From a virus, in the IMG/VR virus record IMGVR_UViG_3300044701_003269, positions 96,001 to 160,000 of that record: a DNA stretch of 64,000 nt; one strand, given 5' to 3'. Positions 1 through 64,000 of the stretch are shown here, one piece after another. Position 1 is the first letter of the stretch. Every line of letters starts with the position of its first letter. The translations under genes and the position numbers were made by a program. The notes under the pieces were generated by a model. It did not search any database, had not been told where the DNA came from, and was given only the letters and a program-made list of their open reading frames with translations.

Positions 1-777
1 GGTGGCGGCGCTGGTGGAGGTGGAAGACACGGTGGTGGAGGTGGTGCTGGTGGAATGATTTTTGGAAGTCGTCCACTGTCAGTAACTTCATATCCTATTG
101 TTATTGGATCTGGTGGAATAGGCGTAGAGGGATATTCAAATGGTGGCAATGGGGGTAATACAACTTTTGGCGGAGAAACTGCTAATGGAGGAGGTGGTGG
201 TGGATATTACAGAGATTCACCTTATGCCGGAATAGCAGGAGCTGCTGGTGGTTCTGGTGGTGGCGGTGGATTTGGTCCCGGTGGTAGTGGTGGAGCATCT
301 AATCAACCAGCAGGAACATTTGGAACTGCATATGGATTTGGTGGGGGAACTGCAAGTACGAACAATCCTCCTCTAATTTGTGGAGGTGGTGGAGGTGCTG
401 GTGCAGCAGGAAATCCTTTTACTACTGCCAACGGAGCAGGAGGTGCTGGTAGATTATGGCCAGTTACTGGTTATTACTACGCTGGAGGTGGAGGAGCATC
501 TTCGTGGGAAGCAAATGCAGGTAATGGTGGAGTAGGTGGTGGAGGTGGAGGTAATGTTGGAAACTTTGGTTCTGTAGGTGTTGGTGGAACAGGAGGATTA
601 TTTGATGGTGAGAATGGATTACTTTCTGGAAATGATGGTGTATATCGTAGAGGTGGTAATGGAGCTCAATCTACCGGTGGTGGTGGAGGAGGAGGAGGAC
701 AATCTGCATATCTTTCATATAGATCATCAGGTGGTAATGGTGGTTCCGGAATCGTCATCATCGCATATCCTTCATAA
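1..777 (+). CDS. Glycine-rich tail/adhesin protein, 5'-truncated
   Basis: Frame is open from position 1 (GGGAGGGGRHGGGG...). Repeated GGGGG motifs and the C-terminal GGNGGSGIVIIAY are typical of phage Gly-rich domain proteins. Confidence 0.8.
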   Translation, partial: GGGAGGGGRHGGGGGAGGMIFGSRPLSVTSYPIVIGSGGIGVEGYSNGGNGGNTTFGGETANGGGGGGYYRDSPYAGIAGAAGGSGGGGGFGPGGSGGASNQPAGTFGTAYGFGGGTASTNNPPLICGGGGGAGAAGNPFTTANGAGGAGRLWPVTGYYYAGGGGASSWEANAGNGGVGGGGGGNVGNFGSVGVGGTGGLFDGENGLLSGNDGVYRRGGNGAQSTGGGGGGGGQSAYLSYRSSGGNGGSGIVIIAYPS

Positions 778-810
778 ATATTCAAAACGAACATTACAGA
801 TAATTAACCA

Positions 811-1209
811 ATGGCACATTTCGCACAACTTGATGAAAACAATATAGTTACTCAAGTCATTGTTGTGAGTAACGAAGATACTTCCGACTCAAACGGAACA
901 GAAATAGAAGAAATTGGAATTGGTTTCTGTAAAAAACTTCTTGGTGCTAATACAAAATGGAAGCAAACCTCATACAACAACAATATGAGAGTTCGTTATG
1001 CTGGTATTGGTTATTCTTATAATGAAGAACTTGATGCATTTATTCCGCCACAACCATTTGTCTCTTGGGTATTAAATACAGAAACAGCAGATTGGGAATC
1101 TCCAGTTGGCCCTGCTCCAGAACTTACTGAAGTAGAAAGAGAATCAGGTTCTTTCTATCAATGGGATGAAGAAAACACCCAGTGGAATCTTATAACCCCA
1201 GAACAGTAG
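811..1209 (+). CDS. Conserved small tail-associated protein (MAHFAQLDENNIV family)
   Basis: ORF follows the Gly-rich gene; late-promoter-like ATAAATA at 774-780. Confidence 0.7.
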   Translation: MAHFAQLDENNIVTQVIVVSNEDTSDSNGTEIEEIGIGFCKKLLGANTKWKQTSYNNNMRVRYAGIGYSYNEELDAFIPPQPFVSWVLNTETADWESPVGPAPELTEVERESGSFYQWDEENTQWNLITPEQ

Positions 1210-1250
1210 TAGAAGATAATAAATACTAAAAAGAGTACCATAAGAATATA

Positions 1251-3884
1251 ATGTCTTCACTCAAGTTATACGGATCTACCAGTGGGTATGTTGAGATTGT
1301 CCCAGAAGTAACAGCAGGTAATAATTCGGTTACTCTTCCCAATACTACTGGTTCTATTGCAGTAAAGGATGCGAGTGGTAATCTTGAAGTAGGAACTGGA
1401 GTTACTATTTCTTCTCCAAGTGCTGATACTTTCGCTGTAAGTACTAATGGTAGTGAGAGAGTTAGAGTTGATTCAAGTGGTAATGTTGGTATAGGAACCA
1501 CAATACCACAGTATAACCTTGATGTTCTTGGAGATATTAATTTCAGTGGATCTCTAAATCAAGGTGGTAGTGCATTCGTTGCCTCTAGATGGACTGCAGG
1601 AACTGGTAATGATATCTATAGATTAAGTGGTGATGTTGGAATAGGAACGACAAATCCCCAATATAGCCTTGATGTTCTTGGTGATATTAATTTTACCGGA
1701 ACCTTTAGACAAAACGGTAGTGCATTTGTTGCCTCTAGATGGACTGCTGGAATTGGTGATGATATCTATAGGTTAAGTGGTGATGTTGGAATAGGAACGA
1801 CAAATCCAACAGCAAAACTTGAAGTTGTAGGTAATGTTGTTGCAGATGGATCTGATATTAGAAGTTTATCGGGAACACATTTAGTCTCTTATTCTTCTGT
1901 TTCTGATATTGCTAATTCTGCAAAGAGTATTACTGGATTTAGCACATATCGTCAAGTTGGTGTCTTAACTGCTGGTAGCAATACAAACTCTGGTGATGAC
2001 TTTGGTTATTCAGTTGCAGTAACTGCTGATGGAAACACTATTTTTGTTGGTGCAAGAAAAGATGAAATTGGAGGAAGTAGTAATAGTAGTGGTGCTGTTT
2101 ATGTATTTGATCGTGTAGGCCTAGGTAGTTCTTTCTATCAAGTTGGTATCTTAACAGGATCACTTGCTTCAAATAGTTCCGATTATTTCGGACAAAGTGT
2201 TGCTTGCACTCCTGACGGAAAAACATTAATTGCTTCTGCTCCTTTTGATGAAAGCGGTGGTTTAATGTATGTTTTTGATCGAGTTGGAAATAATTTTAAT
2301 CAAGTTGGAATTTTATCTGCTTCAATTGTAAACACATCTGACGAAAATTTTGGTGTATCTATTGACATAAGTGCTGACGGTAAAACAATTGTTGGTGGTT
2401 ATGATTTCGTATCATTACCTGGATATACCGCAAATTCTGGTGCAGCATTTGTTTGGGAACGTGATGGGAACACATTTACAGAGGTTGGAATTTTAACAGC
2501 AGCAACACCTGAGACTTTTTCTCAATTTGGTGAGGCAGTAGCAATTAGTGGTGATGGTAAAACAATCGTTGTTGGATCTCTTGGGGAAAGTGGTGGCACT
2601 GGTTATGCTTATGGATCTATTAATATTTTTGACCGTGTTGGTGTTGGAACAACGTCAGTATTTAATAGGGTTGGTGTTATAACAGGCACTAAGGCAACTT
2701 CAATAGATGATGATAATTTTGGATGTTCTGTTGATATTAGTTATGATGGAAGTTCAATTATTGTTGGTGATTTTAATGGTGATGTAACTGGTGTTACAAC
2801 AACTGGTACTGCTTCTGTCTATGACAGAGTTGGAAATAATTTTAATCTTGTTGGTATTTTTACTGGATCACGTTCTACAAGGCTTGGATACTTTGGAAAT
2901 ACAGTTGTAATGAGTCCAGATGGTAAGAGAATGTTGGTGACTGCATTAAGTGAGGGAAGTGGGAATGAAGGACTTGTCTATATTTTTGAAAGACAGGGAA
3001 ATACTATTAGTCAAGTTGGCATAGTAACTGGATATAGTCCTGGAATTACATATGATATTGGAACTCCTTTTGATAAGCATCTGGGAATGAGTGCTGATGG
3101 AAAAACAATGGTTCTTGGAGCTCCTGGATCTACTGTTTCTGGAAATGCTAGCGCAGGTGCCGCTTTTGTTTTTGATGAGGTCGAGCAAACATACTTATAT
3201 TCATCTCCTACTGGAAATATCGGTATAGGGGTCACAAATCCAGGTCAGGCCTTAGATGTATCCGGTTCTATAAGATCATCATCACAAATTATATCAACTC
3301 AAGCAAACTCCACAACAACTGGTGGTGGCCAAATATACTTGAATGGTGCAACAGGTAACAGAATTGATTTTAACTCAAATGGTGTTGCTGCTCCTACAAC
3401 AACTACAAGAAGTGCAGGAACCAAGATAGTTTTATATCCAAATATTAGTCCTTCATCTGCAGACTATGGATTTGGTATTGAAGCTTCCACATTATGGTCT
3501 GGAGTTTCATCAAGTGCGGATCAATTCAAATGGTATGCAGGAACCACTAACGTTGCAACTTTGAGTGGCACGGGTACATTTACTACAACAACACTCGTAG
3601 AAACTTCAAGTATCACACTCAAAGAAAATATAAATCCTATTGAGAATGCACTAGATAAGATACTACAATTAAATCCAGTAACTTATGATCGTAAGAACAA
3701 CATAAGTAAGAATGAAGCAGGATTGATTGCAGAAGAAGTTAATGAGATTATTCCAAATATTGTTTCTAAAGACAGTGAAGGAAATCCAAATGGTATCAAT
3801 TACACAAAACTTTCTGTGTATTTGATTGATGCAATTAAGGAACTGAAGAAAGAGATTGAGGACTTAAGAAATGGCAACTCTTAA
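1251..3884 (+). CDS. Tail fibre with FG-GAP-like beta-propeller and C-terminal Peptidase_S74 intramolecular chaperone
   Basis: GNVGIGTT fibre repeats; about 7 repeats of FGxSVAxSxDGxTxxVGA...GAxYVF; C-terminus SSITLKENINPI...GLIAEEV...NYTKLSVYLIDAIKEL. Confidence 0.85.
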   Translation: MSSLKLYGSTSGYVEIVPEVTAGNNSVTLPNTTGSIAVKDASGNLEVGTGVTISSPSADTFAVSTNGSERVRVDSSGNVGIGTTIPQYNLDVLGDINFSGSLNQGGSAFVASRWTAGTGNDIYRLSGDVGIGTTNPQYSLDVLGDINFTGTFRQNGSAFVASRWTAGIGDDIYRLSGDVGIGTTNPTAKLEVVGNVVADGSDIRSLSGTHLVSYSSVSDIANSAKSITGFSTYRQVGVLTAGSNTNSGDDFGYSVAVTADGNTIFVGARKDEIGGSSNSSGAVYVFDRVGLGSSFYQVGILTGSLASNSSDYFGQSVACTPDGKTLIASAPFDESGGLMYVFDRVGNNFNQVGILSASIVNTSDENFGVSIDISADGKTIVGGYDFVSLPGYTANSGAAFVWERDGNTFTEVGILTAATPETFSQFGEAVAISGDGKTIVVGSLGESGGTGYAYGSINIFDRVGVGTTSVFNRVGVITGTKATSIDDDNFGCSVDISYDGSSIIVGDFNGDVTGVTTTGTASVYDRVGNNFNLVGIFTGSRSTRLGYFGNTVVMSPDGKRMLVTALSEGSGNEGLVYIFERQGNTISQVGIVTGYSPGITYDIGTPFDKHLGMSADGKTMVLGAPGSTVSGNASAGAAFVFDEVEQTYLYSSPTGNIGIGVTNPGQALDVSGSIRSSSQIISTQANSTTTGGGQIYLNGATGNRIDFNSNGVAAPTTTTRSAGTKIVLYPNISPSSADYGFGIEASTLWSGVSSSADQFKWYAGTTNVATLSGTGTFTTTTLVETSSITLKENINPIENALDKILQLNPVTYDRKNNISKNEAGLIAEEVNEIIPNIVSKDSEGNPNGINYTKLSVYLIDAIKELKKEIEDLRNGNS
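1478..1808 (+). repeat. 150-bp (50 aa) tandem repeat within the tail fibre; third copy at about 7332-7511
   Basis: GCCTCTAGATGGACTG occurs at 1581 and 1731 and again near 7435; peptide PQYSLDVLGDINFTGTFRQNGSAFVASRWTAG. Boundaries approximate. Confidence 0.85.
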
Positions 3885-4707
3885 GAACACAATAATTGAT
3901 ACTACTGGAGCTCTTCAACTACCAGTAGGAACCACAGCACAAAGACCGACTGCAGATGCTGGCCATATGAGGTATAACTCATCATTTAAAACAGTAGAGA
4001 CTTATACTGGAACCAGATGGGAGTATATGCCAGATATTGTAAGAACTGGTTTGGTTCTTAATTTAGATGCTGGAGAACCAAGTTCTTATTCTGGTAGTGG
4101 AACTACTTGGACTGATTTAAGTGGCAATAACTTTGTCGGAACTCTTACAAATGGACCAACTTATAGCAGTTCTAATGGTGGGTCTATTGTTTTTGATGGT
4201 TCCAATGATTATGTGAGAATACCTTATAATAGCAACCTCAATCCAACTACTATAACAGTTGGGGCCTGGATAAAAAGAAATCAAGTCGTAAATTACGCTC
4301 ATTTTATTGGACTTCCTATCAGCAATTCAACTTGGAATTCGCCTTATATGTCTTATGGTGTTGAATATATTGGAACCACAGATACAATTAGTTTTCCTCT
4401 AGGATTTACTGATAACACTTTTGCTTATACTGATGCGGCTACTTATGGAAACAATATATGGTTTTATTTTACAGGAACCTACGACAAAAGTAATGTAAAA
4501 GTTTATATTGACGGGGTACTTATTACTACCAGGGCAGAAACTAGAACATTATACAATTCAACTGCTGATTTTTATATTGGCGCTATTAACACTTCTTCTC
4601 AATATCCTTTGAATGGAAACATAGCACAAGTAACCATATACAACAGAGCCCTCTCAGCATCAGAAATCCAACAAAACTATCAGGCACTTAGAGGAAGGTT
4701 TATATAA
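3871..4707 (+). CDS. LamG/ConA-like lectin domain virion protein, paralogue 1
   Basis: N-terminus MATLKN..DTTGALQLPVGTTAQRP; GLVLNLDAG..SYSGSGTTWTDLSG; IYNRALSASEIQQNY. Confidence 0.8.
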   Translation: MATLKNTIIDTTGALQLPVGTTAQRPTADAGHMRYNSSFKTVETYTGTRWEYMPDIVRTGLVLNLDAGEPSSYSGSGTTWTDLSGNNFVGTLTNGPTYSSSNGGSIVFDGSNDYVRIPYNSNLNPTTITVGAWIKRNQVVNYAHFIGLPISNSTWNSPYMSYGVEYIGTTDTISFPLGFTDNTFAYTDAATYGNNIWFYFTGTYDKSNVKVYIDGVLITTRAETRTLYNSTADFYIGAINTSSQYPLNGNIAQVTIYNRALSASEIQQNYQALRGRFI

Positions 4708-4710
4708 GAA

Positions 4711-5490
4711 ATGGCAACTCTAAAAAATCTTACAATCAACGACACTGGATATTTGCAAATGCCTTCTGGGACAGTTGCACAAAGGCCTGCATCACCTTCT
4801 CAAGGAATGATAAGGTACAATACTGACTATAAAGTAAGTGAATATTATAATGGAACTGAATGGGTTTCCACATCACCAGTACCAATGGTAACTAATGGTT
4901 TAACTCTTTATTTGGATGCCACATCTTATCCTGGTTCTGGTACTACTTGGACTGATTTAAGTGGCAATGGATATAATATGACCCTAACTGGATCATTTAC
5001 ATTTACTGGTGCGGCTCTTCAGTTTAATGGTGGATATGGTTATCTAACATCATTAAACTATTCGACTACTAATTTTACAATAATGGCAGGATCAAGATAT
5101 TCTGGTGCGGCAAGACAAAGAGTTATTTCTTCAATGGGAAATAATTGGTTGTTCGGTCATTGGTCAAATTCAACACAAAAATACTATGCTGAAGGGTGGA
5201 TTACAAATTCAAGTCAAAATGAAAATAGTGACACAAATTGGAGAATATATACGGGATTGGAAAATTATACTTCAGACCAAAGAAGTTTTTATGTTAATAA
5301 CACTGCATTGGTAACTAATTCCACTGCAGGCGCTGCTGGTTTTAATGGATTAAGTGTCGGTATATGGGGATATAACAATACTGAAGGTTCAAATTGCGAA
5401 GTATCTTTTATACTAGTTTATAATAGGTTATTGTCATCAGAAGAGATGACACAAAACTTTAATGCTTTTCGTGGTCGTTTTGGTATCTAA
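4711..5490 (+). CDS. LamG/ConA-like lectin domain virion protein, paralogue 2
   Basis: Same N-terminal module and LYLDA..YPGSGTTWTDLSG...VYNRLLSSEE motifs. Confidence 0.8.
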   Translation: MATLKNLTINDTGYLQMPSGTVAQRPASPSQGMIRYNTDYKVSEYYNGTEWVSTSPVPMVTNGLTLYLDATSYPGSGTTWTDLSGNGYNMTLTGSFTFTGAALQFNGGYGYLTSLNYSTTNFTIMAGSRYSGAARQRVISSMGNNWLFGHWSNSTQKYYAEGWITNSSQNENSDTNWRIYTGLENYTSDQRSFYVNNTALVTNSTAGAAGFNGLSVGIWGYNNTEGSNCEVSFILVYNRLLSSEEMTQNFNAFRGRFGI

Positions 5491-5504
5491 ATACCTAAAA
5501 AACA

Positions 5505-5762
5505 ATGTACGACGAAAGAAATTTTGCAATCTTTTCAACAACTGAACTCAACCAAATTAACTTTAGTGAAGTATTAGAAACTTCAGCAGAAACTTGTCGC
5601 ATCAGTACAAATGGTTCTCTCACATTCGTTAAGTGGGATGGAGAAACTGTACCACCATCAGTACAAGCACTTACAACCATTCAGGGTTATTATACTTATG
5701 AGGAAATGTTGAATATTCTTGCCTTACCCGAATGGACTTCACCAGACCTCATTGAACCATAA
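5505..5762 (+). CDS. Small conserved phage protein
   Basis: ORF between LamG genes, CTAAATA late-like promoter upstream; motif TFVKWDG..P. Confidence 0.65.
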   Translation: MYDERNFAIFSTTELNQINFSEVLETSAETCRISTNGSLTFVKWDGETVPPSVQALTTIQGYYTYEEMLNILALPEWTSPDLIEP

Positions 5763-5765
5763 GAA

Positions 5766-6623
5766 ATGGCAACTCTAAAAAGCTTAACAGTTAATGATAC
5801 TGGTTTCATAAAATTACCTTCAGGAACCATTGCACAAAGACCTTCATCACCATCTAATAATATGATGAGGTTTAATACTGATTTGGGTTGTAATGAAATG
5901 TACTCTAATGGAAATTGGATGGACCAATTAACAGGAGGCCCTGCAGTTATTAAGAATGGTTTAGTTCTTCATTTAGATGCAGGTGCTCCTAGGTCTTATC
6001 CAGGTTCAGGAACCTTATGGAGAGATTTAAGTGGTAGTGGACTAAATGCATCTGGAACTGCAGCAAACATCACTTCTTCTGGTGCTATTTCTGGAGCATC
6101 TTGGACAACTTCTTCAACCAGTATATTGAATACGGATACTCATTCAATATTTTTTATGTTAAAACTGAATTCTTCTGGAACTTATCCAGAAGGATATACT
6201 GGAAGTTGGGAAAAAATATTTACTTATGCTCCTGCCGGAACTGATAGAAGTCCGGGTGTTTGGAGATATCCAAGTGAAAGAAAAATACATTGGAGATATG
6301 ATCCGGGGAACAGTGATATTGATTTTTCATCAACGGCGAGAGGACTTTATCCTGCTCCGGGAACACCATTTGCATTAAATACTTGGTATTATATAGGAGT
6401 AACTAAAAATGGAGCAACTGCAACAGCATATGTAAATGGTCAAAGTCTTGGTTCTAGTACAGTATCAAACCCAAAAACATCTGGAAATGCAACAGTAATT
6501 ATAAATGAATCTTATACTAGTCAACTTAATAATATAAATTCTGTAGTTGTATATAACAGAGTACTCACAGCAACGGAAGTTTTACACAACTTTAATTCTA
6601 TAAAATCAAGATTTGGTTTATAA
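5766..6623 (+). CDS. LamG/ConA-like lectin domain virion protein, paralogue 3
   Basis: MATLKSLTVNDTGFIKLPSGTIAQRP; GLVLHLDAG..SYPGSG; VYNRVLTATEV. Confidence 0.8.
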   Translation: MATLKSLTVNDTGFIKLPSGTIAQRPSSPSNNMMRFNTDLGCNEMYSNGNWMDQLTGGPAVIKNGLVLHLDAGAPRSYPGSGTLWRDLSGSGLNASGTAANITSSGAISGASWTTSSTSILNTDTHSIFFMLKLNSSGTYPEGYTGSWEKIFTYAPAGTDRSPGVWRYPSERKIHWRYDPGNSDIDFSSTARGLYPAPGTPFALNTWYYIGVTKNGATATAYVNGQSLGSSTVSNPKTSGNATVIINESYTSQLNNINSVVVYNRVLTATEVLHNFNSIKSRFGL

Positions 6624-6705
6624 AATAGCCACTCAGATTAAGATATTATAAATCTATTACATCAAACGCAGATCCATAAATATTAAAAAAGTCAATAAGT
6701 AAATA

Positions 6706-7857
6706 ATGTCTACGTTAAGAGCAACGAACATTAAAAATCCAGACAGTAGCAGCAATAATATTGTGCTGGATGGCAGTGGTGGTGTTGTAATCAGTGGAGT
6801 GGCAACTATAACAGCATTAAATGCATTAGAGATTACTGGTGGAATGTTTTTAAGTGGAGTAACTACAGTATCTGCAGGTAGTACCAGTGCTCCATCAATA
6901 ACACCATCGGGGGACAATAATACTGGAGTATTCTTTCCAAGTGCCGATACTTTTGCTGTAAGTACTAATGGTAGTGAGAGAATTAGAATTAATTCGAGTG
7001 GTAATGTTGGTATAGGAACCACAAACCCAACATCATCTAAACTTTTTGTAGATGGTGATACAAAAATTACTGGTATTTTAACGGTTGGTACATCAAGTAT
7101 TATTATCGATGGAACAGGTAATGTAATTAATGTAGGTTCAGGTGTCACTATTCATTATCTTGATGGTGTCCAAGTAGGGCAGAATGTTATACATTCTAGT
7201 GGAATTACTCTCAATAACATCAATTCTTCTGGTGTTTCCACACTTACCAATGGGCCAATATTAGTTGGATCAGCAACCTCAACGGGAACTTCATCACAAA
7301 GACTTCAAGTAACTGGTGGTGCTTATGTAAGCGGTAATATTGGTGTTGGTGTTACTAATCCTCAATATAGCCTTGATGTTCTTGGAGATATTAACTTCAC
7401 AGGGACCTTTAGACAAAACGGTAGTGCATTCGTCGCCTCTAGATGGACTGCTGGAACTGGTGATGATATCTATAGATTAAATGGTAATGTTGGAATAGGA
7501 ACCATAAATCCAACAGAAAAACTTCACGTTGTTGGAGTAGTTTCTGCAACTTCTTATCGTGGTGATGGTTCTCAACTGACGGGCGTTGGTGGAGCATCTG
7601 CTGTTACAGTTCTTACATCAGATACGACTTTATCAAAAGGAACTGCATATATGCTGAATGCATCGGGTCTTATATTAACACTTCCTGCTTCTCCTTCAAC
7701 CGGAGATGCTATAGATATTCTAAATAACGTTAGTGGTATTCATACACTTGCTCGTAATGGTTCTACAATTCAAGGATTAACTGAAGACATGACGTTTGGA
7801 GAGCAAGGGATAAAGTTTAAAGTTTGGTATACTGGTTCAACCTGGAGTCTGTTCTAA
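6706..7857 (+). CDS. Tail fibre-like protein
   Basis: GNVGIGTTNP repeats; shares DNA modules with 1251..3884; C-terminal TLPASPSTGDAI module. Confidence 0.75.
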   Translation: MSTLRATNIKNPDSSSNNIVLDGSGGVVISGVATITALNALEITGGMFLSGVTTVSAGSTSAPSITPSGDNNTGVFFPSADTFAVSTNGSERIRINSSGNVGIGTTNPTSSKLFVDGDTKITGILTVGTSSIIIDGTGNVINVGSGVTIHYLDGVQVGQNVIHSSGITLNNINSSGVSTLTNGPILVGSATSTGTSSQRLQVTGGAYVSGNIGVGVTNPQYSLDVLGDINFTGTFRQNGSAFVASRWTAGTGDDIYRLNGNVGIGTINPTEKLHVVGVVSATSYRGDGSQLTGVGGASAVTVLTSDTTLSKGTAYMLNASGLILTLPASPSTGDAIDILNNVSGIHTLARNGSTIQGLTEDMTFGEQGIKFKVWYTGSTWSLF

Positions 7858-8783
7858 TGTCTAACATCTCACAATTTTTTGCAGGAAGAAGAAAGCAAAA
7901 CCGCAGAATTATCCATGGTAGTGTTGGAGTAACCACTGTTACTTGGCGAGTTCCTCCCGGTGTAACTGAAGTTGAGGTTCACTGTTGGGGTGGTGGAGGG
8001 GGAACCTTTGGCTATCCGATCGTTGGTGGCGGGGGTGGTGGAGGTTACGTAACCCATGTGTTCCCCGTTACACCTTCAGATAGTTTATTAATCACTGCTG
8101 GAGCAGTAAATGGTGGAACTTCAAGTGTATCAGTTCCAACACAATCCCCGATTTCTCCCATAAGTGCTACTGGTGGAAGCGGCGCATCTTTGCCAAACCC
8201 GGGGTTCTCCGCAGGTGGTGCCGGTGGAGTCGGAGCATACACTATTGCTCCTGGTATTTCAACAGCAAGAACTTTTAGTGCTTCTGGTGGATCTGGGGCC
8301 CCAGCTGAGGGGGGCAATTCCTTTGCCGGAGGCGGCGCAGCTGGAAGTCCTTTTGGTAAAGGTGGAAATGGGTCTTTTGCCCTTAGTCCTAATGGCATAC
8401 CTGGAGGTGGAGGAGGAGGAATAGGTGGACCAGGTAATAGTGGTACATCTGGCGCTGGAGGAGGTTCTTTAGGTGAAGCAAGTGGAGCTATTGGAGGACT
8501 AGGTAAAAATGGATATAAAGTATTCAGTTCCGTAGCTGCTCCTGCAAATGCTGGATTTGTTGAAAATACTTCTGGGGATAGTGATTGGTTCTATGTAGAT
8601 GAAATTTTAGGTGCTGGAGGAAGTGTAAACTCAATTCATGGTGGAGCAGGTGGAGGCGGATGTTTTCCTGGCGGCCGAGGTGGTATTTTAGGTGGTGGTG
8701 CTGGATCAGGGCCTGGAGGCCTCGGAGGAGGAGGTGGTGGCGGTGCCGTCGGAGGTGCCGGTCTCGTAATACTTTACTGGTAA
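7857..8783 (+). CDS. Glycine-rich adhesin-like protein
   Basis: ATG at 7857 overlaps the upstream TAA; WRVPPGVTEVEVHCWGGGGG...GGAGLVILYW. Confidence 0.75.
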   Translation: MSNISQFFAGRRKQNRRIIHGSVGVTTVTWRVPPGVTEVEVHCWGGGGGTFGYPIVGGGGGGGYVTHVFPVTPSDSLLITAGAVNGGTSSVSVPTQSPISPISATGGSGASLPNPGFSAGGAGGVGAYTIAPGISTARTFSASGGSGAPAEGGNSFAGGGAAGSPFGKGGNGSFALSPNGIPGGGGGGIGGPGNSGTSGAGGGSLGEASGAIGGLGKNGYKVFSSVAAPANAGFVENTSGDSDWFYVDEILGAGGSVNSIHGGAGGGGCFPGGRGGILGGGAGSGPGGLGGGGGGGAVGGAGLVILYW

Positions 8784-8799
8784 TAAGGAGGTAACTAAA

Positions 8800-9018
8800 A
8801 TGTCTAAATGGGTAAGAGTAGATTCAAACAACATTGTTCAAGAGGTAATCTCATACAATCCTTTTGAGGTTGTAAACGAAGCTTTTCATTCTTTCTTCCA
8901 TGAGGTATCTGGTGAAGAATCTTATGGGTGGACTTATGATCCTAATACTGGAACCTTTACGGAACCACCACCACTTCCAGAACCACCTGAGGAACCTGTA
9001 ACCGAAGAAACAACTTGA
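8800..9018 (+). CDS. Small tail-associated protein
   Basis: SD AAGGAGG upstream; GWTYDP..GTFTEP motif; follows a Gly-rich gene as 811..1209 does. Confidence 0.7.
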   Translation: MSKWVRVDSNNIVQEVISYNPFEVVNEAFHSFFHEVSGEESYGWTYDPNTGTFTEPPPLPEPPEEPVTEETT

Positions 9019-9024
9019 TTTTTA

Positions 9025-9050
9025 AGAGGGATAACACCCTCTATTTTTAT
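9025..9050 (+). terminator. Putative rho-independent terminator
   Basis: AGAGGG-ATAACA-CCCTCT followed by ATTTTTAT. Confidence 0.5.
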
Positions 9051-9087
9051 ATAAACTTAATTGATAAATACCTAAAAAGCCTCTAAG

Positions 9088-9390
9088 ATGGGAAAGTCCA
9101 GAGATACTGCAAATTTAGTTAGTCAAAATAGTATTTTTGCTGATATTGATGGTGATATTGGAATAGGAACCACAAATCCAACATCAAAACTTCAAGTTGT
9201 TGGTGATGCAACAATTAGTGGTATTGTTACTGCTACAAGTTTCTCAGGTGATGGTTCTCAATTAACAGGACTATCAAGAATATTGACAATTGGTGTGAGA
9301 ACTGGAACAGCAGTAACATTTAGTGTTACCGAATCTTCATTTAATATTTCTGGAAGAGATGGAGATATTCCAATTAATGTCAATGTATAA
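9088..9390 (+). CDS. Short tail-fibre-repeat protein
   Basis: GDIGIGTTNPTSKLQVVG; VTATSFSGDGSQLTGL; ATAAATA at 9064-9070. Confidence 0.7.
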   Translation: MGKSRDTANLVSQNSIFADIDGDIGIGTTNPTSKLQVVGDATISGIVTATSFSGDGSQLTGLSRILTIGVRTGTAVTFSVTESSFNISGRDGDIPINVNV

Positions 9391-9420
9391 TCAATAAATA
9401 CTTTAAAGTAAAGCATTAAG

Positions 9421-10995
9421 ATGGCTAATAGATTTCCATTAATTGCAAATTCTAGTTCAAATCAAATACAAGAACTTGCTTCTGGCGATAACCTTGATTT
9501 GACTAATTCGGGAATCAATAATGTTGGTAATATTTACTCAGTTGGTGTTGTTACTGCCACAAGTTTTTATGGGGATTTGGATGGAAATGCAACTTATGCA
9601 ACAACTGCTGGTTTAAGTACAGACGCAACAAAGCTTCAAACACCAAGAACGTTTGAAATTACAGGTGATGTAGTTGCCTCTGCAATTTCCTTTGATGGTT
9701 CAGGTAACGTATCATTAGCCGCAACCATTCAACCAAATTCGGTTGGTCTTGGAACTGATACTGAGGGTGAGTATGTAACAAATATCACGGGTACAGCAAA
9801 TCAAATTGAAGTTACTGGTGGAACTGGCGAAGGTTCAACACCAACATTAAGTGTTCCAAGTCAATTCACAGCACCACAAGATGTTACGGTCACTAGAGAT
9901 TTACAAGTCAATCGTGATCTTAATGTAAATGGAAACATTACGATTGGTGGAACTGGTGCAACTCTCTTTACAACTGAGTTTAAAGTTTTTGATCCAGATA
10001 TTGTTCTGGGTTTTAGAACTGATGGTAGTGGTAATGATATCTCAACAGATAATACAGCTAATCACGGTGGTATTGCAATTGCATCCACTGAGGGAACTCC
10101 TCTGATTTCTCTTTATGATGTAGGTGTTGGTGAAACAAATCCTGCCACATATAAGAAAATTATGTGGTTTAAGTCTGGAACATTCTCTGGATTAGGTACT
10201 GATGCTTGGATAAGTAATTATGCAATTGGCATTGGAAGTACTCAAGTACCTAATGGAGTTAGACTTGCTGCTGGTTCAGTTAAATTTACTGAAAATGACT
10301 TATCCGTTGTAAGAAATATTAATGCAACTGGCGTTGTTACTGCAACATCATTTAGTGGTTCTGGATCATCATTAACTGATGTCCCGATTTCTACAGGTAT
10401 TTCTGGACTTGGTGCAAATGTAGCAACATTCTTAGCAACACCTTCATCATCAAACTTAGCATCAGCAGTTACCGGTGAGACTGGTTCTGGAGCATTAGTA
10501 TTTGCCAATACCCCAACATTAGTTACTCCCGATATCGGTGCTGCTACAGGAACTTCTTTGAGTGTTTCGGGACAACTTGTTTCAACTCAAGCAAACTCCA
10601 CAACAACTGGTGGAGGACAGATATACTTGAATGGCGCAACAGGTAACAGAATTGACTTCAATATAAATGGTGTTGCTGCTCCTGCATTTGGAACAAGAAG
10701 TGCGGGAACAAAGATAGCTTTATATCCAGGCCTTGGTGCTTCGAGTGCAGACTATGCACTAGGTATTGAAAGTAGTACATTATGGTCTTCTGTTCCCACT
10801 ACTTCACAACAATTTAAATGGTATGCAGGAACCACCAACGTTGCAACTTTAACGGGATCTGGAAACTTATCATTAACAGGAAACTTAACTTCTAGTTCCG
10901 GAACTCTAGGATCAAATGGCACTGGAAATAGAACAGTTCAAGCCGGAGGATCTCCTAGTGGAGGTTCAGATGGTGACATCTATTATATTTACTAA
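9421..10995 (+). CDS. Tail fibre protein
   Basis: VVTATSFxG motifs, ATKLQTPRTFEITGDV..SFDGS; shares a 269-bp module with 1251..3884. Confidence 0.75.
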   Translation: MANRFPLIANSSSNQIQELASGDNLDLTNSGINNVGNIYSVGVVTATSFYGDLDGNATYATTAGLSTDATKLQTPRTFEITGDVVASAISFDGSGNVSLAATIQPNSVGLGTDTEGEYVTNITGTANQIEVTGGTGEGSTPTLSVPSQFTAPQDVTVTRDLQVNRDLNVNGNITIGGTGATLFTTEFKVFDPDIVLGFRTDGSGNDISTDNTANHGGIAIASTEGTPLISLYDVGVGETNPATYKKIMWFKSGTFSGLGTDAWISNYAIGIGSTQVPNGVRLAAGSVKFTENDLSVVRNINATGVVTATSFSGSGSSLTDVPISTGISGLGANVATFLATPSSSNLASAVTGETGSGALVFANTPTLVTPDIGAATGTSLSVSGQLVSTQANSTTTGGGQIYLNGATGNRIDFNINGVAAPAFGTRSAGTKIALYPGLGASSADYALGIESSTLWSSVPTTSQQFKWYAGTTNVATLTGSGNLSLTGNLTSSSGTLGSNGTGNRTVQAGGSPSGGSDGDIYYIY

Positions 10996-11006
10996 GGAGA
11001 TAAAAA

Positions 11007-11675
11007 ATGTCTTGGATTCCCACTAATTTACCCGAACCAACAAAGGAATATAATAATTTACAATCAAGTAAAAGATATTTGGTTGATGAAGAAATTGAAA
11101 AAAAACATCCAGGTTGGAAATATGACAATGGAGCTCTAGTTTGTGATGAATATCTTTTCAAAAATAATGGATGGCAACTAATAGTTGATAACTATCCAAC
11201 AGATTCTTCTGGAAAAATAGTTGTAAGAAATCCATCAAATCTTTGGATTAATAGTTCTGAAAATAATACTGTAGAAGTAACTTATAAAATTTATACTATA
11301 CTTGATGATGAATCTGTTGATTCGGATAATTTAAAAACCAAAACTTTAAAAAATCAATTAGATTGGTCATATAATGAAGAAGATTTGACGGTAACAAAAA
11401 CTTATGAAATTACTTATTATACTGATGAAGAACTTAATCAAAAAAAACTTTTTGATCTAAGAACAGCCAGAAATATTATTTTGGGCAGAACTGATTATAT
11501 GATTACACTTGGATATGAAAAAAATAAGACAATATCCCAAAAAATGAAAGATTACAGACAAGGACTGAGAGATATTACTGAAACAATAGATTTGAGTAAG
11601 GTTACTTTTTCTGATATTAGATCAGAAAAATGTTTCCCAGCACATCCACCATTGGAGGAAATATATGACGCTTAA
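11007..11675 (+). CDS. Tail fibre assembly chaperone-like protein
   Basis: C-terminal LRTARNIILGRTDY...YRQGLRDIT...FP..P motif; SD AAGGAG. Confidence 0.65.
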   Translation: MSWIPTNLPEPTKEYNNLQSSKRYLVDEEIEKKHPGWKYDNGALVCDEYLFKNNGWQLIVDNYPTDSSGKIVVRNPSNLWINSSENNTVEVTYKIYTILDDESVDSDNLKTKTLKNQLDWSYNEEDLTVTKTYEITYYTDEELNQKKLFDLRTARNIILGRTDYMITLGYEKNKTISQKMKDYRQGLRDITETIDLSKVTFSDIRSEKCFPAHPPLEEIYDA

Positions 11676-12723
11676 TGTTAGGAGTTCTTCGGTTTGGAGA
11701 GGAATTGCAGATGTATATGTAAAAGTTTCTGGAGTTTGGAGGACTATTCAGCAAGGATGGATTAAACAATCTGGAGTATGGAGAAATTTTTATGTTGCAG
11801 CTGAACCTGCAGAATATGTAATTTTTGGTGGAGATAGTGCTCCCACTACTGGAACTCTCACAGATCTTTCCGGATACACAACTATAAAAATTGGAGGGGT
11901 TGCTGCAGGAGGAAATGGAACTCCAAATCATCCGGGAGGATGTTGCCCCGGAACAGGAGCTGGGGGTGGAGGGGCCGCGAATATTAGAGGTAATAGTTTT
12001 CCTGTTCCAGGAAACTCTATTTCTAGTATCTATTATGAAGTAGGTGGTACAGGAACATCCGGAGATACTTATGTTAAAATAAACGGACCAAGTGGAACTG
12101 ATTTAATTAGATTTGTGGCAGGATCTCCTAATCCCAACCAAACTGCAGGTGCTGGAGGACCAAGTGCTGGAGGTGGTCCAAATTGCATAGCAGGTTCACC
12201 AGGAGCTCCTGGAGCAGATAGATATGGTAACGGTCCGGCAGCAGGCCCTAGTTCTGATGGAGGAACTGCAGGTGGAGGAGGTTCTGGTGGAGCAGTTGAT
12301 AATTTTAGACCAGGAACTACTGGAGGTTCAGGAGGATCAAGTAGTTTTTCATTTTCAGCACCTACATTAATGACCACAATCGGAACTGGTCCTGCGCCAA
12401 CAACTTGGTCAATAGGACCAGGTGGGCCACATGCTGGTGGTGGAGGTGGTTATGGTTCTACATCAAACACCACTAACGGAACAAATGCTGGTAGCGTTTT
12501 ATGGGCTGAAGGTGGTGGTGGATCTGGTGTGTATGCACCACCAGGTAGCGGTAATCCTGGATCAGGAGGTGCAGGTGCGGGTATTAGGTGGAATGATCCT
12601 TCAAACCCCACAAACAATGGAAAGTTTTTTGGTGGAGGAGGAGGTGGATTGGGTTCTTCAGTTAACCCACAAAATGGAAAAGGAGGAAAAGGATTCTTAA
12701 TTATTCAATTACTAACTTCATAA
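11665..12723 (+). CDS. Glycine-rich receptor-binding/adhesin-like protein
   Basis: N-terminal VYVKVSGVWR repeats, Gly-rich body, GKGGKGFLIIQ end. Confidence 0.7.
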   Translation: MTLNVRSSSVWRGIADVYVKVSGVWRTIQQGWIKQSGVWRNFYVAAEPAEYVIFGGDSAPTTGTLTDLSGYTTIKIGGVAAGGNGTPNHPGGCCPGTGAGGGGAANIRGNSFPVPGNSISSIYYEVGGTGTSGDTYVKINGPSGTDLIRFVAGSPNPNQTAGAGGPSAGGGPNCIAGSPGAPGADRYGNGPAAGPSSDGGTAGGGGSGGAVDNFRPGTTGGSGGSSSFSFSAPTLMTTIGTGPAPTTWSIGPGGPHAGGGGGYGSTSNTTNGTNAGSVLWAEGGGGSGVYAPPGSGNPGSGGAGAGIRWNDPSNPTNNGKFFGGGGGGLGSSVNPQNGKGGKGFLIIQLLTS

Positions 12724-12733
12724 TAATATTAAT

Positions 12734-13255
12734 ATGATAACTGAAATTTATACTGGTTCTGAGGCTATTTCTATAGCAGATAGAAATACTCTTGAAGATA
12801 TTTTTACATCTGATCTATTTCCTTGGTATTATAACCCAACCACCATAGGGGATAATAAAATTAATAGATCTCAATTTACTCATAGAATATATCTAGATGA
12901 TACTGTTTGTTCTGATCATTATTCTCTAATACATGATATTTTTTCTCGAAAAATACCCGAGTTTGAGACACATAAATTGACTAGAATTAAAGCAAATTTA
13001 AATATAGCTCATTCAAATAGAAGGACACTTCCTCCCCATAGAGATTTGGATGGGAAAGAAGGCGTAATTTACATTTATTATGTAAATGATTCTGATGGAT
13101 CAACTATTTTGTATGATGAGAGAAAAAAAATTAAAGTATATCCAAAAAAAGGCAAACTTATTAGATTTCCTGCTACTACATGGCATACAGGAAATGTTCC
13201 AAGAAAAAATGATAGAAGAATAGTTATTAATTTTGTATTTGAACCTTTAACATAG
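12734..13255 (+). CDS. 2OG-Fe(II) oxygenase superfamily protein
   Basis: PHRD (HxD), YYVNDSDGST, distal H (WHTG) and RIVINF. Confidence 0.85.
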   Translation: MITEIYTGSEAISIADRNTLEDIFTSDLFPWYYNPTTIGDNKINRSQFTHRIYLDDTVCSDHYSLIHDIFSRKIPEFETHKLTRIKANLNIAHSNRRTLPPHRDLDGKEGVIYIYYVNDSDGSTILYDERKKIKVYPKKGKLIRFPATTWHTGNVPRKNDRRIVINFVFEPLT

Positions 13256-13847
13256 AATCTCCAACTCCAAATTCTCCTACAGGGAATAAGTTAAAAGCAA
13301 TAGATATTCTTTCTGGATCTTTATAGTTAGTGCATATTCTATGTTGCAGATAACTTGGAAAAATTATCAGATGATTTTTTCTTGGATAAATTGGCCATAT
13401 TCTAGAATTATGAATATTCCATTCAACTGGATCTTCCAACATAAATCTTTGAGCATTTGGTCCATAACCAAATTGTAGAGGGGTATTCATATTGTCAAAG
13501 TAAAAAACCCCACTATACATTGAATTGCAGTGATTATGATATTGTCCAAAAGATCCTCTTAATGATTTCGTAGCCCATGAGGTTGTAATTTCAAAAGTAG
13601 AGTGATATTGTTTTAGAATGTTGTCTTTGTAATGGGTATTGAAATAATCTAGAAATATTTTTTTCTCTTTGGTAAATTTTTTAAAAATATATCTATTTAA
13701 TGAAATTTGTTGATTATATGCTAACTCAGAGGTTATTGGCTTGAACTCTAGATTTTTAACTTGTTCTTTAAACTCTGTAAAATCTTCTTCTACTTCTATA
13801 TCGAGAACTGTTGATGGGAAAAGAGGATAAATTTCATGAGATGTCAT
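13227..13847 (-). CDS. Putative 2OG-Fe(II) oxygenase (TIGR02466-like)
   Basis: SWA, HNHCNSMYSGVFY, IIFPSYLQH, RISIAFN. Confidence 0.85.
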   Translation of the reverse strand: MTSHEIYPLFPSTVLDIEVEEDFTEFKEQVKNLEFKPITSELAYNQQISLNRYIFKKFTKEKKIFLDYFNTHYKDNILKQYHSTFEITTSWATKSLRGSFGQYHNHCNSMYSGVFYFDNMNTPLQFGYGPNAQRFMLEDPVEWNIHNSRIWPIYPRKNHLIIFPSYLQHRICTNYKDPERISIAFNLFPVGEFGVGDSMLKVQIQN

Positions 13848-13882
13848 ATTATTAGATCAATTTAATCCAATTATAACATAAA

Positions 13883-13912
13883 TTGACATTACTTATCAAC
13901 ATCATATATAAT
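13883..13912 (+). promoter_or_regulatory. Sigma70-type promoter
   Basis: TTGACA-N18-TATAAT upstream of 13936. Confidence 0.6.
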
Positions 13913-13935
13913 AACACTGAATACATTATTCAAAT

Positions 13936-14571
13936 ATGGCATTTCAATCAATTTGGTACTTTACAAACCTACCAGACAAGATCGTAGATATTATTGAAGA
14001 AGATCTTGCAGAAAACTTTGACCCACAACTCCAAGATTCCAGAGTTGGTGCTGGTGATTATGGAACTGTAGATAAAGATAAAAGAAACGCAAAAAACGCC
14101 TGGGTTCCCACAAATCACTGGGTTGCAGGCTTTGTGTGGCATTATGTTCAACGAGCAAACCGTGAGAACTTTTTATATGACCTGACAAATATTGATGGTG
14201 AATCACTTCAATATACTGTGTATGGGGAAGGTGAGTATTATGGTTGGCATAATGATGCTGGACTTGCTTCTCACTACAAACCAGTTTCTGCAGGTAATCG
14301 TGGAACTGGTGAAGAAATTGCTTCAGATTTCATTAATGAAAACTGTGAGAAAGTAAGAAAGTTGTCTTTCAGTTTGCTTCTTTCTGACCCAGAAACTTAT
14401 GAAGGTGGAAACTTACAACTTCTTTCGGAGAATGGGAAATCTTATATTGCCCCAAGGCAAAGAGGAACGATTATTCTCTTTGATTCTCGTACACAACACC
14501 GAGTTCAGAAAGTAACTAAAGGTGTTCGTAAGAGTTTGGTTGGTTGGACTGTTGGACCTCGTTGGAAGTGA
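13936..14571 (+). CDS. 2OG-Fe(II) oxygenase (PKHD/prolyl-hydroxylase-like)
   Basis: YGWHND, RKLSFSLLLSDP..YEGGNL, FDSRTQHRV..VTKGVRKSLVGW. Confidence 0.9.
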   Translation: MAFQSIWYFTNLPDKIVDIIEEDLAENFDPQLQDSRVGAGDYGTVDKDKRNAKNAWVPTNHWVAGFVWHYVQRANRENFLYDLTNIDGESLQYTVYGEGEYYGWHNDAGLASHYKPVSAGNRGTGEEIASDFINENCEKVRKLSFSLLLSDPETYEGGNLQLLSENGKSYIAPRQRGTIILFDSRTQHRVQKVTKGVRKSLVGWTVGPRWK

Positions 14572-14574
14572 GTT

Positions 14575-15294
14575 ATGGCAGAAGAAATGACACAAGAACA
14601 GATTGACTGGCAAGAAAAAGTCAATTCTGGTACATCACCAACAAATAACGAAGAGTTTGATAAGAACGGATATCTGGTTCTAAGAAATCTTTGGGATCCG
14701 AAAGATCTTTATTCAGACCCACCAGTAATCAAAGGACAATACAATTACTTTGGAAAGGTTGATAAGTTCAATCACATCCCAGTAGAAAATCAAGTAGAAG
14801 GTTCAACTTCAAGGTATTATTGGCCTCCTTATAAGTTTGCTCATTCTCAAATTCGTCTCAAACTTGAGGAAGCAATTGGTAAGAAACTTTATAATACTTA
14901 CTATTACGATAGGTTTTATAATCCAGGACAAGCACTGACAAATCACGCAGACAGACCAGCTTGTGAGATTTCAGTAACAGTTCATATTGGTTCTAATATC
15001 AGTACTCCTTGGCCTATTTGGATTAAGACACCAGATACTTATGATGATGCCAAAAAGAGAACTTTGGTTATAAAAAAAGGTGAAAATCGTTCAGTGATCT
15101 TAAATCCTGGTGATGGTATGATTTACAAAGGGTGTGAGAGACCACACTGGAGAGATCCAATGCCAACTGAGTATCGTAGAACTTGGTATGGTAAGAAGGT
15201 GGAAAAAGAAGGTTTATATTATCATCAAGTCTTTTTCCATTATGTTCTTGCTGATGGTACAAGAGCCCATTGTGCTAATGATATGGCATCATAA
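14575..15294 (+). CDS. 2OG-Fe(II) oxygenase-like protein
   Basis: HADRPACEISVT, LNPGDGMIYKGCERPHWR, QVFFHYV. Confidence 0.8.
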   Translation: MAEEMTQEQIDWQEKVNSGTSPTNNEEFDKNGYLVLRNLWDPKDLYSDPPVIKGQYNYFGKVDKFNHIPVENQVEGSTSRYYWPPYKFAHSQIRLKLEEAIGKKLYNTYYYDRFYNPGQALTNHADRPACEISVTVHIGSNISTPWPIWIKTPDTYDDAKKRTLVIKKGENRSVILNPGDGMIYKGCERPHWRDPMPTEYRRTWYGKKVEKEGLYYHQVFFHYVLADGTRAHCANDMAS

Positions 15295-15309
15295 AGTGAC
15301 TAAAGTTTT

Positions 15310-15447
15310 GTGAATGAAAACATTACTGATATTTTGATTGAAGCAATTGAGGATCAGCAAGAGCAAATAAATAGTCTCAAGGAAGAAAATCAATCTTTAA
15401 AAAATAAACTTTATTATGAATTTTGTAAAACTTGCATTGGAAAGTAA
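15310..15447 (+). pseudogene. Remnant of a Peptidase_S74 chaperone C-terminal coiled coil
   Basis: Manual translation gives ILIEAIEDQQEQINSLKEENQSLK, like YLIDAIKELKKEIEDL at the end of 1251..3884; no upstream fibre domain. Confidence 0.5.
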
Positions 15448-16390
15448 AGGCAGCATAAAGCCTTTACTTATTAACCCAGAAGATCTTACAGGACCATCAA
15501 TTACAAATCCTTCTGTCTTTGTTTATCAAAATAAGATATTAGTCAATCTTCGCAATGTAAATTACACTTTATATCACTCAGAACTCAATAGATTTGAGCA
15601 TATGTGGGGTCCGTTGTCCTACATTCACCCTGAGAATGATATGCACCTGCGAACGACTAACTACATCGCAGAACTTGATGACAACTTGGATATAGTTCAT
15701 TATTCAAAGATAGATACATCTAAGTTTGATACTTACAAACCACAATGGGACTTTGTGGGACTGGAAGATGTTCGTTTAGTAGAATGGAACGATAAGTTAT
15801 ATGGTATTGGTGTTCGCAGAGATTTAGACACCAAAGGAACTGGAAGAATGGAAATCAGTGAACTTGAGATTTCTGGTTCTGAAGTTAAGGAAGTGTTCCG
15901 ATATAGAATTCCAGGACCACCACCTGATAACGAGTACTGTATGAAGAACTGTACTCCAATCTTAGATAAACCATTTCATCTTTTAAAGTGGACCAATCCA
16001 ACTTGTTTGATGAAGTTTGATATTACTGGAAAAGAAACAGGGGTATTTGAAACAAATTCATATGCACCTACAAATAATGATTTGAGAGGTGGTTCTCAGG
16101 TCATTCCTTATAAAGGTGGTTACTTGTCAATTTTACACGAAACAGACCTTTATAAGAGTGAACAAGGAAGAAAAAACGCAACTTATAGACACCGTTTTGT
16201 GATTTGGAATAAAGATTTTCAAATTATTAAAGTATCCAAACTCTTCTCATTTATGAATATGAAGATTGAGTTTTGTTGTGGTATGGCAGAGTATAAGAAT
16301 GATTATCTCATTACCTTTGGAGCTCAAGATAATGCTGGGTATATTCTAAAAGTTTCTAAGAGTGTAGTGGAGGACTTTATCAATGAGTGA
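15416..16390 (+). CDS. Five-bladed beta-propeller glycosidase/phosphorylase-like protein (GH43/GH130-like)
   Basis: NPSV, GLEDVRL, KNCTP, LRGGSQ, IEFCCG, ITFGAQD motifs. Confidence 0.65.
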   Translation: MNFVKLALESKGSIKPLLINPEDLTGPSITNPSVFVYQNKILVNLRNVNYTLYHSELNRFEHMWGPLSYIHPENDMHLRTTNYIAELDDNLDIVHYSKIDTSKFDTYKPQWDFVGLEDVRLVEWNDKLYGIGVRRDLDTKGTGRMEISELEISGSEVKEVFRYRIPGPPPDNEYCMKNCTPILDKPFHLLKWTNPTCLMKFDITGKETGVFETNSYAPTNNDLRGGSQVIPYKGGYLSILHETDLYKSEQGRKNATYRHRFVIWNKDFQIIKVSKLFSFMNMKIEFCCGMAEYKNDYLITFGAQDNAGYILKVSKSVVEDFINE

Positions 16391-17621
16391 ACTAATTCAA
16401 TTTTCTTTAGATACAGAAAATGCAGAGAAGAATTATAATCTTGCCAAATGGTATGAAAATCAGGGACATACTGCACCTGCACTTACATACTATTTGAGAG
16501 CATCTGAAAGGACAGAAGATAAAACATTTGCATATAAGTGTCTAATAAAAGGATATTATTGTTATAATTCTCAAAAATCAAGGGATAATTCTGAAAAAAT
16601 ATTCCTTCAAAATGCAATTTCCCTTCTACCAAAAAGACCTGAGGCATATTTTCTAATTTCTCAATTTTATGAGAGACAAAAGAATTGGCAAGAATCTTAC
16701 ATCTATGCATCATTAGGATTAGAATGTTGTGATTTAGATTTAGAACCATTGGAAGAGAGTAATTATCCAGGAAAGTATGGCCTAATCTTTCAAAAAGCAG
16801 TGTGTGGATATTGGTGGGGTAAGGGACAAGAGGCAAGAATTCTTTTCCAAGATTTGATTGATAATTATCAAATGGAAAAACAGTATTATGACCTTGTAGT
16901 ATCTAATATCACTAAACTTGGTTCAGGTCCGAAAGAAATTGTATTCCGACAATATACTAAAGAAAATTTAGATAAACTCAGATTTAAATTTGATGGTTGC
17001 GAAAACATAAAAGAAAATTATTCACAAGTGTACCAAGATATGTTTACTCTTTTTATGCACGATGGAAAGAGAAATGGAACATACCTTGAAGTAGGAAGTG
17101 GAGACCCATTCTGGCTAAACAATACTTACTTACTTGAGTCACAATTTAACTGGAAAGGAGTTGGTATTGAGTATAACCAATCTCTATGTGAAAAATATAC
17201 CAAAAATCGTAAAAATCCAGTTATTTGTAAAGATGCTCACCAAGTTAATTTTAGAGAACTTCTGAACTCTTCTTTTGGCACTAAAGAAATTGATTACCTA
17301 CAACTTGATTGCGAACCATCAGAATCAACTTATAGAATACTGACATCATTACCCTTAGATGAATATAAGTTTGCTGTGATTACATACGAACACGATTATT
17401 ATGTTGATGTCTCAAGGACATATAGAGATAAATCAAGGGAGTATTTGAAGTCCAAAGGATATAAACTTGTGGTTTCAAATGTTTCACCAACAACTTGGAG
17501 TTCTTTTGAAGACTGGTGGGTTCATCCGGATTTAATTTCCAAGAAAAGAATTAAACAAATTAAAAACAAAGACAAATCTGTTAAAAAAATAGACGATTAT
17601 ATGCTTAGTGGACAGTCATAA
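16383..17621 (+). CDS. TPR domain fused to FkbM-like SAM methyltransferase
   Basis: Helical N-terminus (PKRPEAYF); YSQVYQD, GTYLEVGSGDP..NNTYLLE..WKGVGIE, IDYLQLDCEP, FEDWWVHP. Confidence 0.8.
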   Translation: MSELIQFSLDTENAEKNYNLAKWYENQGHTAPALTYYLRASERTEDKTFAYKCLIKGYYCYNSQKSRDNSEKIFLQNAISLLPKRPEAYFLISQFYERQKNWQESYIYASLGLECCDLDLEPLEESNYPGKYGLIFQKAVCGYWWGKGQEARILFQDLIDNYQMEKQYYDLVVSNITKLGSGPKEIVFRQYTKENLDKLRFKFDGCENIKENYSQVYQDMFTLFMHDGKRNGTYLEVGSGDPFWLNNTYLLESQFNWKGVGIEYNQSLCEKYTKNRKNPVICKDAHQVNFRELLNSSFGTKEIDYLQLDCEPSESTYRILTSLPLDEYKFAVITYEHDYYVDVSRTYRDKSREYLKSKGYKLVVSNVSPTTWSSFEDWWVHPDLISKKRIKQIKNKDKSVKKIDDYMLSGQS

Positions 17622-17666
17622 AACTGTCACACCCTACCCCTGAAAGACCTTCAGGGGTTTTATAGT
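17611..17666 (+). promoter_or_regulatory. Early promoter-like element B (ACTGTCACA box, stem-loop, -10)
   Basis: GACAGT..ACTGTC palindrome, hairpin ACCCCTGAA/TTCAGGGGT, TATAGT at 17661. Confidence 0.6.
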
Positions 17667-17792
17667 AGCCACAGTTCACCAGATACCAATGAGGTATTCC
17701 AACCTAGACCGACTGATTTTTGTTGGTAGTTTTATTTGGGTCGCACACTGGGCGACAAAAGTATCTGAAGTCGTCCTTAAGTCTTTGTTCTG

Positions 17793-18221
17793 ATGTATTC
17801 CCTTGATATTACGGGATATAATGCCCGTAAGAGACGTGTAGAAGACACTGTGGCTTGGTTTCTTGGGAAATACTTACCACGTCATCACATTCACGTTGAA
17901 GTGCTACATAGAGGTCTTCGTAGGGAAGAATCTTATGGGTATTGTTCTGTCTCTGGAGACATTTACAGACCCCGTGAGTTTCTGATTGAAATTGACCCTA
18001 AACTTGACCTTGAGCTTTATACAAAGACAATCATACACGAGTTAATTCATCTTCGTCAATGGGTTCAAGGAACTCTGAAAGAACGTAGAGGAAAGATGTA
18101 TTACAAGGACATTAATTGTGATGACTTAGATTACTGGGAACAACCACACGAAGTAGAAGCTCACTCACTCGAACAGATGTATTACGAAGACTACTTGACG
18201 GATACCCATAAGAGTGTGTAG
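17793..18221 (+). CDS. HEXXH zinc metallopeptidase-like protein
   Basis: TIIHELIHLRQ and downstream PHEVEA. Confidence 0.75.
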   Translation: MYSLDITGYNARKRRVEDTVAWFLGKYLPRHHIHVEVLHRGLRREESYGYCSVSGDIYRPREFLIEIDPKLDLELYTKTIIHELIHLRQWVQGTLKERRGKMYYKDINCDDLDYWEQPHEVEAHSLEQMYYEDYLTDTHKSV

Positions 18222-18265
18222 AATACCTTTGTCGAGGTTGATAAAAATATAGGCTCATAAAGCTC

Positions 18266-18760
18266 ATGAAAACAGTAGAAAGACACAAATACGATAAGAA
18301 TACCATCGTAAAGACAAGAAGATTAATTTTTAATCCTTATGAATATACTGAAAAGAATATGTGTCTTGTTGTGGGGTTGGTTCGTAGGAACTTAACCCCA
18401 GATTTGTTGAAAGGTAGAAAGAAACTGATGTATCCTGATGATGTAAAGACTAATCCCTGTTACGGTCATTGCTATCATTCCAGTCAAGCATTATTTTATC
18501 TTATGAATACAGACCAGTTAGTTCCAATGAGTGCAGAAGACTACAGAGGAGAAAAGCACTGGTGGTTACAGAATGGTGAAAAGATTTATGATGTAACTGC
18601 AGAGCAATATTATACTGTAGGGAAACTACCTCCTTATGCTTCTGGTAAGAAAACGGCATGGTATGGATGGAAAGGAAGACCACAACAGATTTCATTAGAT
18701 TTGATGGTTAGAGTACTTGGTGAGCGATTAGTGAGTGATGAGACATTCAAGGTCAATTAA
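18266..18760 (+). CDS. Hypothetical protein with possible Cys-His-Asp triad
   Basis: GHCYH...HWWL...IYDVTAEQY; stop codon lies inside repeat copy 1. Confidence 0.55.
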   Translation: MKTVERHKYDKNTIVKTRRLIFNPYEYTEKNMCLVVGLVRRNLTPDLLKGRKKLMYPDDVKTNPCYGHCYHSSQALFYLMNTDQLVPMSAEDYRGEKHWWLQNGEKIYDVTAEQYYTVGKLPPYASGKKTAWYGWKGRPQQISLDLMVRVLGERLVSDETFKVN

Positions 18761-18790
18761 AGTTACTTAGCTCTAAAGTGGATCTATAGT
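18755..18790 (+). repeat. 36-nt cassette-boundary repeat, copy 1
   Basis: AATTAAAGTTACTTAGCTCTAAAGTGGATCTATAGT, followed by GTG. Confidence 0.95.
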
Positions 18791-18832
18791 GTGAGGGACA
18801 AACGGTTCATACCACTTCCTTCACTGCCACAC

Positions 18833-18861
18833 TTGACAATGCTCTTCTGCTTTGTTATAGT
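18833..18861 (+). promoter_or_regulatory. Sigma70-type early promoter
   Basis: TTGACA-N17-TATAGT with extended -10 TG; ACTGCCACA just upstream. Confidence 0.75.
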
Positions 18862-18933
18862 AATCACGTTGGAAATTTCCAACACAATGGTTCCGCTGCC
18901 TTAAAGCGTGTTCTTTACTTACAATTGTCAATC

Positions 18934-20145
18934 ATGACCACCGTTTCATATTCCGACAACCAGGTCGGTTCTTTTGCGCAAAAAATCCTTGGAATTAAAC
19001 TTCTAGAGGATTCTAAATTTGCGAAACTTCGTAATATGGTTGAGGATAATCTTGACCAAGTTGAGGTCATTTATCCTGAAGGAGAATGTTCTCTCGATGT
19101 TGAAAATTTTGTTGAAAAACAAAAAAATCAAACTAATGAAAAACAAACCTATTCTGTTTCAGTTCCTGTAAATCTTATTGAATATGCTCAAGGACAAATT
19201 CGTTTAATTCAACCTAGTTTTTGTGAAGAAAATTTCACAAACTATAAATTTAAAGTAAATTTCCAGGAGTCAGAAACTCCGGTGTTTATCTTTAATGAAA
19301 AAACTGGAAGGTTTCAAGTTACTAAAAAACAACATACTACAATGCAAGCTTTGGCAATTGCATCTGCAGTAAATCCTAACATGACGATTAGGGGTCGTGT
19401 TGTTGCTTTTAACTCAGATGTTAATCAAGAAGTCCGCGATCTTGAAGCATCTAATATTTTTTACCGAGAGGTAAAATCTATCAATACCACAAAAGATTGG
19501 GAAAAACTTGAGCACCGCTGTCAACTTCATGAAGAAAGTGCTCTTCGTACTCGCTCCTTTTATCTGAGTATTCCTGGACTTACTTGGCAACCAGTTTCTC
19601 ACGCTTATCCATTGGTGCAAAATTCTAAATGCACCATCACAAAAGTTCGTGAAATGGAACGCCTTGTTGGATGGGCTATTAACGATGACCGTCTAGATGT
19701 TCTGAAGGAGATTGTTGAATCTCTTTCCACAGAAATCAATTGGGACAAAGAATCAGAATCTAAAGAAATTTCTTCATATCTTGTCAAAGCACTTTATAAT
19801 TTTGATAAGATTATGGTTCCAATCTATGAAGAAAAAACTGGTGAAACTTTCGATACAATTGAATTTATTCGCTGGTACTTTAAGAACAAAGTCCGTAAAC
19901 AATCCATGGTGATTGGTAGCACTAAAGATACTAAAGGTGCCTGGCTTCAAGTTCTTCAAGTGTGCAATCGTGTTAACAACTACATGACGAGTGAAGGTTT
20001 CGTTGAAGAAGCTTTCTTCACTTCAAAGAACAAATCTTTTGTTCAGTCTGTAATTAACCTCTGCAATGCAAATCGTAAAAAGGGAAACTTGACTCCAGAA
20101 AAAGAAATCAAAGGTCAAATTACCGCTCGCTGCGATAGTTTCTAA
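18934..20145 (+). CDS. Hypothetical protein (weak ParB-like N-terminal resemblance)
   Basis: About 403 aa ORF behind a strong promoter; FQVTKKQHT resembles the ParB-like xxDGQHx motif only weakly. Confidence 0.6.
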   Translation: MTTVSYSDNQVGSFAQKILGIKLLEDSKFAKLRNMVEDNLDQVEVIYPEGECSLDVENFVEKQKNQTNEKQTYSVSVPVNLIEYAQGQIRLIQPSFCEENFTNYKFKVNFQESETPVFIFNEKTGRFQVTKKQHTTMQALAIASAVNPNMTIRGRVVAFNSDVNQEVRDLEASNIFYREVKSINTTKDWEKLEHRCQLHEESALRTRSFYLSIPGLTWQPVSHAYPLVQNSKCTITKVREMERLVGWAINDDRLDVLKEIVESLSTEINWDKESESKEISSYLVKALYNFDKIMVPIYEEKTGETFDTIEFIRWYFKNKVRKQSMVIGSTKDTKGAWLQVLQVCNRVNNYMTSEGFVEEAFFTSKNKSFVQSVINLCNANRKKGNLTPEKEIKGQITARCDSF

Positions 20146-20201
20146 TCCAGTAACCACACTGTCACAAGGGGTCGCTACTGACCCCTTTTTTGTTCTATAA
20201 T
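20146..20201 (+). promoter_or_regulatory. Early promoter-like element B
   Basis: ACTGTCACA at 20158, hairpin AAGGGGTC/GACCCCTT plus T-run, TATAAT at 20196. Confidence 0.6.
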
Positions 20202-21025
20202 ACCTTCAGTTCTTAAAACACCATGCCTACTAAGGTCAAAAAACAACTCATCAATGTTGCACCCAAGAGTTCGAAAGCGAAGAACCGCTTTTCAAATCTG
20301 ATGGATAGACTTCACGCAATGGAAGTAGAGCAAGAGAATGAAACACAATTGTTTGTAGTTTCTATTAACCACCAATACTGCTTTTGGTTGAATAAGGAAA
20401 ATGACCCACATTGGAACATTATTAAATAGCTGTTAGTTGGAAAGTTATGGTTGCCTTACTTGCTACAACTGTAATCAGCTGCTCTGATGCTTTTAGGATT
20501 ATTAATCGCATTGGAAATGTAATCGGACTTTCATATCAACAAAAGATAGAAGTCGTTAAAGTAGTCAGCCAGCACGTTCCTTCCTGTCCTCTGAAAATTA
20601 TTTCTGATGAAAGACCAAAATCCAGTGATTGATGAAGAATCCAAAGACATAAAGTGGAATCGTGGGTTAGATTTGTTTATTGAATCAGTGCATAAACCTG
20701 ATAGTGAGTTGCGACAGTGTGCTCACAATCAAAAATGCTACAATGAGTTAATGGAAGTGCGTGCTACTGTGCTAGAATATCTAAAAACAATAAGAAGATG
20801 ACAGCACAATACATCTATCTCATCATCTTCTTTTGTGTTGGATATTTAATCGTTACAGATCAAAGTGTTGCAAGAGCAGTTGTATTTGTAACTCAAATCC
20901 TTAAGAATAAGTTTCTGGTGTTTAAGTGGTGGTTCATTCATAATCCCCGTCTTCCTTGGGCAAAGTATTCAATGTATAGAAACTCTATGAAGATGGCAGA
21001 GGATCTAATGAAAGAACTTGAGGGC

Positions 21026-21079
21026 AGACAATAAACTGTCACACGACCCATTGATTTTTCTGTCAATGGGTCTTATAGT
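21026..21079 (+). promoter_or_regulatory. Early promoter-like element B
   Basis: ACTGTCACA at 21035; TTGATT-N17-TATAGT with the -35 inside hairpin GACCCATTGA/TCAATGGGTC. Confidence 0.65.
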
Positions 21080-21103
21080 ATAAACATTGAAACACCTTTG
21101 AAA

Positions 21104-21529
21104 ATGTCTTATTCTGCCGAGGTCAAATTTTCTTTTGACGCCACATTCACGCCCTCTTATAGTTCTTCATTCTCTGATGATGACTTTATCCCAGAAGAAC
21201 ACTATTTGATTACTGCTCCTGCTGCAGATTTGAATGCAAAGCAGTATTTCAAACTGTTTGAGAAGTTTCTGCTGTGTGTTGGTATGAACCCTGCAAGTAT
21301 TCGTAGTGGTGCTATGTCTCTGGTGTTTAATGAATGGGTTATTGAAGAAGAACAGCGTAAGGTCTGTGAGGAATATGAACTGACAATGAATGAAGACCTC
21401 CACAATAGGTTCATTGAGTGGAAGAAGAATGAAGAAGAACTTGCAGAAAAGATTGCAAACTCTGTGATTGGTGCAATGGGAACTGTACTGTCTGAAGAAG
21501 AACTAACCAACTTGGAGGAAGGTAAGTGA
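21104..21529 (+). CDS. Hypothetical protein
   Basis: ORF directly downstream of promoter element B. Confidence 0.65.
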   Translation: MSYSAEVKFSFDATFTPSYSSSFSDDDFIPEEHYLITAPAADLNAKQYFKLFEKFLLCVGMNPASIRSGAMSLVFNEWVIEEEQRKVCEEYELTMNEDLHNRFIEWKKNEEELAEKIANSVIGAMGTVLSEEELTNLEEGK

Positions 21530-23713
21530 GTGATAGGTCGCAAGAGTTTATGAGTTTCGTATGGGACCAACGAAACAATCAAGGTGCTGATACTGAAGAA
21601 AAACTGGTCGCAGCTATTCTTTCCATTGCTGCCGAATATGTAGTCTCATACAACGCACAGGATGGAAGAGTTGTATTGGATAAAAATGACTTATTGCAAC
21701 TTGCTGAGGAACTAAAGCAATGAAACTGATTTCTTTTAAACACCGTGAAGATTACGGGCACGAATGGTACGTTCAAGTTCTTCATAACAAATACTGGGCG
21801 CTTCTTCAAGCATCCGTTTCTTATAATGATTTTCCGTCGTGGCCCTATATCCAAATAAAATCGGGGATGGGGTCGTTATTAAGTCTTATGGTCTGTGTTT
21901 ATAAACTGGGATTTGATATTGGTATCTGTGAGCACACTTGGAACTTTGAATACCTTAATGAACTTGATGGTGAGGAAGATGAAAAAACTTGAATTTCGTC
22001 CAGTCACAATCACTTATGTGAGGACTATGATGTTCACACCAACAGCAGAAACATTTGAAGACTGGGATGTAGAACCAACACAAGAGAGTGTTTATGACTG
22101 GGCAGTAGAAGAGTTTCTCACTACAATAGAAGAAGAAGCAAAGGATGGTGAGTGGAGAAACTTTACCATTATTACAGAAGACCAACCACCAGTAGAAGTT
22201 GAATGGGGTGAAGAAGATTATGACTGAACGAGCACAAAAAATCTGGGATACTTACATCAACGGATATTCTGAAGCACTAATGACCCCTGTGGAGAATTTT
22301 TCTACTTATTTGGATAATGATAGTAGAAAGATTATTGCTTCTGTTCTCCGTGAAGTCATCAACCAACTCCAACAAAGCCCTGGTGTGATTATGTGTGCTG
22401 ATGTGTTAGAATTGTGTGAGGAGATTGAAAACTTATGAACTCCAACATCAAAGACAATCTATTCCAAATTCAAGAGGTTGCTAACAAAGCCCTGGAACTT
22501 CATAAGAACTCCACAGAACGATTTGGTGGTGTAAATTATGCTAACCTACGAGTGGTGGATGTATGGGTGAAGTATAGTATTCACGAAGAGGATTTGGAGT
22601 ATGGTGTGCTGATTGAAGAGTGCTCACCAACTGCTTATGATTTACAGGATTATATGTTAGAATACTTGAAAGATAATCTACCTAATAATTTGGGGTGGAG
22701 CATTTATGTGGAGTTGGATTGGTAATGACTAAAACACAATCAGCATTAGAACGAGTTATTATTGAACTTGATAGTTGGTGTGATAATTGGACTCCCACAT
22801 CTTATAATGACCCTCGCATTAGTTTGAGACAGATTGCTGACCGTGCCCGTAATGTTTTAGAACAGGAGAAAACGAATGAAAGCTGCTAATGTTATCTTTT
22901 ACACTTTGGTGGGTGTTTGTGTAATGGGAATGATTTATAGTAATTCAAAACCAGACAAAACACCACAACATACTTCCACAGTTTCTGGTTCCTCTGGAGA
23001 ACTTAACTGTGGTACATCTTGCACCACTAAAAATGACCCTTGAAGAAATCCTAGAAGAATACGGACAGGAAGTATTAGATACTTACTACGAACTCTTCCC
23101 AGATAAAAACCTATCAAAGTTCCCTGACCGTTTCTGTGGCCCTGTTGGTGATTATGCTGACTTTGTGTTAGACTGTTATCATTCAACTGGTAGTGATGAG
23201 TTAGAAAGTATTGAAGACTTTGAGAACGGAGTCTTTCAAGAGTATTACTATTACTGCCACAATACCAACACTGGATTTGTATTTTATAATGAACGATGAC
23301 TGAACGCAACTTTACCAAAGAACTCTTATACACATATTATAATGATATGGAAGGTGGAGATGATGTTGAGAGTATTGACTATCGTTCTCTAATTCACATT
23401 ATCACTGAACTTTGTGATAGAATAGAGCAGTTGGAGAAGGACAATGAACTACGGAAATCTTATGATTGGAGAGGGGTATGACTGAAGAAGATAAGTATGC
23501 TCTCAAAGAGTTATTCCGTGGTTTTGGTGTATTTGCTGGTGCCTCTGCTGTCTTTATCGTTATTATTCTTGTGCTTTCTTACTTTGCCTCAGGTGGTGAG
23601 CCATTGAAACCATCTTTTGAAGTAGTTGATGAATACAAAGGATGTGATGTAGTAAGATATGCTCCACATCAGGCAGCAGAGTACAAGTATTTCCTCTATT
23701 GTGAGAAGAATAA

Positions 23714-24358
23714 ATGAATGAAGATATGCCTTGGGTCAATCTCACTCAAGAAGAAATAAAAGAACTTCGTAACAAAAAACACGAACTCACTGAATACGGC
23801 AAACAGAGATTGAAAGATCTTATGAATAATGACTTAACCTTTAAAACTAATGGGAAAGAAACATTCAGTATTCCTTCTCAAACTCTTGGAAATCTTACTC
23901 TTGGAACCAAAACACCTGAAACTAAACTTGAAGTAAAGGAAATGAGCCACGAAGAGATGTTAGAAGAGGCAGCACGAAGAGAAGCAGAAAATAAGGCACT
24001 TGCTGCTCTCGATGAACTCTATGAGAAGCACGGTGATGCTATGCTGAAACTTGCTGAGATTGAGAAGGAAGAATGGGAACGCAAAGAACGCAGTGACACT
24101 GTGCTGCGACGGTATAATCACTTCTACAATGAAGAATGTTCTGGTCTTCCTCACGGCACACCAATAACCCCAGAACATATGCAAGCAATGGCACTTGAAT
24201 GTATGATTGATGCTCTCCTTTGTGAGAATATGAATGTAGAGTATAATGCTATTGCTATTGATGATATTAAGGATTTGATTGCACGATTATATCAACAGAG
24301 TAATGAGTTTCTAAAGAGAGTACAAGAATTCAAAGATAGTGCTGATGGAGTAGCATAA
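23714..24358 (+). CDS. Hypothetical protein
   Basis: 214 aa ORF overlapping the upstream gene. Confidence 0.6.
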   Translation: MNEDMPWVNLTQEEIKELRNKKHELTEYGKQRLKDLMNNDLTFKTNGKETFSIPSQTLGNLTLGTKTPETKLEVKEMSHEEMLEEAARREAENKALAALDELYEKHGDAMLKLAEIEKEEWERKERSDTVLRRYNHFYNEECSGLPHGTPITPEHMQAMALECMIDALLCENMNVEYNAIAIDDIKDLIARLYQQSNEFLKRVQEFKDSADGVA

Positions 24359-24774
24359 TGGACCTCACATTTAGACAACACATTTTGTTATTATCTGCAA
24401 TCACGGTATTTTATGATGAGGTTGCAAAGACTGATAATTCTGAAATGAAACACGAAATTATGGAACTTGCTGATATTATCCAAGAGTCCGCAGAGAAGAT
24501 GAAAAATGCCTGAAATAGACATATCAAAAGTTCTTATAGAAGGTGATACTGCAACCATTATGGGTGTAGAATATAAAAGAATGGAGAACAAAATGAGTCG
24601 CTTCACTGAAAATCCTGATGAGATTGTGTTGAAGAATATTGATCTATTTCACCTGGAAAGTATGAATGAAAGAACACTATGGATTGGTGTATATGGTAAG
24701 GATGGTAAAATCTATCACTTAAACATTTCTGCAGATGGTGATAAACTAAAATACTATTGGAGTCAAGAGGCACC

Positions 24775-24871
24775 ATAAATAACAATACCTGTAAGTCGCA
24801 TTATAGGTGGAAAAGGTGCTTTCGGGCACCTTTTCTTATATAAATAGTATTGCGACTTACAGAGTAGAACT
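24775..24871 (+). promoter_or_regulatory. Structured nuclease leader: antisense hairpin, terminator and late promoter
   Basis: CTGTAAGTCGCA (24789-24800) is complementary to TGCGACTTACAG (24851-24862); terminator GAAAAGGTGCT-TTCG-GGCACCTTTTC at 24810-24835; TATAAATA at 24839-24846. Confidence 0.75.
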
Positions 24872-25489
24872 ATGACTTCACAAAGTCCAAGAATATACAC
24901 ATATAAGATTACCTTTGAAGAAGTTCCTTACTATTACTATGGAGTTCATAAGGAAAAAAAGTTTGATGAGGAGTATTGGGGAACACCAGTAACAAATAAA
25001 TGGTGTTGGGAACTTTATACACCAAAGAAACAAATATTGGAAGTGTTTGATTATACTGATAATGGATGGGTGGAAGCAAATAGAATTGAAAAAATAATAA
25101 TCAAACAATTTTATAATACAGATAGATGGTGTTTGAATGAAAGTTGTGGTGGGGATATTTCGTTAGATATAAGAAGAAAAACTGGTAAAATAATCGGTAA
25201 AATGGTAGGCAAGAAAAATGCTAAAAGAAACAAAGAACTTGGTGTTGCTATTTTTTCACTCACACCAGAACAATTGAGTGAAAATGGTAAAAAAGGAGCA
25301 GCAAAAGTAAAAGAACTTGGTCTTGGGATATTTGGAATGACTATGGAGCAAAAATTAAATGCCGCAAAAACTACAAACTCTCAAAGGTGGATGTGTGTTG
25401 AAACTGGTTTTATTACATCTTCTGGACCACTTACCAGATATCAACAAAAAAGAAATATAGACACTTCTAAACGAGTTAGAATATCATAA
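24872..25489 (+). CDS. GIY-YIG-like (Seg-type) free-standing homing endonuclease
   Basis: IYTYKIT...YYYGVH...YWGT...E..I...CLN; basic C-terminal repeats (GKKG, ELGLGIF). Confidence 0.7.
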   Translation: MTSQSPRIYTYKITFEEVPYYYYGVHKEKKFDEEYWGTPVTNKWCWELYTPKKQILEVFDYTDNGWVEANRIEKIIIKQFYNTDRWCLNESCGGDISLDIRRKTGKIIGKMVGKKNAKRNKELGVAIFSLTPEQLSENGKKGAAKVKELGLGIFGMTMEQKLNAAKTTNSQRWMCVETGFITSSGPLTRYQQKRNIDTSKRVRIS

Positions 25490-25490
25490 G

Positions 25491-25547
25491 GACACTTGAA
25501 GAACTGGCATAAAGGCACTTTACAGGTGCCCTTTTTGATGATATTAT
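25491..25547 (+). promoter_or_regulatory. Early promoter-like element B
   Basis: ACTGGCA at 25503; TTTACA-N17-TATTAT with the -35 inside hairpin GGCACT/GGTGCC. Confidence 0.55.
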
Positions 25548-26546
25548 ACTTTTATAAGCAACCAAACTGATGAACTACCTTTGTCTTGTTGATGGTCTTG
25601 TTGAGTATAGTAGCACCAGTTTGACTGATTTTGCTCATTACCAACTGATGTATGCCGAAGAACATCGTGATGCTAATGTAGAGTATCTTACTCTGACCGA
25701 TGAAGAGTTTGATGCTTTGTTCCCTGTGGAGGATGAAGAGTGAGACTTGAAGAACCAACAAAATGGGAATATTTCCTTGATGGTTTCCGCAACATTCTGT
25801 GTATTATTGATTGTTATAATGACGGTGATGAATGGGGTTATGATGAGTTCTGGGAAAGTTTAAGTATTGGTTGGTATAGAGAATATATCTTTCCTTATGA
25901 TGACCCATACAATCTAACTATCAGCCCAGAACGTAAGTTGAGATTAGCACAAGAACTACCAACATTTTATGTTTCAGAAGAAGCATATGATGAACTGATA
26001 GAAGCAATTAATAGTCCTCCAAAACCATCACAGGGACTGATTAACCTTATGAACCGTAAAGTACCTTGGGAAGAATGACTGATAAATCTAAAATGTTCTA
26101 CAACATTTGGTGTTGTGCTTATAACCGACGAACACTATATAAAGGAACTGCAAGAGAACACAGAGAACACGAAACCGTGAGAATGTGTTTAGATATGAAA
26201 GACGTGAAGTTCTATCAGTTTGATACAGAAAGACCGCACTACATCTAATGACCTGGCCTCAATACATCTTCCAACACCTTATACCAACTTGGTTCTTTTC
26301 CTTTAAGCATAACTTTAGGATTTGGAGTGACTTGATGACTTCAAATTATGAGAGTTATGCACTAATGCGAGAAGATGACCCAGAGGAAGAATGTAAAGAA
26401 TGGTTCTGGACTTCTCTGAATGAAGACGACACATATTCAAAAGATTTTCTTGAGTATCTACAGCAAATGGTAGATGATATTGAAAGTGGAAAGGTTAAGA
26501 CTTATACTTTAGATGAGATAAGTGACCTTTTTAAGGAGGAAGACTG

Positions 26547-26942
26547 ATGGGAATGTATGATACTATCCGTTCTTCATATGACTTGGGAGAACAATTTACA
26601 AATGTAGAGTTACAAACAAAGGATATTGAAGAATGTTATGGTGGCACAATGACTGACTACTGGATAGACCCAGCAGGTTATTTGTGGTGCGGTGATTATA
26701 CTAACACTGCTGCTATGGAAATCTATGAGGAAGGACACCCAAAGTATAATGCTGATAAGTCGTGGTTGAACTTTGAGTGGATACCTACAGGAATTCACGG
26801 TAAGTATAGAGTTCATCCAATTACAAAATACGTAGAGATTTACGCTGCTAAATGGGACGGTGAATGGGCTGACTGGCCCCGTTGCAGAATCCACTTCAAG
26901 TATGGTAGAGTGGTTGAGCACGAACATCTCCCCAGAAATTGA
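26547..26942 (+). CDS. Conserved phage hypothetical protein (MGMYD family)
   Basis: MGMYDTI...QTKD...Y.IDPAG.L motif. Confidence 0.65.
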   Translation: MGMYDTIRSSYDLGEQFTNVELQTKDIEECYGGTMTDYWIDPAGYLWCGDYTNTAAMEIYEEGHPKYNADKSWLNFEWIPTGIHGKYRVHPITKYVEIYAAKWDGEWADWPRCRIHFKYGRVVEHEHLPRN

Positions 26943-28967
26943 TTTCTACAGAACTATTCCCCTACGAAAATCACCCATACAGATTAGAGTTTGGTGAAAA
27001 GAAAAACCCTACAGTCTGTTTCTTTTCGTGTGAAGAACACTTGCAAAAATACCTCACACGGTATAAACTGGATGAGAGAACTATTAAACTTGATTACCGT
27101 GATGGAGAACCCGTTGAGTCTGGTAAAAAACAGCAGAACAGTATACAGAAAAGACCTAGAAAGACCAGTGACCGAAGTTCTGGTACAAGTAAAGGACGAA
27201 CCACCCTCGTGGATTCCCCTAGAAACACTACTAGCCCTACAAAGCGTAAGAAATGACATCCAAAACTAATCTTATTCTTGCTCTGCAGCAAGTAGAAAAC
27301 ATTGGTAATCTTGTGCGAGAGAATAACTATGAAGCATTTTTTACTTCACATCTTTTGCCTATTAAATTTGAACTTGAACGACAACTAACACTACAAAAGA
27401 ATGGAAAAGAAACTATATGATGATGCCTTCTATGTGGAGGAAAAGAAGTATGGGCTTTGGACCTCATCAGATAAAGAAGGTAATGGTATTATCACATCAC
27501 TAACTGAGGAGCAGTGTGTTAGGTCTACACGATGGTATTTGAAAGCAAAGCAGGAGGGATTTGAGGAAACGCAAACATACGATGGCGAAGTAGGAGGCAA
27601 ACTCTAAATATCAGAAGATGCCTATTCTTCGGATGGAAGAACTGCATAAAGGAGATACCGTTAAGTTTGTTGGTTGCTCCAAAGAACAGATAAACTGGGG
27701 CAACAATGATGACCCAAATAAACTACTTTTCGTTGGTGATAAGTATATCATTGAAAAAGTAGAAGTCCATTCATACCACACAAAATTGACACTTCGCGGT
27801 GTTTATGGTAGATTTAACTCAACTTGTTTTAAAAAAGTATGACTACAAGAACTTTTATTGACAAAAATGGAAACAGTTGGGAGTGGGAAGAAACTCCCGA
27901 AACTGTTGAAGCACTCAAACAATTACATAATACTGTGAAGCAAGTAAATGAACAGCAAACCACTAACGCCTGAAGAAGTCCAGGTAGCAGCAGAGCAATT
28001 CTTTCCACTATTTGATATTGTTCGCAATCGTATGCCCGAAAGTGCTACTATAGAAGACACACTGAAAGTAATGGAAACTGTCTGTGGTCTCGCACACAAA
28101 CTTCGAGCAGAGGAAGAGAAAATCAAGTTCGGATTTAATAAGAATGAAACTAACACCGAACCAGCAACTGTGGGCTGATGTGTTTAGATGTGCTGTCTAT
28201 CGGTCTAATCTTTACTTTGAAGAGAAAGACCTTGATAGGCACGCAAGAGAGCACACAACAGCAATTTTAGCACTTCAAAAGGGTGAAAAATTTTGGATGA
28301 AATTTCTGTAGAGTATCAATACCACGTTTTTGATGAAACAACTCCTTGGTATGAATGGTTAATGTATTGTGAAATCTGCCATCAATTAGACGTTCCAGGT
28401 CAACCTTCCCTGGGACGTTTTATGGCATATCGTAGATATTTAAAATCTGTTGGATTATTATAATGATTCGTAAATTTATCAAATGGTTTATCACACCTTC
28501 ACCTAAGCCTATTGTTGAAGATGTTGACTTGTATGCTAAAATTGTAGAACTTGAGAATCGGATTGCAGACCTAGAATGTGAAAATGTGGAGACATCAAAT
28601 TGTCTTTATGAACTATCAAATCATATTGAGGCAGTTGATGCTCGTATAGATATTTTGTCCGTTGAAGCATTTACAAAAAATGTATGAACTCGACGATTTT
28701 GAAAAAGCACTGTCACATTTTGGAAAAAGAGTTGAAATCATTATTGCACTTGAAATGGGTGGAAAGTTAAATGCTGAAGCTGCTTACAAGAATATTAAAT
28801 ATGAACTCAGAGAACTCAAAAAACTTAGAAAGAAGCACAACAAGGAGATGTAGTAATTGTGGTGAAGTAAAACCACTTGATGAAAATCACTACCAACCTC
28901 TAAAACATTTCAAAGAACACTTTTCGTTCTATTGCAACGAGTGTAACAAACCCAAACCCAAAGAAGA

Positions 28968-29765
28968 TTGATTATGACTGACTTTGATTATAAAAAGTAT
29001 TCACTTGAAAAACTTGAAACTTGGGTGAGAGATGCTGTGTCTTCTGCAGAAGCATCTCCGCACGAAATTTATGAAACCATCACAAAAGTTGTGAAGGACG
29101 AATACTATTACTTCAAAAACCAAACAAGTCGTCTTTATGAACTTCTTAGTTTATTGAATGGTTTTGGTAAGAGTCAATATGAATCTATTTCTGACCCTGA
29201 CTTGTGGGATACTATTAAAGATAGAGAATATTATGAAGGATGGGATTATAAATTAACTTGTGATAAAGATGATAAGTCTCCCGAGTGTCAAAAAGCCTGG
29301 AATGATTTCTGGGAAGAGAACTATTATCCTGAAGAACATTCGCAATACTCTAAAGAAACAGTAGATGATGGTATGCGTCCTTGGGGTCATAGTGATTTGG
29401 AATATCTTGCCAACTCTGTTCTAACTGAAGACCGCATTAGTAATTTTCCTGGAGAACAATACTCTGAAGAAGAACTAAACGCGATGTGTGATAGAGCAGC
29501 ATCGCAACAAGAGAAAGAAAAGTGCCGTGAATATAACCTACGGGAAGCAGAGTATTATGATAAGAGAGCAAAGCTTGACGCAGAGCAAGATAAAGTGGTA
29601 AAATGGCAACTACCTGTTGAAGTTGACGGATTAACTGGTGATTGTTTTATTCAATTCCCAGATGATTTGTTGGAAGCAGCGAATCTAAAAGAAGGCGACC
29701 AAGTAGAATGGGTTGACCTTAAAAATGGTAATTATGAATTGAGGAAAGTAAATGGCACTAAGTGA
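28968..29765 (+). CDS. Hypothetical protein with C-terminal AbrB/MazE-like DNA-binding domain
   Basis: C-terminus FIQFPDDLLEAANLKEGDQVEW. Confidence 0.6.
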   Translation: MIMTDFDYKKYSLEKLETWVRDAVSSAEASPHEIYETITKVVKDEYYYFKNQTSRLYELLSLLNGFGKSQYESISDPDLWDTIKDREYYEGWDYKLTCDKDDKSPECQKAWNDFWEENYYPEEHSQYSKETVDDGMRPWGHSDLEYLANSVLTEDRISNFPGEQYSEEELNAMCDRAASQQEKEKCREYNLREAEYYDKRAKLDAEQDKVVKWQLPVEVDGLTGDCFIQFPDDLLEAANLKEGDQVEWVDLKNGNYELRKVNGTK

Positions 29766-30240
29766 ATCCGTAGAACAAAGCTTAAAAGAAGCAGAATCAA
29801 ATTTGAGAAATGCTCTTGCATATTCTGCAAGACAAGAAAAACCTTTTGTAAGTCGTGAGATTTCGGAGATGATTTGTCGAATTGATAGTCTAATCAAAAC
29901 CGACCAACTCCTAGATACACTTGAAAATAGAATGAAAGGATTGGGTGATGATAAAGGTTCTTTTGGAACTTTCTTTAGTTAAGAACTGTTAATACACTCT
30001 AAAGACAATATTAAGAAACCGCACATCTTGCTTAAATACTGTTAGGATATGAAGACAAACGCGGGAGCAAAACAGTATGACTCTTCCATCAAGGGGACAA
30101 GAGAATCTAACAGAAGATGAATGGTATAGAATGACCGCACTTAAAAATGTAATCAATCAAAGACCAGCAGCAGTTGTCCCAGAAAAAATGGAAGAGTTTA
30201 CTGAGTATTTGGTGAGAAGTTTAAAAGAAAAGGGTGGTTG

Positions 30241-30276
30241 AATTAAAGTTACTTAGCTCCAAAGTGGACCTATAGT
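30241..30276 (+). repeat. 36-nt repeat, copy 2 (consensus)
   Basis: AATTAAAGTTACTTAGCTCCAAAGTGGACCTATAGT; TGA of ORF 30077..30241 overlaps base 1. Confidence 0.95.
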
Positions 30277-30293
30277 GTAAGCACATCATTGAA

Positions 30294-30704
30294 ATGGCAA
30301 CTCGCGGACGAATCGGACTGGAACTGAAAGACGGTTCTATTCTTTCGGTTTATCATCATTGGGACTCTTATGAATCCTGGTTGGGTCGTATTCTCACCAC
30401 TCACTACAACTCTTATGAGAAAGCTGCAGAGTTGATTGATGGTGGAGATATGAGTTCTGCGTGGACTAATGCAGGTTTCAACAATGAAACTGTCGCACAA
30501 GGTCCGCTGTATTATTCTCAACGCGGTGATGATTGCCCCCCTCGCCTTGATGCTGACCTCTGTGAGTTTCTGCTGCCTGATAATAGCGAAGAGTATGCCT
30601 ATGTCTTCCGCAATAGTGAGTGGGTATGCTATAATATGAATCAGTTTGACGACAGCAAACTGCCTGAAGTTGTTGAAATCCCTAGTGGAGCACTTGCAGT
30701 ATGA
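30294..30704 (+). CDS. Conserved phage hypothetical protein
   Basis: MATRGRIG...SVYHHWDSY..WLG..L..HY...LIDGGDMS...EEYAYVF. Confidence 0.7.
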   Translation: MATRGRIGLELKDGSILSVYHHWDSYESWLGRILTTHYNSYEKAAELIDGGDMSSAWTNAGFNNETVAQGPLYYSQRGDDCPPRLDADLCEFLLPDNSEEYAYVFRNSEWVCYNMNQFDDSKLPEVVEIPSGALAV

Positions 30705-31946
30705 ATACTTATGAGTTTTGGAATGAATCTGCAGACGAAACTATTGAGATTGAAGCTGATGGATTTGAGGAAGCATCGACCATTATGTTTGGCGATGGAG
30801 AATACGATTCCAAAGATTGGACCCTTCTAACTGTAAACGGTCAGTATTGAACTATGAAAACTTCTACTGCTATTGGCGTTATTATTGGTGCTATTGCTAT
30901 TGTAACTGCCAGCATCTTATTTGAAGCAGCATTGCTTGGATTGATTTTGTCTTGGTTCAACGTATCCTTGACCTTCTGGCAGAACCTTGCTATTGTGGTT
31001 CTTGCTAATATGATTTTCAAAAACACTGGGAGTTCTTCTAAGTGAATCGCAAATACATTATCACTTTTGCATTGGGATTCCTTGCAATCATTGGATGGAA
31101 TGTGTTTCTAATCCAACGTGATGAGAAACTCTATGATTCATACTATCGCGCAAAAGCGATGGAGAATCTAAAGAAACCACCTTCTGCTGAAATACGGTGA
31201 TTTACTTTCTTCTTATTTCTGCAGCATTTGGGTGGTTCTTTTATGTCCTATTCTCCAAACATTTTGATTACTTAGACGAGAGAAAAAACAAATGATTCCT
31301 AAACTACTTCGAGAGCTGATTATGAACGCCGAACGCGAAAAAGTTGCCCGTGATTTTTGGGACGAGATTGAGCGTCTTGCTGCCGAAAAAGAAGTGACTG
31401 TCGATTATTTCTTAGCTGAGTTTTACTGATGATTTTTATTGCTGGATTTGGTCTTGGTATTCTAGTCACAATCGGAGTTGCACTTATTGTCTCTGGTGAT
31501 ATTGACAACAACACTGATTTTCGTTAAACTTAAGGAGTAATTTACAAACAACAATGGCACAAAAGTTTCTCTACATTGTAGACCACTACATTCCTTTTCC
31601 TTCTAGTGAATATGGCGGACTTTGGAATGTAATTGCAGAAGATGATAACGAATGTTTTGATTTGATTTCTGCAGAAGATGATGGTAATTTCTACGAACAG
31701 CACTATACTGTTCTTCGTGAAAACATCTTAAATGCAAGAACTTATGCACTTGCCGAAGACTTGCAATCCACTGTTGTTGAAAGCTTTACGACCTGATGAT
31801 TAATACTACAATCAACCGCCTGGAATTCGATTTGAAAGAACAGTACCAGGCACAAATTAATCGTCTTCAAAATAAGATTAGCGAGCAGGAACAAGAGATT
31901 GCCAAACTCAAAACACTGATTTCTCTTCTTACTATTGAACGAGAGT

Positions 31947-32228
31947 ATGATTGCTGAATTTCCGCACAAAGCCCCAAAAGATTATAGTTATGAGTTCGAA
32001 GAGTTTAAACGTGGCGTGGTCTCTATTTGGTTGCGTTGTCATCGCAAGTTTGATTACAATAATGGTGCCTCAACCAGAACCATCTGGGGGTTTTGGTCAA
32101 AAAAAGATAGGAAGTTCTATTCTCCTGTAAATAGCAAAACTATTGGAAAAGAAATTGCGATTGATAAAACAACCCCATATACATCTATGCCATTAAAACT
32201 TACTCCTTTGGAAGCAGCATTTTTTTAG
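31947..32228 (+). CDS. Conserved phage hypothetical protein
   Basis: FPHKAP...TIWGF...SPVNSKTIG...TTPYTSM. Confidence 0.65.
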   Translation: MIAEFPHKAPKDYSYEFEEFKRGVVSIWLRCHRKFDYNNGASTRTIWGFWSKKDRKFYSPVNSKTIGKEIAIDKTTPYTSMPLKLTPLEAAFF

Positions 32229-32229
32229 G

Positions 32230-32321
32230 TGTGGGGCATCAACTTGTGTCTTGGCGGATTATAGTTGTGTAAGACCCCTTAAGTATGGTATAATAAATAC
32301 ATATGTCTCGCCAAGGCACAA
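32230..32321 (+). promoter_or_regulatory. Structured nuclease leader, homologous to 34950-35043
   Basis: TTGTGTCTTGGCG (32244-32256) pairs with CGCCAAGGCACAA (32309-32321) directly before the ATG; TATAATAAATA lies between them. Confidence 0.8.
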
Positions 32322-32819
32322 ATGTATTACACTTACGCATATCTACGAGAAGATGGAACTCCTTACTACATCGGTAAAGGAACTGGTTATAGAATAAACG
32401 ACAAAAAAAGAAAAAACATTAGTGTTCCACCAAGAAATAGAAGATTAATTCTCAAAACATTTTCTAATGAAAAAGATGCCTTCAAACACGAAATCTATAT
32501 GATAAGTGTTTATGGTCGCAAAGATAAGAAAACAGGTATTTTGAGAAACCTGACAGATGGTGGTGAAGGAACTACAAATGTTATTCGCAGTAAAGAACAT
32601 TTAAATGCCTTAAGTGAAGGTAGAAAACACATTTACACTGAAGAACATTCTAAAAAAATTAGCAAAACTCTAAAAGAAAAAAATATCAAACCACCCATAC
32701 AAACAGGTAAAAAATGGTGGTATAATGGTGAAAAAACTACATTATCAAAAGAATGTCCAGGTCTCGGTTGGAAGCTTGGAAGACCCTCTGTAAATAATTG
32801 GAGTGTTTTGAACAAATGA
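32322..32819 (+). CDS. GIY-YIG homing endonuclease-like protein with NUMOD3-like repeat
   Basis: YYTYAYLREDGTPYYIGKG...R...E...GILRNLTDGGEG; YTEEHSKKISKTLK; KWWYNG. Confidence 0.85.
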   Translation: MYYTYAYLREDGTPYYIGKGTGYRINDKKRKNISVPPRNRRLILKTFSNEKDAFKHEIYMISVYGRKDKKTGILRNLTDGGEGTTNVIRSKEHLNALSEGRKHIYTEEHSKKISKTLKEKNIKPPIQTGKKWWYNGEKTTLSKECPGLGWKLGRPSVNNWSVLNK

Positions 32820-33319
32820 CATATGAACCACAAGTTAATGACTACGTTGTATGGTCGAAAGGTGTGGAAGGATGGGTTTATTTCAAAGACAGAGAATACA
32901 TTACCATTGAGTATATTGTTCGACCAAAGGATGAAGTAAACCTTGAATGTTGCCCCATTCACAAAAATGAAAGATTACTTGTGATTTGTTATGCCCAGCA
33001 ATGGAAAGAATTAAAATATATCAAGTCTCGTCAATCAATACATGAAAAAACAGAAAACTGCTTGGCGATTGCTTGCTAAAGCACTTGGAGAGAAAGCAAG
33101 TAAATGTGATAAGGAAGCAGATAAAGTAGCACTCATCCGTCTACTGATTACCATACAAATTCTTGTCACTAACTTCTTTATCATCTATGGTGTAATTCGT
33201 GTTAATCACTTCCCAATAGATAGACAACAAAAAGTTGAAGTTGTAATTGATGGTTCTGTGCTCCCAGAGTATCAACCTCCGCCAAGGAGAGGACTAAACA
33301 AACCACTTGAATTTGAATG

Positions 33320-33355
33320 AATTAAAGTTACTTAGCTCTAAACTGGACCTATAGT
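33320..33355 (+). repeat. 36-nt repeat, copy 3
   Basis: AATTAAAGTTACTTAGCTCTAAACTGGACCTATAGT; upstream TGA ends at 33320. Confidence 0.95.
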
Positions 33356-33902
33356 GTAAGGATGAATGATTCTATGGACTGCTTTGATGACATCCAAATT
33401 GAAGAAACTTCAGGTTTTGATTTCATCGAACAAGATTTGTCGGACCTCATTGAAGAGGAAAACAATTTCAATATGAATGATTACCTCAACGGAAACTACG
33501 ATTACTGATTATGACTGAAACAAGCAACTATTGGACTCCCAAACTCAACAATGCAACAAATCGTCGTATTGAGAAACTTGAAAGTGAGGGTGTAAAGATT
33601 AACACAAGCACACACGAAGGACGCAAGGTTATTGGTTACAATTACCTAGAACTTGCAAAAGACTGAACCTTAACTTATCAAAACAATGACCGAACACATC
33701 CCTAACGTCCTGCCCTACATCCGAGAACTGAAAGATACTTGGCGTCGTCAAGATTTCTCCTTCACTAAACAACAGCAAGAAGAATATGACATTCTAATTG
33801 CTACTCGCCGCGAACGTGTTAAGTATTTCTATGACAATGATATGGTCTGCAAGATTAGTAAATCGGCACAAGATAAACTGAAAGAAGATAATTAGTAAGG
33901 TT

Positions 33903-33930
33903 GGGTCCAGTTGAGAGGCTGGACCCTTTC
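33903..33930 (+). terminator. Putative terminator hairpin
   Basis: GGGTCCAGT...GCTGGACCC followed by TTT. Confidence 0.5.
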
Positions 33931-33970
33931 TATTGACTAAATACCTGAAAAGGGTTTATAGTCAATAAAG

Positions 33971-34654
33971 ATGAGAAGTTTTCAGCAGTTCATGTCTATT
34001 TGTGAGGAAGTTGAAGACAAGTCAAAGAGACTTGGATTTGCTGCTACAATTAAGACTGCACAAGCAGGTGGTAGGGTTCGCCCAGAACGTAAGAAAACAC
34101 CTGCCGAAATACGCAGAATGAAAGCTGTGGGTGGTGGTAAGATGGAACCTGTTGGTCCATACAAACCCCGCAAAGATATTGGAACTCAAAAGACTGCTGC
34201 TCAACGTCAGCAACAACCAGAGAAAGAGCGTGGAAGTAAGGAAGTCGCACAATCTTATGCTGAAAAAGTAAAAGCAGAACGTAGAGCAGCAGCACAAGCA
34301 AGAGCAGCAGCTAAGAAAGGTGGTTCTGCAACAACCACAGCAAAAGCAAAACCCAAAGACTTATCAAAACAAGCATCTCAACTTCTTTCAACAAAGAAAG
34401 CAGAAGAGAAACCAGCAACCCGCACAAATAGAAAGTGGAGAACTGAAACTGGTGCTGGTATGACAAAGAGCGAAAGAGCTAGTGCAAGAGGTAAAGAGAA
34501 AACTGCAAAAGCACAAGAAACTAAGAAATCTTCTAGTGAAATTCTTGCCAAGATGCGTAAAGAGTATGAAGAAGGTGGTGGTAAGTGGAGCAATGCTGTT
34601 GCAGTTAGAATGAGAGCAAAGGCAAAAGCAGCAGCACAAGCATCAGGAAGCTGA
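33971..34654 (+). CDS. Lys/Ala-rich basic protein, possible internal head protein
   Basis: N-terminus MRSFQQFMSICEE; CTAAATA late-like promoter at 33937-33943. Confidence 0.55.
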   Translation: MRSFQQFMSICEEVEDKSKRLGFAATIKTAQAGGRVRPERKKTPAEIRRMKAVGGGKMEPVGPYKPRKDIGTQKTAAQRQQQPEKERGSKEVAQSYAEKVKAERRAAAQARAAAKKGGSATTTAKAKPKDLSKQASQLLSTKKAEEKPATRTNRKWRTETGAGMTKSERASARGKEKTAKAQETKKSSSEILAKMRKEYEEGGGKWSNAVAVRMRAKAKAAAQASGS

Positions 34655-34659
34655 GGGGC

Positions 34660-34695
34660 AATTAAAGTTACTTAGCTCCAAAGTGGACCTATAGT
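34660..34695 (+). repeat. 36-nt repeat, copy 4
   Basis: Consensus copy; ATG at 34696. Confidence 0.95.
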
Positions 34696-34938
34696 ATGAC
34701 CGACAACATTATGAAAGTTTCTGAAAAACCCCAAATCATTAACGGTATGGAACATATGGTTACTACTGTTAATGGTTTGGACCGAGTGGAAATTAACAAC
34801 AAACTTCATCATCTTGGCGACCAACTTATGAAACTCAAGTTGGAACAAGACCAACTTATTCAAATGCGGAATATGATTGACCGCCAGAATGAATTGAGTG
34901 AGATGAATAACTTATTCGACGAAATGTTCGGCGGTTGA
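34696..34938 (+). CDS. Hypothetical protein
   Basis: ATG abuts the repeat; second in-frame ATG at +15. Confidence 0.65.
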   Translation: MTDNIMKVSEKPQIINGMEHMVTTVNGLDRVEINNKLHHLGDQLMKLKLEQDQLIQMRNMIDRQNELSEMNNLFDEMFGG

Positions 34939-34949
34939 TTAAATAAAAA

Positions 34950-35043
34950 TGTGGGCAGCAACTGTAGGTCTTGGCGGAAATATAGTTGCGTAAGTCCCAC
35001 TTTTATTGTATAATAAATAGATATAGTCTCGCCAAGACCTACA
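34950..35043 (+). promoter_or_regulatory. Structured nuclease leader, homologous to 32230-32321
   Basis: TGTAGGTCTTGGCG (34963-34976) is perfectly complementary to CGCCAAGACCTACA (35030-35043) before the ATG; TATAATAAATA lies between them. Confidence 0.8.
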
Positions 35044-35460
35044 ATGAATAATAAAGAAGCGCAATGTGTGATGTGTGGTCGCACATATAAAAAGTATAGA
35101 AATAATCAGTTATATTGTTCTAGGATTTGTTGTGGTAAATCCGATAGAATAAAAAATGGTTATCAACATTCTTTAGAACATTTAACAAAAGGCAAAATGG
35201 GTTCCATATCTGAACTTGAAGTTTGTACTTATTATCTAAAGCAAGGTTATGAAGTTTTTAGAAATGTAACCCAAGATGGTCTTGTTGATATCGTTATTTG
35301 GAAAAAGGAAACTAATGAAATCCATTTAATAGATGTCAAAACTTATCTTAAGAAAACTGACCCACAAAACTACATAAAGCAAATAGAGGAAAAAAATGAT
35401 TTTGGTGTAAAAGTTGTTCCATACAATCATATAACTAAAGAAGTTTTAAGAGACCTCTAA
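35044..35460 (+). CDS. Zn-finger plus PD-(D/E)xK endonuclease
   Basis: CVMC...YCSRIC; G.ISELEV..YYLKQGYEVF...VDIVI...LIDVKT. Confidence 0.75.
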   Translation: MNNKEAQCVMCGRTYKKYRNNQLYCSRICCGKSDRIKNGYQHSLEHLTKGKMGSISELEVCTYYLKQGYEVFRNVTQDGLVDIVIWKKETNEIHLIDVKTYLKKTDPQNYIKQIEEKNDFGVKVVPYNHITKEVLRDL

Positions 35461-35715
35461 ACACTTCTACAAGCGCCTCTAACACCATTCTTCTTGTCTT
35501 TAGATACCAAACCACTGAGAACTATGAATTATATTCAAATCCCTGATTTTGTGCTGGATAGTATCATCAACTCTCTTCAGCAAGGTTATGATGTTTGTGC
35601 TGGAGTTGATTATTCTTCCGATGAAACTGAGAAGAGACCAGAGTATGCAACTGGATACAGTCGTCCTACAATGTGGGATGTAATTGTGCGATTGAAGCAA
35701 TACCAAGAGAAGACC

Positions 35716-35751
35716 AATTAAAGTTACTTAGCTCCAAAGTGACCCTATAGT
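35716..35751 (+). repeat. 36-nt repeat, copy 5
   Basis: ...CTCCAAAGTGACCCTATAGT; upstream TAA at repeat nt 4-6; ATG at 35752. Confidence 0.95.
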
Positions 35752-36999
35752 ATGACCGACAACATTATGCAAATCCAACTCCGTCCTCACCAAGAACGTG
35801 GCGTTGCTGCTATGCAAAAGCACGCCAAAGGTCAAATCATTGTTCCTACTGGTGGTGGAAAAACGCTGAAGATGATTTACGATGCTCTGCGCGAGTTGCA
35901 GTCTAAAACTCCTCAGACCATTGTTGTTGTTGCTCCTCGCATCTTGCTTGCAGAGCAGCTGTCTTCTGAGTTCCTAGAGTTTATCACCAATGCCGAAGTG
36001 ATGCACGTTCACAGTGGCGAAACTCACCACTTCAGTTCCACTCGTCCTGGTGAAATTCGCAACTGGGTTGAGAGCAATGCCGACAATCATCGCCTGATTG
36101 TAACCACCTACAACTCCCTGTCGCGTCTTCAAGTGGCAGAGATTGATGTGGATACCATCTACTTTGATGAGGCACATAACTCAGTTCAGCGTCACTTTTT
36201 CCCTGCAACAGAGCACTTTGCTGCTAATGCACGTCGCTGCTATTTCTTCACTGCTACACCCAAGCACAGTCTAGCTGTAGGCAAAGCAGGTATGAATGAT
36301 GCTGCAGTCTACGGTCAAGTAATCTGCAAAGTTCCTGCTCCTGAGTTGGTTGAAGGTGGTTACATTGTGCCTCCTAAAGTGGTTGTCAAGCAACTGGAGA
36401 TGGTACAGGGCAAGCAGACCAACTTCGACCGCGACGCTGAGAATCTGCTGGAAACGATTGATGACAACAAGGTTGGCAAGATTCTGATTTGTGCTAAGGC
36501 AACCAAGCAAATCGTCTCTCTGGTGACTGAAACTGATTTCTGCTTCCAGTTGGAATGTCGCGGTTATTCTTGGATGTATATTACTGCCAAGACTGGTGCA
36601 GTTATTGACGGTCAGAAGGTCAACCGTGAGGTATTCTTTGACACCCTAAGTGCCTGGGGCAAGGATAACTCTAAGAAGTTTGTGGTTCTTCACCACAGCA
36701 TCCTAGCTGAAGGTATCAACGTCAGCGGTTTGGAAGCAGTGCTTTTCCTCCGCAATATGGACTTCATTGGTATCTCTCAGACCATCGGACGTTGCATCCG
36801 TTTGCACCACGATGATGCCCAAGGTATGCGCGATGGACGTATCGAACCTGGCAACCTCAGTCAGTATAGCAAATCGTTCGGTCTTGTGTGTATCCCTGTC
36901 TACAGCAGGGTTGGTATCACTACCGCCAAAGCTGTGCAGTCGGTTGTTGATACCATCTTTCAGAAGGGAGAACCTGCCATCTCGGTGGTTCGCAGGTAA
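35752..36999 (+). CDS. Superfamily 2 DExH helicase (ResIII/DEAD-like)
   Basis: LRPHQ, PTGGGKT, DEAH, TATP, EGINV, QTIGRCIR. Confidence 0.92.
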   Translation: MTDNIMQIQLRPHQERGVAAMQKHAKGQIIVPTGGGKTLKMIYDALRELQSKTPQTIVVVAPRILLAEQLSSEFLEFITNAEVMHVHSGETHHFSSTRPGEIRNWVESNADNHRLIVTTYNSLSRLQVAEIDVDTIYFDEAHNSVQRHFFPATEHFAANARRCYFFTATPKHSLAVGKAGMNDAAVYGQVICKVPAPELVEGGYIVPPKVVVKQLEMVQGKQTNFDRDAENLLETIDDNKVGKILICAKATKQIVSLVTETDFCFQLECRGYSWMYITAKTGAVIDGQKVNREVFFDTLSAWGKDNSKKFVVLHHSILAEGINVSGLEAVLFLRNMDFIGISQTIGRCIRLHHDDAQGMRDGRIEPGNLSQYSKSFGLVCIPVYSRVGITTAKAVQSVVDTIFQKGEPAISVVRR

Positions 37000-37111
37000 G
37001 TCTCACTGAGACCCCAGGCCACCACTGGGGTCAAAACCGGATTTTTCTGCAATTTTACGTCACAGACCCTATGGGTCATCCACCGCAACCAAATTCACGA
37101 TTTTTCTCAAA

Positions 37112-37642
37112 GTGAACCCAAAGAACTGGAAAGCTTACTGCCAAACTACATTCAACTCATTGGCAGCAAATGTAGACAACTGGGGAGACCCTGATTTCTT
37201 CCGACCCATCACACGTTTGTTCTACATTGGCGTGTTCGATTGTGGGCAAGTGAATCATCTTGGTCTGATAAGTGAAGAAGCAAAAGATAATGCTAAGGAG
37301 CGCACACACGACCATTGTTTGTCACCACAATTTATCGGTCGGATGATTATGGATAACCCAGACAAATACCTGTCTGATTATGATGTATTTGAGAACCTGT
37401 TTTGGTTATCTTGCTCTACGATTACAGTGACCAAGGATGAGAATAGGAGACTAAGTATGCTGACAGAGAATGATGGCACAAACTACAAAGTTCACGTTCC
37501 AACTAATCTCAAGTATCAGCATCTTGGCATCAAACTATATCAGAAGAATGGTGCAAGATGGGATAATGCTGTAGAATATGATGACAACATTATTCCAGCA
37601 CCTGTAGATTTGTTGGAATATGAGAAGAGGTTTCTAGTATGA
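37112..37642 (+). CDS. Hypothetical protein, possible His-Me nuclease-like
   Basis: THDHCLSP...VTKDEN motif; weak support. Confidence 0.5.
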   Translation: MNPKNWKAYCQTTFNSLAANVDNWGDPDFFRPITRLFYIGVFDCGQVNHLGLISEEAKDNAKERTHDHCLSPQFIGRMIMDNPDKYLSDYDVFENLFWLSCSTITVTKDENRRLSMLTENDGTNYKVHVPTNLKYQHLGIKLYQKNGARWDNAVEYDDNIIPAPVDLLEYEKRFLV

Positions 37643-37809
37643 AAGAAGGATTTATTGTTGGCAAAGGTAACTATGCAGCCGTGCCCTATGGTAATCAACT
37701 GATGATCATTCACAACGGAGAGCAACTCAAAGTGTGTAGGACCGAAGCATCAGCACGAAAATTTATTGACGACCACAAAAAGGGTAAATCACAGGCAAAG
37801 CTTCCTGTC

Positions 37810-37845
37810 GATTAAAGTTACTTAGCTCCAAAGCGGACCTATTGC
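37810..37845 (+). repeat. 36-nt repeat, copy 6
   Basis: GATTAAAGTTACTTAGCTCCAAAGCGGACCTATTGC; TAA of ORF 37639..37815 inside; ATG at 37846. Confidence 0.9.
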
Positions 37846-37862
37846 ATGATCACCCAATTTCA

Positions 37863-38468
37863 ATGACTTTCCCACAACAACTCATTGATGCCGTTAATTA
37901 TCTTTCTGGCATTGTAACAATCAGTGAGAATCACGAGGATGGTCGTGTGAATAGTATCACAGATGAAGATACTGTAATTGATCTCCTCATTGAAAAATAT
38001 GGTGAAGAAAATGTACAAAAACCAGCAGCACGTTGCTGGTGGGATGTAAAATTATTTGGTTATCCTCTCAACATTAAGTCTTCCGACTTTGCTAAGGGTG
38101 CATCAGACAACTTTTCATCTAAAGCAGCAATTCTTTATGCTTTGACTGATCTTCCCGAGGATAAAGTGATTGTTTCCTCCTGGGGTAAGTTTCAGGATGC
38201 CCTGAAGAATCATGGCGGAAAAGAAAATGACCGCGATTATTATATCATTGCAGTTGATAAGGGGACTCGCGAAGTTTATTTGCAGAGTCTTAAATCTCTG
38301 AACAAGCTAACTCCTAACGGCAACAATCTTCCATTCCAAATCAAGTGGAAAGATAACATTCAACCTGTTCAACGTGACTATGGACAATCGTATGAGTTTC
38401 TGATAGAATGTTACAAGGAATCAGTACGCCGTAAGATTAACGCACACGATGGTTTTGAACAACTTTGA
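37863..38468 (+). CDS. Putative type II restriction endonuclease
   Basis: E...WWDVKL...LNIKSS (PD-(D/E)xK-like), NGNNLPFQIKW; overlaps a DNA methyltransferase gene. Confidence 0.6.
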   Translation: MTFPQQLIDAVNYLSGIVTISENHEDGRVNSITDEDTVIDLLIEKYGEENVQKPAARCWWDVKLFGYPLNIKSSDFAKGASDNFSSKAAILYALTDLPEDKVIVSSWGKFQDALKNHGGKENDRDYYIIAVDKGTREVYLQSLKSLNKLTPNGNNLPFQIKWKDNIQPVQRDYGQSYEFLIECYKESVRRKINAHDGFEQL

Positions 38469-39219
38469 TCTGCAATTTGGGGATTGTTTGGAGTTGATGC
38501 AATCAATTCCAGACGAATCTATTGATTTTATTTGTTGCGATCCTCCTTATGGAACTACTAGCATTAAGTGGGATTCTGTTCTCGATTTCAACGAGATGTG
38601 GGAACAGTATGGTAGAATCATTAAACCGAAAGGTATAATTTGTCTGTTTGGTTCTCAACCTTTCTCTGCACAACTTATCTGCTCAAAGATTAACTGGTTC
38701 AGGTACGAATTAGTATGGAACAAAAACAAATGTGGGTCGCCTGGACTTGCCAAATACAGACCAATGAAGACCCACGAGAATATAATGATCTTCTCCAAAG
38801 AATCAGGTGGAACTTACAACCCACAGATGGAAAAAGGAGAACCATACTCAAGAACAAGTAAAAATCCTGAGGGTTACGTTGGGAGAAAAAATGATCACGG
38901 TTATGGTATGAAACCTCGCAAATCATTCTCCAATGATGGTACTAGGTATCCAAAGTCAGTTCTCAACATTTCTAGAGATTTCAGTGCTCAGCAACAAGTT
39001 CATCCAACACAAAAACCTGTTCCTCTGATGGAATGGTTGATCAAGACTTATTCTAACGAAGGTGAAACTGTACTTGACAATTGTATGGGATCTGGATCAA
39101 CTGGTGTAGCAGCTGTTAAACTTGGTCGCAAGTTTATTGGAATGGATAGTGATCCTGGATACTTTGAAATTGCTCAAGATAGAATCACTCAGATTCCCGT
39201 GGATGTTACCTCATTCTAG
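38449..39219 (+). CDS. N6-adenine/N4-cytosine DNA methyltransferase (beta class)
   Basis: GDCLE, DPPY, HPTQKP, VLDNCMGSGSTG in beta-class order. Confidence 0.92.
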   Translation: MVLNNFDLQFGDCLELMQSIPDESIDFICCDPPYGTTSIKWDSVLDFNEMWEQYGRIIKPKGIICLFGSQPFSAQLICSKINWFRYELVWNKNKCGSPGLAKYRPMKTHENIMIFSKESGGTYNPQMEKGEPYSRTSKNPEGYVGRKNDHGYGMKPRKSFSNDGTRYPKSVLNISRDFSAQQQVHPTQKPVPLMEWLIKTYSNEGETVLDNCMGSGSTGVAAVKLGRKFIGMDSDPGYFEIAQDRITQIPVDVTSF

Positions 39220-39232
39220 CAAACTTTTATCA

Positions 39233-39268
39233 AATTAAAGTTACTTAGCTCCAAAGCGGACCTGTAGT
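39233..39268 (+). repeat. 36-nt repeat, copy 7
   Basis: ...CTCCAAAGCGGACCTGTAGT; ATG at 39269. Confidence 0.95.
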
Positions 39269-40192
39269 ATGAAGACCAAACCGATGCAAAACAAGCACCT
39301 AGAGCACCCAGAAGATGAGATTTTGACTGGCAATCTGTCAGTGCTTGATTGGTTCTCTGAGGTAGAATCTACTATCAGTGTGAAGATGGATGGTGCCCCA
39401 GCTATTGTGTGGGGAACTAATCCTCAGAATGGTAAGTTCTTTGTCTGCACCAAAGCAGCATTTAACAAGAAAAAGATTCGCCTTTGCTATAACGAAGATG
39501 ACATCTTCACCCATTTCGGTGGACAACCAAGGGTAACACAGATTCTCATTTTCTGCCTAGATTTCCTGCCTCGCACTCAACAAGTGATGCAAGGTGATTG
39601 GATTGGTTTTGGTGGTGGGTTGGATACATTTACTCCCAATACGATTACTTACAAGTTCCCTGCGCCAGTTCGCCAGGATATTGTTATCGCTCCACATACA
39701 ATCTACAGCGGTTCCGATGACATTCGTGAGATGACTGCTGCTCCTCTGACTAGCAAACTCATCAGCACTAAGCATTGCTTGTTCGTGCAGCCTGAAGTCG
39801 AACTTAACCCTTTCCGTGAGGATTTGGAGGATGTGTGTAAGTTTGCCAAGCAAATGTCTACTCTGTGTGAGTTTGTGAGCGATAAGAAAGCATCACAAAT
39901 CAAAAAAGAGATTAACGCTTGCATCCGTGAGGAAAAGGTCGTGGATGAAAATGAAATTGCAGAAAAATGTGATTGTGACAAGTATCTCATCTCTTTGTGG
40001 AAACTGGTGAAGTCTATCAAGGATGATTTGTTCCTTTTCATTCACGAACTGGATGAGATTGAGTGCTCTATTGGTGATGAGGTAAGTTTCCACGAAGGTT
40101 ATGTCATTCGCAACAAGTTTGGTACTTACAAAGTCGTTGACCGTGAAACATTCTCTCACGCAAACTTTACCATCGCCAAGAATTGGGGGTGA
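39269..40192 (+). CDS. Conserved phage protein with KxDG motif (ligase/nucleotidyltransferase-like)
   Basis: NKHLEHPED, SVKMDGAPAIVWG, QGD, HEGYV, KVVDR..FS..NF resemble ligase motifs I, III, IV and V. Confidence 0.6.
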   Translation: MKTKPMQNKHLEHPEDEILTGNLSVLDWFSEVESTISVKMDGAPAIVWGTNPQNGKFFVCTKAAFNKKKIRLCYNEDDIFTHFGGQPRVTQILIFCLDFLPRTQQVMQGDWIGFGGGLDTFTPNTITYKFPAPVRQDIVIAPHTIYSGSDDIREMTAAPLTSKLISTKHCLFVQPEVELNPFREDLEDVCKFAKQMSTLCEFVSDKKASQIKKEINACIREEKVVDENEIAEKCDCDKYLISLWKLVKSIKDDLFLFIHELDEIECSIGDEVSFHEGYVIRNKFGTYKVVDRETFSHANFTIAKNWG

Positions 40193-40226
40193 TTAAAGTT
40201 GCTTAGCTTCAAAGTGGACTTATAGT
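40191..40226 (+). repeat. 36-nt repeat, copy 8
   Basis: GATTAAAGTTGCTTAGCTTCAAAGTGGACTTATAGT; ATG at 40227. Confidence 0.9.
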
Positions 40227-40469
40227 ATGACAACCACTGAAATGACCGACACTATTAACGACCTTACAGTAACACGTTCCCTGCGCCTGCTGCGTGATGG
40301 TTTCAAAAGTGATTTTGCGACCTTTGCTTACAATGACGAAAGGATGACAGAACTTATAGCACAACTTGCAAGTGAGTTTGTAGAATCAAACATTCCTGTG
40401 ATTGATGAAGACAACCAGATGGAACTTTCTATGATGCTGTTGGAATCCCTGGAGATTATTGTACGATGA
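40227..40469 (+). CDS. Hypothetical protein
   Basis: ATG abuts the repeat; second ATG at +15. Confidence 0.65.
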   Translation: MTTTEMTDTINDLTVTRSLRLLRDGFKSDFATFAYNDERMTELIAQLASEFVESNIPVIDEDNQMELSMMLLESLEIIVR

Positions 40470-40973
40470 AACTCTTTCAATACGATAAAAAAGTTTGGGA
40501 AGGTGGTGAAACTTCACGCACTTGGCAGTTTGGTATCTTCAAAAATCATTCATTTCTGTGGGTGAATTATGAGAACCCCAGTTGTCAAGTTTATCCTTCT
40601 GGTGGTCTTCATATCCTACTCTCATTTTTTACCAGTTCTTTATTTGGAGTAGATTTTCAGATTGGTAAATATGATTTGAGTTTTAACTTTTTTACTGAAT
40701 ACTTTGAGGGGTGGAATGAATGACTTACTCTAATCTCTCAAAGATTCGTCCTAAACTTCGTACTGAAGGTCGCATAACTGGAAATTGGGGAAAACCAAAG
40801 GTTTCTGCGGGTTCTACACTCAACGACATCGGTGGTGATGGTAACATAGGAGCAACACAAGACGAATACTTAAATCGTCTGTATTATGCTTTTGATAACA
40901 CTACCGACCCCAAACTTCAACGCTTCATTTACTCTGAAATCCGTAAAATTCACATTCAAAGAGGTACTTGGTA

Positions 40974-41459
40974 ATGGCAACTTGGCGAGCAGATGTATTC
41001 GTAAACTCCCGCGTCGGACGTATCACGACTGAGGTTCAAGCTTCGACATTCTCTGGTGCAAAAGAGCAAATCTATGCAAAGCACGGTGACGTTCAACAAA
41101 TTGCTAATCTGAGAGAGGTTAGAAATAGTGGCAGTTCTTCAGGTTCTGATTTTGGTAGTATTGGTGGAACTGTAGGACTCATCGGATTGGTTGCAGCTGC
41201 ATGGGCATTTGTATCATTCACTCCCTGGATTTTGATGGGTTTAGGTGGTGCTTTCGGAACTTGGGTTGGTGAGAAAGTAACAGGACAAAGCATCGAAGAA
41301 TATAACGAACGTGATGATGATTTGGGACACTCAAAGGCAGCAATCGTTCTTGCACTTGCACTTATTCTAGGTGGACTTGGTTTCGTCAAAGGTGATGAAA
41401 TCAAAAAAGGATTTGATGTCCCTGATGCACCTGCAGAAGTGAAAAGTACGCAGAATTAA
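40974..41459 (+). CDS. Hypothetical membrane protein
   Basis: Hydrophobic Gly-zipper segments; stop codon inside repeat copy 9. Confidence 0.65.
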   Translation: MATWRADVFVNSRVGRITTEVQASTFSGAKEQIYAKHGDVQQIANLREVRNSGSSSGSDFGSIGGTVGLIGLVAAAWAFVSFTPWILMGLGGAFGTWVGEKVTGQSIEEYNERDDDLGHSKAAIVLALALILGGLGFVKGDEIKKGFDVPDAPAEVKSTQN

Positions 41460-41489
41460 AGTTACTTAGCTCCAAAGTGGACCTATAGT
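41454..41489 (+). repeat. 36-nt repeat, copy 9
   Basis: Consensus copy; ATG at 41490. Confidence 0.95.
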
Positions 41490-41714
41490 ATGAACATCAC
41501 TGAAATGCCCGAAGTCTACCACTATCACACCAACTGGAAAGAAGGTAAAGTGAATCAAATGTGGATTCAGCAAGTGAATGACAAGTTCGTTGCTATTGCA
41601 TACAACCCCGAAAAGAATGTTTCGATGCCTATGTCGAAACCCCGCACTTCCTACGATGAAACTCTACAATGGGTTCGCAAATGGTGCGGCACTTTCTGTA
41701 TCCTTCCTGCCTGA
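41490..41714 (+). CDS. Hypothetical protein
   Basis: ATG abuts the repeat. Confidence 0.65.
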   Translation: MNITEMPEVYHYHTNWKEGKVNQMWIQQVNDKFVAIAYNPEKNVSMPMSKPRTSYDETLQWVRKWCGTFCILPA

Positions 41715-41873
41715 TTGATGATGACTAACATAACCGAACTTGAGGATTTTTTGCGCGAAAAGTGTATGGAAAGTCCTGCACTTCTTGCTGTAGTGATTGG
41801 TGAATACATTAAGAGTTTGAATAAATCTCAAATCACTCAGCTTGAGGACTTCCTTATCGACAACTTCGGTGAC

Positions 41874-41909
41874 AATTAAAGTTACTTAGCTCTAAAGTGG
41901 ACCTATAGT
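41874..41909 (+). repeat. 36-nt repeat, copy 10
   Basis: ...CTCTAAAGTGGACCTATAGT; TAA of ORF 41718..41879 inside; ATG at 41910. Confidence 0.95.
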
Positions 41910-42092
41910 ATGACAAACACCAATCCCTACGTTCAAAACCTCATCGAAATGGGTTACGATGAGAAAGACTGCCAAATGGTTGCTGATGCTGGGCGTCAGA
42001 AAGTTACCTACCCTCGTACCATTCACGGTCGCACTTTTGCTACTGAAACTGAGTACAAAGAAGCACTCGCAGACTTCATCAACGGTCTGTGA
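41910..42092 (+). CDS. Hypothetical protein filling one repeat interval exactly
   Basis: ATG abuts copy 10 and TGA overlaps copy 11. Confidence 0.7.
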   Translation: MTNTNPYVQNLIEMGYDEKDCQMVADAGRQKVTYPRTIHGRTFATETEYKEALADFINGL

Positions 42093-42127
42093 ATTAAAGT
42101 TACTTAGCTCCAAAGCGGACCTATAGT
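42092..42127 (+). repeat. 36-nt repeat, copy 11
   Basis: ...CTCCAAAGCGGACCTATAGT; ATG at 42128 starts an ORF of about 55 aa. Confidence 0.95.
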
Positions 42128-42594
42128 ATGACTAACACTTTCACCGTCCGTTTCGAGTCTCCTTCACTCAACTCTCCCGAGTATATTGGACCTTTCTACT
42201 CTGAAGATGATGCACAAGATTATGCTGATGACCGCAACAGTTCGTTAGCATTATCGGGTATTCCTTCCTCTGTTGCTTGTTACTCTGTTGTTTGATTGAT
42301 TATGACACAAACCACTCTCACTTTTGAGGAGATTGATGCTCTTCTGGTACTCATTGAACATCACACAAAAGAAAGTTGGCATGAAATGGTTGAGATTACT
42401 GGTTACGATGTAGGCATCTGCAGAGATCTTTATGACAAACTCACTGAAATGCAGGATGAAGTCTGATGAGAATTGCTTTTCTGATTGCAACTTTAGCACT
42501 GGGACTTCGCCTTGGTTTGAGTGCTCATGCTACAGTGAATGAGTATCAAGAACAGCAAGCAGATCGCTTCTGTCAGATAGATCCAAGCTACTGC

Positions 42595-42610
42595 AATTAA
42601 AGTTACTTAG
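42595..42610 (+). repeat. Half copy of the 36-nt repeat (nt 1-16)
   Basis: AATTAAAGTTACTTAG followed by GACTCACATTATG; TAA of ORF 42466..42600 inside. Confidence 0.85.
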
Positions 42611-43073
42611 GACTCACATTATGACTAACAATGCTTTCATTCTCAACGACACTGCAAAGAATGATGCTGCAGTGCAACTTGCAATGGCAAATTATGTCAA
42701 ACAGTTGGAGCGTGAAGAAGCACGTAGGCAAGCAATTCTCTCTGGGAAGTATATTCCTTGCCCCGAAACTGTTTGGAACATCTCTGACCGCGATTGATGG
42801 CAAGGAGACTAACACTTAGGAATCCATCGAAAGTGAAAACGATTGCACTTGTCTTCATCGTTGCAATGATACTCTCACCAGGAGTTCGCAACACAACATC
42901 CAACACACTACACACATTAGCAGACATTATTTCGACCAATGATTGAGACTGAGTTCTTTCTTCTGAATGAGGAACAATTCAATGAGTATAGCACACTTGC
43001 AGATGAAGCTGGTGTGAATATTGACTATTACTTGTCAGAGTTTTGTGATGTGATTGGACCTGATGTTATCGTC

Positions 43074-43109
43074 AATTAAAGTTACTTAGCTCCAAAGCGG
43101 ACCTATAGT
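43074..43109 (+). repeat. 36-nt repeat, copy 12
   Basis: GCGG variant; TAA of ORF 42939..43079 inside; ATG at 43110. Confidence 0.95.
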
Positions 43110-43397
43110 ATGAACATCACTGACCTCTTCGACTCCATCAAACTCAGCGAGCAGATTGCTCTCGAACACTATCAACAACTCAACGGTGTTGTTGATTATC
43201 GGTTGCCCGGAGTTTGTAACCACTACTTCGCAAAGTATGATTTGCAAGGTACACGAGATGGCGAAATCTGCCTGACCTGTAAAGTTGCCAAGACTGTAAA
43301 AGGTCAGTTGCGTTATACCTTCCAAATCAACGGTAAGCGTATCGCAGAAAAGCAAATTGCTGCTGAGTTTAATGCTCTCGGTGCTTTCACTCACTGA
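43110..43397 (+). CDS. Hypothetical protein
   Basis: Its only Met is the ATG abutting the repeat. Confidence 0.7.
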   Translation: MNITDLFDSIKLSEQIALEHYQQLNGVVDYRLPGVCNHYFAKYDLQGTRDGEICLTCKVAKTVKGQLRYTFQINGKRIAEKQIAAEFNALGAFTH

Positions 43398-43587
43398 CAT
43401 CAAATGAACAATCAAACTAACATTGAAGCAACAGTATTTGCAGCAGTTGTAGGCATTATCATCATCGCACTTGCCTTTGCTATTTTACACTTTCGCAATC
43501 CACAAATCGAAGCAAAGTGTATTGCAAAAGGAGGACAAGTTCTTGTTACTCCAGGTCGCATCAGTTCTTGTCTTTATCCGAGCAGGT

Positions 43588-43623
43588 AATTAAAGTTACT
43601 TAGCTCCAAAGCGGACCTATAGT
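43588..43623 (+). repeat. 36-nt repeat, copy 13
   Basis: GCGG variant, followed by ATC; next ATG at 43648. Confidence 0.95.
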
Positions 43624-43647
43624 ATCACCACACATAACCAAAACCAA

Positions 43648-43959
43648 ATGCGAGTTATCGAACGCCAAATGAATAAAGCAATCAGCACTGAGACTGATTG
43701 GAAGAAAGACAACACACAAGTTGTCAACATCGAAGGTGTCAGCTTTGTCTATCTGTATAACAATCTGATTGCAATGGTAGGTGATACTTGGTTGGAATTG
43801 TTTGATGGTGGATATAAGTCTGCCACGACTAAATCGCGTCTCAATGCTATTCTTGCAGAGCACGGGAATAGCGAGTATGTCTATCAGAAAAACTTTGAAT
43901 GGTTTGTGTCTACTAAGTATGGAGATGTTCCTTTCTACAATACCATCAAGTTGAACTGA
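43648..43959 (+). CDS. Conserved phage hypothetical protein
   Basis: MRVIERQM..AI...NT.V...YLYNNLIA...GGYKSATTKSRLNAIL...QKNFEWF. Confidence 0.7.
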   Translation: MRVIERQMNKAISTETDWKKDNTQVVNIEGVSFVYLYNNLIAMVGDTWLELFDGGYKSATTKSRLNAILAEHGNSEYVYQKNFEWFVSTKYGDVPFYNTIKLN

Positions 43960-43994
43960 ATTAAAGTTACTTAGCTCCAAAGCGGACCTATAGT
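43959..43994 (+). repeat. 36-nt repeat, copy 14
   Basis: GCGG variant; ATG at 43995 starts an acidic ORF of about 56 aa. Confidence 0.95.
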
Positions 43995-44367
43995 ATGACT
44001 GACACTCAAATGACTACCAAGCAAAAGGAAACCTTCCGCGATCTCTTCACTGAAGACCAGTGGGATATGATCTACAACTTCGTCGGAAATGCACTCGATG
44101 ATGATGATTTTGATGCAGAAGATGTGTATAGCATCCGCAACAAGATTCACGCACTGTTTAACTGAAACTCACTGAAATGACAATGACATTTACTGAAGCA
44201 CTTATCGCATCTGGTTATTACTTCCAACCTGAATGTGGTGCATTTCATAAAGCAGATGCCAATGGAAATGAGCACTCTTATGTAGAGCAAGATGAGAACA
44301 CTTGGTCCTATGAAAAGTATAACCAAGACGGTCAACTTGTGTCTTCTAAAGTATTCTCACTGGACTG

Positions 44368-44403
44368 AATTAAAGTTACTTAGCTCCAAAGTGGACCTAT
44401 AGT
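44368..44403 (+). repeat. 36-nt repeat, copy 15
   Basis: Consensus copy; ATG at 44404 starts a 59 aa ORF ending at 44583. Confidence 0.95.
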
Positions 44404-45094
44404 ATGAGCAACCAACTTCAGCAAATCTGCCTAGACAAAGCACAACAAATTGCCAATGAAATCAACGGTGATTTGTATTATGTCCCACAAGAAGACATCG
44501 ACCAACTGTTATCTCAACTCACCGAAGATAATGTAGATGATGTTGCTGAAGAACTTGCCGAATTAGCACACTGGTTTAACTAAATGACCGAACAACAAAA
44601 GGATACAATGCTCGCAAACATCCTAGAGCAAGTCCAATCTCAAATCGAACATTTAGTCGATCAAGATTTAATCGAAGAGTCTTATGCTCTGTATAAAGAA
44701 TGGGAAGAACATTTCGATCCTAATGTTAAACAACTAGAAATCATTACTGTTATCGATCTCACTACTATTCAATGAAACCTTTTCTAAACATCACGTTTGC
44801 TGTTGAACTTCTAGTCCTCACTTGTCTTGCTACAGTAGCAGTCAATGCACAATCAAACAATAACGAAAACGTCAACAAGTTCTGTGCCTATGTTGTAGGA
44901 ATACCATATGCATCAGATAACTTTACTGATGAAGAATGGGAGAGGTTCAAGTATTGTAGAGACACACTCAATCAGTAACACATAGTGAGGAAGGAGTTTG
45001 CCTCATCTACAAAAGAAAGTGACTCTGTAAAGTGATAGATAATTCCTATTCATTTGGTGGCGCTTGCGCTCCCCCTTCGGGAGTTGGATTATAG

Positions 45095-45123
45095 AGAGAG
45101 GGAGTGGTTACCCTCTCTTTTTT
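45095..45123 (+). terminator. Rho-independent terminator
   Basis: AGAGAGGG-N8-CCCTCTCT followed by a T-run. Confidence 0.7.
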
Positions 45124-45449
45124 ATTGCCAAAAAACGTTATTTTAATGCTTAAATGTTATGAAATCAATAAAAAAGCCTTTTTTAATTATAGCTAAGCGG
45201 TTTATTTGTTCTCAATAAGATGTTAGTTATTGAGAATCAATAAGGGTTCTAATTGAGAATTAGTGACCTTTTATACCCTATTAAACCCTTCTAGACCTGA
45301 CACTTATACCCTTTTAAATGTGCTGAGACCTTGTGATCTTTGCCTGCAAGCTATCACACACGCGCACAAATGTCAAGCACCCCCGCGTTATCAAATCCCC
45401 ACACATACCTCATAAAATCTCCACGCCCCGAATAAATACCCCCAAGGAC

Positions 45450-45478
45450 TTGACAACAATTCCCAGGCATCTTACAAT
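45450..45478 (+). promoter_or_regulatory. Sigma70-type promoter
   Basis: TTGACA-N17-TACAAT. Confidence 0.7.
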
Positions 45479-45507
45479 ACCTACAGTAACACTCAAGGAG
45501 CACACTT

Positions 45508-45681
45508 ATGTCGGTTGCGTATCAGAAAGCTCAGAAGCAGCGTTATAGAGTCACCCTAGAACTTGAGGTCTTCGAAGACTTCGACCCGCACCAACTTGAC
45601 TGGGAGAAAGTATTTAAGTTGGAACCAGCTGAGAAGGTAGAAGCATACGTAGAAGACCTAAGTAGACCTGATAGGTGGTAA
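45508..45681 (+). CDS. Small hypothetical protein (57 aa), not in the ORF track
   Basis: SD AAGGAG, own promoter, terminator-like hairpin at 45709-45733; MSVAYQKAQKQRYRVTLELEV... Confidence 0.7.
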   Translation: MSVAYQKAQKQRYRVTLELEVFEDFDPHQLDWEKVFKLEPAEKVEAYVEDLSRPDRW

Positions 45682-45739
45682 CTTATAAAACCTCATATAC
45701 ACTCCTTGAAAGACTCCTAGTGGGGTCTTTTTTAATGCC

Positions 45740-45768
45740 TTGACATACCTTACTGTTTCTGATACAAT
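45740..45768 (+). promoter_or_regulatory. Sigma70-type promoter
   Basis: TTGACA-N17-TACAAT with extended TG. Confidence 0.7.
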
Positions 45769-45916
45769 TACCTTTGTGGAGGTTAATAAGGGAACTATGA
45801 GTAAGCTTAAGCCACCAGTCTTATTATACACCAGAGAACACCGTTAGGTAATCACGAACGTAGTGAGTGATTGAGTAGAGAACTGTAAGGACCTAAGTGA
45901 TACGTAGAGATGCACC

Positions 45917-45952
45917 AAATAAAGTTGCTTAGCTGCAAAGTGGACTTATAGT
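45917..45952 (+). repeat. 36-nt repeat, copy 16 (divergent, last)
   Basis: AAATAAAGTTGCTTAGCTGCAAAGTGGACTTATAGT; ATG at 45953. Confidence 0.85.
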
Positions 45953-45999
45953 ATGAGGGGCACACAACTCACCCCGAAAGATTCACTAACTAACCACCA

Positions 46000-46254
46000 A
46001 TGACTGTTACTTACCAACGCAATCTCCTCTCCACTGAGTATAATGGTTGGGAGAATTATGAGACCTGGAATGTTGCTCTGTGGATCAACAATGATGAGGG
46101 TTTGTATCACCTTGCTGCTGAGTGTGGTGATTATGAGTCATTCATCACCACACTGTTTCTGATGGGTTATCCCGAACATAACCCCGATGGCGTATCTTGG
46201 GGATCCCCTAAAGTTAACAGGATTCAGATTAACTCAGACGTGTTCGATTTCTAG
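46000..46254 (+). CDS. Conserved phage hypothetical protein (YNGWxNYETW family)
   Basis: YNGWENYETWNVALWINNDEGLY. Confidence 0.75.
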   Translation: MTVTYQRNLLSTEYNGWENYETWNVALWINNDEGLYHLAAECGDYESFITTLFLMGYPEHNPDGVSWGSPKVNRIQINSDVFDF

Positions 46255-46675
46255 TCTTAAGTATCACTCACTCCATGTTCGTTTCTAACACTCAAATGAC
46301 ACAATCACGCACCGTCACCTTCACTAACGTACAAGACAATGTGGAGCGTACTGTAGAGTTTCCCACTATCAATCAAGCAATGCAATTTGTCAACACTTTG
46401 CATATCGCTGGAGTGCAAGCAGTAGTTAATCTTCTCCCTGAAGATATCGCTGCCTGATATAACTTACTCCTGTCACAAGAGTATAAACTAGGCACCTCAC
46501 AGTTACTAACACACAACAACACAAAATGTCTAAGCAAGTTCTCCTTTCCCTTCTGGCTCAAGGTAACACTGGCACTGAGATTCTTTCGATTCTTGATGCA
46601 CTCGTTGCAGACCAAGCTTCGGAGGGTTATGATAACGAACCCACTGCAGATATGATCGAGTTCTGATACTAACTG

Positions 46676-46716
46676 TGCGTGCTCTGGTTGACACTGGGGC
46701 ACGCATATGTTATGAT
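46676..46716 (+). promoter_or_regulatory. Sigma70 promoter with the -35 in a hairpin loop
   Basis: TGCGTGCTCTGG-TTGACA-CTGGGGCACGCA, then TATGAT at 17-nt spacing. Confidence 0.65.
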
Positions 46717-47316
46717 GTATTCGTGTCAGTATTCGGCAGTTATATTGGCGCGTTGTTTATATCGCCGCGCGGCGTTGCGTTATAAAAATGCCTAACTACC
46801 CTAACCTACAGAGGTGACAAATCGACCTCGAAGTATCACATTCATAAAAATTTTCCGGAAGTATGAGAGCACTTAAAAACCGCCGCACAACGCCCTACTG
46901 GAATTTCTGGAGAGTGATACTCGCAGGTTGGATAATCAGATATCCAAAGAGTATGGGAAGAATTGTATTCATCCCCCTCGGATTTTTGATTGTGATGATA
47001 TATAATGCGTTAGTAAATTAAAGTTTACTAAAAAAATTCCCGGGTATATTTTTTATATGGAAAAGGTTTATCACATATACGCAAAGGATAAGTGTTTATT
47101 TCACTCTATCAAAGAAGAAGATTTTCATACAACATGGAATACTCTCAATAATATGGTAGGCTTAATGAAGACTGACTATAATGTTGATGATTTGACATAT
47201 GAAGAGTTATATGTGAATAAAGATACTATTTTGAATTCTTCACATTAACTCTAAGGGGGGCATTGACAAAGGCATATATAGACTGATAAAATTTGAACTG
47301 AAGGTTTAATTTTCTT

Positions 47317-48084
47317 ATGGCAAAAGGATTTACAGTAAAAGCAAATGCACCTGCACCCAAAGAACAAGAATGGGATATTGCAGCAATTAAAGAACGTATG
47401 CGAGGGAAGAGTATTGTATTCTGTCTTCCTGGACGTGGATGTTCTTTTACTTTTCTGAAGAATTTCGTACAACTATGTTTTGACATGGTTCAGAATGGAA
47501 TGAGTATTCAGATTTCACAAGATTATTCTTCTATGGTAAACTTTGCACGTTGTAAAGTTTTGGGTGCAAATGTACTTCGTGGTCCGAAGCAAATTCCTTG
47601 GGATGGTAGATTGGAGTATGATTATCAACTTTGGATTGACTCGGATATTGTCTTTGACACGAACAAGTTCTGGCAGCTCTGTGATCTTGCTCTGAACGAA
47701 GAAGGTGAAGAGAAGGAAATTGTTGCTGGTTGGTATGCAACAGAAGATGGTCACACAACCTCTGTCGCACACTGGTTAGAAGAAGATGATTTCCGCAAGA
47801 ATGGTGGAGTCATGAATCATGAAACCGTAGAGTCTATTTCAAAGCGTAGAAAGCCTTTCACAGTTGATTACACTGGATTTGGTTGGGTATTGATTAAGAA
47901 GGGAGTCTTTGAGAATCTCGAATATCCTTGGTTTGCTCCTAAGATGCAAGTCTTTGAATCTGGCAATGTTCAGGATATGTGTGGTGAGGATGTTTCATTC
48001 TGTCTTGATGCTAAAGAGGAAGGTTTTGAAATCTGGTGCGATCCTCGTATTAGAGTGGGGCATGAAAAAACTCGCGTAATCTAA
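47317..48084 (+). CDS. GT-A fold glycosyltransferase-like protein
   Basis: LWIDSDIVF (DxD), TGFGWVLI..GVFE, GEDVSFC, RVGH. Confidence 0.8.
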   Translation: MAKGFTVKANAPAPKEQEWDIAAIKERMRGKSIVFCLPGRGCSFTFLKNFVQLCFDMVQNGMSIQISQDYSSMVNFARCKVLGANVLRGPKQIPWDGRLEYDYQLWIDSDIVFDTNKFWQLCDLALNEEGEEKEIVAGWYATEDGHTTSVAHWLEEDDFRKNGGVMNHETVESISKRRKPFTVDYTGFGWVLIKKGVFENLEYPWFAPKMQVFESGNVQDMCGEDVSFCLDAKEEGFEIWCDPRIRVGHEKTRVI

Positions 48085-48235
48085 TGGAAAAGAGATACAA
48101 TCTTTTGTATAACGGTAGAAAACTTTATACTGACCTCAGTGCAGAAGAATGTACTGAGGTTCTTCAAGAACTTTCAGAAGATTATTTTTCTGAAATTGAT
48201 ATTGATCCTAATTTAATCGAACTGGAGGAAATCTA

Positions 48236-48367
48236 ATGGCACTTAATAAAACTATTTTTGAACCCGGAGCACCAAAGAAGACTCGCCAAGGCCGTTCTCC
48301 TCGCACATTACTTAGTGCAACCTCTCGCAATGGTAAGAAGAAAAAGTATCGCGGCCAAGGTAAATAG
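48236..48367 (+). CDS. Small basic protein (43 aa), not in the ORF track
   Basis: SD GGAGG; PKKTRQG...SRNGKKKKYRGQGK. Confidence 0.7.
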   Translation: MALNKTIFEPGAPKKTRQGRSPRTLLSATSRNGKKKKYRGQGK

Positions 48368-48388
48368 ATAACAGATGTAAGTTTACAT

Positions 48389-48988
48389 ATGTACCACTTA
48401 GATTGTTTGGATGAGTGGAATTCAATTCATTCAGATGATTTGTGGGTATATAGTAAGTTAATTCTAAATCATCGTCTAGGGCATCTCTGTGGACCTACAG
48501 GGGTGCCTGTTCCATATCCAGGGTATTATATCGTCCGACCAAGTATTAATTTACTTGGTATGGGACGATTTTCTCGTATAGAATGGATTGATGAAGACAC
48601 AGAATACTTTCATCCTTCTGAGTTTTGGTGTGAAATATTCAAAGGAGATCATCTAAGTGTTGATTATCAAAATAGAGAGACGAAATTGGTTGTATTGGGT
48701 GAAAAAGATGATGAAGATCCTTTCTATAGATGGAAAAAATGGACTAAAATTGACTGTAAGGTAGATTTTCCTCTTATATTAAATAGTCTAAAGGGTGATT
48801 ATGAGTGGATTAACTGCGAATTTATTGGAAATCACCTTATAGAAGTGCATTTTAGAAGAAATCCGGACTTTAGATATGGAAATTCAGTAGCAATACCTGT
48901 CTGGAATGATGAAAAAGTAGAAAATATTAAAAATTTGGAGTTTATTGAGGATAAAGATTACTTAAGAAGAGGTTTTTATATTGATTAA
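48389..48988 (+). CDS. Hypothetical protein, possibly ATP-grasp-like
   Basis: YIVRP..NL.GMG, EIF.G.HLSVD, INCEFI...IEVHFR. Confidence 0.55.
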   Translation: MYHLDCLDEWNSIHSDDLWVYSKLILNHRLGHLCGPTGVPVPYPGYYIVRPSINLLGMGRFSRIEWIDEDTEYFHPSEFWCEIFKGDHLSVDYQNRETKLVVLGEKDDEDPFYRWKKWTKIDCKVDFPLILNSLKGDYEWINCEFIGNHLIEVHFRRNPDFRYGNSVAIPVWNDEKVENIKNLEFIEDKDYLRRGFYID

Positions 48989-49039
48989 CGGGATAGCAAC
49001 CCCGTAAAAAGTTCTGATTTAACAAATCAGGAGGGCAAA

Positions 49040-49201
49040 ATGGACCAAAAAATGCTTCGAGAGATCAATAATGACGATTTGACTCCCAAAAAACATGATT
49101 TTCACACTCAAAACGAAATCCATGAGAAAATTCGCAATGATGAGGATTATGATGACTGGGAATATGGCACTGAACCCCTTTATGAATCAAAAAAACCGTA
49201 A
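49040..49201 (+). CDS. Small acidic protein (53 aa), not in the ORF track
   Basis: SD AGGAGG; MDQKMLREI...DDWEYGTEP. Confidence 0.6.
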   Translation: MDQKMLREINNDDLTPKKHDFHTQNEIHEKIRNDEDYDDWEYGTEPLYESKKP

Positions 49202-49237
49202 TAAATAACAATATATTATAGTCTTACCAGTCTAAAA

Positions 49238-49639
49238 ATGCCTATTGAAAGGATAAGCAAAGAATTTAAAGATATTAGTTTATCCTTTCAGGTGAATCCC
49301 CTGAATTTTGACTTGATTGCGATAAAAAATGAAACTGCAATTGCAAGATCAGTAAGAAATCTTGTATTAACTCAACCTGGAGAAAGATTTTTTAATCCAA
49401 TTTTGGGTTCTAAAGTGAATAGATCTCTTTTTGAGAATATTGATGAGATAAGTGCTTCTATTATTAAAGATGAGATTGAGAATACGATAAGAAATTATGA
49501 GCCAAGAGTGAGTTTGATTGATGTAACAGTTACACCAAAATTTGATGATTATGAGTTTGACGTTAGAGTAAGGTATAACATAATTGGCGCAGATTTATTG
49601 CCTCAGCAGTTATCATTTGCATTACAACCGACACGATAA
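49238..49639 (+). CDS. gp25: Baseplate wedge subunit, T4 gp25-like
   Basis: AIARSVRNLVLTQPGERFFNPILGS...LFE...I...YEPRV; ATAAATA at 49201-49207. Confidence 0.92.
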   Translation: MPIERISKEFKDISLSFQVNPLNFDLIAIKNETAIARSVRNLVLTQPGERFFNPILGSKVNRSLFENIDEISASIIKDEIENTIRNYEPRVSLIDVTVTPKFDDYEFDVRVRYNIIGADLLPQQLSFALQPTR

Positions 49640-51550
49640 ATGACACTAGTAAATTTTACAAATCTAGATTTTAATCAGATAAAAACTTCAATTAGGGATT
49701 ATCTGAGATCAAACTCAAATTTTACTGATTATGATTTTGAGGGGTCAAACCTTTCGACAATCATTGATGTTCTTGCATACAATACATACATCTCTTCATA
49801 TAATGCTAACATGGTTAGCAATGAGGTATTCATTGACAGTGCAACATTGAGAGAAAATGTTGTTTCTATCGCAAGAAGTATTGGATACACACCTAAATCT
49901 AGAATTGCATCGAAAGCTAATATTTCTTTTTTCGTAGATACTTCTCTAACGCCACTTCCAAGAAAACCACTTACTCTGACGCTTAAAAAAGGTATTATTG
50001 CGACTTCTTCAGGTTCTTTTGGAAATCAAAATTTTGTTTATTCTATTCCCGATGATATAACAGTTCCCGTTGTAAACGGAATTGCAGAATTTAATAATAT
50101 TGTAATATATGAAGGCACATATATTACAAATAAATTTACAGTAGATTCCCTAAATCCAAATCAGAAGTATATTCTGGATAATGCAAATATCGATAGTTCT
50201 TTAATTAGAGTTGAAGTTAGAGATGGCCAACTTGGAATAAGAAAAAAATATATTCAGGCAAATAATATTTTAGATATAGATTCTGAATCTAGAATATTTT
50301 TTATTCAAGAAATAGAAGATCAAAGATATGAATTAATATTTGGTGATGGTGTATTTGGTAAAAGATTGATTAACGAAAATATTGTCGAAGCTTCTTATAT
50401 TGTTACTAGTGGGGAAAGCGCAAATGGCGTATCTTCATTCTTGTTTAATGGGACTATAGTTGATAATACCAATCTAGATGTTTCGGGAGGAATTTCACTC
50501 CTAACAACAAATATTGCTTCAGGTGGAGGAAAAGAAATTGAATCGGTAGATTCTATCAAAAAATATGCAACAAGAATATATGCAGCTCAGAATAGAGCAG
50601 TTACTGCAAACGATTATGAAGCGATAATACCAATAATATATCCAGAGGCAGAATCAGTTTCTGCATTTGGTGGAGAAGATTTAGATCCCCCTCAATTTGG
50701 AAAAGTTTTTATTAGTATCAAGCCAGAAGGTGGATTTTTTATATCAAACGGAGTTAAGGATAATATTAAAAGAGAATTGAAGAAATATGCAGTTGGTGGA
50801 ATATTGCCCGAAATAATAGATCTAAAATATCTCTCGATTGAAATTCAAAGTAAAATTTATTATGATAACAATCTTGCACCTTCTTCAAGTTTTGTTTCGG
50901 ATACTGTTTATAAAAATATACAAAAATATGCAAATTCTTCAGAACTGAACAAATATGGTGCAAGATTTAAGTATAGTAAGTTTTTAAAAATAATCGATGA
51001 CAGTGACGAATCAATAACTTCAAACATAACTACGGTTCAAATCAGACGTAATTTAAAACCATTGTTAAATAGTTTAGCGACATATGAAATATGCTTTGGT
51101 AACAAATTTTACATAAAAAATTCTGGTGGTTTTAATATAAAATCTTCTGGATTTTTTATTGGGGGTATTCAAGATCCTGTTTACTTTACAGATTTCCCCA
51201 ATCAAGGTGAAAAGACAGGAATTATAAGTATCTTCAGAAAAGATTCACTTGATGGTTTTAAAATTATTATTGAAAATGCGGGAACAATTGATTATGAAAA
51301 GGGCGAAATAAATATAGATTCTATTGAAATTTTAAATACATCTAAAGAAGACGGTGAACCAATTATTGAAATTTCAGCCATTCCAGATTCTAATGATATT
51401 ATTGGATTGCAAGATCTTTATTTAAATCTGAGTATAAATGATGTAAAACTTGAAGTAATACAAGATAAAATATCTTCTGGAGAAGATAGATCTGGTTCAA
51501 CCTACATAAAAACAACAAGTTACAGTAATGGTTCTATCATAAGAGAATAA
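49640..51550 (+). CDS. gp6: Baseplate wedge subunit, T4 gp6-like
   Basis: LDFNQIK...FTDYDFEGSNLS...LAYNT...FIDSATLRENVVSIA..IGY; FGDG..G; QNRAVTANDY. Confidence 0.92.
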   Translation: MTLVNFTNLDFNQIKTSIRDYLRSNSNFTDYDFEGSNLSTIIDVLAYNTYISSYNANMVSNEVFIDSATLRENVVSIARSIGYTPKSRIASKANISFFVDTSLTPLPRKPLTLTLKKGIIATSSGSFGNQNFVYSIPDDITVPVVNGIAEFNNIVIYEGTYITNKFTVDSLNPNQKYILDNANIDSSLIRVEVRDGQLGIRKKYIQANNILDIDSESRIFFIQEIEDQRYELIFGDGVFGKRLINENIVEASYIVTSGESANGVSSFLFNGTIVDNTNLDVSGGISLLTTNIASGGGKEIESVDSIKKYATRIYAAQNRAVTANDYEAIIPIIYPEAESVSAFGGEDLDPPQFGKVFISIKPEGGFFISNGVKDNIKRELKKYAVGGILPEIIDLKYLSIEIQSKIYYDNNLAPSSSFVSDTVYKNIQKYANSSELNKYGARFKYSKFLKIIDDSDESITSNITTVQIRRNLKPLLNSLATYEICFGNKFYIKNSGGFNIKSSGFFIGGIQDPVYFTDFPNQGEKTGIISIFRKDSLDGFKIIIENAGTIDYEKGEINIDSIEILNTSKEDGEPIIEISAIPDSNDIIGLQDLYLNLSINDVKLEVIQDKISSGEDRSGSTYIKTTSYSNGSIIRE

Positions 51551-51551
51551 T

Positions 51552-54500
51552 ATGTCAAATACGAGAGTTAAAATTGCTTCAATTGTACAAAGTCAACTTC
51601 CCGATTTTGTTAGAGAGGAATATCCACTTGTAAGTGAATTTTTAAAAGAATATTACAATTCTCTTGAAGTATCGGGAGGAACCTTGGATGTTCTTCAGAA
51701 TATTGACAGATATGTTAAAATTGACGAATTAACAAAATCTCTTTCTGGTAGAATAATTACTGTAAGAATACAGGATCCGCAATCATTCTTTACTATAAGT
51801 GGTGGATTTTCGGTTAATGAATTGATCGTATTTAAAAACGGAACCAGACTACTTTTAAATACTGACTACTTTGTATTTTCAAGTACTGAACTGTCATTAG
51901 TAGAAGAATGTATTAATGGAGATATTTTGGAGTTTTATATCCAAACTCCATCCACAACATTTTTGAAAAGTGAAGTTGGTTTTACTGATGATGTGATAAA
52001 TGTTGAATCAACTTACGGGTTCCCAGAATCGAATGGAATAATAAAAATTGATTCTGAAATTATTTTATATAAAAGCAAAACGGAAACTTCTTTTGTAGAT
52101 TGTAAAAGAGGTTTTAGTGGAATAACATCATATAGGACAGAAAATACGACAGATCAATTAACTTTTTCAACTTCTCAAGTAGAGAATCATGAAAATAATT
52201 CTTCTGTAGAAAATTTAAGCCTTTTGCTGCTAAAGGAATTTTTATTAAAAATTAAAAAACAACTAACTCCGGGATTTGAAAACAAAACTTTTGTTGATGG
52301 AGTAAATCAAAGTACTTTTATAAAGCAAGTAAAGGATTTTTATAGTTCAAAAGGAACTGAAGATTCCTATCAGGTTATATTTAAAGCACTTTTTGGTGAA
52401 AATATTGAAATTTTAAGACCAAGAGATTATTTGTTTAAACCTTCTGATGCAAACTATAGAATAACAAGAGATTTGGTAGTAGAATCTGTATCAGGGGATC
52501 CAATGTCTCTCCTTAACAGAACTCTATATCAAGATGAATCTGGATCAGAAGAATCTCAGTTTTTCTCTAAAGCATATGGGACTATTACAAGAGTAGAAAA
52601 AATACAAAGATTAAATAAAAATTATTATGTACTGAGTTTGGATGCAGACTATTCTAAAGATCTGACAGTTGATGGAACTGTTTACGGAAATTTTAAGATA
52701 CATCCAAGTACAAAATTAACTACAAATGCTGACTTAAATTCTGCAGTCTTGACTGTAGATTCTACAATCGGATTTCCAAAAACTGGTGAATTGACGTATT
52801 CTGTTAATGGTCAAGAATACATCAATTCATATATAATAGAAAATATTACACAATTTTCTTTATTTGGTACAACTGATGTAGAAATACCAAAAGGAACTGA
52901 TATAAAAATAAACAATTTTGCTTACTCTGAATTTGGTGGGAATATTGTAAAAGTAAGAATCACCGGAGTTATCTCCGATGTTTCTTTTGATAAAAATAAC
53001 TATTTGATGTCAAAGGGAGAGACTTTTAAAGTCAATACACTAGGATATCCTGCAAAAGGTGTTCTTGCTAACAATTGGATATTCAATATTGCCAATAAGT
53101 TTAAAGTAAAACAAATTATAGGACCAAAATCCTCTAACGCATCTTTAAATTTATTTTCATATGAAGTTATAACCATAGATAAAAATAATTTTTATATTGG
53201 TGATATTGTTAAACTAATTTCATCTGATGGAAATATTAATGATTATACCATAAGGGGAATTAACAATGAAAATTCTGTAAGTATAGAAGGTCCTTCAATA
53301 GGAAATTTAAATTTAAAATTTTTGATAGAGAGGAGCATAGTAAAACCAAAATTTACTAACTTTGATTACATAAATCAATACTCTGCTAATGTCCAAAATG
53401 TTTATATACCAAATTCCAATGAGAATGCAGGAATTTTTGTCGCTTCAAATTCACTGCCAAATTATTTAAATGAAAATATTGATATAAAAAACCCCGATAT
53501 TGTTTTTTCCGGCACTTTCGGTGGAGAAATTTTAGACCTTAGCTCAGGAAATCCAAATAATTATCATGGACTTTATACTGGAGACTCCGTAATTTACAAA
53601 GATACAAATACTTCTGACCTACGAAATAATCTGGGAATTCTGAGTAAAGTATATTATGTTGAAAAAGTCGATAATACGAGAATAAAACTTGCCAATAGCA
53701 AATTAGATCTTTTCAAAAAAAGATATGTTTCTATCGAAAATAATGTATCAGTAACTAATAATATATTCTCAAAAAATAAAATAAAATTTTCTACCTTTTC
53801 TTCGCAAAATTTTATAAAAAATATATCAAAACCCGTAAATGGGAAAAAATTTGAAACTCCTGTTGGTCCTGTTGGAATATTTGTTAATGGTGTTGAAGCT
53901 TTTAGTTATAAATCAGAAGATAAAGTTTATTATGGTGGAATTGATAAAATCAATGTAATAGATGGTGGAGATGACTATGATGTAATCAATCCTCCAAATA
54001 TTGAAATATTGGATGAAAACGGTTCAAATGCAACTGCATATGTTCAAGTTACTGGTGAATTAAATTCTATTGATATTATTGATCCTGGATTTGATTATAT
54101 TTCAGATCCAATAGTAACCATCTCTGGAGGAAATGGTTCTGGAGCGGTTGCAAAAGTAAATCTAACTAGTTTCAGGCATAAAGTTTCATTTAATTCTATT
54201 GAGTCTTCACTATTCGTCAATTTATCTACAAATACAATAGGATTTTCCACTTATCACAAATTTAGAGATAATGAACAAGTGATATATTTGCCAAATGGAC
54301 AAACTCCTGTTGGTGGATTGACATCCAAAGCACAATATTATGTAAACGTTCAGGATTCTTTTAATATTAGATTGCATAAAACTTTAAATGATTCTGTTTC
54401 CGGAATTAACACGATAAATTTAACTTCATATGGAGTAGGTGTTCATGAATTTGAAGCAACTTCTATTAAGAGAAAAATTTCTAGTTTTTCTATAATTGAT

Positions 54501-57500
54501 AGAGGTTCTAACTATTCGAATAAAAAGACTTCATGTTTTTCTTCCGGAGTAAGCACTACTTCTAATATAATAAACATTCCAGAACACGGGTATAAAACTG
54601 GTGAAATATTGAAATATACTTCAACCAGTCTACCGATAGGTGGACTGGAGAATGGTAAGTCTTATTATGCAATAAAAGTAAATGATAATCAATTTAGGTT
54701 ATCTGAGGTTGGAATTGGATCAACATCTAAAGATTTTTATTTTAGAACAAATCAAACTGTAAATTTGACATCAATAGGATCTTCAGAACACATTTTTAAT
54801 TATGAAGATATTGTGGTATCTGTTGATGGAATTGTGGGAGTTTCCACGAGGACTGGTCAAGATTTTAATGCAGTAATTCAACCAATTTTTAGGGGTTCAA
54901 TCAGTAAAGTATTTGTTAACAATTCTGGTGTTGGGTATGGTTCATCCGAAATTATAAATTATGAAAGACAACCTAATGTTGTATTGGGAATTGGAACGGG
55001 GGCTCAACTTTCTCCGATAGTTAATAATGGAAGAATAACTCAAGTTTTAGTTTTGAATGGTGGAAGTAATTATAATTCACCGCCAGATATTAGTATTTTT
55101 GGAAATAGTACAACAGCAAGTTTGGTTCCGGTAATTAGTAATGGTAGAATAGTTGATGTTAAAGTTCAAAATTCTGGAGTTGGATTTAGTACAATTGGAA
55201 CATCGCTTGAAGTTTTTACTCCCGGAAATGGGTTTAAATATGATTGTAAGATAAAATCTTGGACTATTAATAAAGTTGAGAAAAATTTAAATTCCAATAA
55301 AATATTAGAAGATGATGGAGTCCTCGATAGATATCAAGGAACACAAAAAGGACTGCAATATTGTCATTTTTATGCACCAAGAAAATTAAGGAGAAGCGTT
55401 TTTGGTACAGATTTTGTAAATGGTAAGAAAGTTTTAATACAAGATTTAAATATTGTTAGAAATGTTGAGGTAAGGTCAAAAGCCCATTCTCCAATAATAG
55501 GTTGGGCTTATGATGGAAATCCGATATATGGACCATACGGATTCTCGTCTCCTTCGGGTGGCGTTGTTAGAGAGATGAAACCTGGATATATACAAAAAAT
55601 TTCTGAAGATAGACCAGATCCAATATCGGAGTCTGCTGGAAGAATTTACCCTCCTGGATTTTTTGTAGAAGATTATCAATTTAATAATTCGAGTGATAGT
55701 GATCTGGATGAACATAATGGAAGATTTTGTATAACACCCGAATTTCCAGAAGGAACTTATGCCTATTTTGCAACAATTAGTGATGGTTCCACAGAAACTT
55801 CTGGAATATTTAAAAATTATAAAAAACCAGTATTCCCATATCTTGTGGGTAATACTTTTAATTCTATCCCAAATACACAAAATTATCAAATAAATTTTAC
55901 ATCACAACAAAATTCATCTATATTCTCCGAGTTTAGTCTACTTAGAAATACTTCTCCATATAACCTTTCTAGTGAAAATTCACAATACGATTTTGTATTT
56001 AATCCTTTAAAAATAAAGGAACCTTTGATTAAAATAGAATCAACTTTATTATCCGGAATTGATGATGTTGAAATAACTTCTGGTGGAACCGGTTATAAAG
56101 TTGGCGATAAAGCAATATTTGATAATACAAATACAAGTGGTTCAGATGCTTATGCCAGAGTTTCTTTCTTAGAAGGAAAAGAAGTAACTTCTATAAGTTG
56201 TGCATCTACAACTTATAATGATGTGGAATTTTATCCAATAAATTCTGGATCTTTTGTAGCTTTCAGTACAATACCACATAATTTCCTCAATAATGATATT
56301 GTATCGATTGGTGGATTAAGTACAAGTACTCAATTTCTTAATGCAGTATTGCAAATAGGTGTTCGCTCAGATACTCTCACTCTATCTAAAAATGTTGATG
56401 CTCCGTCTGCAACTGGCATTGTTACATATTTTGATGTAAATGGTTCTCTAGATTTTCCCAAAATTAGAGAAAATGATATTTATGAATTGGATACAGAAAA
56501 AATTAAAATCTTATCAGTTGATAAATTATCATCTAGAATTAAAGTACTAAGAGAGTTTGATTCTTCCGTAGGTACTTCACATACAATATCTACTGTTTTA
56601 TTTGAAAAAACAAGAAAATTTACATTTAGCATAGAAAAAGATCCGAAGATAAATTTTAACCTTAATAAAGAAATATATTTTAATCCAAAGGAATCGGTTT
56701 CTTTGGGAACTGGATCGACTTTATCTTTTTCAAATCCTGGAGCGGGAATAACAATTATTTCTACACCAGCTAAAACAATTTATCTACCAAATCATAAGTT
56801 AGAAACTGGAAATGAATTAATTTATTCAACCAATGGAGGATCTCCAATATTTGTTTCTGATGATAATATAACTAGTTTCCAATTATTAGATAATCAAATT
56901 GTTTATGCAGCGAAAGTCTCAGAAGATTTAATTGGCATCTCAACTAATCTAGTTGGACTCGGTTCAACAGGATCTTTTGTTGGTATTGATAGTAGCATTA
57001 CAACTTCCATCTTATTCTTTACTAATGTTGGATCTGGTGATAATCATAGTTTTAAAACAAATTATTCAAACAGTTTAACAGGAGAAGTTACTAAAAATGT
57101 TGTTACTGTATCAACAGCAGAAACTCATGGACTAAAAGTGAATGACATAGTTTTCTTTGAAGCCCTTCCTGGCATTACTACTACTGTAGTGGTAAAATAT
57201 AATGATAAGAATAGTAGATTACTAATTAATCCAAAATCTTTTACCTCTTCTGATGTTGATATTACAAATAATATCATCTTTATAAAAAATCACGGTTATT
57301 CTACCGGAGAAAAAGTAGTATATACTGCAGAAAGTTCTCCAATTGGTGGGGTATCAAATAATGAAATATATTATATTGTCAGATTTAGTAAAGATAAAAT
57401 TAAACTGTCTTCAAGTTATTACAATTCAATTAAGAATATTCCGGAAGTAATTGATTTTACTAGTGCTTCTGATGGAACTTTGTCTTTAGTAAATCCAAGA

Positions 57501-60500
57501 ATTTTTGCAGTTTCCAATCAATTTATAAAGTTTGATCTTTCAGATGAATCTCTTTCTTATAGTATAGAATCGGTCCCATATCCAGCTTTTGAATTTGTAT
57601 TATATAAAGATTCTAATTTTACTGAAGAGTTTATCAAGGTAGAAGATTCTGAAATTTCCAGATTAAATGTTACTAAAGTTGGAAGGATAGGAGTTGATGA
57701 AAATGCATCTGTTACTCTAAGAACAGAAAATTTAGATTTTGATTTGTATTATAGACTAGTTCCAGTTGATTTGGAAAATAACTCTTTTCTTAAAAAGAAT
57801 ATCATAGTAGATGATCAGAATATTATAGAAAATAATAAAATACTTTTGGGAAAAAGCGGTTATTTTGGATTCCACTTATTATCTTCAGTCCAAGATAGTT
57901 CGTTTAACTTTAACATATTCAGTTTTCCTGAAATTGATTCATATTCTAAGTTTGACGGAAATTTTGTTTATTCTACCAATTCCAAAAATGCAGTTGGTGG
58001 AATAAAAGAATTAGAAATAACATCTAGAGGTAGATATTATGATACTTCTCCGGGTATAAGTTCAGTATTTTCTGAAAATGGAAAAAATGCTATTTTGGAT
58101 CCCATTTCCTCAAGTATTGGTAAAATTACAAATTTTGAGATTGAAGATATTGGATTTAATTATCCTGCCGACCAAACTTTATACCCATCAGCTAAATTAC
58201 CCCAGATAATAAAGGTAAATCCTCTCTCAAGATTTAAAAATATTGGAGTATCTTCTGTAGGTATTGATTATAGTATATCTCCAGACCTCATAGTGATAGA
58301 TTCAACAACAAATAACGTTGTCAATGACGTTGAATTAAATTATGATGTAGAAACAAATACTGTAAAAATTATAAGAAATACTGAGGGAATTTTTAATTCA
58401 AAACCAACAATATTGCCAGTAAATAACTCAAATGGAGTTCCAATTAAAGAAATAACTTTTGATGAAATTTCTAAAAATGTTACTATTGAACTTGATAAAT
58501 CTTATAGTTTTGGCCAGGTTTTCCCATTCAACGTTGGTGATAAAGTATTAGTTGAGAATGTAAATATTGATATTGATTCTGGAAAAGGTTTCAATTCAAA
58601 AGAATATGGATATAAGTTATTTACCTTAACTTCAGTTAATCCACTATTTGGAGGAACTGGAGCAAATATTGTTTATAATCTCAGTCAAGATTTGTTAGAC
58701 TCGGAAGTTCCTGGAAGTTTTGATTCTAATAATTCTGCAGGAATTGTTACTCCGGAAAAATATTTTCCAATATTTGATCCGGTTTTGGAAAAGTTTAGTT
58801 TCTTAAGAGGAGAAGTTGCGAAAACTCAATCTCAAAGAGGTATAGTCTTAAATTGGAATAAAAATGTAGAACTATTGAAATTATCTACTTCTGATGACTT
58901 TGAATTGAATTCAATTATAGTTGGCGAATCTTCTAATGCGAAGGGAATTATTACTCGTATAGATTCAAACTTTGATGCAGTTTATAATATTGAATCATCA
59001 GCAATAGTTAAAAAAGGATGGGAACTAGAAACCGGATTTTTAAATAATCAATTCCAGGTCATAGCTGATAATGATTACTATCAAAATTTCTCATATTCAA
59101 TAAAATCTAAAGTAGATTATGATACTTGGAACGACTCTATAGGAAATTTAAATCATACATCTGGATTTAAAAAGTTTGGAGATTTGGTAGTAGAATCTAT
59201 CGATTCAATTTCAAGCGGAATATCTACAGACCAAAATGAAGGTGATTTTTCTGGCTTAGTAGAGTTTGTAAGGGAAATTGATTTAAATTGTGTAAACGAT
59301 TTTGATCTTGTAAGGGAAAGAACTTTAAATATTAATTCGCAATTATTTTCTAAAGAATTTGTATTTAATTCCCGTTCTTTACAAGATGAATTTATATCAA
59401 TTGGAAATAGAGTTCTTTCTATAGATGATATTGGCAATAGATTCTCCAGCGAACAGTCATCTCAAATTTTTTCAATTGTAGATACATTTAGATTAACTGA
59501 TTTTAGATCGAAAAAATATATAACTTATGTTAAAGATAAAAACTCTACGGAGCTGAGAGAGTCGTCATTAGTTACACTAATACATGACAACAATGAAGTA
59601 TTTCTGAATGAATACTCGGGTCTTAATACCGGAACTGATTTAGGATCATTTGAATTTTCTATCTTTAGTGTTGAGGGAACATTAAGATATTTTCCAAATA
59701 ATTTTACATCAGATGATTATACTATTAATGTTATATCATATGGAATAAAAGATGACAATACTGGTATCGGAAGTACATCGATAGGAAATTTGGTAGATTT
59801 AAGATCTTCGACTACAATAATTCCTTCAGGAACTTCTTCTCAAACAAATATTGTTGGTATTGGCTCAACATATTCTACTTCAAAAGTTTTAGTTCAGTTT
59901 ACATCTTCCGACGAAACTTATTATCAGTTTGAAGAAATAACTTTATTAAGTGATGGTAATAACGTCAGTATTTTGGAATACGGACAACTTTCAAATGCAA
60001 CAAGAGTTGGATATTCTACGGGTGGAATAGGAACATATAGTGCTTATATATCCGGATCAACGATAAATCTAGATTTTACTCCAAATGTAAGTTTGGCAAC
60101 AACGTATATTGTCAATACTTTAAGAGTTTCTATTGCAAGCACTAATGTTGGAATTACCACTTCTTCATTGGAGTTTAATACTTGCGAAATAAGTTCGAAT
60201 TTTGTAGCAATATCATCCTCACCTTCGCCAACACAAATAGGAATATCAACTTTCTCTACAGATTATGAAAGTTCATATTATATTGTGTCTGTTGAGGATG
60301 TTACAAATGGAGATTATCAAGCATCAGAAATTCTAGTTATTAATGATGGATCAAACGCATATATCTCTGAGTTTGGTGGAATAGGAACTTCTTCTGGTTT
60401 GGGAACTTTTGGTGCAAATTATGATGTAATTTCTGGAACTACATTAAACTTTACTCCAATTGCTGATGCTTCTATAAATGTAAAAATTTATAGAAATGCA

Positions 60501-63500
60501 TTAAGAGTAGTTGATACTGGTAATGATTTTACATCCTTAAACCTAACAAATGCAAATATTGAATCTGATTTTTCAGAATTTGATGGTGTTTCAAATTCTA
60601 TTAGAAAATCATTTGACCTACTTCACAGAGGAGTACCAATCTTCCAAAGATCATTCCAATCTTCAGACCCAAACATCGTCAATATTGAAAATAATAGAAT
60701 TAAAATTACAAATAATTTTTATGTAGGGGGTGAAGAACTTAAATATGATTTTGGTCAAGGGGATCCTGTTGGAATAGAAACAACAACGATAGCTGGCATT
60801 GGTTTAACGGATAAATTACCATCGACGGTTTATGTTATAAAATTAAATGATGTGAGCATCAGACTTGCATCATCTCCAGAAAATAGTCTCAAACCAGTTC
60901 CAGAACCGTTAATTATTAATTCTGTTGGTGTTGGAATACATACATTTACTTCAACAAGACAAAATGCAAGATGTCTAATAACAATAGATAACCATATTCA
61001 ATCACCAATAGTTTCGACTGCAGTAACCACAACTTTAGCATCAGGTTCCTCATCCAGTGAAGAGCAAATAACAATATCTGACATAACTTCCATTTTTAGT
61101 GGAGATTTGTTGAAGATAAATGATGAAATTATTAGAGTAAACTCTGTTGGAGTTGGATCTACAAATTCTCTATTAGTTGATCGTGGTTTTGTTGGAACAA
61201 ATGCGGAAAGTCATTCTATAGGAAGTACAGTTACAAAAGTACTAGGAAACTATAATATAGTAAACAACACAATTAATTTTGCAGATGCTCCATACGGAAA
61301 CACTCCAACAAGTGACGAAACAAATAGACCTGACCAAAGAGATTATATTGGCATTACAACAAGGTCCACTTTTGGTGGAAGAGTATTTTTGAGATCTGGT
61401 ATTAATACAACCTCAGGTGTATTTGTAGACACATATTCTACTAACTACGTTTTAGATAGTTTATCCGATCAATTTGATGGAGTTACCAAAGAATTTGTTC
61501 TAAAGTCTTCTGGACAAGATGTTACGGGTATTTCTACTAGCAACGCAATTGTTTTAATTAATAATGTATTCCAAGAGCCAAAAAGAACAGGTTCTGTAAG
61601 TATTGTAGGAAATTATGAAATATCGGAAAATGCAGGTATTAGTACGATAGAATTCATTGGTGGAATATCATCTGCATCTTATGATATTAATAATTCAAGT
61701 ATTCCTAGAGGTGGTGTTATAGTTTCTGTAGCGTCAACAACAGGATTTGGATATCAACCATTAATTTCTGCTGGTGGAACTTCTATAGTTTCTAGTGCAG
61801 GAACGATTTCTAATATTAGTGTGGGATATTCTGGTTCAGGTTATAGATCTCTAGAAAAATATGAAATAATTACAAAAACTTCTTCAACTATTAGTTCTGG
61901 AAGTACAATAATTTACATAGACAATCAAAATGGAATATTTGAGAAATTGGCGTATTCAAGTTCAAATTCCATAGGAATAGGTTCACAAAATGTTCCTATT
62001 TTGGGAATTGGAAATAGCTATGTTTTGATAGGATCTGGAAGCACTATTTCCCAATCTATAGAATCCGAAAAGTCTGTTTTGGTATCTCTAAACTCTCCTT
62101 ATGTTGGATTAGTTGATGTTGGCGTCAAAACATCTAGTAATGGAATATTAAATTATGAATTTATAGGATTTGCAACAGTAATTCCAGGAACTGGTAACAT
62201 TTCATCAAATATTAATATCACAAATCCCGGTTCTGGATATACATCAGCAAATCCTCCAATAGTTGTTTTTGATGGTCCAAATAATTACGATAATATTCCA
62301 CTAATATATTCTTCTGGATCTTCTGGATTAGGAACCGAAGCAACTGTTAATATTATAGTTGGACAAAATTCCAGTGTAATTGATTTTGAATTGGAAAATT
62401 TGGGATATGGATACAATACCTCACAAATTTTGACAGTACCTACTGGTGGATTAACTGGAATACCAACTGATGCATCAAAACCATTTATTAATTTTGAATT
62501 AACTATAGATGAAATATTCTCTGATATTTTCTACGGGTGGTCTATAGGGGATCTTCAAGTTATTGACAAAATTGAAAATCTATTTGATGGTGTAAGGAGG
62601 AATTTCCCAATAAAAATTAATGGAATTCAATCATCAATTAGATCTAGAACAGGATCAAATGTTGAGATTCAATATACACTATTAATATTTTTGAATGATA
62701 TACTACAAGTTCCGGATGTTTCTTATACATTTAATGGAGGAAGTACTTTTACTTTCTTAGATGCTCCAAATGTTGGCGATACTTGCAAAATACTATTCTA
62801 TAAAGGAACGGGTAACGTTGATGTTTTAAGTGAAGATGTTTTGCAGACTATTAAGATTGGAGATCTTGTTAGGGTAACTAGTGATATTGCAGAGCAAAAC
62901 CAAAATAATAGGTTAATTACAGATATTATATCTTCTGATCTTTTGATAACAAATCCATATACTGGTGCAGGATTATTTGAAGATGAAACTATATTAAGAC
63001 CACTACTTTGGTGTAGGCAAACAGAAGACTTGATAATAAGTGGACAGGAAATTGGTAAAGATAGAGAAATATATGAGCCATTAATTCAACCTGCAACAAA
63101 TATTATACAAAATGTTGGATCTGCTTCAACTGAAATTTTTGTCCAGAGTGTCAAAATATTCTTTGACGATTTTAGAGAAAATACTAGCCAAACACTCAAA
63201 TCAGAAATTATCTTGATATCACAAGATCCACAGGAAGGTTCTTACGCAACCGCTAATGTTTCCACATCTGGCACAATTTCTTCTCTAAATTTAGTTGAAG
63301 GTGGAATAGGATTTACAACAGATCCAGTCGTCAAAATTAGCAATCCTGTTGGATTTGGATCAACGTCTACTGCCATTGCTTCTATTTCTTCGGGAATTGT
63401 TACCTCACTTACTATTATAAATCCAGGATCTGGGTACACAACTTCAAATCCTCCACAAGTTTTAATTGAATATCCAAAGGTTATCGTAGAGGAAATTGTA

Positions 63501-64000
63501 GATGTTGATTATGAAGGAGATTTTGGAATAGTTGTTGGAGTTTCAACAACATCAGTTGGAGTGGCATCTACAGCTGTAGTTTTTGATTTGTTTATCCCAA
63601 CAGAGTCTTATTTGAGAAATACTAATATCAATGTTGGAATTGCAACTACAGGGATTAGCGGGATAAAAACAGATTATTACTTTACAATTTTCAATTCAAA
63701 TATTGGTTTTGGTCTAACATCTTTAGATTCTACAAATAATATCGTTGGAGTTGGAACTTCATGCCTTGATAATGTTTATAAAGCCTCTAGTGTTTCTATA
63801 GCACAAACTAGCGTCCTTGGAATCGGAATAACAGATGTGACCCGAGTTGTTGTAAGTGTTTTAGATTATAATGGTTTGGTTGGTTATGGATACAGCGGTT
63901 TTTATGGAGAATTCAGTTGGGGTAGATTAAGTAATTTCATTAGAAAAAATCCGTTAAACTTTAATTCTTACAATACCAACGGAATTTCGGGATTAAATAC
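51552..64000 (+). CDS. gp7: Giant baseplate wedge protein (gp7-like), >4100 aa, 3'-truncated, absent from the ORF track
   Basis: ATG at 51552 follows gp6; QLPDFVREEYP..EFLKEYY; IKQVKDFYSSKGT; many GxGY repeats. No stop-terminated ORF in this frame is listed, implying it stays open to the window end. Confidence 0.75.
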   Translation, partial: MSNTRVKIASIVQSQLPDFVREEYPLVSEFLKEYYNSLEVSGGTLDVLQNIDRYVKIDELTKSLSGRIITVRIQDPQSFFTISGGFSVNELIVFKNGTRLLLNTDYFVFSSTELSLVEECINGDILEFYIQTPSTTFLKSEVGFTDDVINVESTYGFPESNGIIKIDSEIILYKSKTETSFVDCKRGFSGITSYRTENTTDQLTFSTSQVENHENNSSVENLSLLLLKEFLLKIKKQLTPGFENKTFVDGVNQSTFIKQVKDFYSSKGTEDSYQVIFKALFGENIEILRPRDYLFKPSDANYRITRDLVVESVSGDPMSLLNRTLYQDESGSEESQFFSKAYGTITRVEKIQRLNKNYYVLSLDADYSKDLTVDGTVYGNFKIHPSTKLTTNADLNSAVLTVDSTIGFPKTGELTYSVNGQEYINSYIIENITQFSLFGTTDVEIPKGTDIKINNFAYSEFGGNIVKVRITGVISDVSFDKNNYLMSKGETFKVNTLGYPAKGVLANNWIFNIANKFKVKQIIGPKSSNASLNLFSYEVITIDKNNFYIGDIVKLISSDGNINDYTIRGINNENSVSIEGPSIGNLNLKFLIERSIVKPKFTNFDYINQYSANVQNVYIPNSNENAGIFVASNSLPNYLNENIDIKNPDIVFSGTFGGEILDLSSGNPNNYHGLYTGDSVIYKDTNTSDLRNNLGILSKVYYVEKVDNTRIKLANSKLDLFKKRYVSIENNVSVTNNIFSKNKIKFSTFSSQNFIKNISKPVNGKKFETPVGPVGIFVNGVEAFSYKSEDKVYYGGIDKINVIDGGDDYDVINPPNIEILDENGSNATAYVQVTGELNSIDIIDPGFDYISDPIVTISGGNGSGAVAKVNLTSFRHKVSFNSIESSLFVNLSTNTIGFSTYHKFRDNEQVIYLPNGQTPVGGLTSKAQYYVNVQDSFNIRLHKTLNDSVSGINTINLTSYGVGVHEFEATSIKRKISSFSIIDRGSNYSNKKTSCFSSGVSTTSNIINIPEHGYKTGEILKYTSTSLPIGGLENGKSYYAIKVNDNQFRLSEVGIGSTSKDFYFRTNQTVNLTSIGSSEHIFNYEDIVVSVDGIVGVSTRTGQDFNAVIQPIFRGSISKVFVNNSGVGYGSSEIINYERQPNVVLGIGTGAQLSPIVNNGRITQVLVLNGGSNYNSPPDISIFGNSTTASLVPVISNGRIVDVKVQNSGVGFSTIGTSLEVFTPGNGFKYDCKIKSWTINKVEKNLNSNKILEDDGVLDRYQGTQKGLQYCHFYAPRKLRRSVFGTDFVNGKKVLIQDLNIVRNVEVRSKAHSPIIGWAYDGNPIYGPYGFSSPSGGVVREMKPGYIQKISEDRPDPISESAGRIYPPGFFVEDYQFNNSSDSDLDEHNGRFCITPEFPEGTYAYFATISDGSTETSGIFKNYKKPVFPYLVGNTFNSIPNTQNYQINFTSQQNSSIFSEFSLLRNTSPYNLSSENSQYDFVFNPLKIKEPLIKIESTLLSGIDDVEITSGGTGYKVGDKAIFDNTNTSGSDAYARVSFLEGKEVTSISCASTTYNDVEFYPINSGSFVAFSTIPHNFLNNDIVSIGGLSTSTQFLNAVLQIGVRSDTLTLSKNVDAPSATGIVTYFDVNGSLDFPKIRENDIYELDTEKIKILSVDKLSSRIKVLREFDSSVGTSHTISTVLFEKTRKFTFSIEKDPKINFNLNKEIYFNPKESVSLGTGSTLSFSNPGAGITIISTPAKTIYLPNHKLETGNELIYSTNGGSPIFVSDDNITSFQLLDNQIVYAAKVSEDLIGISTNLVGLGSTGSFVGIDSSITTSILFFTNVGSGDNHSFKTNYSNSLTGEVTKNVVTVSTAETHGLKVNDIVFFEALPGITTTVVVKYNDKNSRLLINPKSFTSSDVDITNNIIFIKNHGYSTGEKVVYTAESSPIGGVSNNEIYYIVRFSKDKIKLSSSYYNSIKNIPEVIDFTSASDGTLSLVNPRIFAVSNQFIKFDLSDESLSYSIESVPYPAFEFVLYKDSNFTEEFIKVEDSEISRLNVTKVGRIGVDENASVTLRTENLDFDLYYRLVPVDLENNSFLKKNIIVDDQNIIENNKILLGKSGYFGFHLLSSVQDSSFNFNIFSFPEIDSYSKFDGNFVYSTNSKNAVGGIKELEITSRGRYYDTSPGISSVFSENGKNAILDPISSSIGKITNFEIEDIGFNYPADQTLYPSAKLPQIIKVNPLSRFKNIGVSSVGIDYSISPDLIVIDSTTNNVVNDVELNYDVETNTVKIIRNTEGIFNSKPTILPVNNSNGVPIKEITFDEISKNVTIELDKSYSFGQVFPFNVGDKVLVENVNIDIDSGKGFNSKEYGYKLFTLTSVNPLFGGTGANIVYNLSQDLLDSEVPGSFDSNNSAGIVTPEKYFPIFDPVLEKFSFLRGEVAKTQSQRGIVLNWNKNVELLKLSTSDDFELNSIIVGESSNAKGIITRIDSNFDAVYNIESSAIVKKGWELETGFLNNQFQVIADNDYYQNFSYSIKSKVDYDTWNDSIGNLNHTSGFKKFGDLVVESIDSISSGISTDQNEGDFSGLVEFVREIDLNCVNDFDLVRERTLNINSQLFSKEFVFNSRSLQDEFISIGNRVLSIDDIGNRFSSEQSSQIFSIVDTFRLTDFRSKKYITYVKDKNSTELRESSLVTLIHDNNEVFLNEYSGLNTGTDLGSFEFSIFSVEGTLRYFPNNFTSDDYTINVISYGIKDDNTGIGSTSIGNLVDLRSSTTIIPSGTSSQTNIVGIGSTYSTSKVLVQFTSSDETYYQFEEITLLSDGNNVSILEYGQLSNATRVGYSTGGIGTYSAYISGSTINLDFTPNVSLATTYIVNTLRVSIASTNVGITTSSLEFNTCEISSNFVAISSSPSPTQIGISTFSTDYESSYYIVSVEDVTNGDYQASEILVINDGSNAYISEFGGIGTSSGLGTFGANYDVISGTTLNFTPIADASINVKIYRNALRVVDTGNDFTSLNLTNANIESDFSEFDGVSNSIRKSFDLLHRGVPIFQRSFQSSDPNIVNIENNRIKITNNFYVGGEELKYDFGQGDPVGIETTTIAGIGLTDKLPSTVYVIKLNDVSIRLASSPENSLKPVPEPLIINSVGVGIHTFTSTRQNARCLITIDNHIQSPIVSTAVTTTLASGSSSSEEQITISDITSIFSGDLLKINDEIIRVNSVGVGSTNSLLVDRGFVGTNAESHSIGSTVTKVLGNYNIVNNTINFADAPYGNTPTSDETNRPDQRDYIGITTRSTFGGRVFLRSGINTTSGVFVDTYSTNYVLDSLSDQFDGVTKEFVLKSSGQDVTGISTSNAIVLINNVFQEPKRTGSVSIVGNYEISENAGISTIEFIGGISSASYDINNSSIPRGGVIVSVASTTGFGYQPLISAGGTSIVSSAGTISNISVGYSGSGYRSLEKYEIITKTSSTISSGSTIIYIDNQNGIFEKLAYSSSNSIGIGSQNVPILGIGNSYVLIGSGSTISQSIESEKSVLVSLNSPYVGLVDVGVKTSSNGILNYEFIGFATVIPGTGNISSNINITNPGSGYTSANPPIVVFDGPNNYDNIPLIYSSGSSGLGTEATVNIIVGQNSSVIDFELENLGYGYNTSQILTVPTGGLTGIPTDASKPFINFELTIDEIFSDIFYGWSIGDLQVIDKIENLFDGVRRNFPIKINGIQSSIRSRTGSNVEIQYTLLIFLNDILQVPDVSYTFNGGSTFTFLDAPNVGDTCKILFYKGTGNVDVLSEDVLQTIKIGDLVRVTSDIAEQNQNNRLITDIISSDLLITNPYTGAGLFEDETILRPLLWCRQTEDLIISGQEIGKDREIYEPLIQPATNIIQNVGSASTEIFVQSVKIFFDDFRENTSQTLKSEIILISQDPQEGSYATANVSTSGTISSLNLVEGGIGFTTDPVVKISNPVGFGSTSTAIASISSGIVTSLTIINPGSGYTTSNPPQVLIEYPKVIVEEIVDVDYEGDFGIVVGVSTTSVGVASTAVVFDLFIPTESYLRNTNINVGIATTGISGIKTDYYFTIFNSNIGFGLTSLDSTNNIVGVGTSCLDNVYKASSVSIAQTSVLGIGITDVTRVVVSVLDYNGLVGYGYSGFYGEFSWGRLSNFIRKNPLNFNSYNTNGISGLN

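Follow-up and report, generated by a model that had tools for sequence, protein, structure and literature searches.

What does a 36-base sequence do that recurs in front of gene after gene in the 64,000-nucleotide stretch of DNA analysed here (the window)? The 174,186-bp record to which it belongs, which is about 83% complete, is that of a T4-like virus of cyanobacteria, and few viruses of sea and lakes are as abundant as T4-like cyanophages. How early transcription starts in these phages, which lack T4 Alt, Mod, MotA and AsiA, is unsettled, and the repeat offers a concrete and widespread signal. We propose, with a probability of about 0.6, that it belongs to a family of promoters which many Kyanoviridae (T4-like cyanophages) have at their small non-structural genes, and that its copies also act as recombination seams.

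The first-pass annotation had counted 16 full copies and one half copy, the full ones all on the + strand, and all of them were recovered at the same positions and in that orientation. Thirteen lie within 3 mismatches of the consensus, with none expected in shuffled sequence, and a further three (37810, 40191 and 45917) have 4 mismatches. Scanning the whole record gave no copies beyond those of the window, and every copy is located in a block of small genes at 18.7-46 kb. The annotation's description of the copies holds as well. The stop codon of the upstream gene overlaps bases 1-6 in 14 of 17 copies (13 of the 16 full copies plus the half copy in the ORF table, taking in upstream ORF stops that overlap bases 1-6 or end on base 1 or 2), the copies at 34660, 39233 and 45917 having no such overlap. 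The consensus carries one stop per frame (TAA at 4-6, TAG at 14-16 and TAG at 33-35) and ATG is the next triplet in 12 of the 16 full copies. The downstream ORF is read in the frame of this ATG at ten of the 12 copies; at the remaining two the ATG begins a mini-ORF ending in a TGA that overlaps the real start codon. Sixteen groups of small genes are headed by a near-identical 36-base signal, most likely a promoter. The copies and associated features are as follows.

18755..18790 (+): copy 1, 2 mismatches, followed by GTG; at the border between tail/baseplate genes and the small-gene block
18833-18861: canonical TTGACA-17-TATAGT promoter, 43 nt downstream of copy 1
30241..30276 (+): copy 2, exact, followed by GTA; gene ATG 17 nt downstream
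33320..33355 (+): copy 3, 2 mismatches, followed by GTA; conserved ATG 18 nt downstream
34660..34695 (+): copy 4, exact; abutting ATG and a second in-frame ATG at +15
35716..35751 (+): copy 5, preceding a helicase gene whose conserved protein start is the second ATG (+15)
37810..37845 (+): copy 6, 4 mismatches, TATTGC at the -10 position; left border of a multi-allelic slot; a 6-codon mini-ORF starts at the abutting ATG and has a TGA overlapping the endonuclease gene ATG at 37863
37863..39219 (+): slot cargo, genes for an endonuclease (phrog_3978) and for an N6/N4 DNA methylase
39233..39268 (+): copy 7, right border of the slot, preceding a DUF6267 gene whose native start is the second ATG (39284)
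40191..40226 (+): copy 8, 4 mismatches; left end of a block missing in a relative (L009)
41454..41489 (+): copy 9, exact; right end of the block missing in L009
41874..41909 (+): copy 10; the abutting ATG is the sole plausible start of a 60-aa gene
42092..42127 (+): copy 11, C25 variant
42595..42610 (+): half copy, decayed; bases 1-16 retained, core gone
43074..43109 (+): copy 12, C25 variant; abutting ATG
43588..43623 (+): copy 13, C25 variant, followed by ATC; gene ATG 24 nt downstream
43959..43994 (+): copy 14, C25 variant; abutting ATG and a second ATG at +15
44368..44403 (+): copy 15, exact; abutting ATG
45917..45952 (+): copy 16, 4 mismatches; a 16-codon mini-ORF starts at the abutting ATG and has a TGA overlapping the real ATG at 46000

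Conservation continues beyond base 36: T at +2 and A at +4 never vary, and positions +7 and +9 to +11 are conserved. The element measures about 45 nt and fills the entire gap from stop codon to ATG. Its left edge is A/T-rich and usually contains the stop codon of the upstream gene. The -35 position is occupied by a box, about 12-16 nt long, that is private to each lineage; in the window it reads GTTACTTAGCTC and resembles a T4-type early -35. The remainder is a core common to the lineages, which consists of AAAGYG, four bases, TATAGT at the -10 position and RTRAGCA. TATAGT agrees with the -10 consensus at 5 of 6 positions and TATAAT is among its variants. The hexamer GTTACT, 17 bp upstream, matches TTGACA at 3 of 6 positions and the T4/PST form TTTACW at 5 of 6, and the pair matches 10 of the 12 positions of the T4/PST PeSL consensus TTTACW-N17-TAYWAT (PMC4122927). 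A generic promoter scan of the window did not list the repeat because its -35 hexamer matches TTGACA at only those three positions. Canonical TTGACA-type promoters with Shine-Dalgarno sites are also present in the window, so the repeat may form a separate promoter class. In other lineages the -35 position is G-rich (S-SM2, for instance, has a run of six Gs), and therefore the 5' box is not a normal -35.

The core was found in S-SM2, SynMITS9220M01, S-B05-type phages and at least 120 IMG/VR contigs, always co-oriented with the genes and with a 5' box that varies by lineage. The window repeat is one lineage's version of a widespread cyanomyovirus element. Doron et al. are said to have mapped start sites in Syn9 in 2016. 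Sigma-70-like early promoters have been reported for the cyanomyoviruses S-PM2 and Syn9 (PMC2984593), and these resemble the element as motifs upstream of early-type genes in phages without alt, mod, motA and asiA, but the core is absent from Syn9. Literature searches found no paper describing the core or the lineage-private box; the concept of promoter repeats as recombination seams is already known from PeSLs. The built-in start codon and the lineage-private half are the puzzling features of the element, which is testable in cultured phages, namely S-SM2 (Synechococcus WH8017) and SynMITS9220M01 (MIT S9220).

If TATAGT is the -10, the start would lie close to the conserved C/A at +6/+7, host RNA polymerase initiating at the A located seven bases beyond TATAGT, possibly aided by a factor reading the private box. 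Both C at +6 and A at +7 are conserved in coding and non-coding contexts alike (+7 is A in 89% of one class and 65% of the other), and C/A at +6/+7 after a -10 is the usual start-site geometry. The position of copy 1 at the border of the late structural genes and the small-gene block also favours a promoter. Among the 317 family contexts, 139 lack an abutting ATG and have their gene start 15-119 nt away, with a peak at 17-18 nt. Such varied distances look like promoter behaviour, unlike that of a ribosome site. From the conserved A to an ATG at +15 to +18 the leader would measure about 9-12 nt.

The other 178 contexts (56%) have an ATG directly after TATAGT, in frame with the gene in 168 of the 178 (94%) and the only nearby in-frame start for 55 genes. 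GTG is nearly absent from this position (3 against 178 ATG, Fisher p 2e-44), and therefore the built-in ATG is under selection as a start codon. The first-pass statement that the element stops upstream frames and supplies a start for the downstream one thus stands as a description. However, if TATAGT is the -10, any normal start site falls downstream of the abutting ATG, and genes using this ATG would not be translatable from the RNA of their own copy. A start at +7 alone does not account for the selection on the built-in ATG. Since no predicted terminators adjoin or separate the copies, the genes would presumably also be covered by read-through RNA from upstream copies, on which the built-in ATG, about 30 nt past the previous stop, would be the start codon; we propose that it is kept in frame because it is used on this RNA.

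Alternatively, the promoter could be non-canonical or factor-dependent, with RNA beginning on the built-in ATG or immediately upstream of it, so that the mRNA would be leaderless or nearly so; the private box would then be read by a phage protein that replaces sigma region 4, as T4 MotA/AsiA do. The selection on ATG over GTG, its frame and the 55 genes without another nearby in-frame start fit this, as does the DUF6267 gene, whose native start in both S-SM2 and SynMITS9220M01 is exactly the abutting ATG. The private box is unlike a -35 in many lineages, and the would-be spacer region shows conservation across lineages, an unusual trait in sigma-70 promoters. Codons 2-4 are C/A-rich, and C/A-rich early codons reportedly aid translation of leaderless mRNA in E. 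coli. Nevertheless, the conserved C/A at +6/+7 fits a downstream start, and upstream of the ATG no hexamer resembling a -10 is suitably spaced. A T7-type phage RNA polymerase (PF00940) had no match in the about 83% complete record either, a weak argument as the control genomes were also unmatched. We consider a start at the ATG unlikely. The one candidate reader of the box that was examined, the internal-protein-like ORF at 33971-34654, does not pair one-to-one with box type. The comparison with MotA-dependent middle promoters of T4 suggests a possible analogy, in that a phage-specific box would take the place of the -35 while a normal -10 is kept, but cyanomyoviruses have neither motA nor asiA (PMC2984593). 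The stronger proposal of a distinct, undescribed promoter class of T4-like cyanophages, in which a co-evolving phage factor reads the private box in lieu of the host -35 contact and the leaderless or near-leaderless mRNA begins with the built-in ATG, is tentative and has perhaps a small chance of being right. If it were true, the unit would be a self-contained 'stop, promoter, start' plug by which any gene could be inserted through recombination.

The close fit of the element between stop and start could also imply that it acts at the RNA level in polycistronic early transcripts made from other promoters, either as stop/restart punctuation or as a processing or repressor site, for example for a phage RegA homologue, regA being carried by cyanomyoviruses (PMC2984593). 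Upstream stops lie at the left edge in most of 322 contexts, 27 upstream ORFs terminate at the TAG within TATAGT, and an in-frame ATG stands at the right edge of an element that has no ATG of its own. Block borders carry canonical promoters and terminators. Yet the element contains no Shine-Dalgarno-like sequence, and neither a hairpin nor an inverted repeat was found in the repeat (folding energy -4.3 against -4.0 kcal/mol in controls) or a stem-loop upstream of it (mean of -6.2 against -6.6 kcal/mol over 50 nt), nor were any pairings kept between lineages. The start codon distances of 15-119 nt and the TATAAT variants also speak against an RNA signal, and copy 1, following late genes, would be out of reach of early RNA. 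An RNA-level role therefore seems improbable.

Returning to the promoter and its second role as a seam, the first-pass annotation had suggested cassette gain and loss at the repeat, and comparison with relatives bears this out in part. In the slot between 37810 and 39233 homology with relatives ends inside the repeats; there are three or four alleles, and the alternative cargo is an unknown gene with a distant methylase or one 81-aa gene. L009 lacks 40227-41453 and retains a single hybrid repeat, a deletion bounded precisely by two repeats. In relatives, insertions with a repeat on either side occur at three sites: a methylase cassette at 34660 in L009, a 903-nt cassette at 35716 in L008 and a 1,266-nt methylase cassette at 41454 in L004 and L010. 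After copy 8 (40191) relatives have four or five different first genes, and in L004 copy 15 (44368) and its neighbours are exchanged for other genes. L004 also has a full copy in place of the half copy at 42595, and its ortholog of the copy 11 gene has a 15-nt segment between TATAGT and ATG that is absent in the window. At five event sites both ends fall in repeats, at about six one end does. The five compare with about 2.2 expected (p ~0.07), and since indels are about as many at repeat-free junctions, the enrichment is weak. The copies exchange sequence among themselves: the C25 variant is private to the window (6 of 16 copies, against 0 of 57 in relatives) and has spread to six copies. Homologous recombination, which we propose because the copies are near-identical and co-oriented, would convert them and occasionally insert, delete or replace whole cassettes, as suggested for PeSLs.

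Same-orientation repeats that bound gene cassettes are also found in integrons, and the repeat might be a site for site-specific recombination in an integron-like or other cassette system. Cassette differences bounded exactly by repeats and one slot with several alternative cargoes would be expected of such a system. However, no tyrosine recombinase (PF00589; 14 of 14 control genomes matched) and no serine recombinase (controls positive) was matched in the whole record, which at about 83% completeness is not proof, and the element has no attC-like fold. In addition, many indels lie at repeat-free junctions and the methylase cassettes of different slots are not the same cassette. Integron cassettes are promoterless, whereas the cyanophage cassettes carry their own promoter-like unit. 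The integron and CRISPR analogy of the first reading is not upheld, given the lack of recombinase and hairpin and the core heading genes at varied distances in many cyanophages, and we regard a dedicated recombination site as very improbable.

The closest known systems would be the PeSL/PmSL cassettes of the T4-type phages RB49/phi1, T4/PST and KVP40/nt-1 (PMC2839356; PMC4122927), and the repeat family can be read as promoter cassettes akin to these with new features. In both, many promoter-type units that are nearly identical and share one orientation recur through a hyperplastic block of small genes, both lack a dedicated recombinase, and in both insertions, deletions and replacements between close relatives end in units and half units occur, the half copy at 42595 resembling the '1/2 PeSLs' (PMC4122927). 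Unlike PeSLs and PmSLs, the cyanophage element lacks both a stem-loop and a Shine-Dalgarno site and spans only about 45 nt. Its start codon is part of the unit and immediately follows the -10, with the gap from stop to ATG filled, and its 5' half is lineage-private while spacer and -10 are common across lineages. The fallback of a duplicated PeSL-type promoter, also raised earlier, is thus the closest reading, but the element has unusual extras. Dense PeSL-like arrays were not found in S-PM2 (Puxty et al., PMC4503421). As the repeat marks seams where accessory cargo differs among near relatives, it helps interpret the microdiversity of cyanophage populations; the cargo at these seams includes endonuclease-methylase pairs and homing-endonuclease-like genes.

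The 36-nt repeat forms a real array. With the copy at window:41454-41489 as reference, 13 copies were found at three mismatches or fewer, compared with none in 100 shuffles, and three further copies carry four mismatches. All copies are on the + strand and span 18755-45952. Of the half copy (42595), only bases 1-16 are retained, and a scan of the whole record (174,186 bp) gave no copy beyond the array in the window. The first-pass annotation had described the repeat as closing the upstream reading frame and opening the next one, and the ORF table reproduced its counts: in 14 of 17 copies the stop codon of the upstream gene overlaps repeat bases 1-6, in 12 of 16 the repeat is immediately followed by ATG, and the consensus carries one stop codon in each frame. 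The conserved unit has a sharp left edge and a fading right edge; counted from the end of its TATAGT motif, positions +2 and +4 never vary, and conservation is also seen at +7 and at +9 to +11.

The source of the window is a T4-like cyanomyovirus, and its nucleotide matches are Synechococcus and Prochlorococcus myoviruses. The region is bordered by tail-fibre and baseplate genes and has a gene order (helicase, DUF6267, small ORFs, gp25/gp6/gp7) in common with SynMITS9220M01 and S-SM2. The repeats sit between the structural modules in a block of small, mostly unknown genes, of which a helicase, an endonuclease with an N6/N4 methylase, DUF6267 and homing-endonuclease-like genes could be named.

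The exact repeat is present in 11 IMG/VR stretches and had zero matches among 50,697 phage records, cultured phages included. SynMITS9220M01 and S-SM2 have arrays of their own in the syntenic region, with 9-11 copies. All three arrays have the same 3' part, a core that consists of AAAGYG, four bases, TATAGT and then RTRA, while the 5' part differs, being GTTACTCACC in SynMITS9220M01 and a six-G run followed by TCGC in S-SM2. At least 120 viral contigs were positive in a scan for this core, many of them with several copies. Grouping of 329 core instances gave more than 25 types of this 5' box, each uniform within its contigs and all placed on the same core. The core was absent from Syn9 with three different patterns, and P-SSM2 carries a different repeat instead, with a palindrome and a -10.

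Within the core, TATAGT is a good -10 match and has TATAAT among its variants. The window lineage has GTTACT 17 bp upstream of it, which matches TTGACA poorly; the GTTACT-17-TATAGT pair agrees at 10 of 12 positions with the promoter form of the promoter-early stem-loop (PeSL) cassettes of T4/PST. Downstream sequences were analysed in 317 distinct contexts. No ATG abuts TATAGT in 139 of these, where mostly GTAA or ATAA is found and the gene start peaks at +17/18 but can be up to 119 nt away. The C at +6 and the A at +7 are kept both with and without an abutting ATG. Leaders of varied length, co-orientation with the genes and the conserved C/A at +6/+7 fit an element that would act as a promoter, with RNA starting about 7 nt after the -10.

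Other readings of the unit were less successful. Alternative -10 candidates, among them the AAAGT segment and a left-edge hexamer, have lost key bases in many copies, and by eye neither a Shine-Dalgarno site nor an NtcA site, a Pho-box or a late promoter fitted. Box and core could pair into a hairpin in some lineages (e.g., GGGACGC/GCGTCCC), but register and pairs are not kept elsewhere, and the repeat and its upstream flank folded no better than random windows. Our search for a T7-type polymerase in the record (about 83% complete) gave none, and the control genomes were likewise without a match. In the literature on cyanophage promoters and leaderless mRNA no description of this element was found. 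An internal-protein-like ORF was considered as a reader of the box:

33971-34654, ORF of 227 aa, very basic and of low complexity, starting with MRSFQQFMSICE
33903-33926, GC-rich hairpin upstream of this ORF

The MRSFQQFMSICE N-terminus presumably resembles the capsid targeting sequence of T4 internal proteins. A CTAAATA late-promoter-like motif lies upstream of the ORF and is conserved ahead of the homologous ORFs in about 40 contigs; the product would probably be packaged as an internal protein. The N-terminal part of this protein is conserved and its C-terminal tails are swappable, with the window and the related loci L001, L005 and L010 on one side and L008 and L009 on the other. As box reader it was rejected, as the tails do not correspond one-to-one with the box types: a single box type occurs with two tails, and a single tail occurs with six box types or more.

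An ATG directly follows TATAGT in 178 of the 317 contexts. In 168 of these its frame stays open over 35 codons or more; the other two frames do so in 1 and 6. GTG is nearly missing at the abutting position (3 cases), and a first-base A of this triplet is associated with a third-base G (Fisher p 2e-44). Together, the frame of this ATG and the near-absence of GTG show that ribosomes see the abutting triplet. A second in-frame ATG follows at +15 in 68 of the abutting-ATG contexts, whereas in 55 the next 60 nt contain no such ATG. Orthologue comparison indicated that either ATG may serve as native start. Helicase and DUF6267 proteins of the window lineage start at the second ATG and the five preceding codons vary freely, the conserved DUF6267 N-terminus of S-SM2 and SynMITS9220M01 begins at the abutting ATG, and for genes such as 41910 the latter is the sole start. 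An RNA that starts at +7 cannot serve abutting-ATG genes from their own copy. Since there are no terminators between copies, we infer that these genes might be served by read-through from upstream copies, which is the weakest step of the explanation. Of the upstream ORFs (322 contexts), most terminate no more than a few bases into the element, and 27 continue as far as the TAG of TATAGT. These stops fit a regulatory unit that is packed tightly between genes, and no separate stop function is needed.

The repeats had also been proposed to mediate gain and loss of cassettes, which we followed in relatives with protein-level maps and nucleotide breakpoints. In slot 37810-39233 the window has an endonuclease and a methylase, and homology with relatives ends inside both repeats; L002, L003 and L008 have an unknown gene and a distant methylase there, and L005, L009 and L010 a single 81-aa gene. 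Segment 40227-41453 is missing in L009, where one repeat is left. Insertions flanked by two repeats occur at 34660 (L009), 35716 (L008) and 41454 (L004, L010), and the first gene after the 40191 copy is one of four or five different ones among relatives. A base variant at position 25 is present in 6 of 16 window copies and in 0 of 57 copies of relatives, which argues for conversion between copies as a likely process. The proposal stood only in part: five events have both ends in repeats, and with a repeat at 15 of 48 junctions 2.2 were expected, a weak enrichment (p ~0.07). Repeat-free junctions account for at least six clear indels and for several replacements. Movement of the same cassette between slots was rejected, as the methylase cassettes at three slots have no nucleotide similarity. 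Because of the repeat-free indels, the p value and these unrelated methylase cassettes, the repeats are seams, but not the only ones. Two homing-endonuclease-like genes have weak phrog_314 matches (24872-25489 and 32322-32819). L005 and L010 lack the second of these, and L008 has a 49%-identical copy in a different repeat-flanked slot.

Integrase and resolvase searches of the 174-kb record (about 83% complete) gave none, and homologues of Syn9 gp43, gp41 and UvsX were not found in it. The replication and recombination module is missing from the record, which fits the 83% completeness estimate. From 48000 to 64000 in the window, G+C drops from about 40% to 29-33% and stays low to the record end; this stretch may come from a chimeric assembly. 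An ORF that starts at 51553 and runs past the window end probably encodes a giant gp7-like baseplate protein.

The window also contains canonical signals, in a stand-alone unit of promoter, ORF and terminator (18833-20187) and in a stretch at 44980-45800 of which about 500 nt are gene-free:

18833-18861, canonical promoter TTGACA-17-TATAGT, preceded by TG
18934-20145, ORF of 403 aa, unmatched in Pfam and PHROG; the fetched loci contain no homologue
20166-20187, strong terminator
45093-45120, strong terminator in the gene-free stretch
45508-45681, acidic protein of 57 aa (phrog_12516), served by the first TTGACA-17-TACAAT promoter

Downstream of the terminator at 45093-45120 are two such TTGACA-17-TACAAT promoters, each with a Shine-Dalgarno-like site. 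The acidic protein is conserved in about 40 related contigs.

The nearest known system is formed by the PeSL and promoter-middle stem-loop (PmSL) cassettes of T4-type phages (PMC2839356, PMC4122927). Both are promoter-like repeats that cluster in a plastic region, with repeat-bounded indels and half units. In contrast to PeSL and PmSL, the window element has no stem-loop and no Shine-Dalgarno site, and it has a built-in ATG and a lineage-private half. Puxty et al. (PMC4503421) saw no comparable repeat density in S-PM2, and a review (PMC2984593) reports for S-PM2 and Syn9 only early motifs that are generically sigma-70-like. In the equivalent region of P-SSM2 (L015 3173-9478) a 24-nt palindrome (TGTGCCA, ten bases, TGGCACA) occurs five times, and in two cases a conserved CTATAATAG box lies some 50 nt further downstream. 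It is a regulatory repeat of another kind, and more PeSL-like than that of the window. Lastly, the DUF6267 gene of P-SSM2 (PSSM2_075; L015 6001-6094) seems to be annotated with a start some 26 codons downstream of the true one; codons for the conserved N-terminus MKNTHIEHPED begin at about L015:6016.
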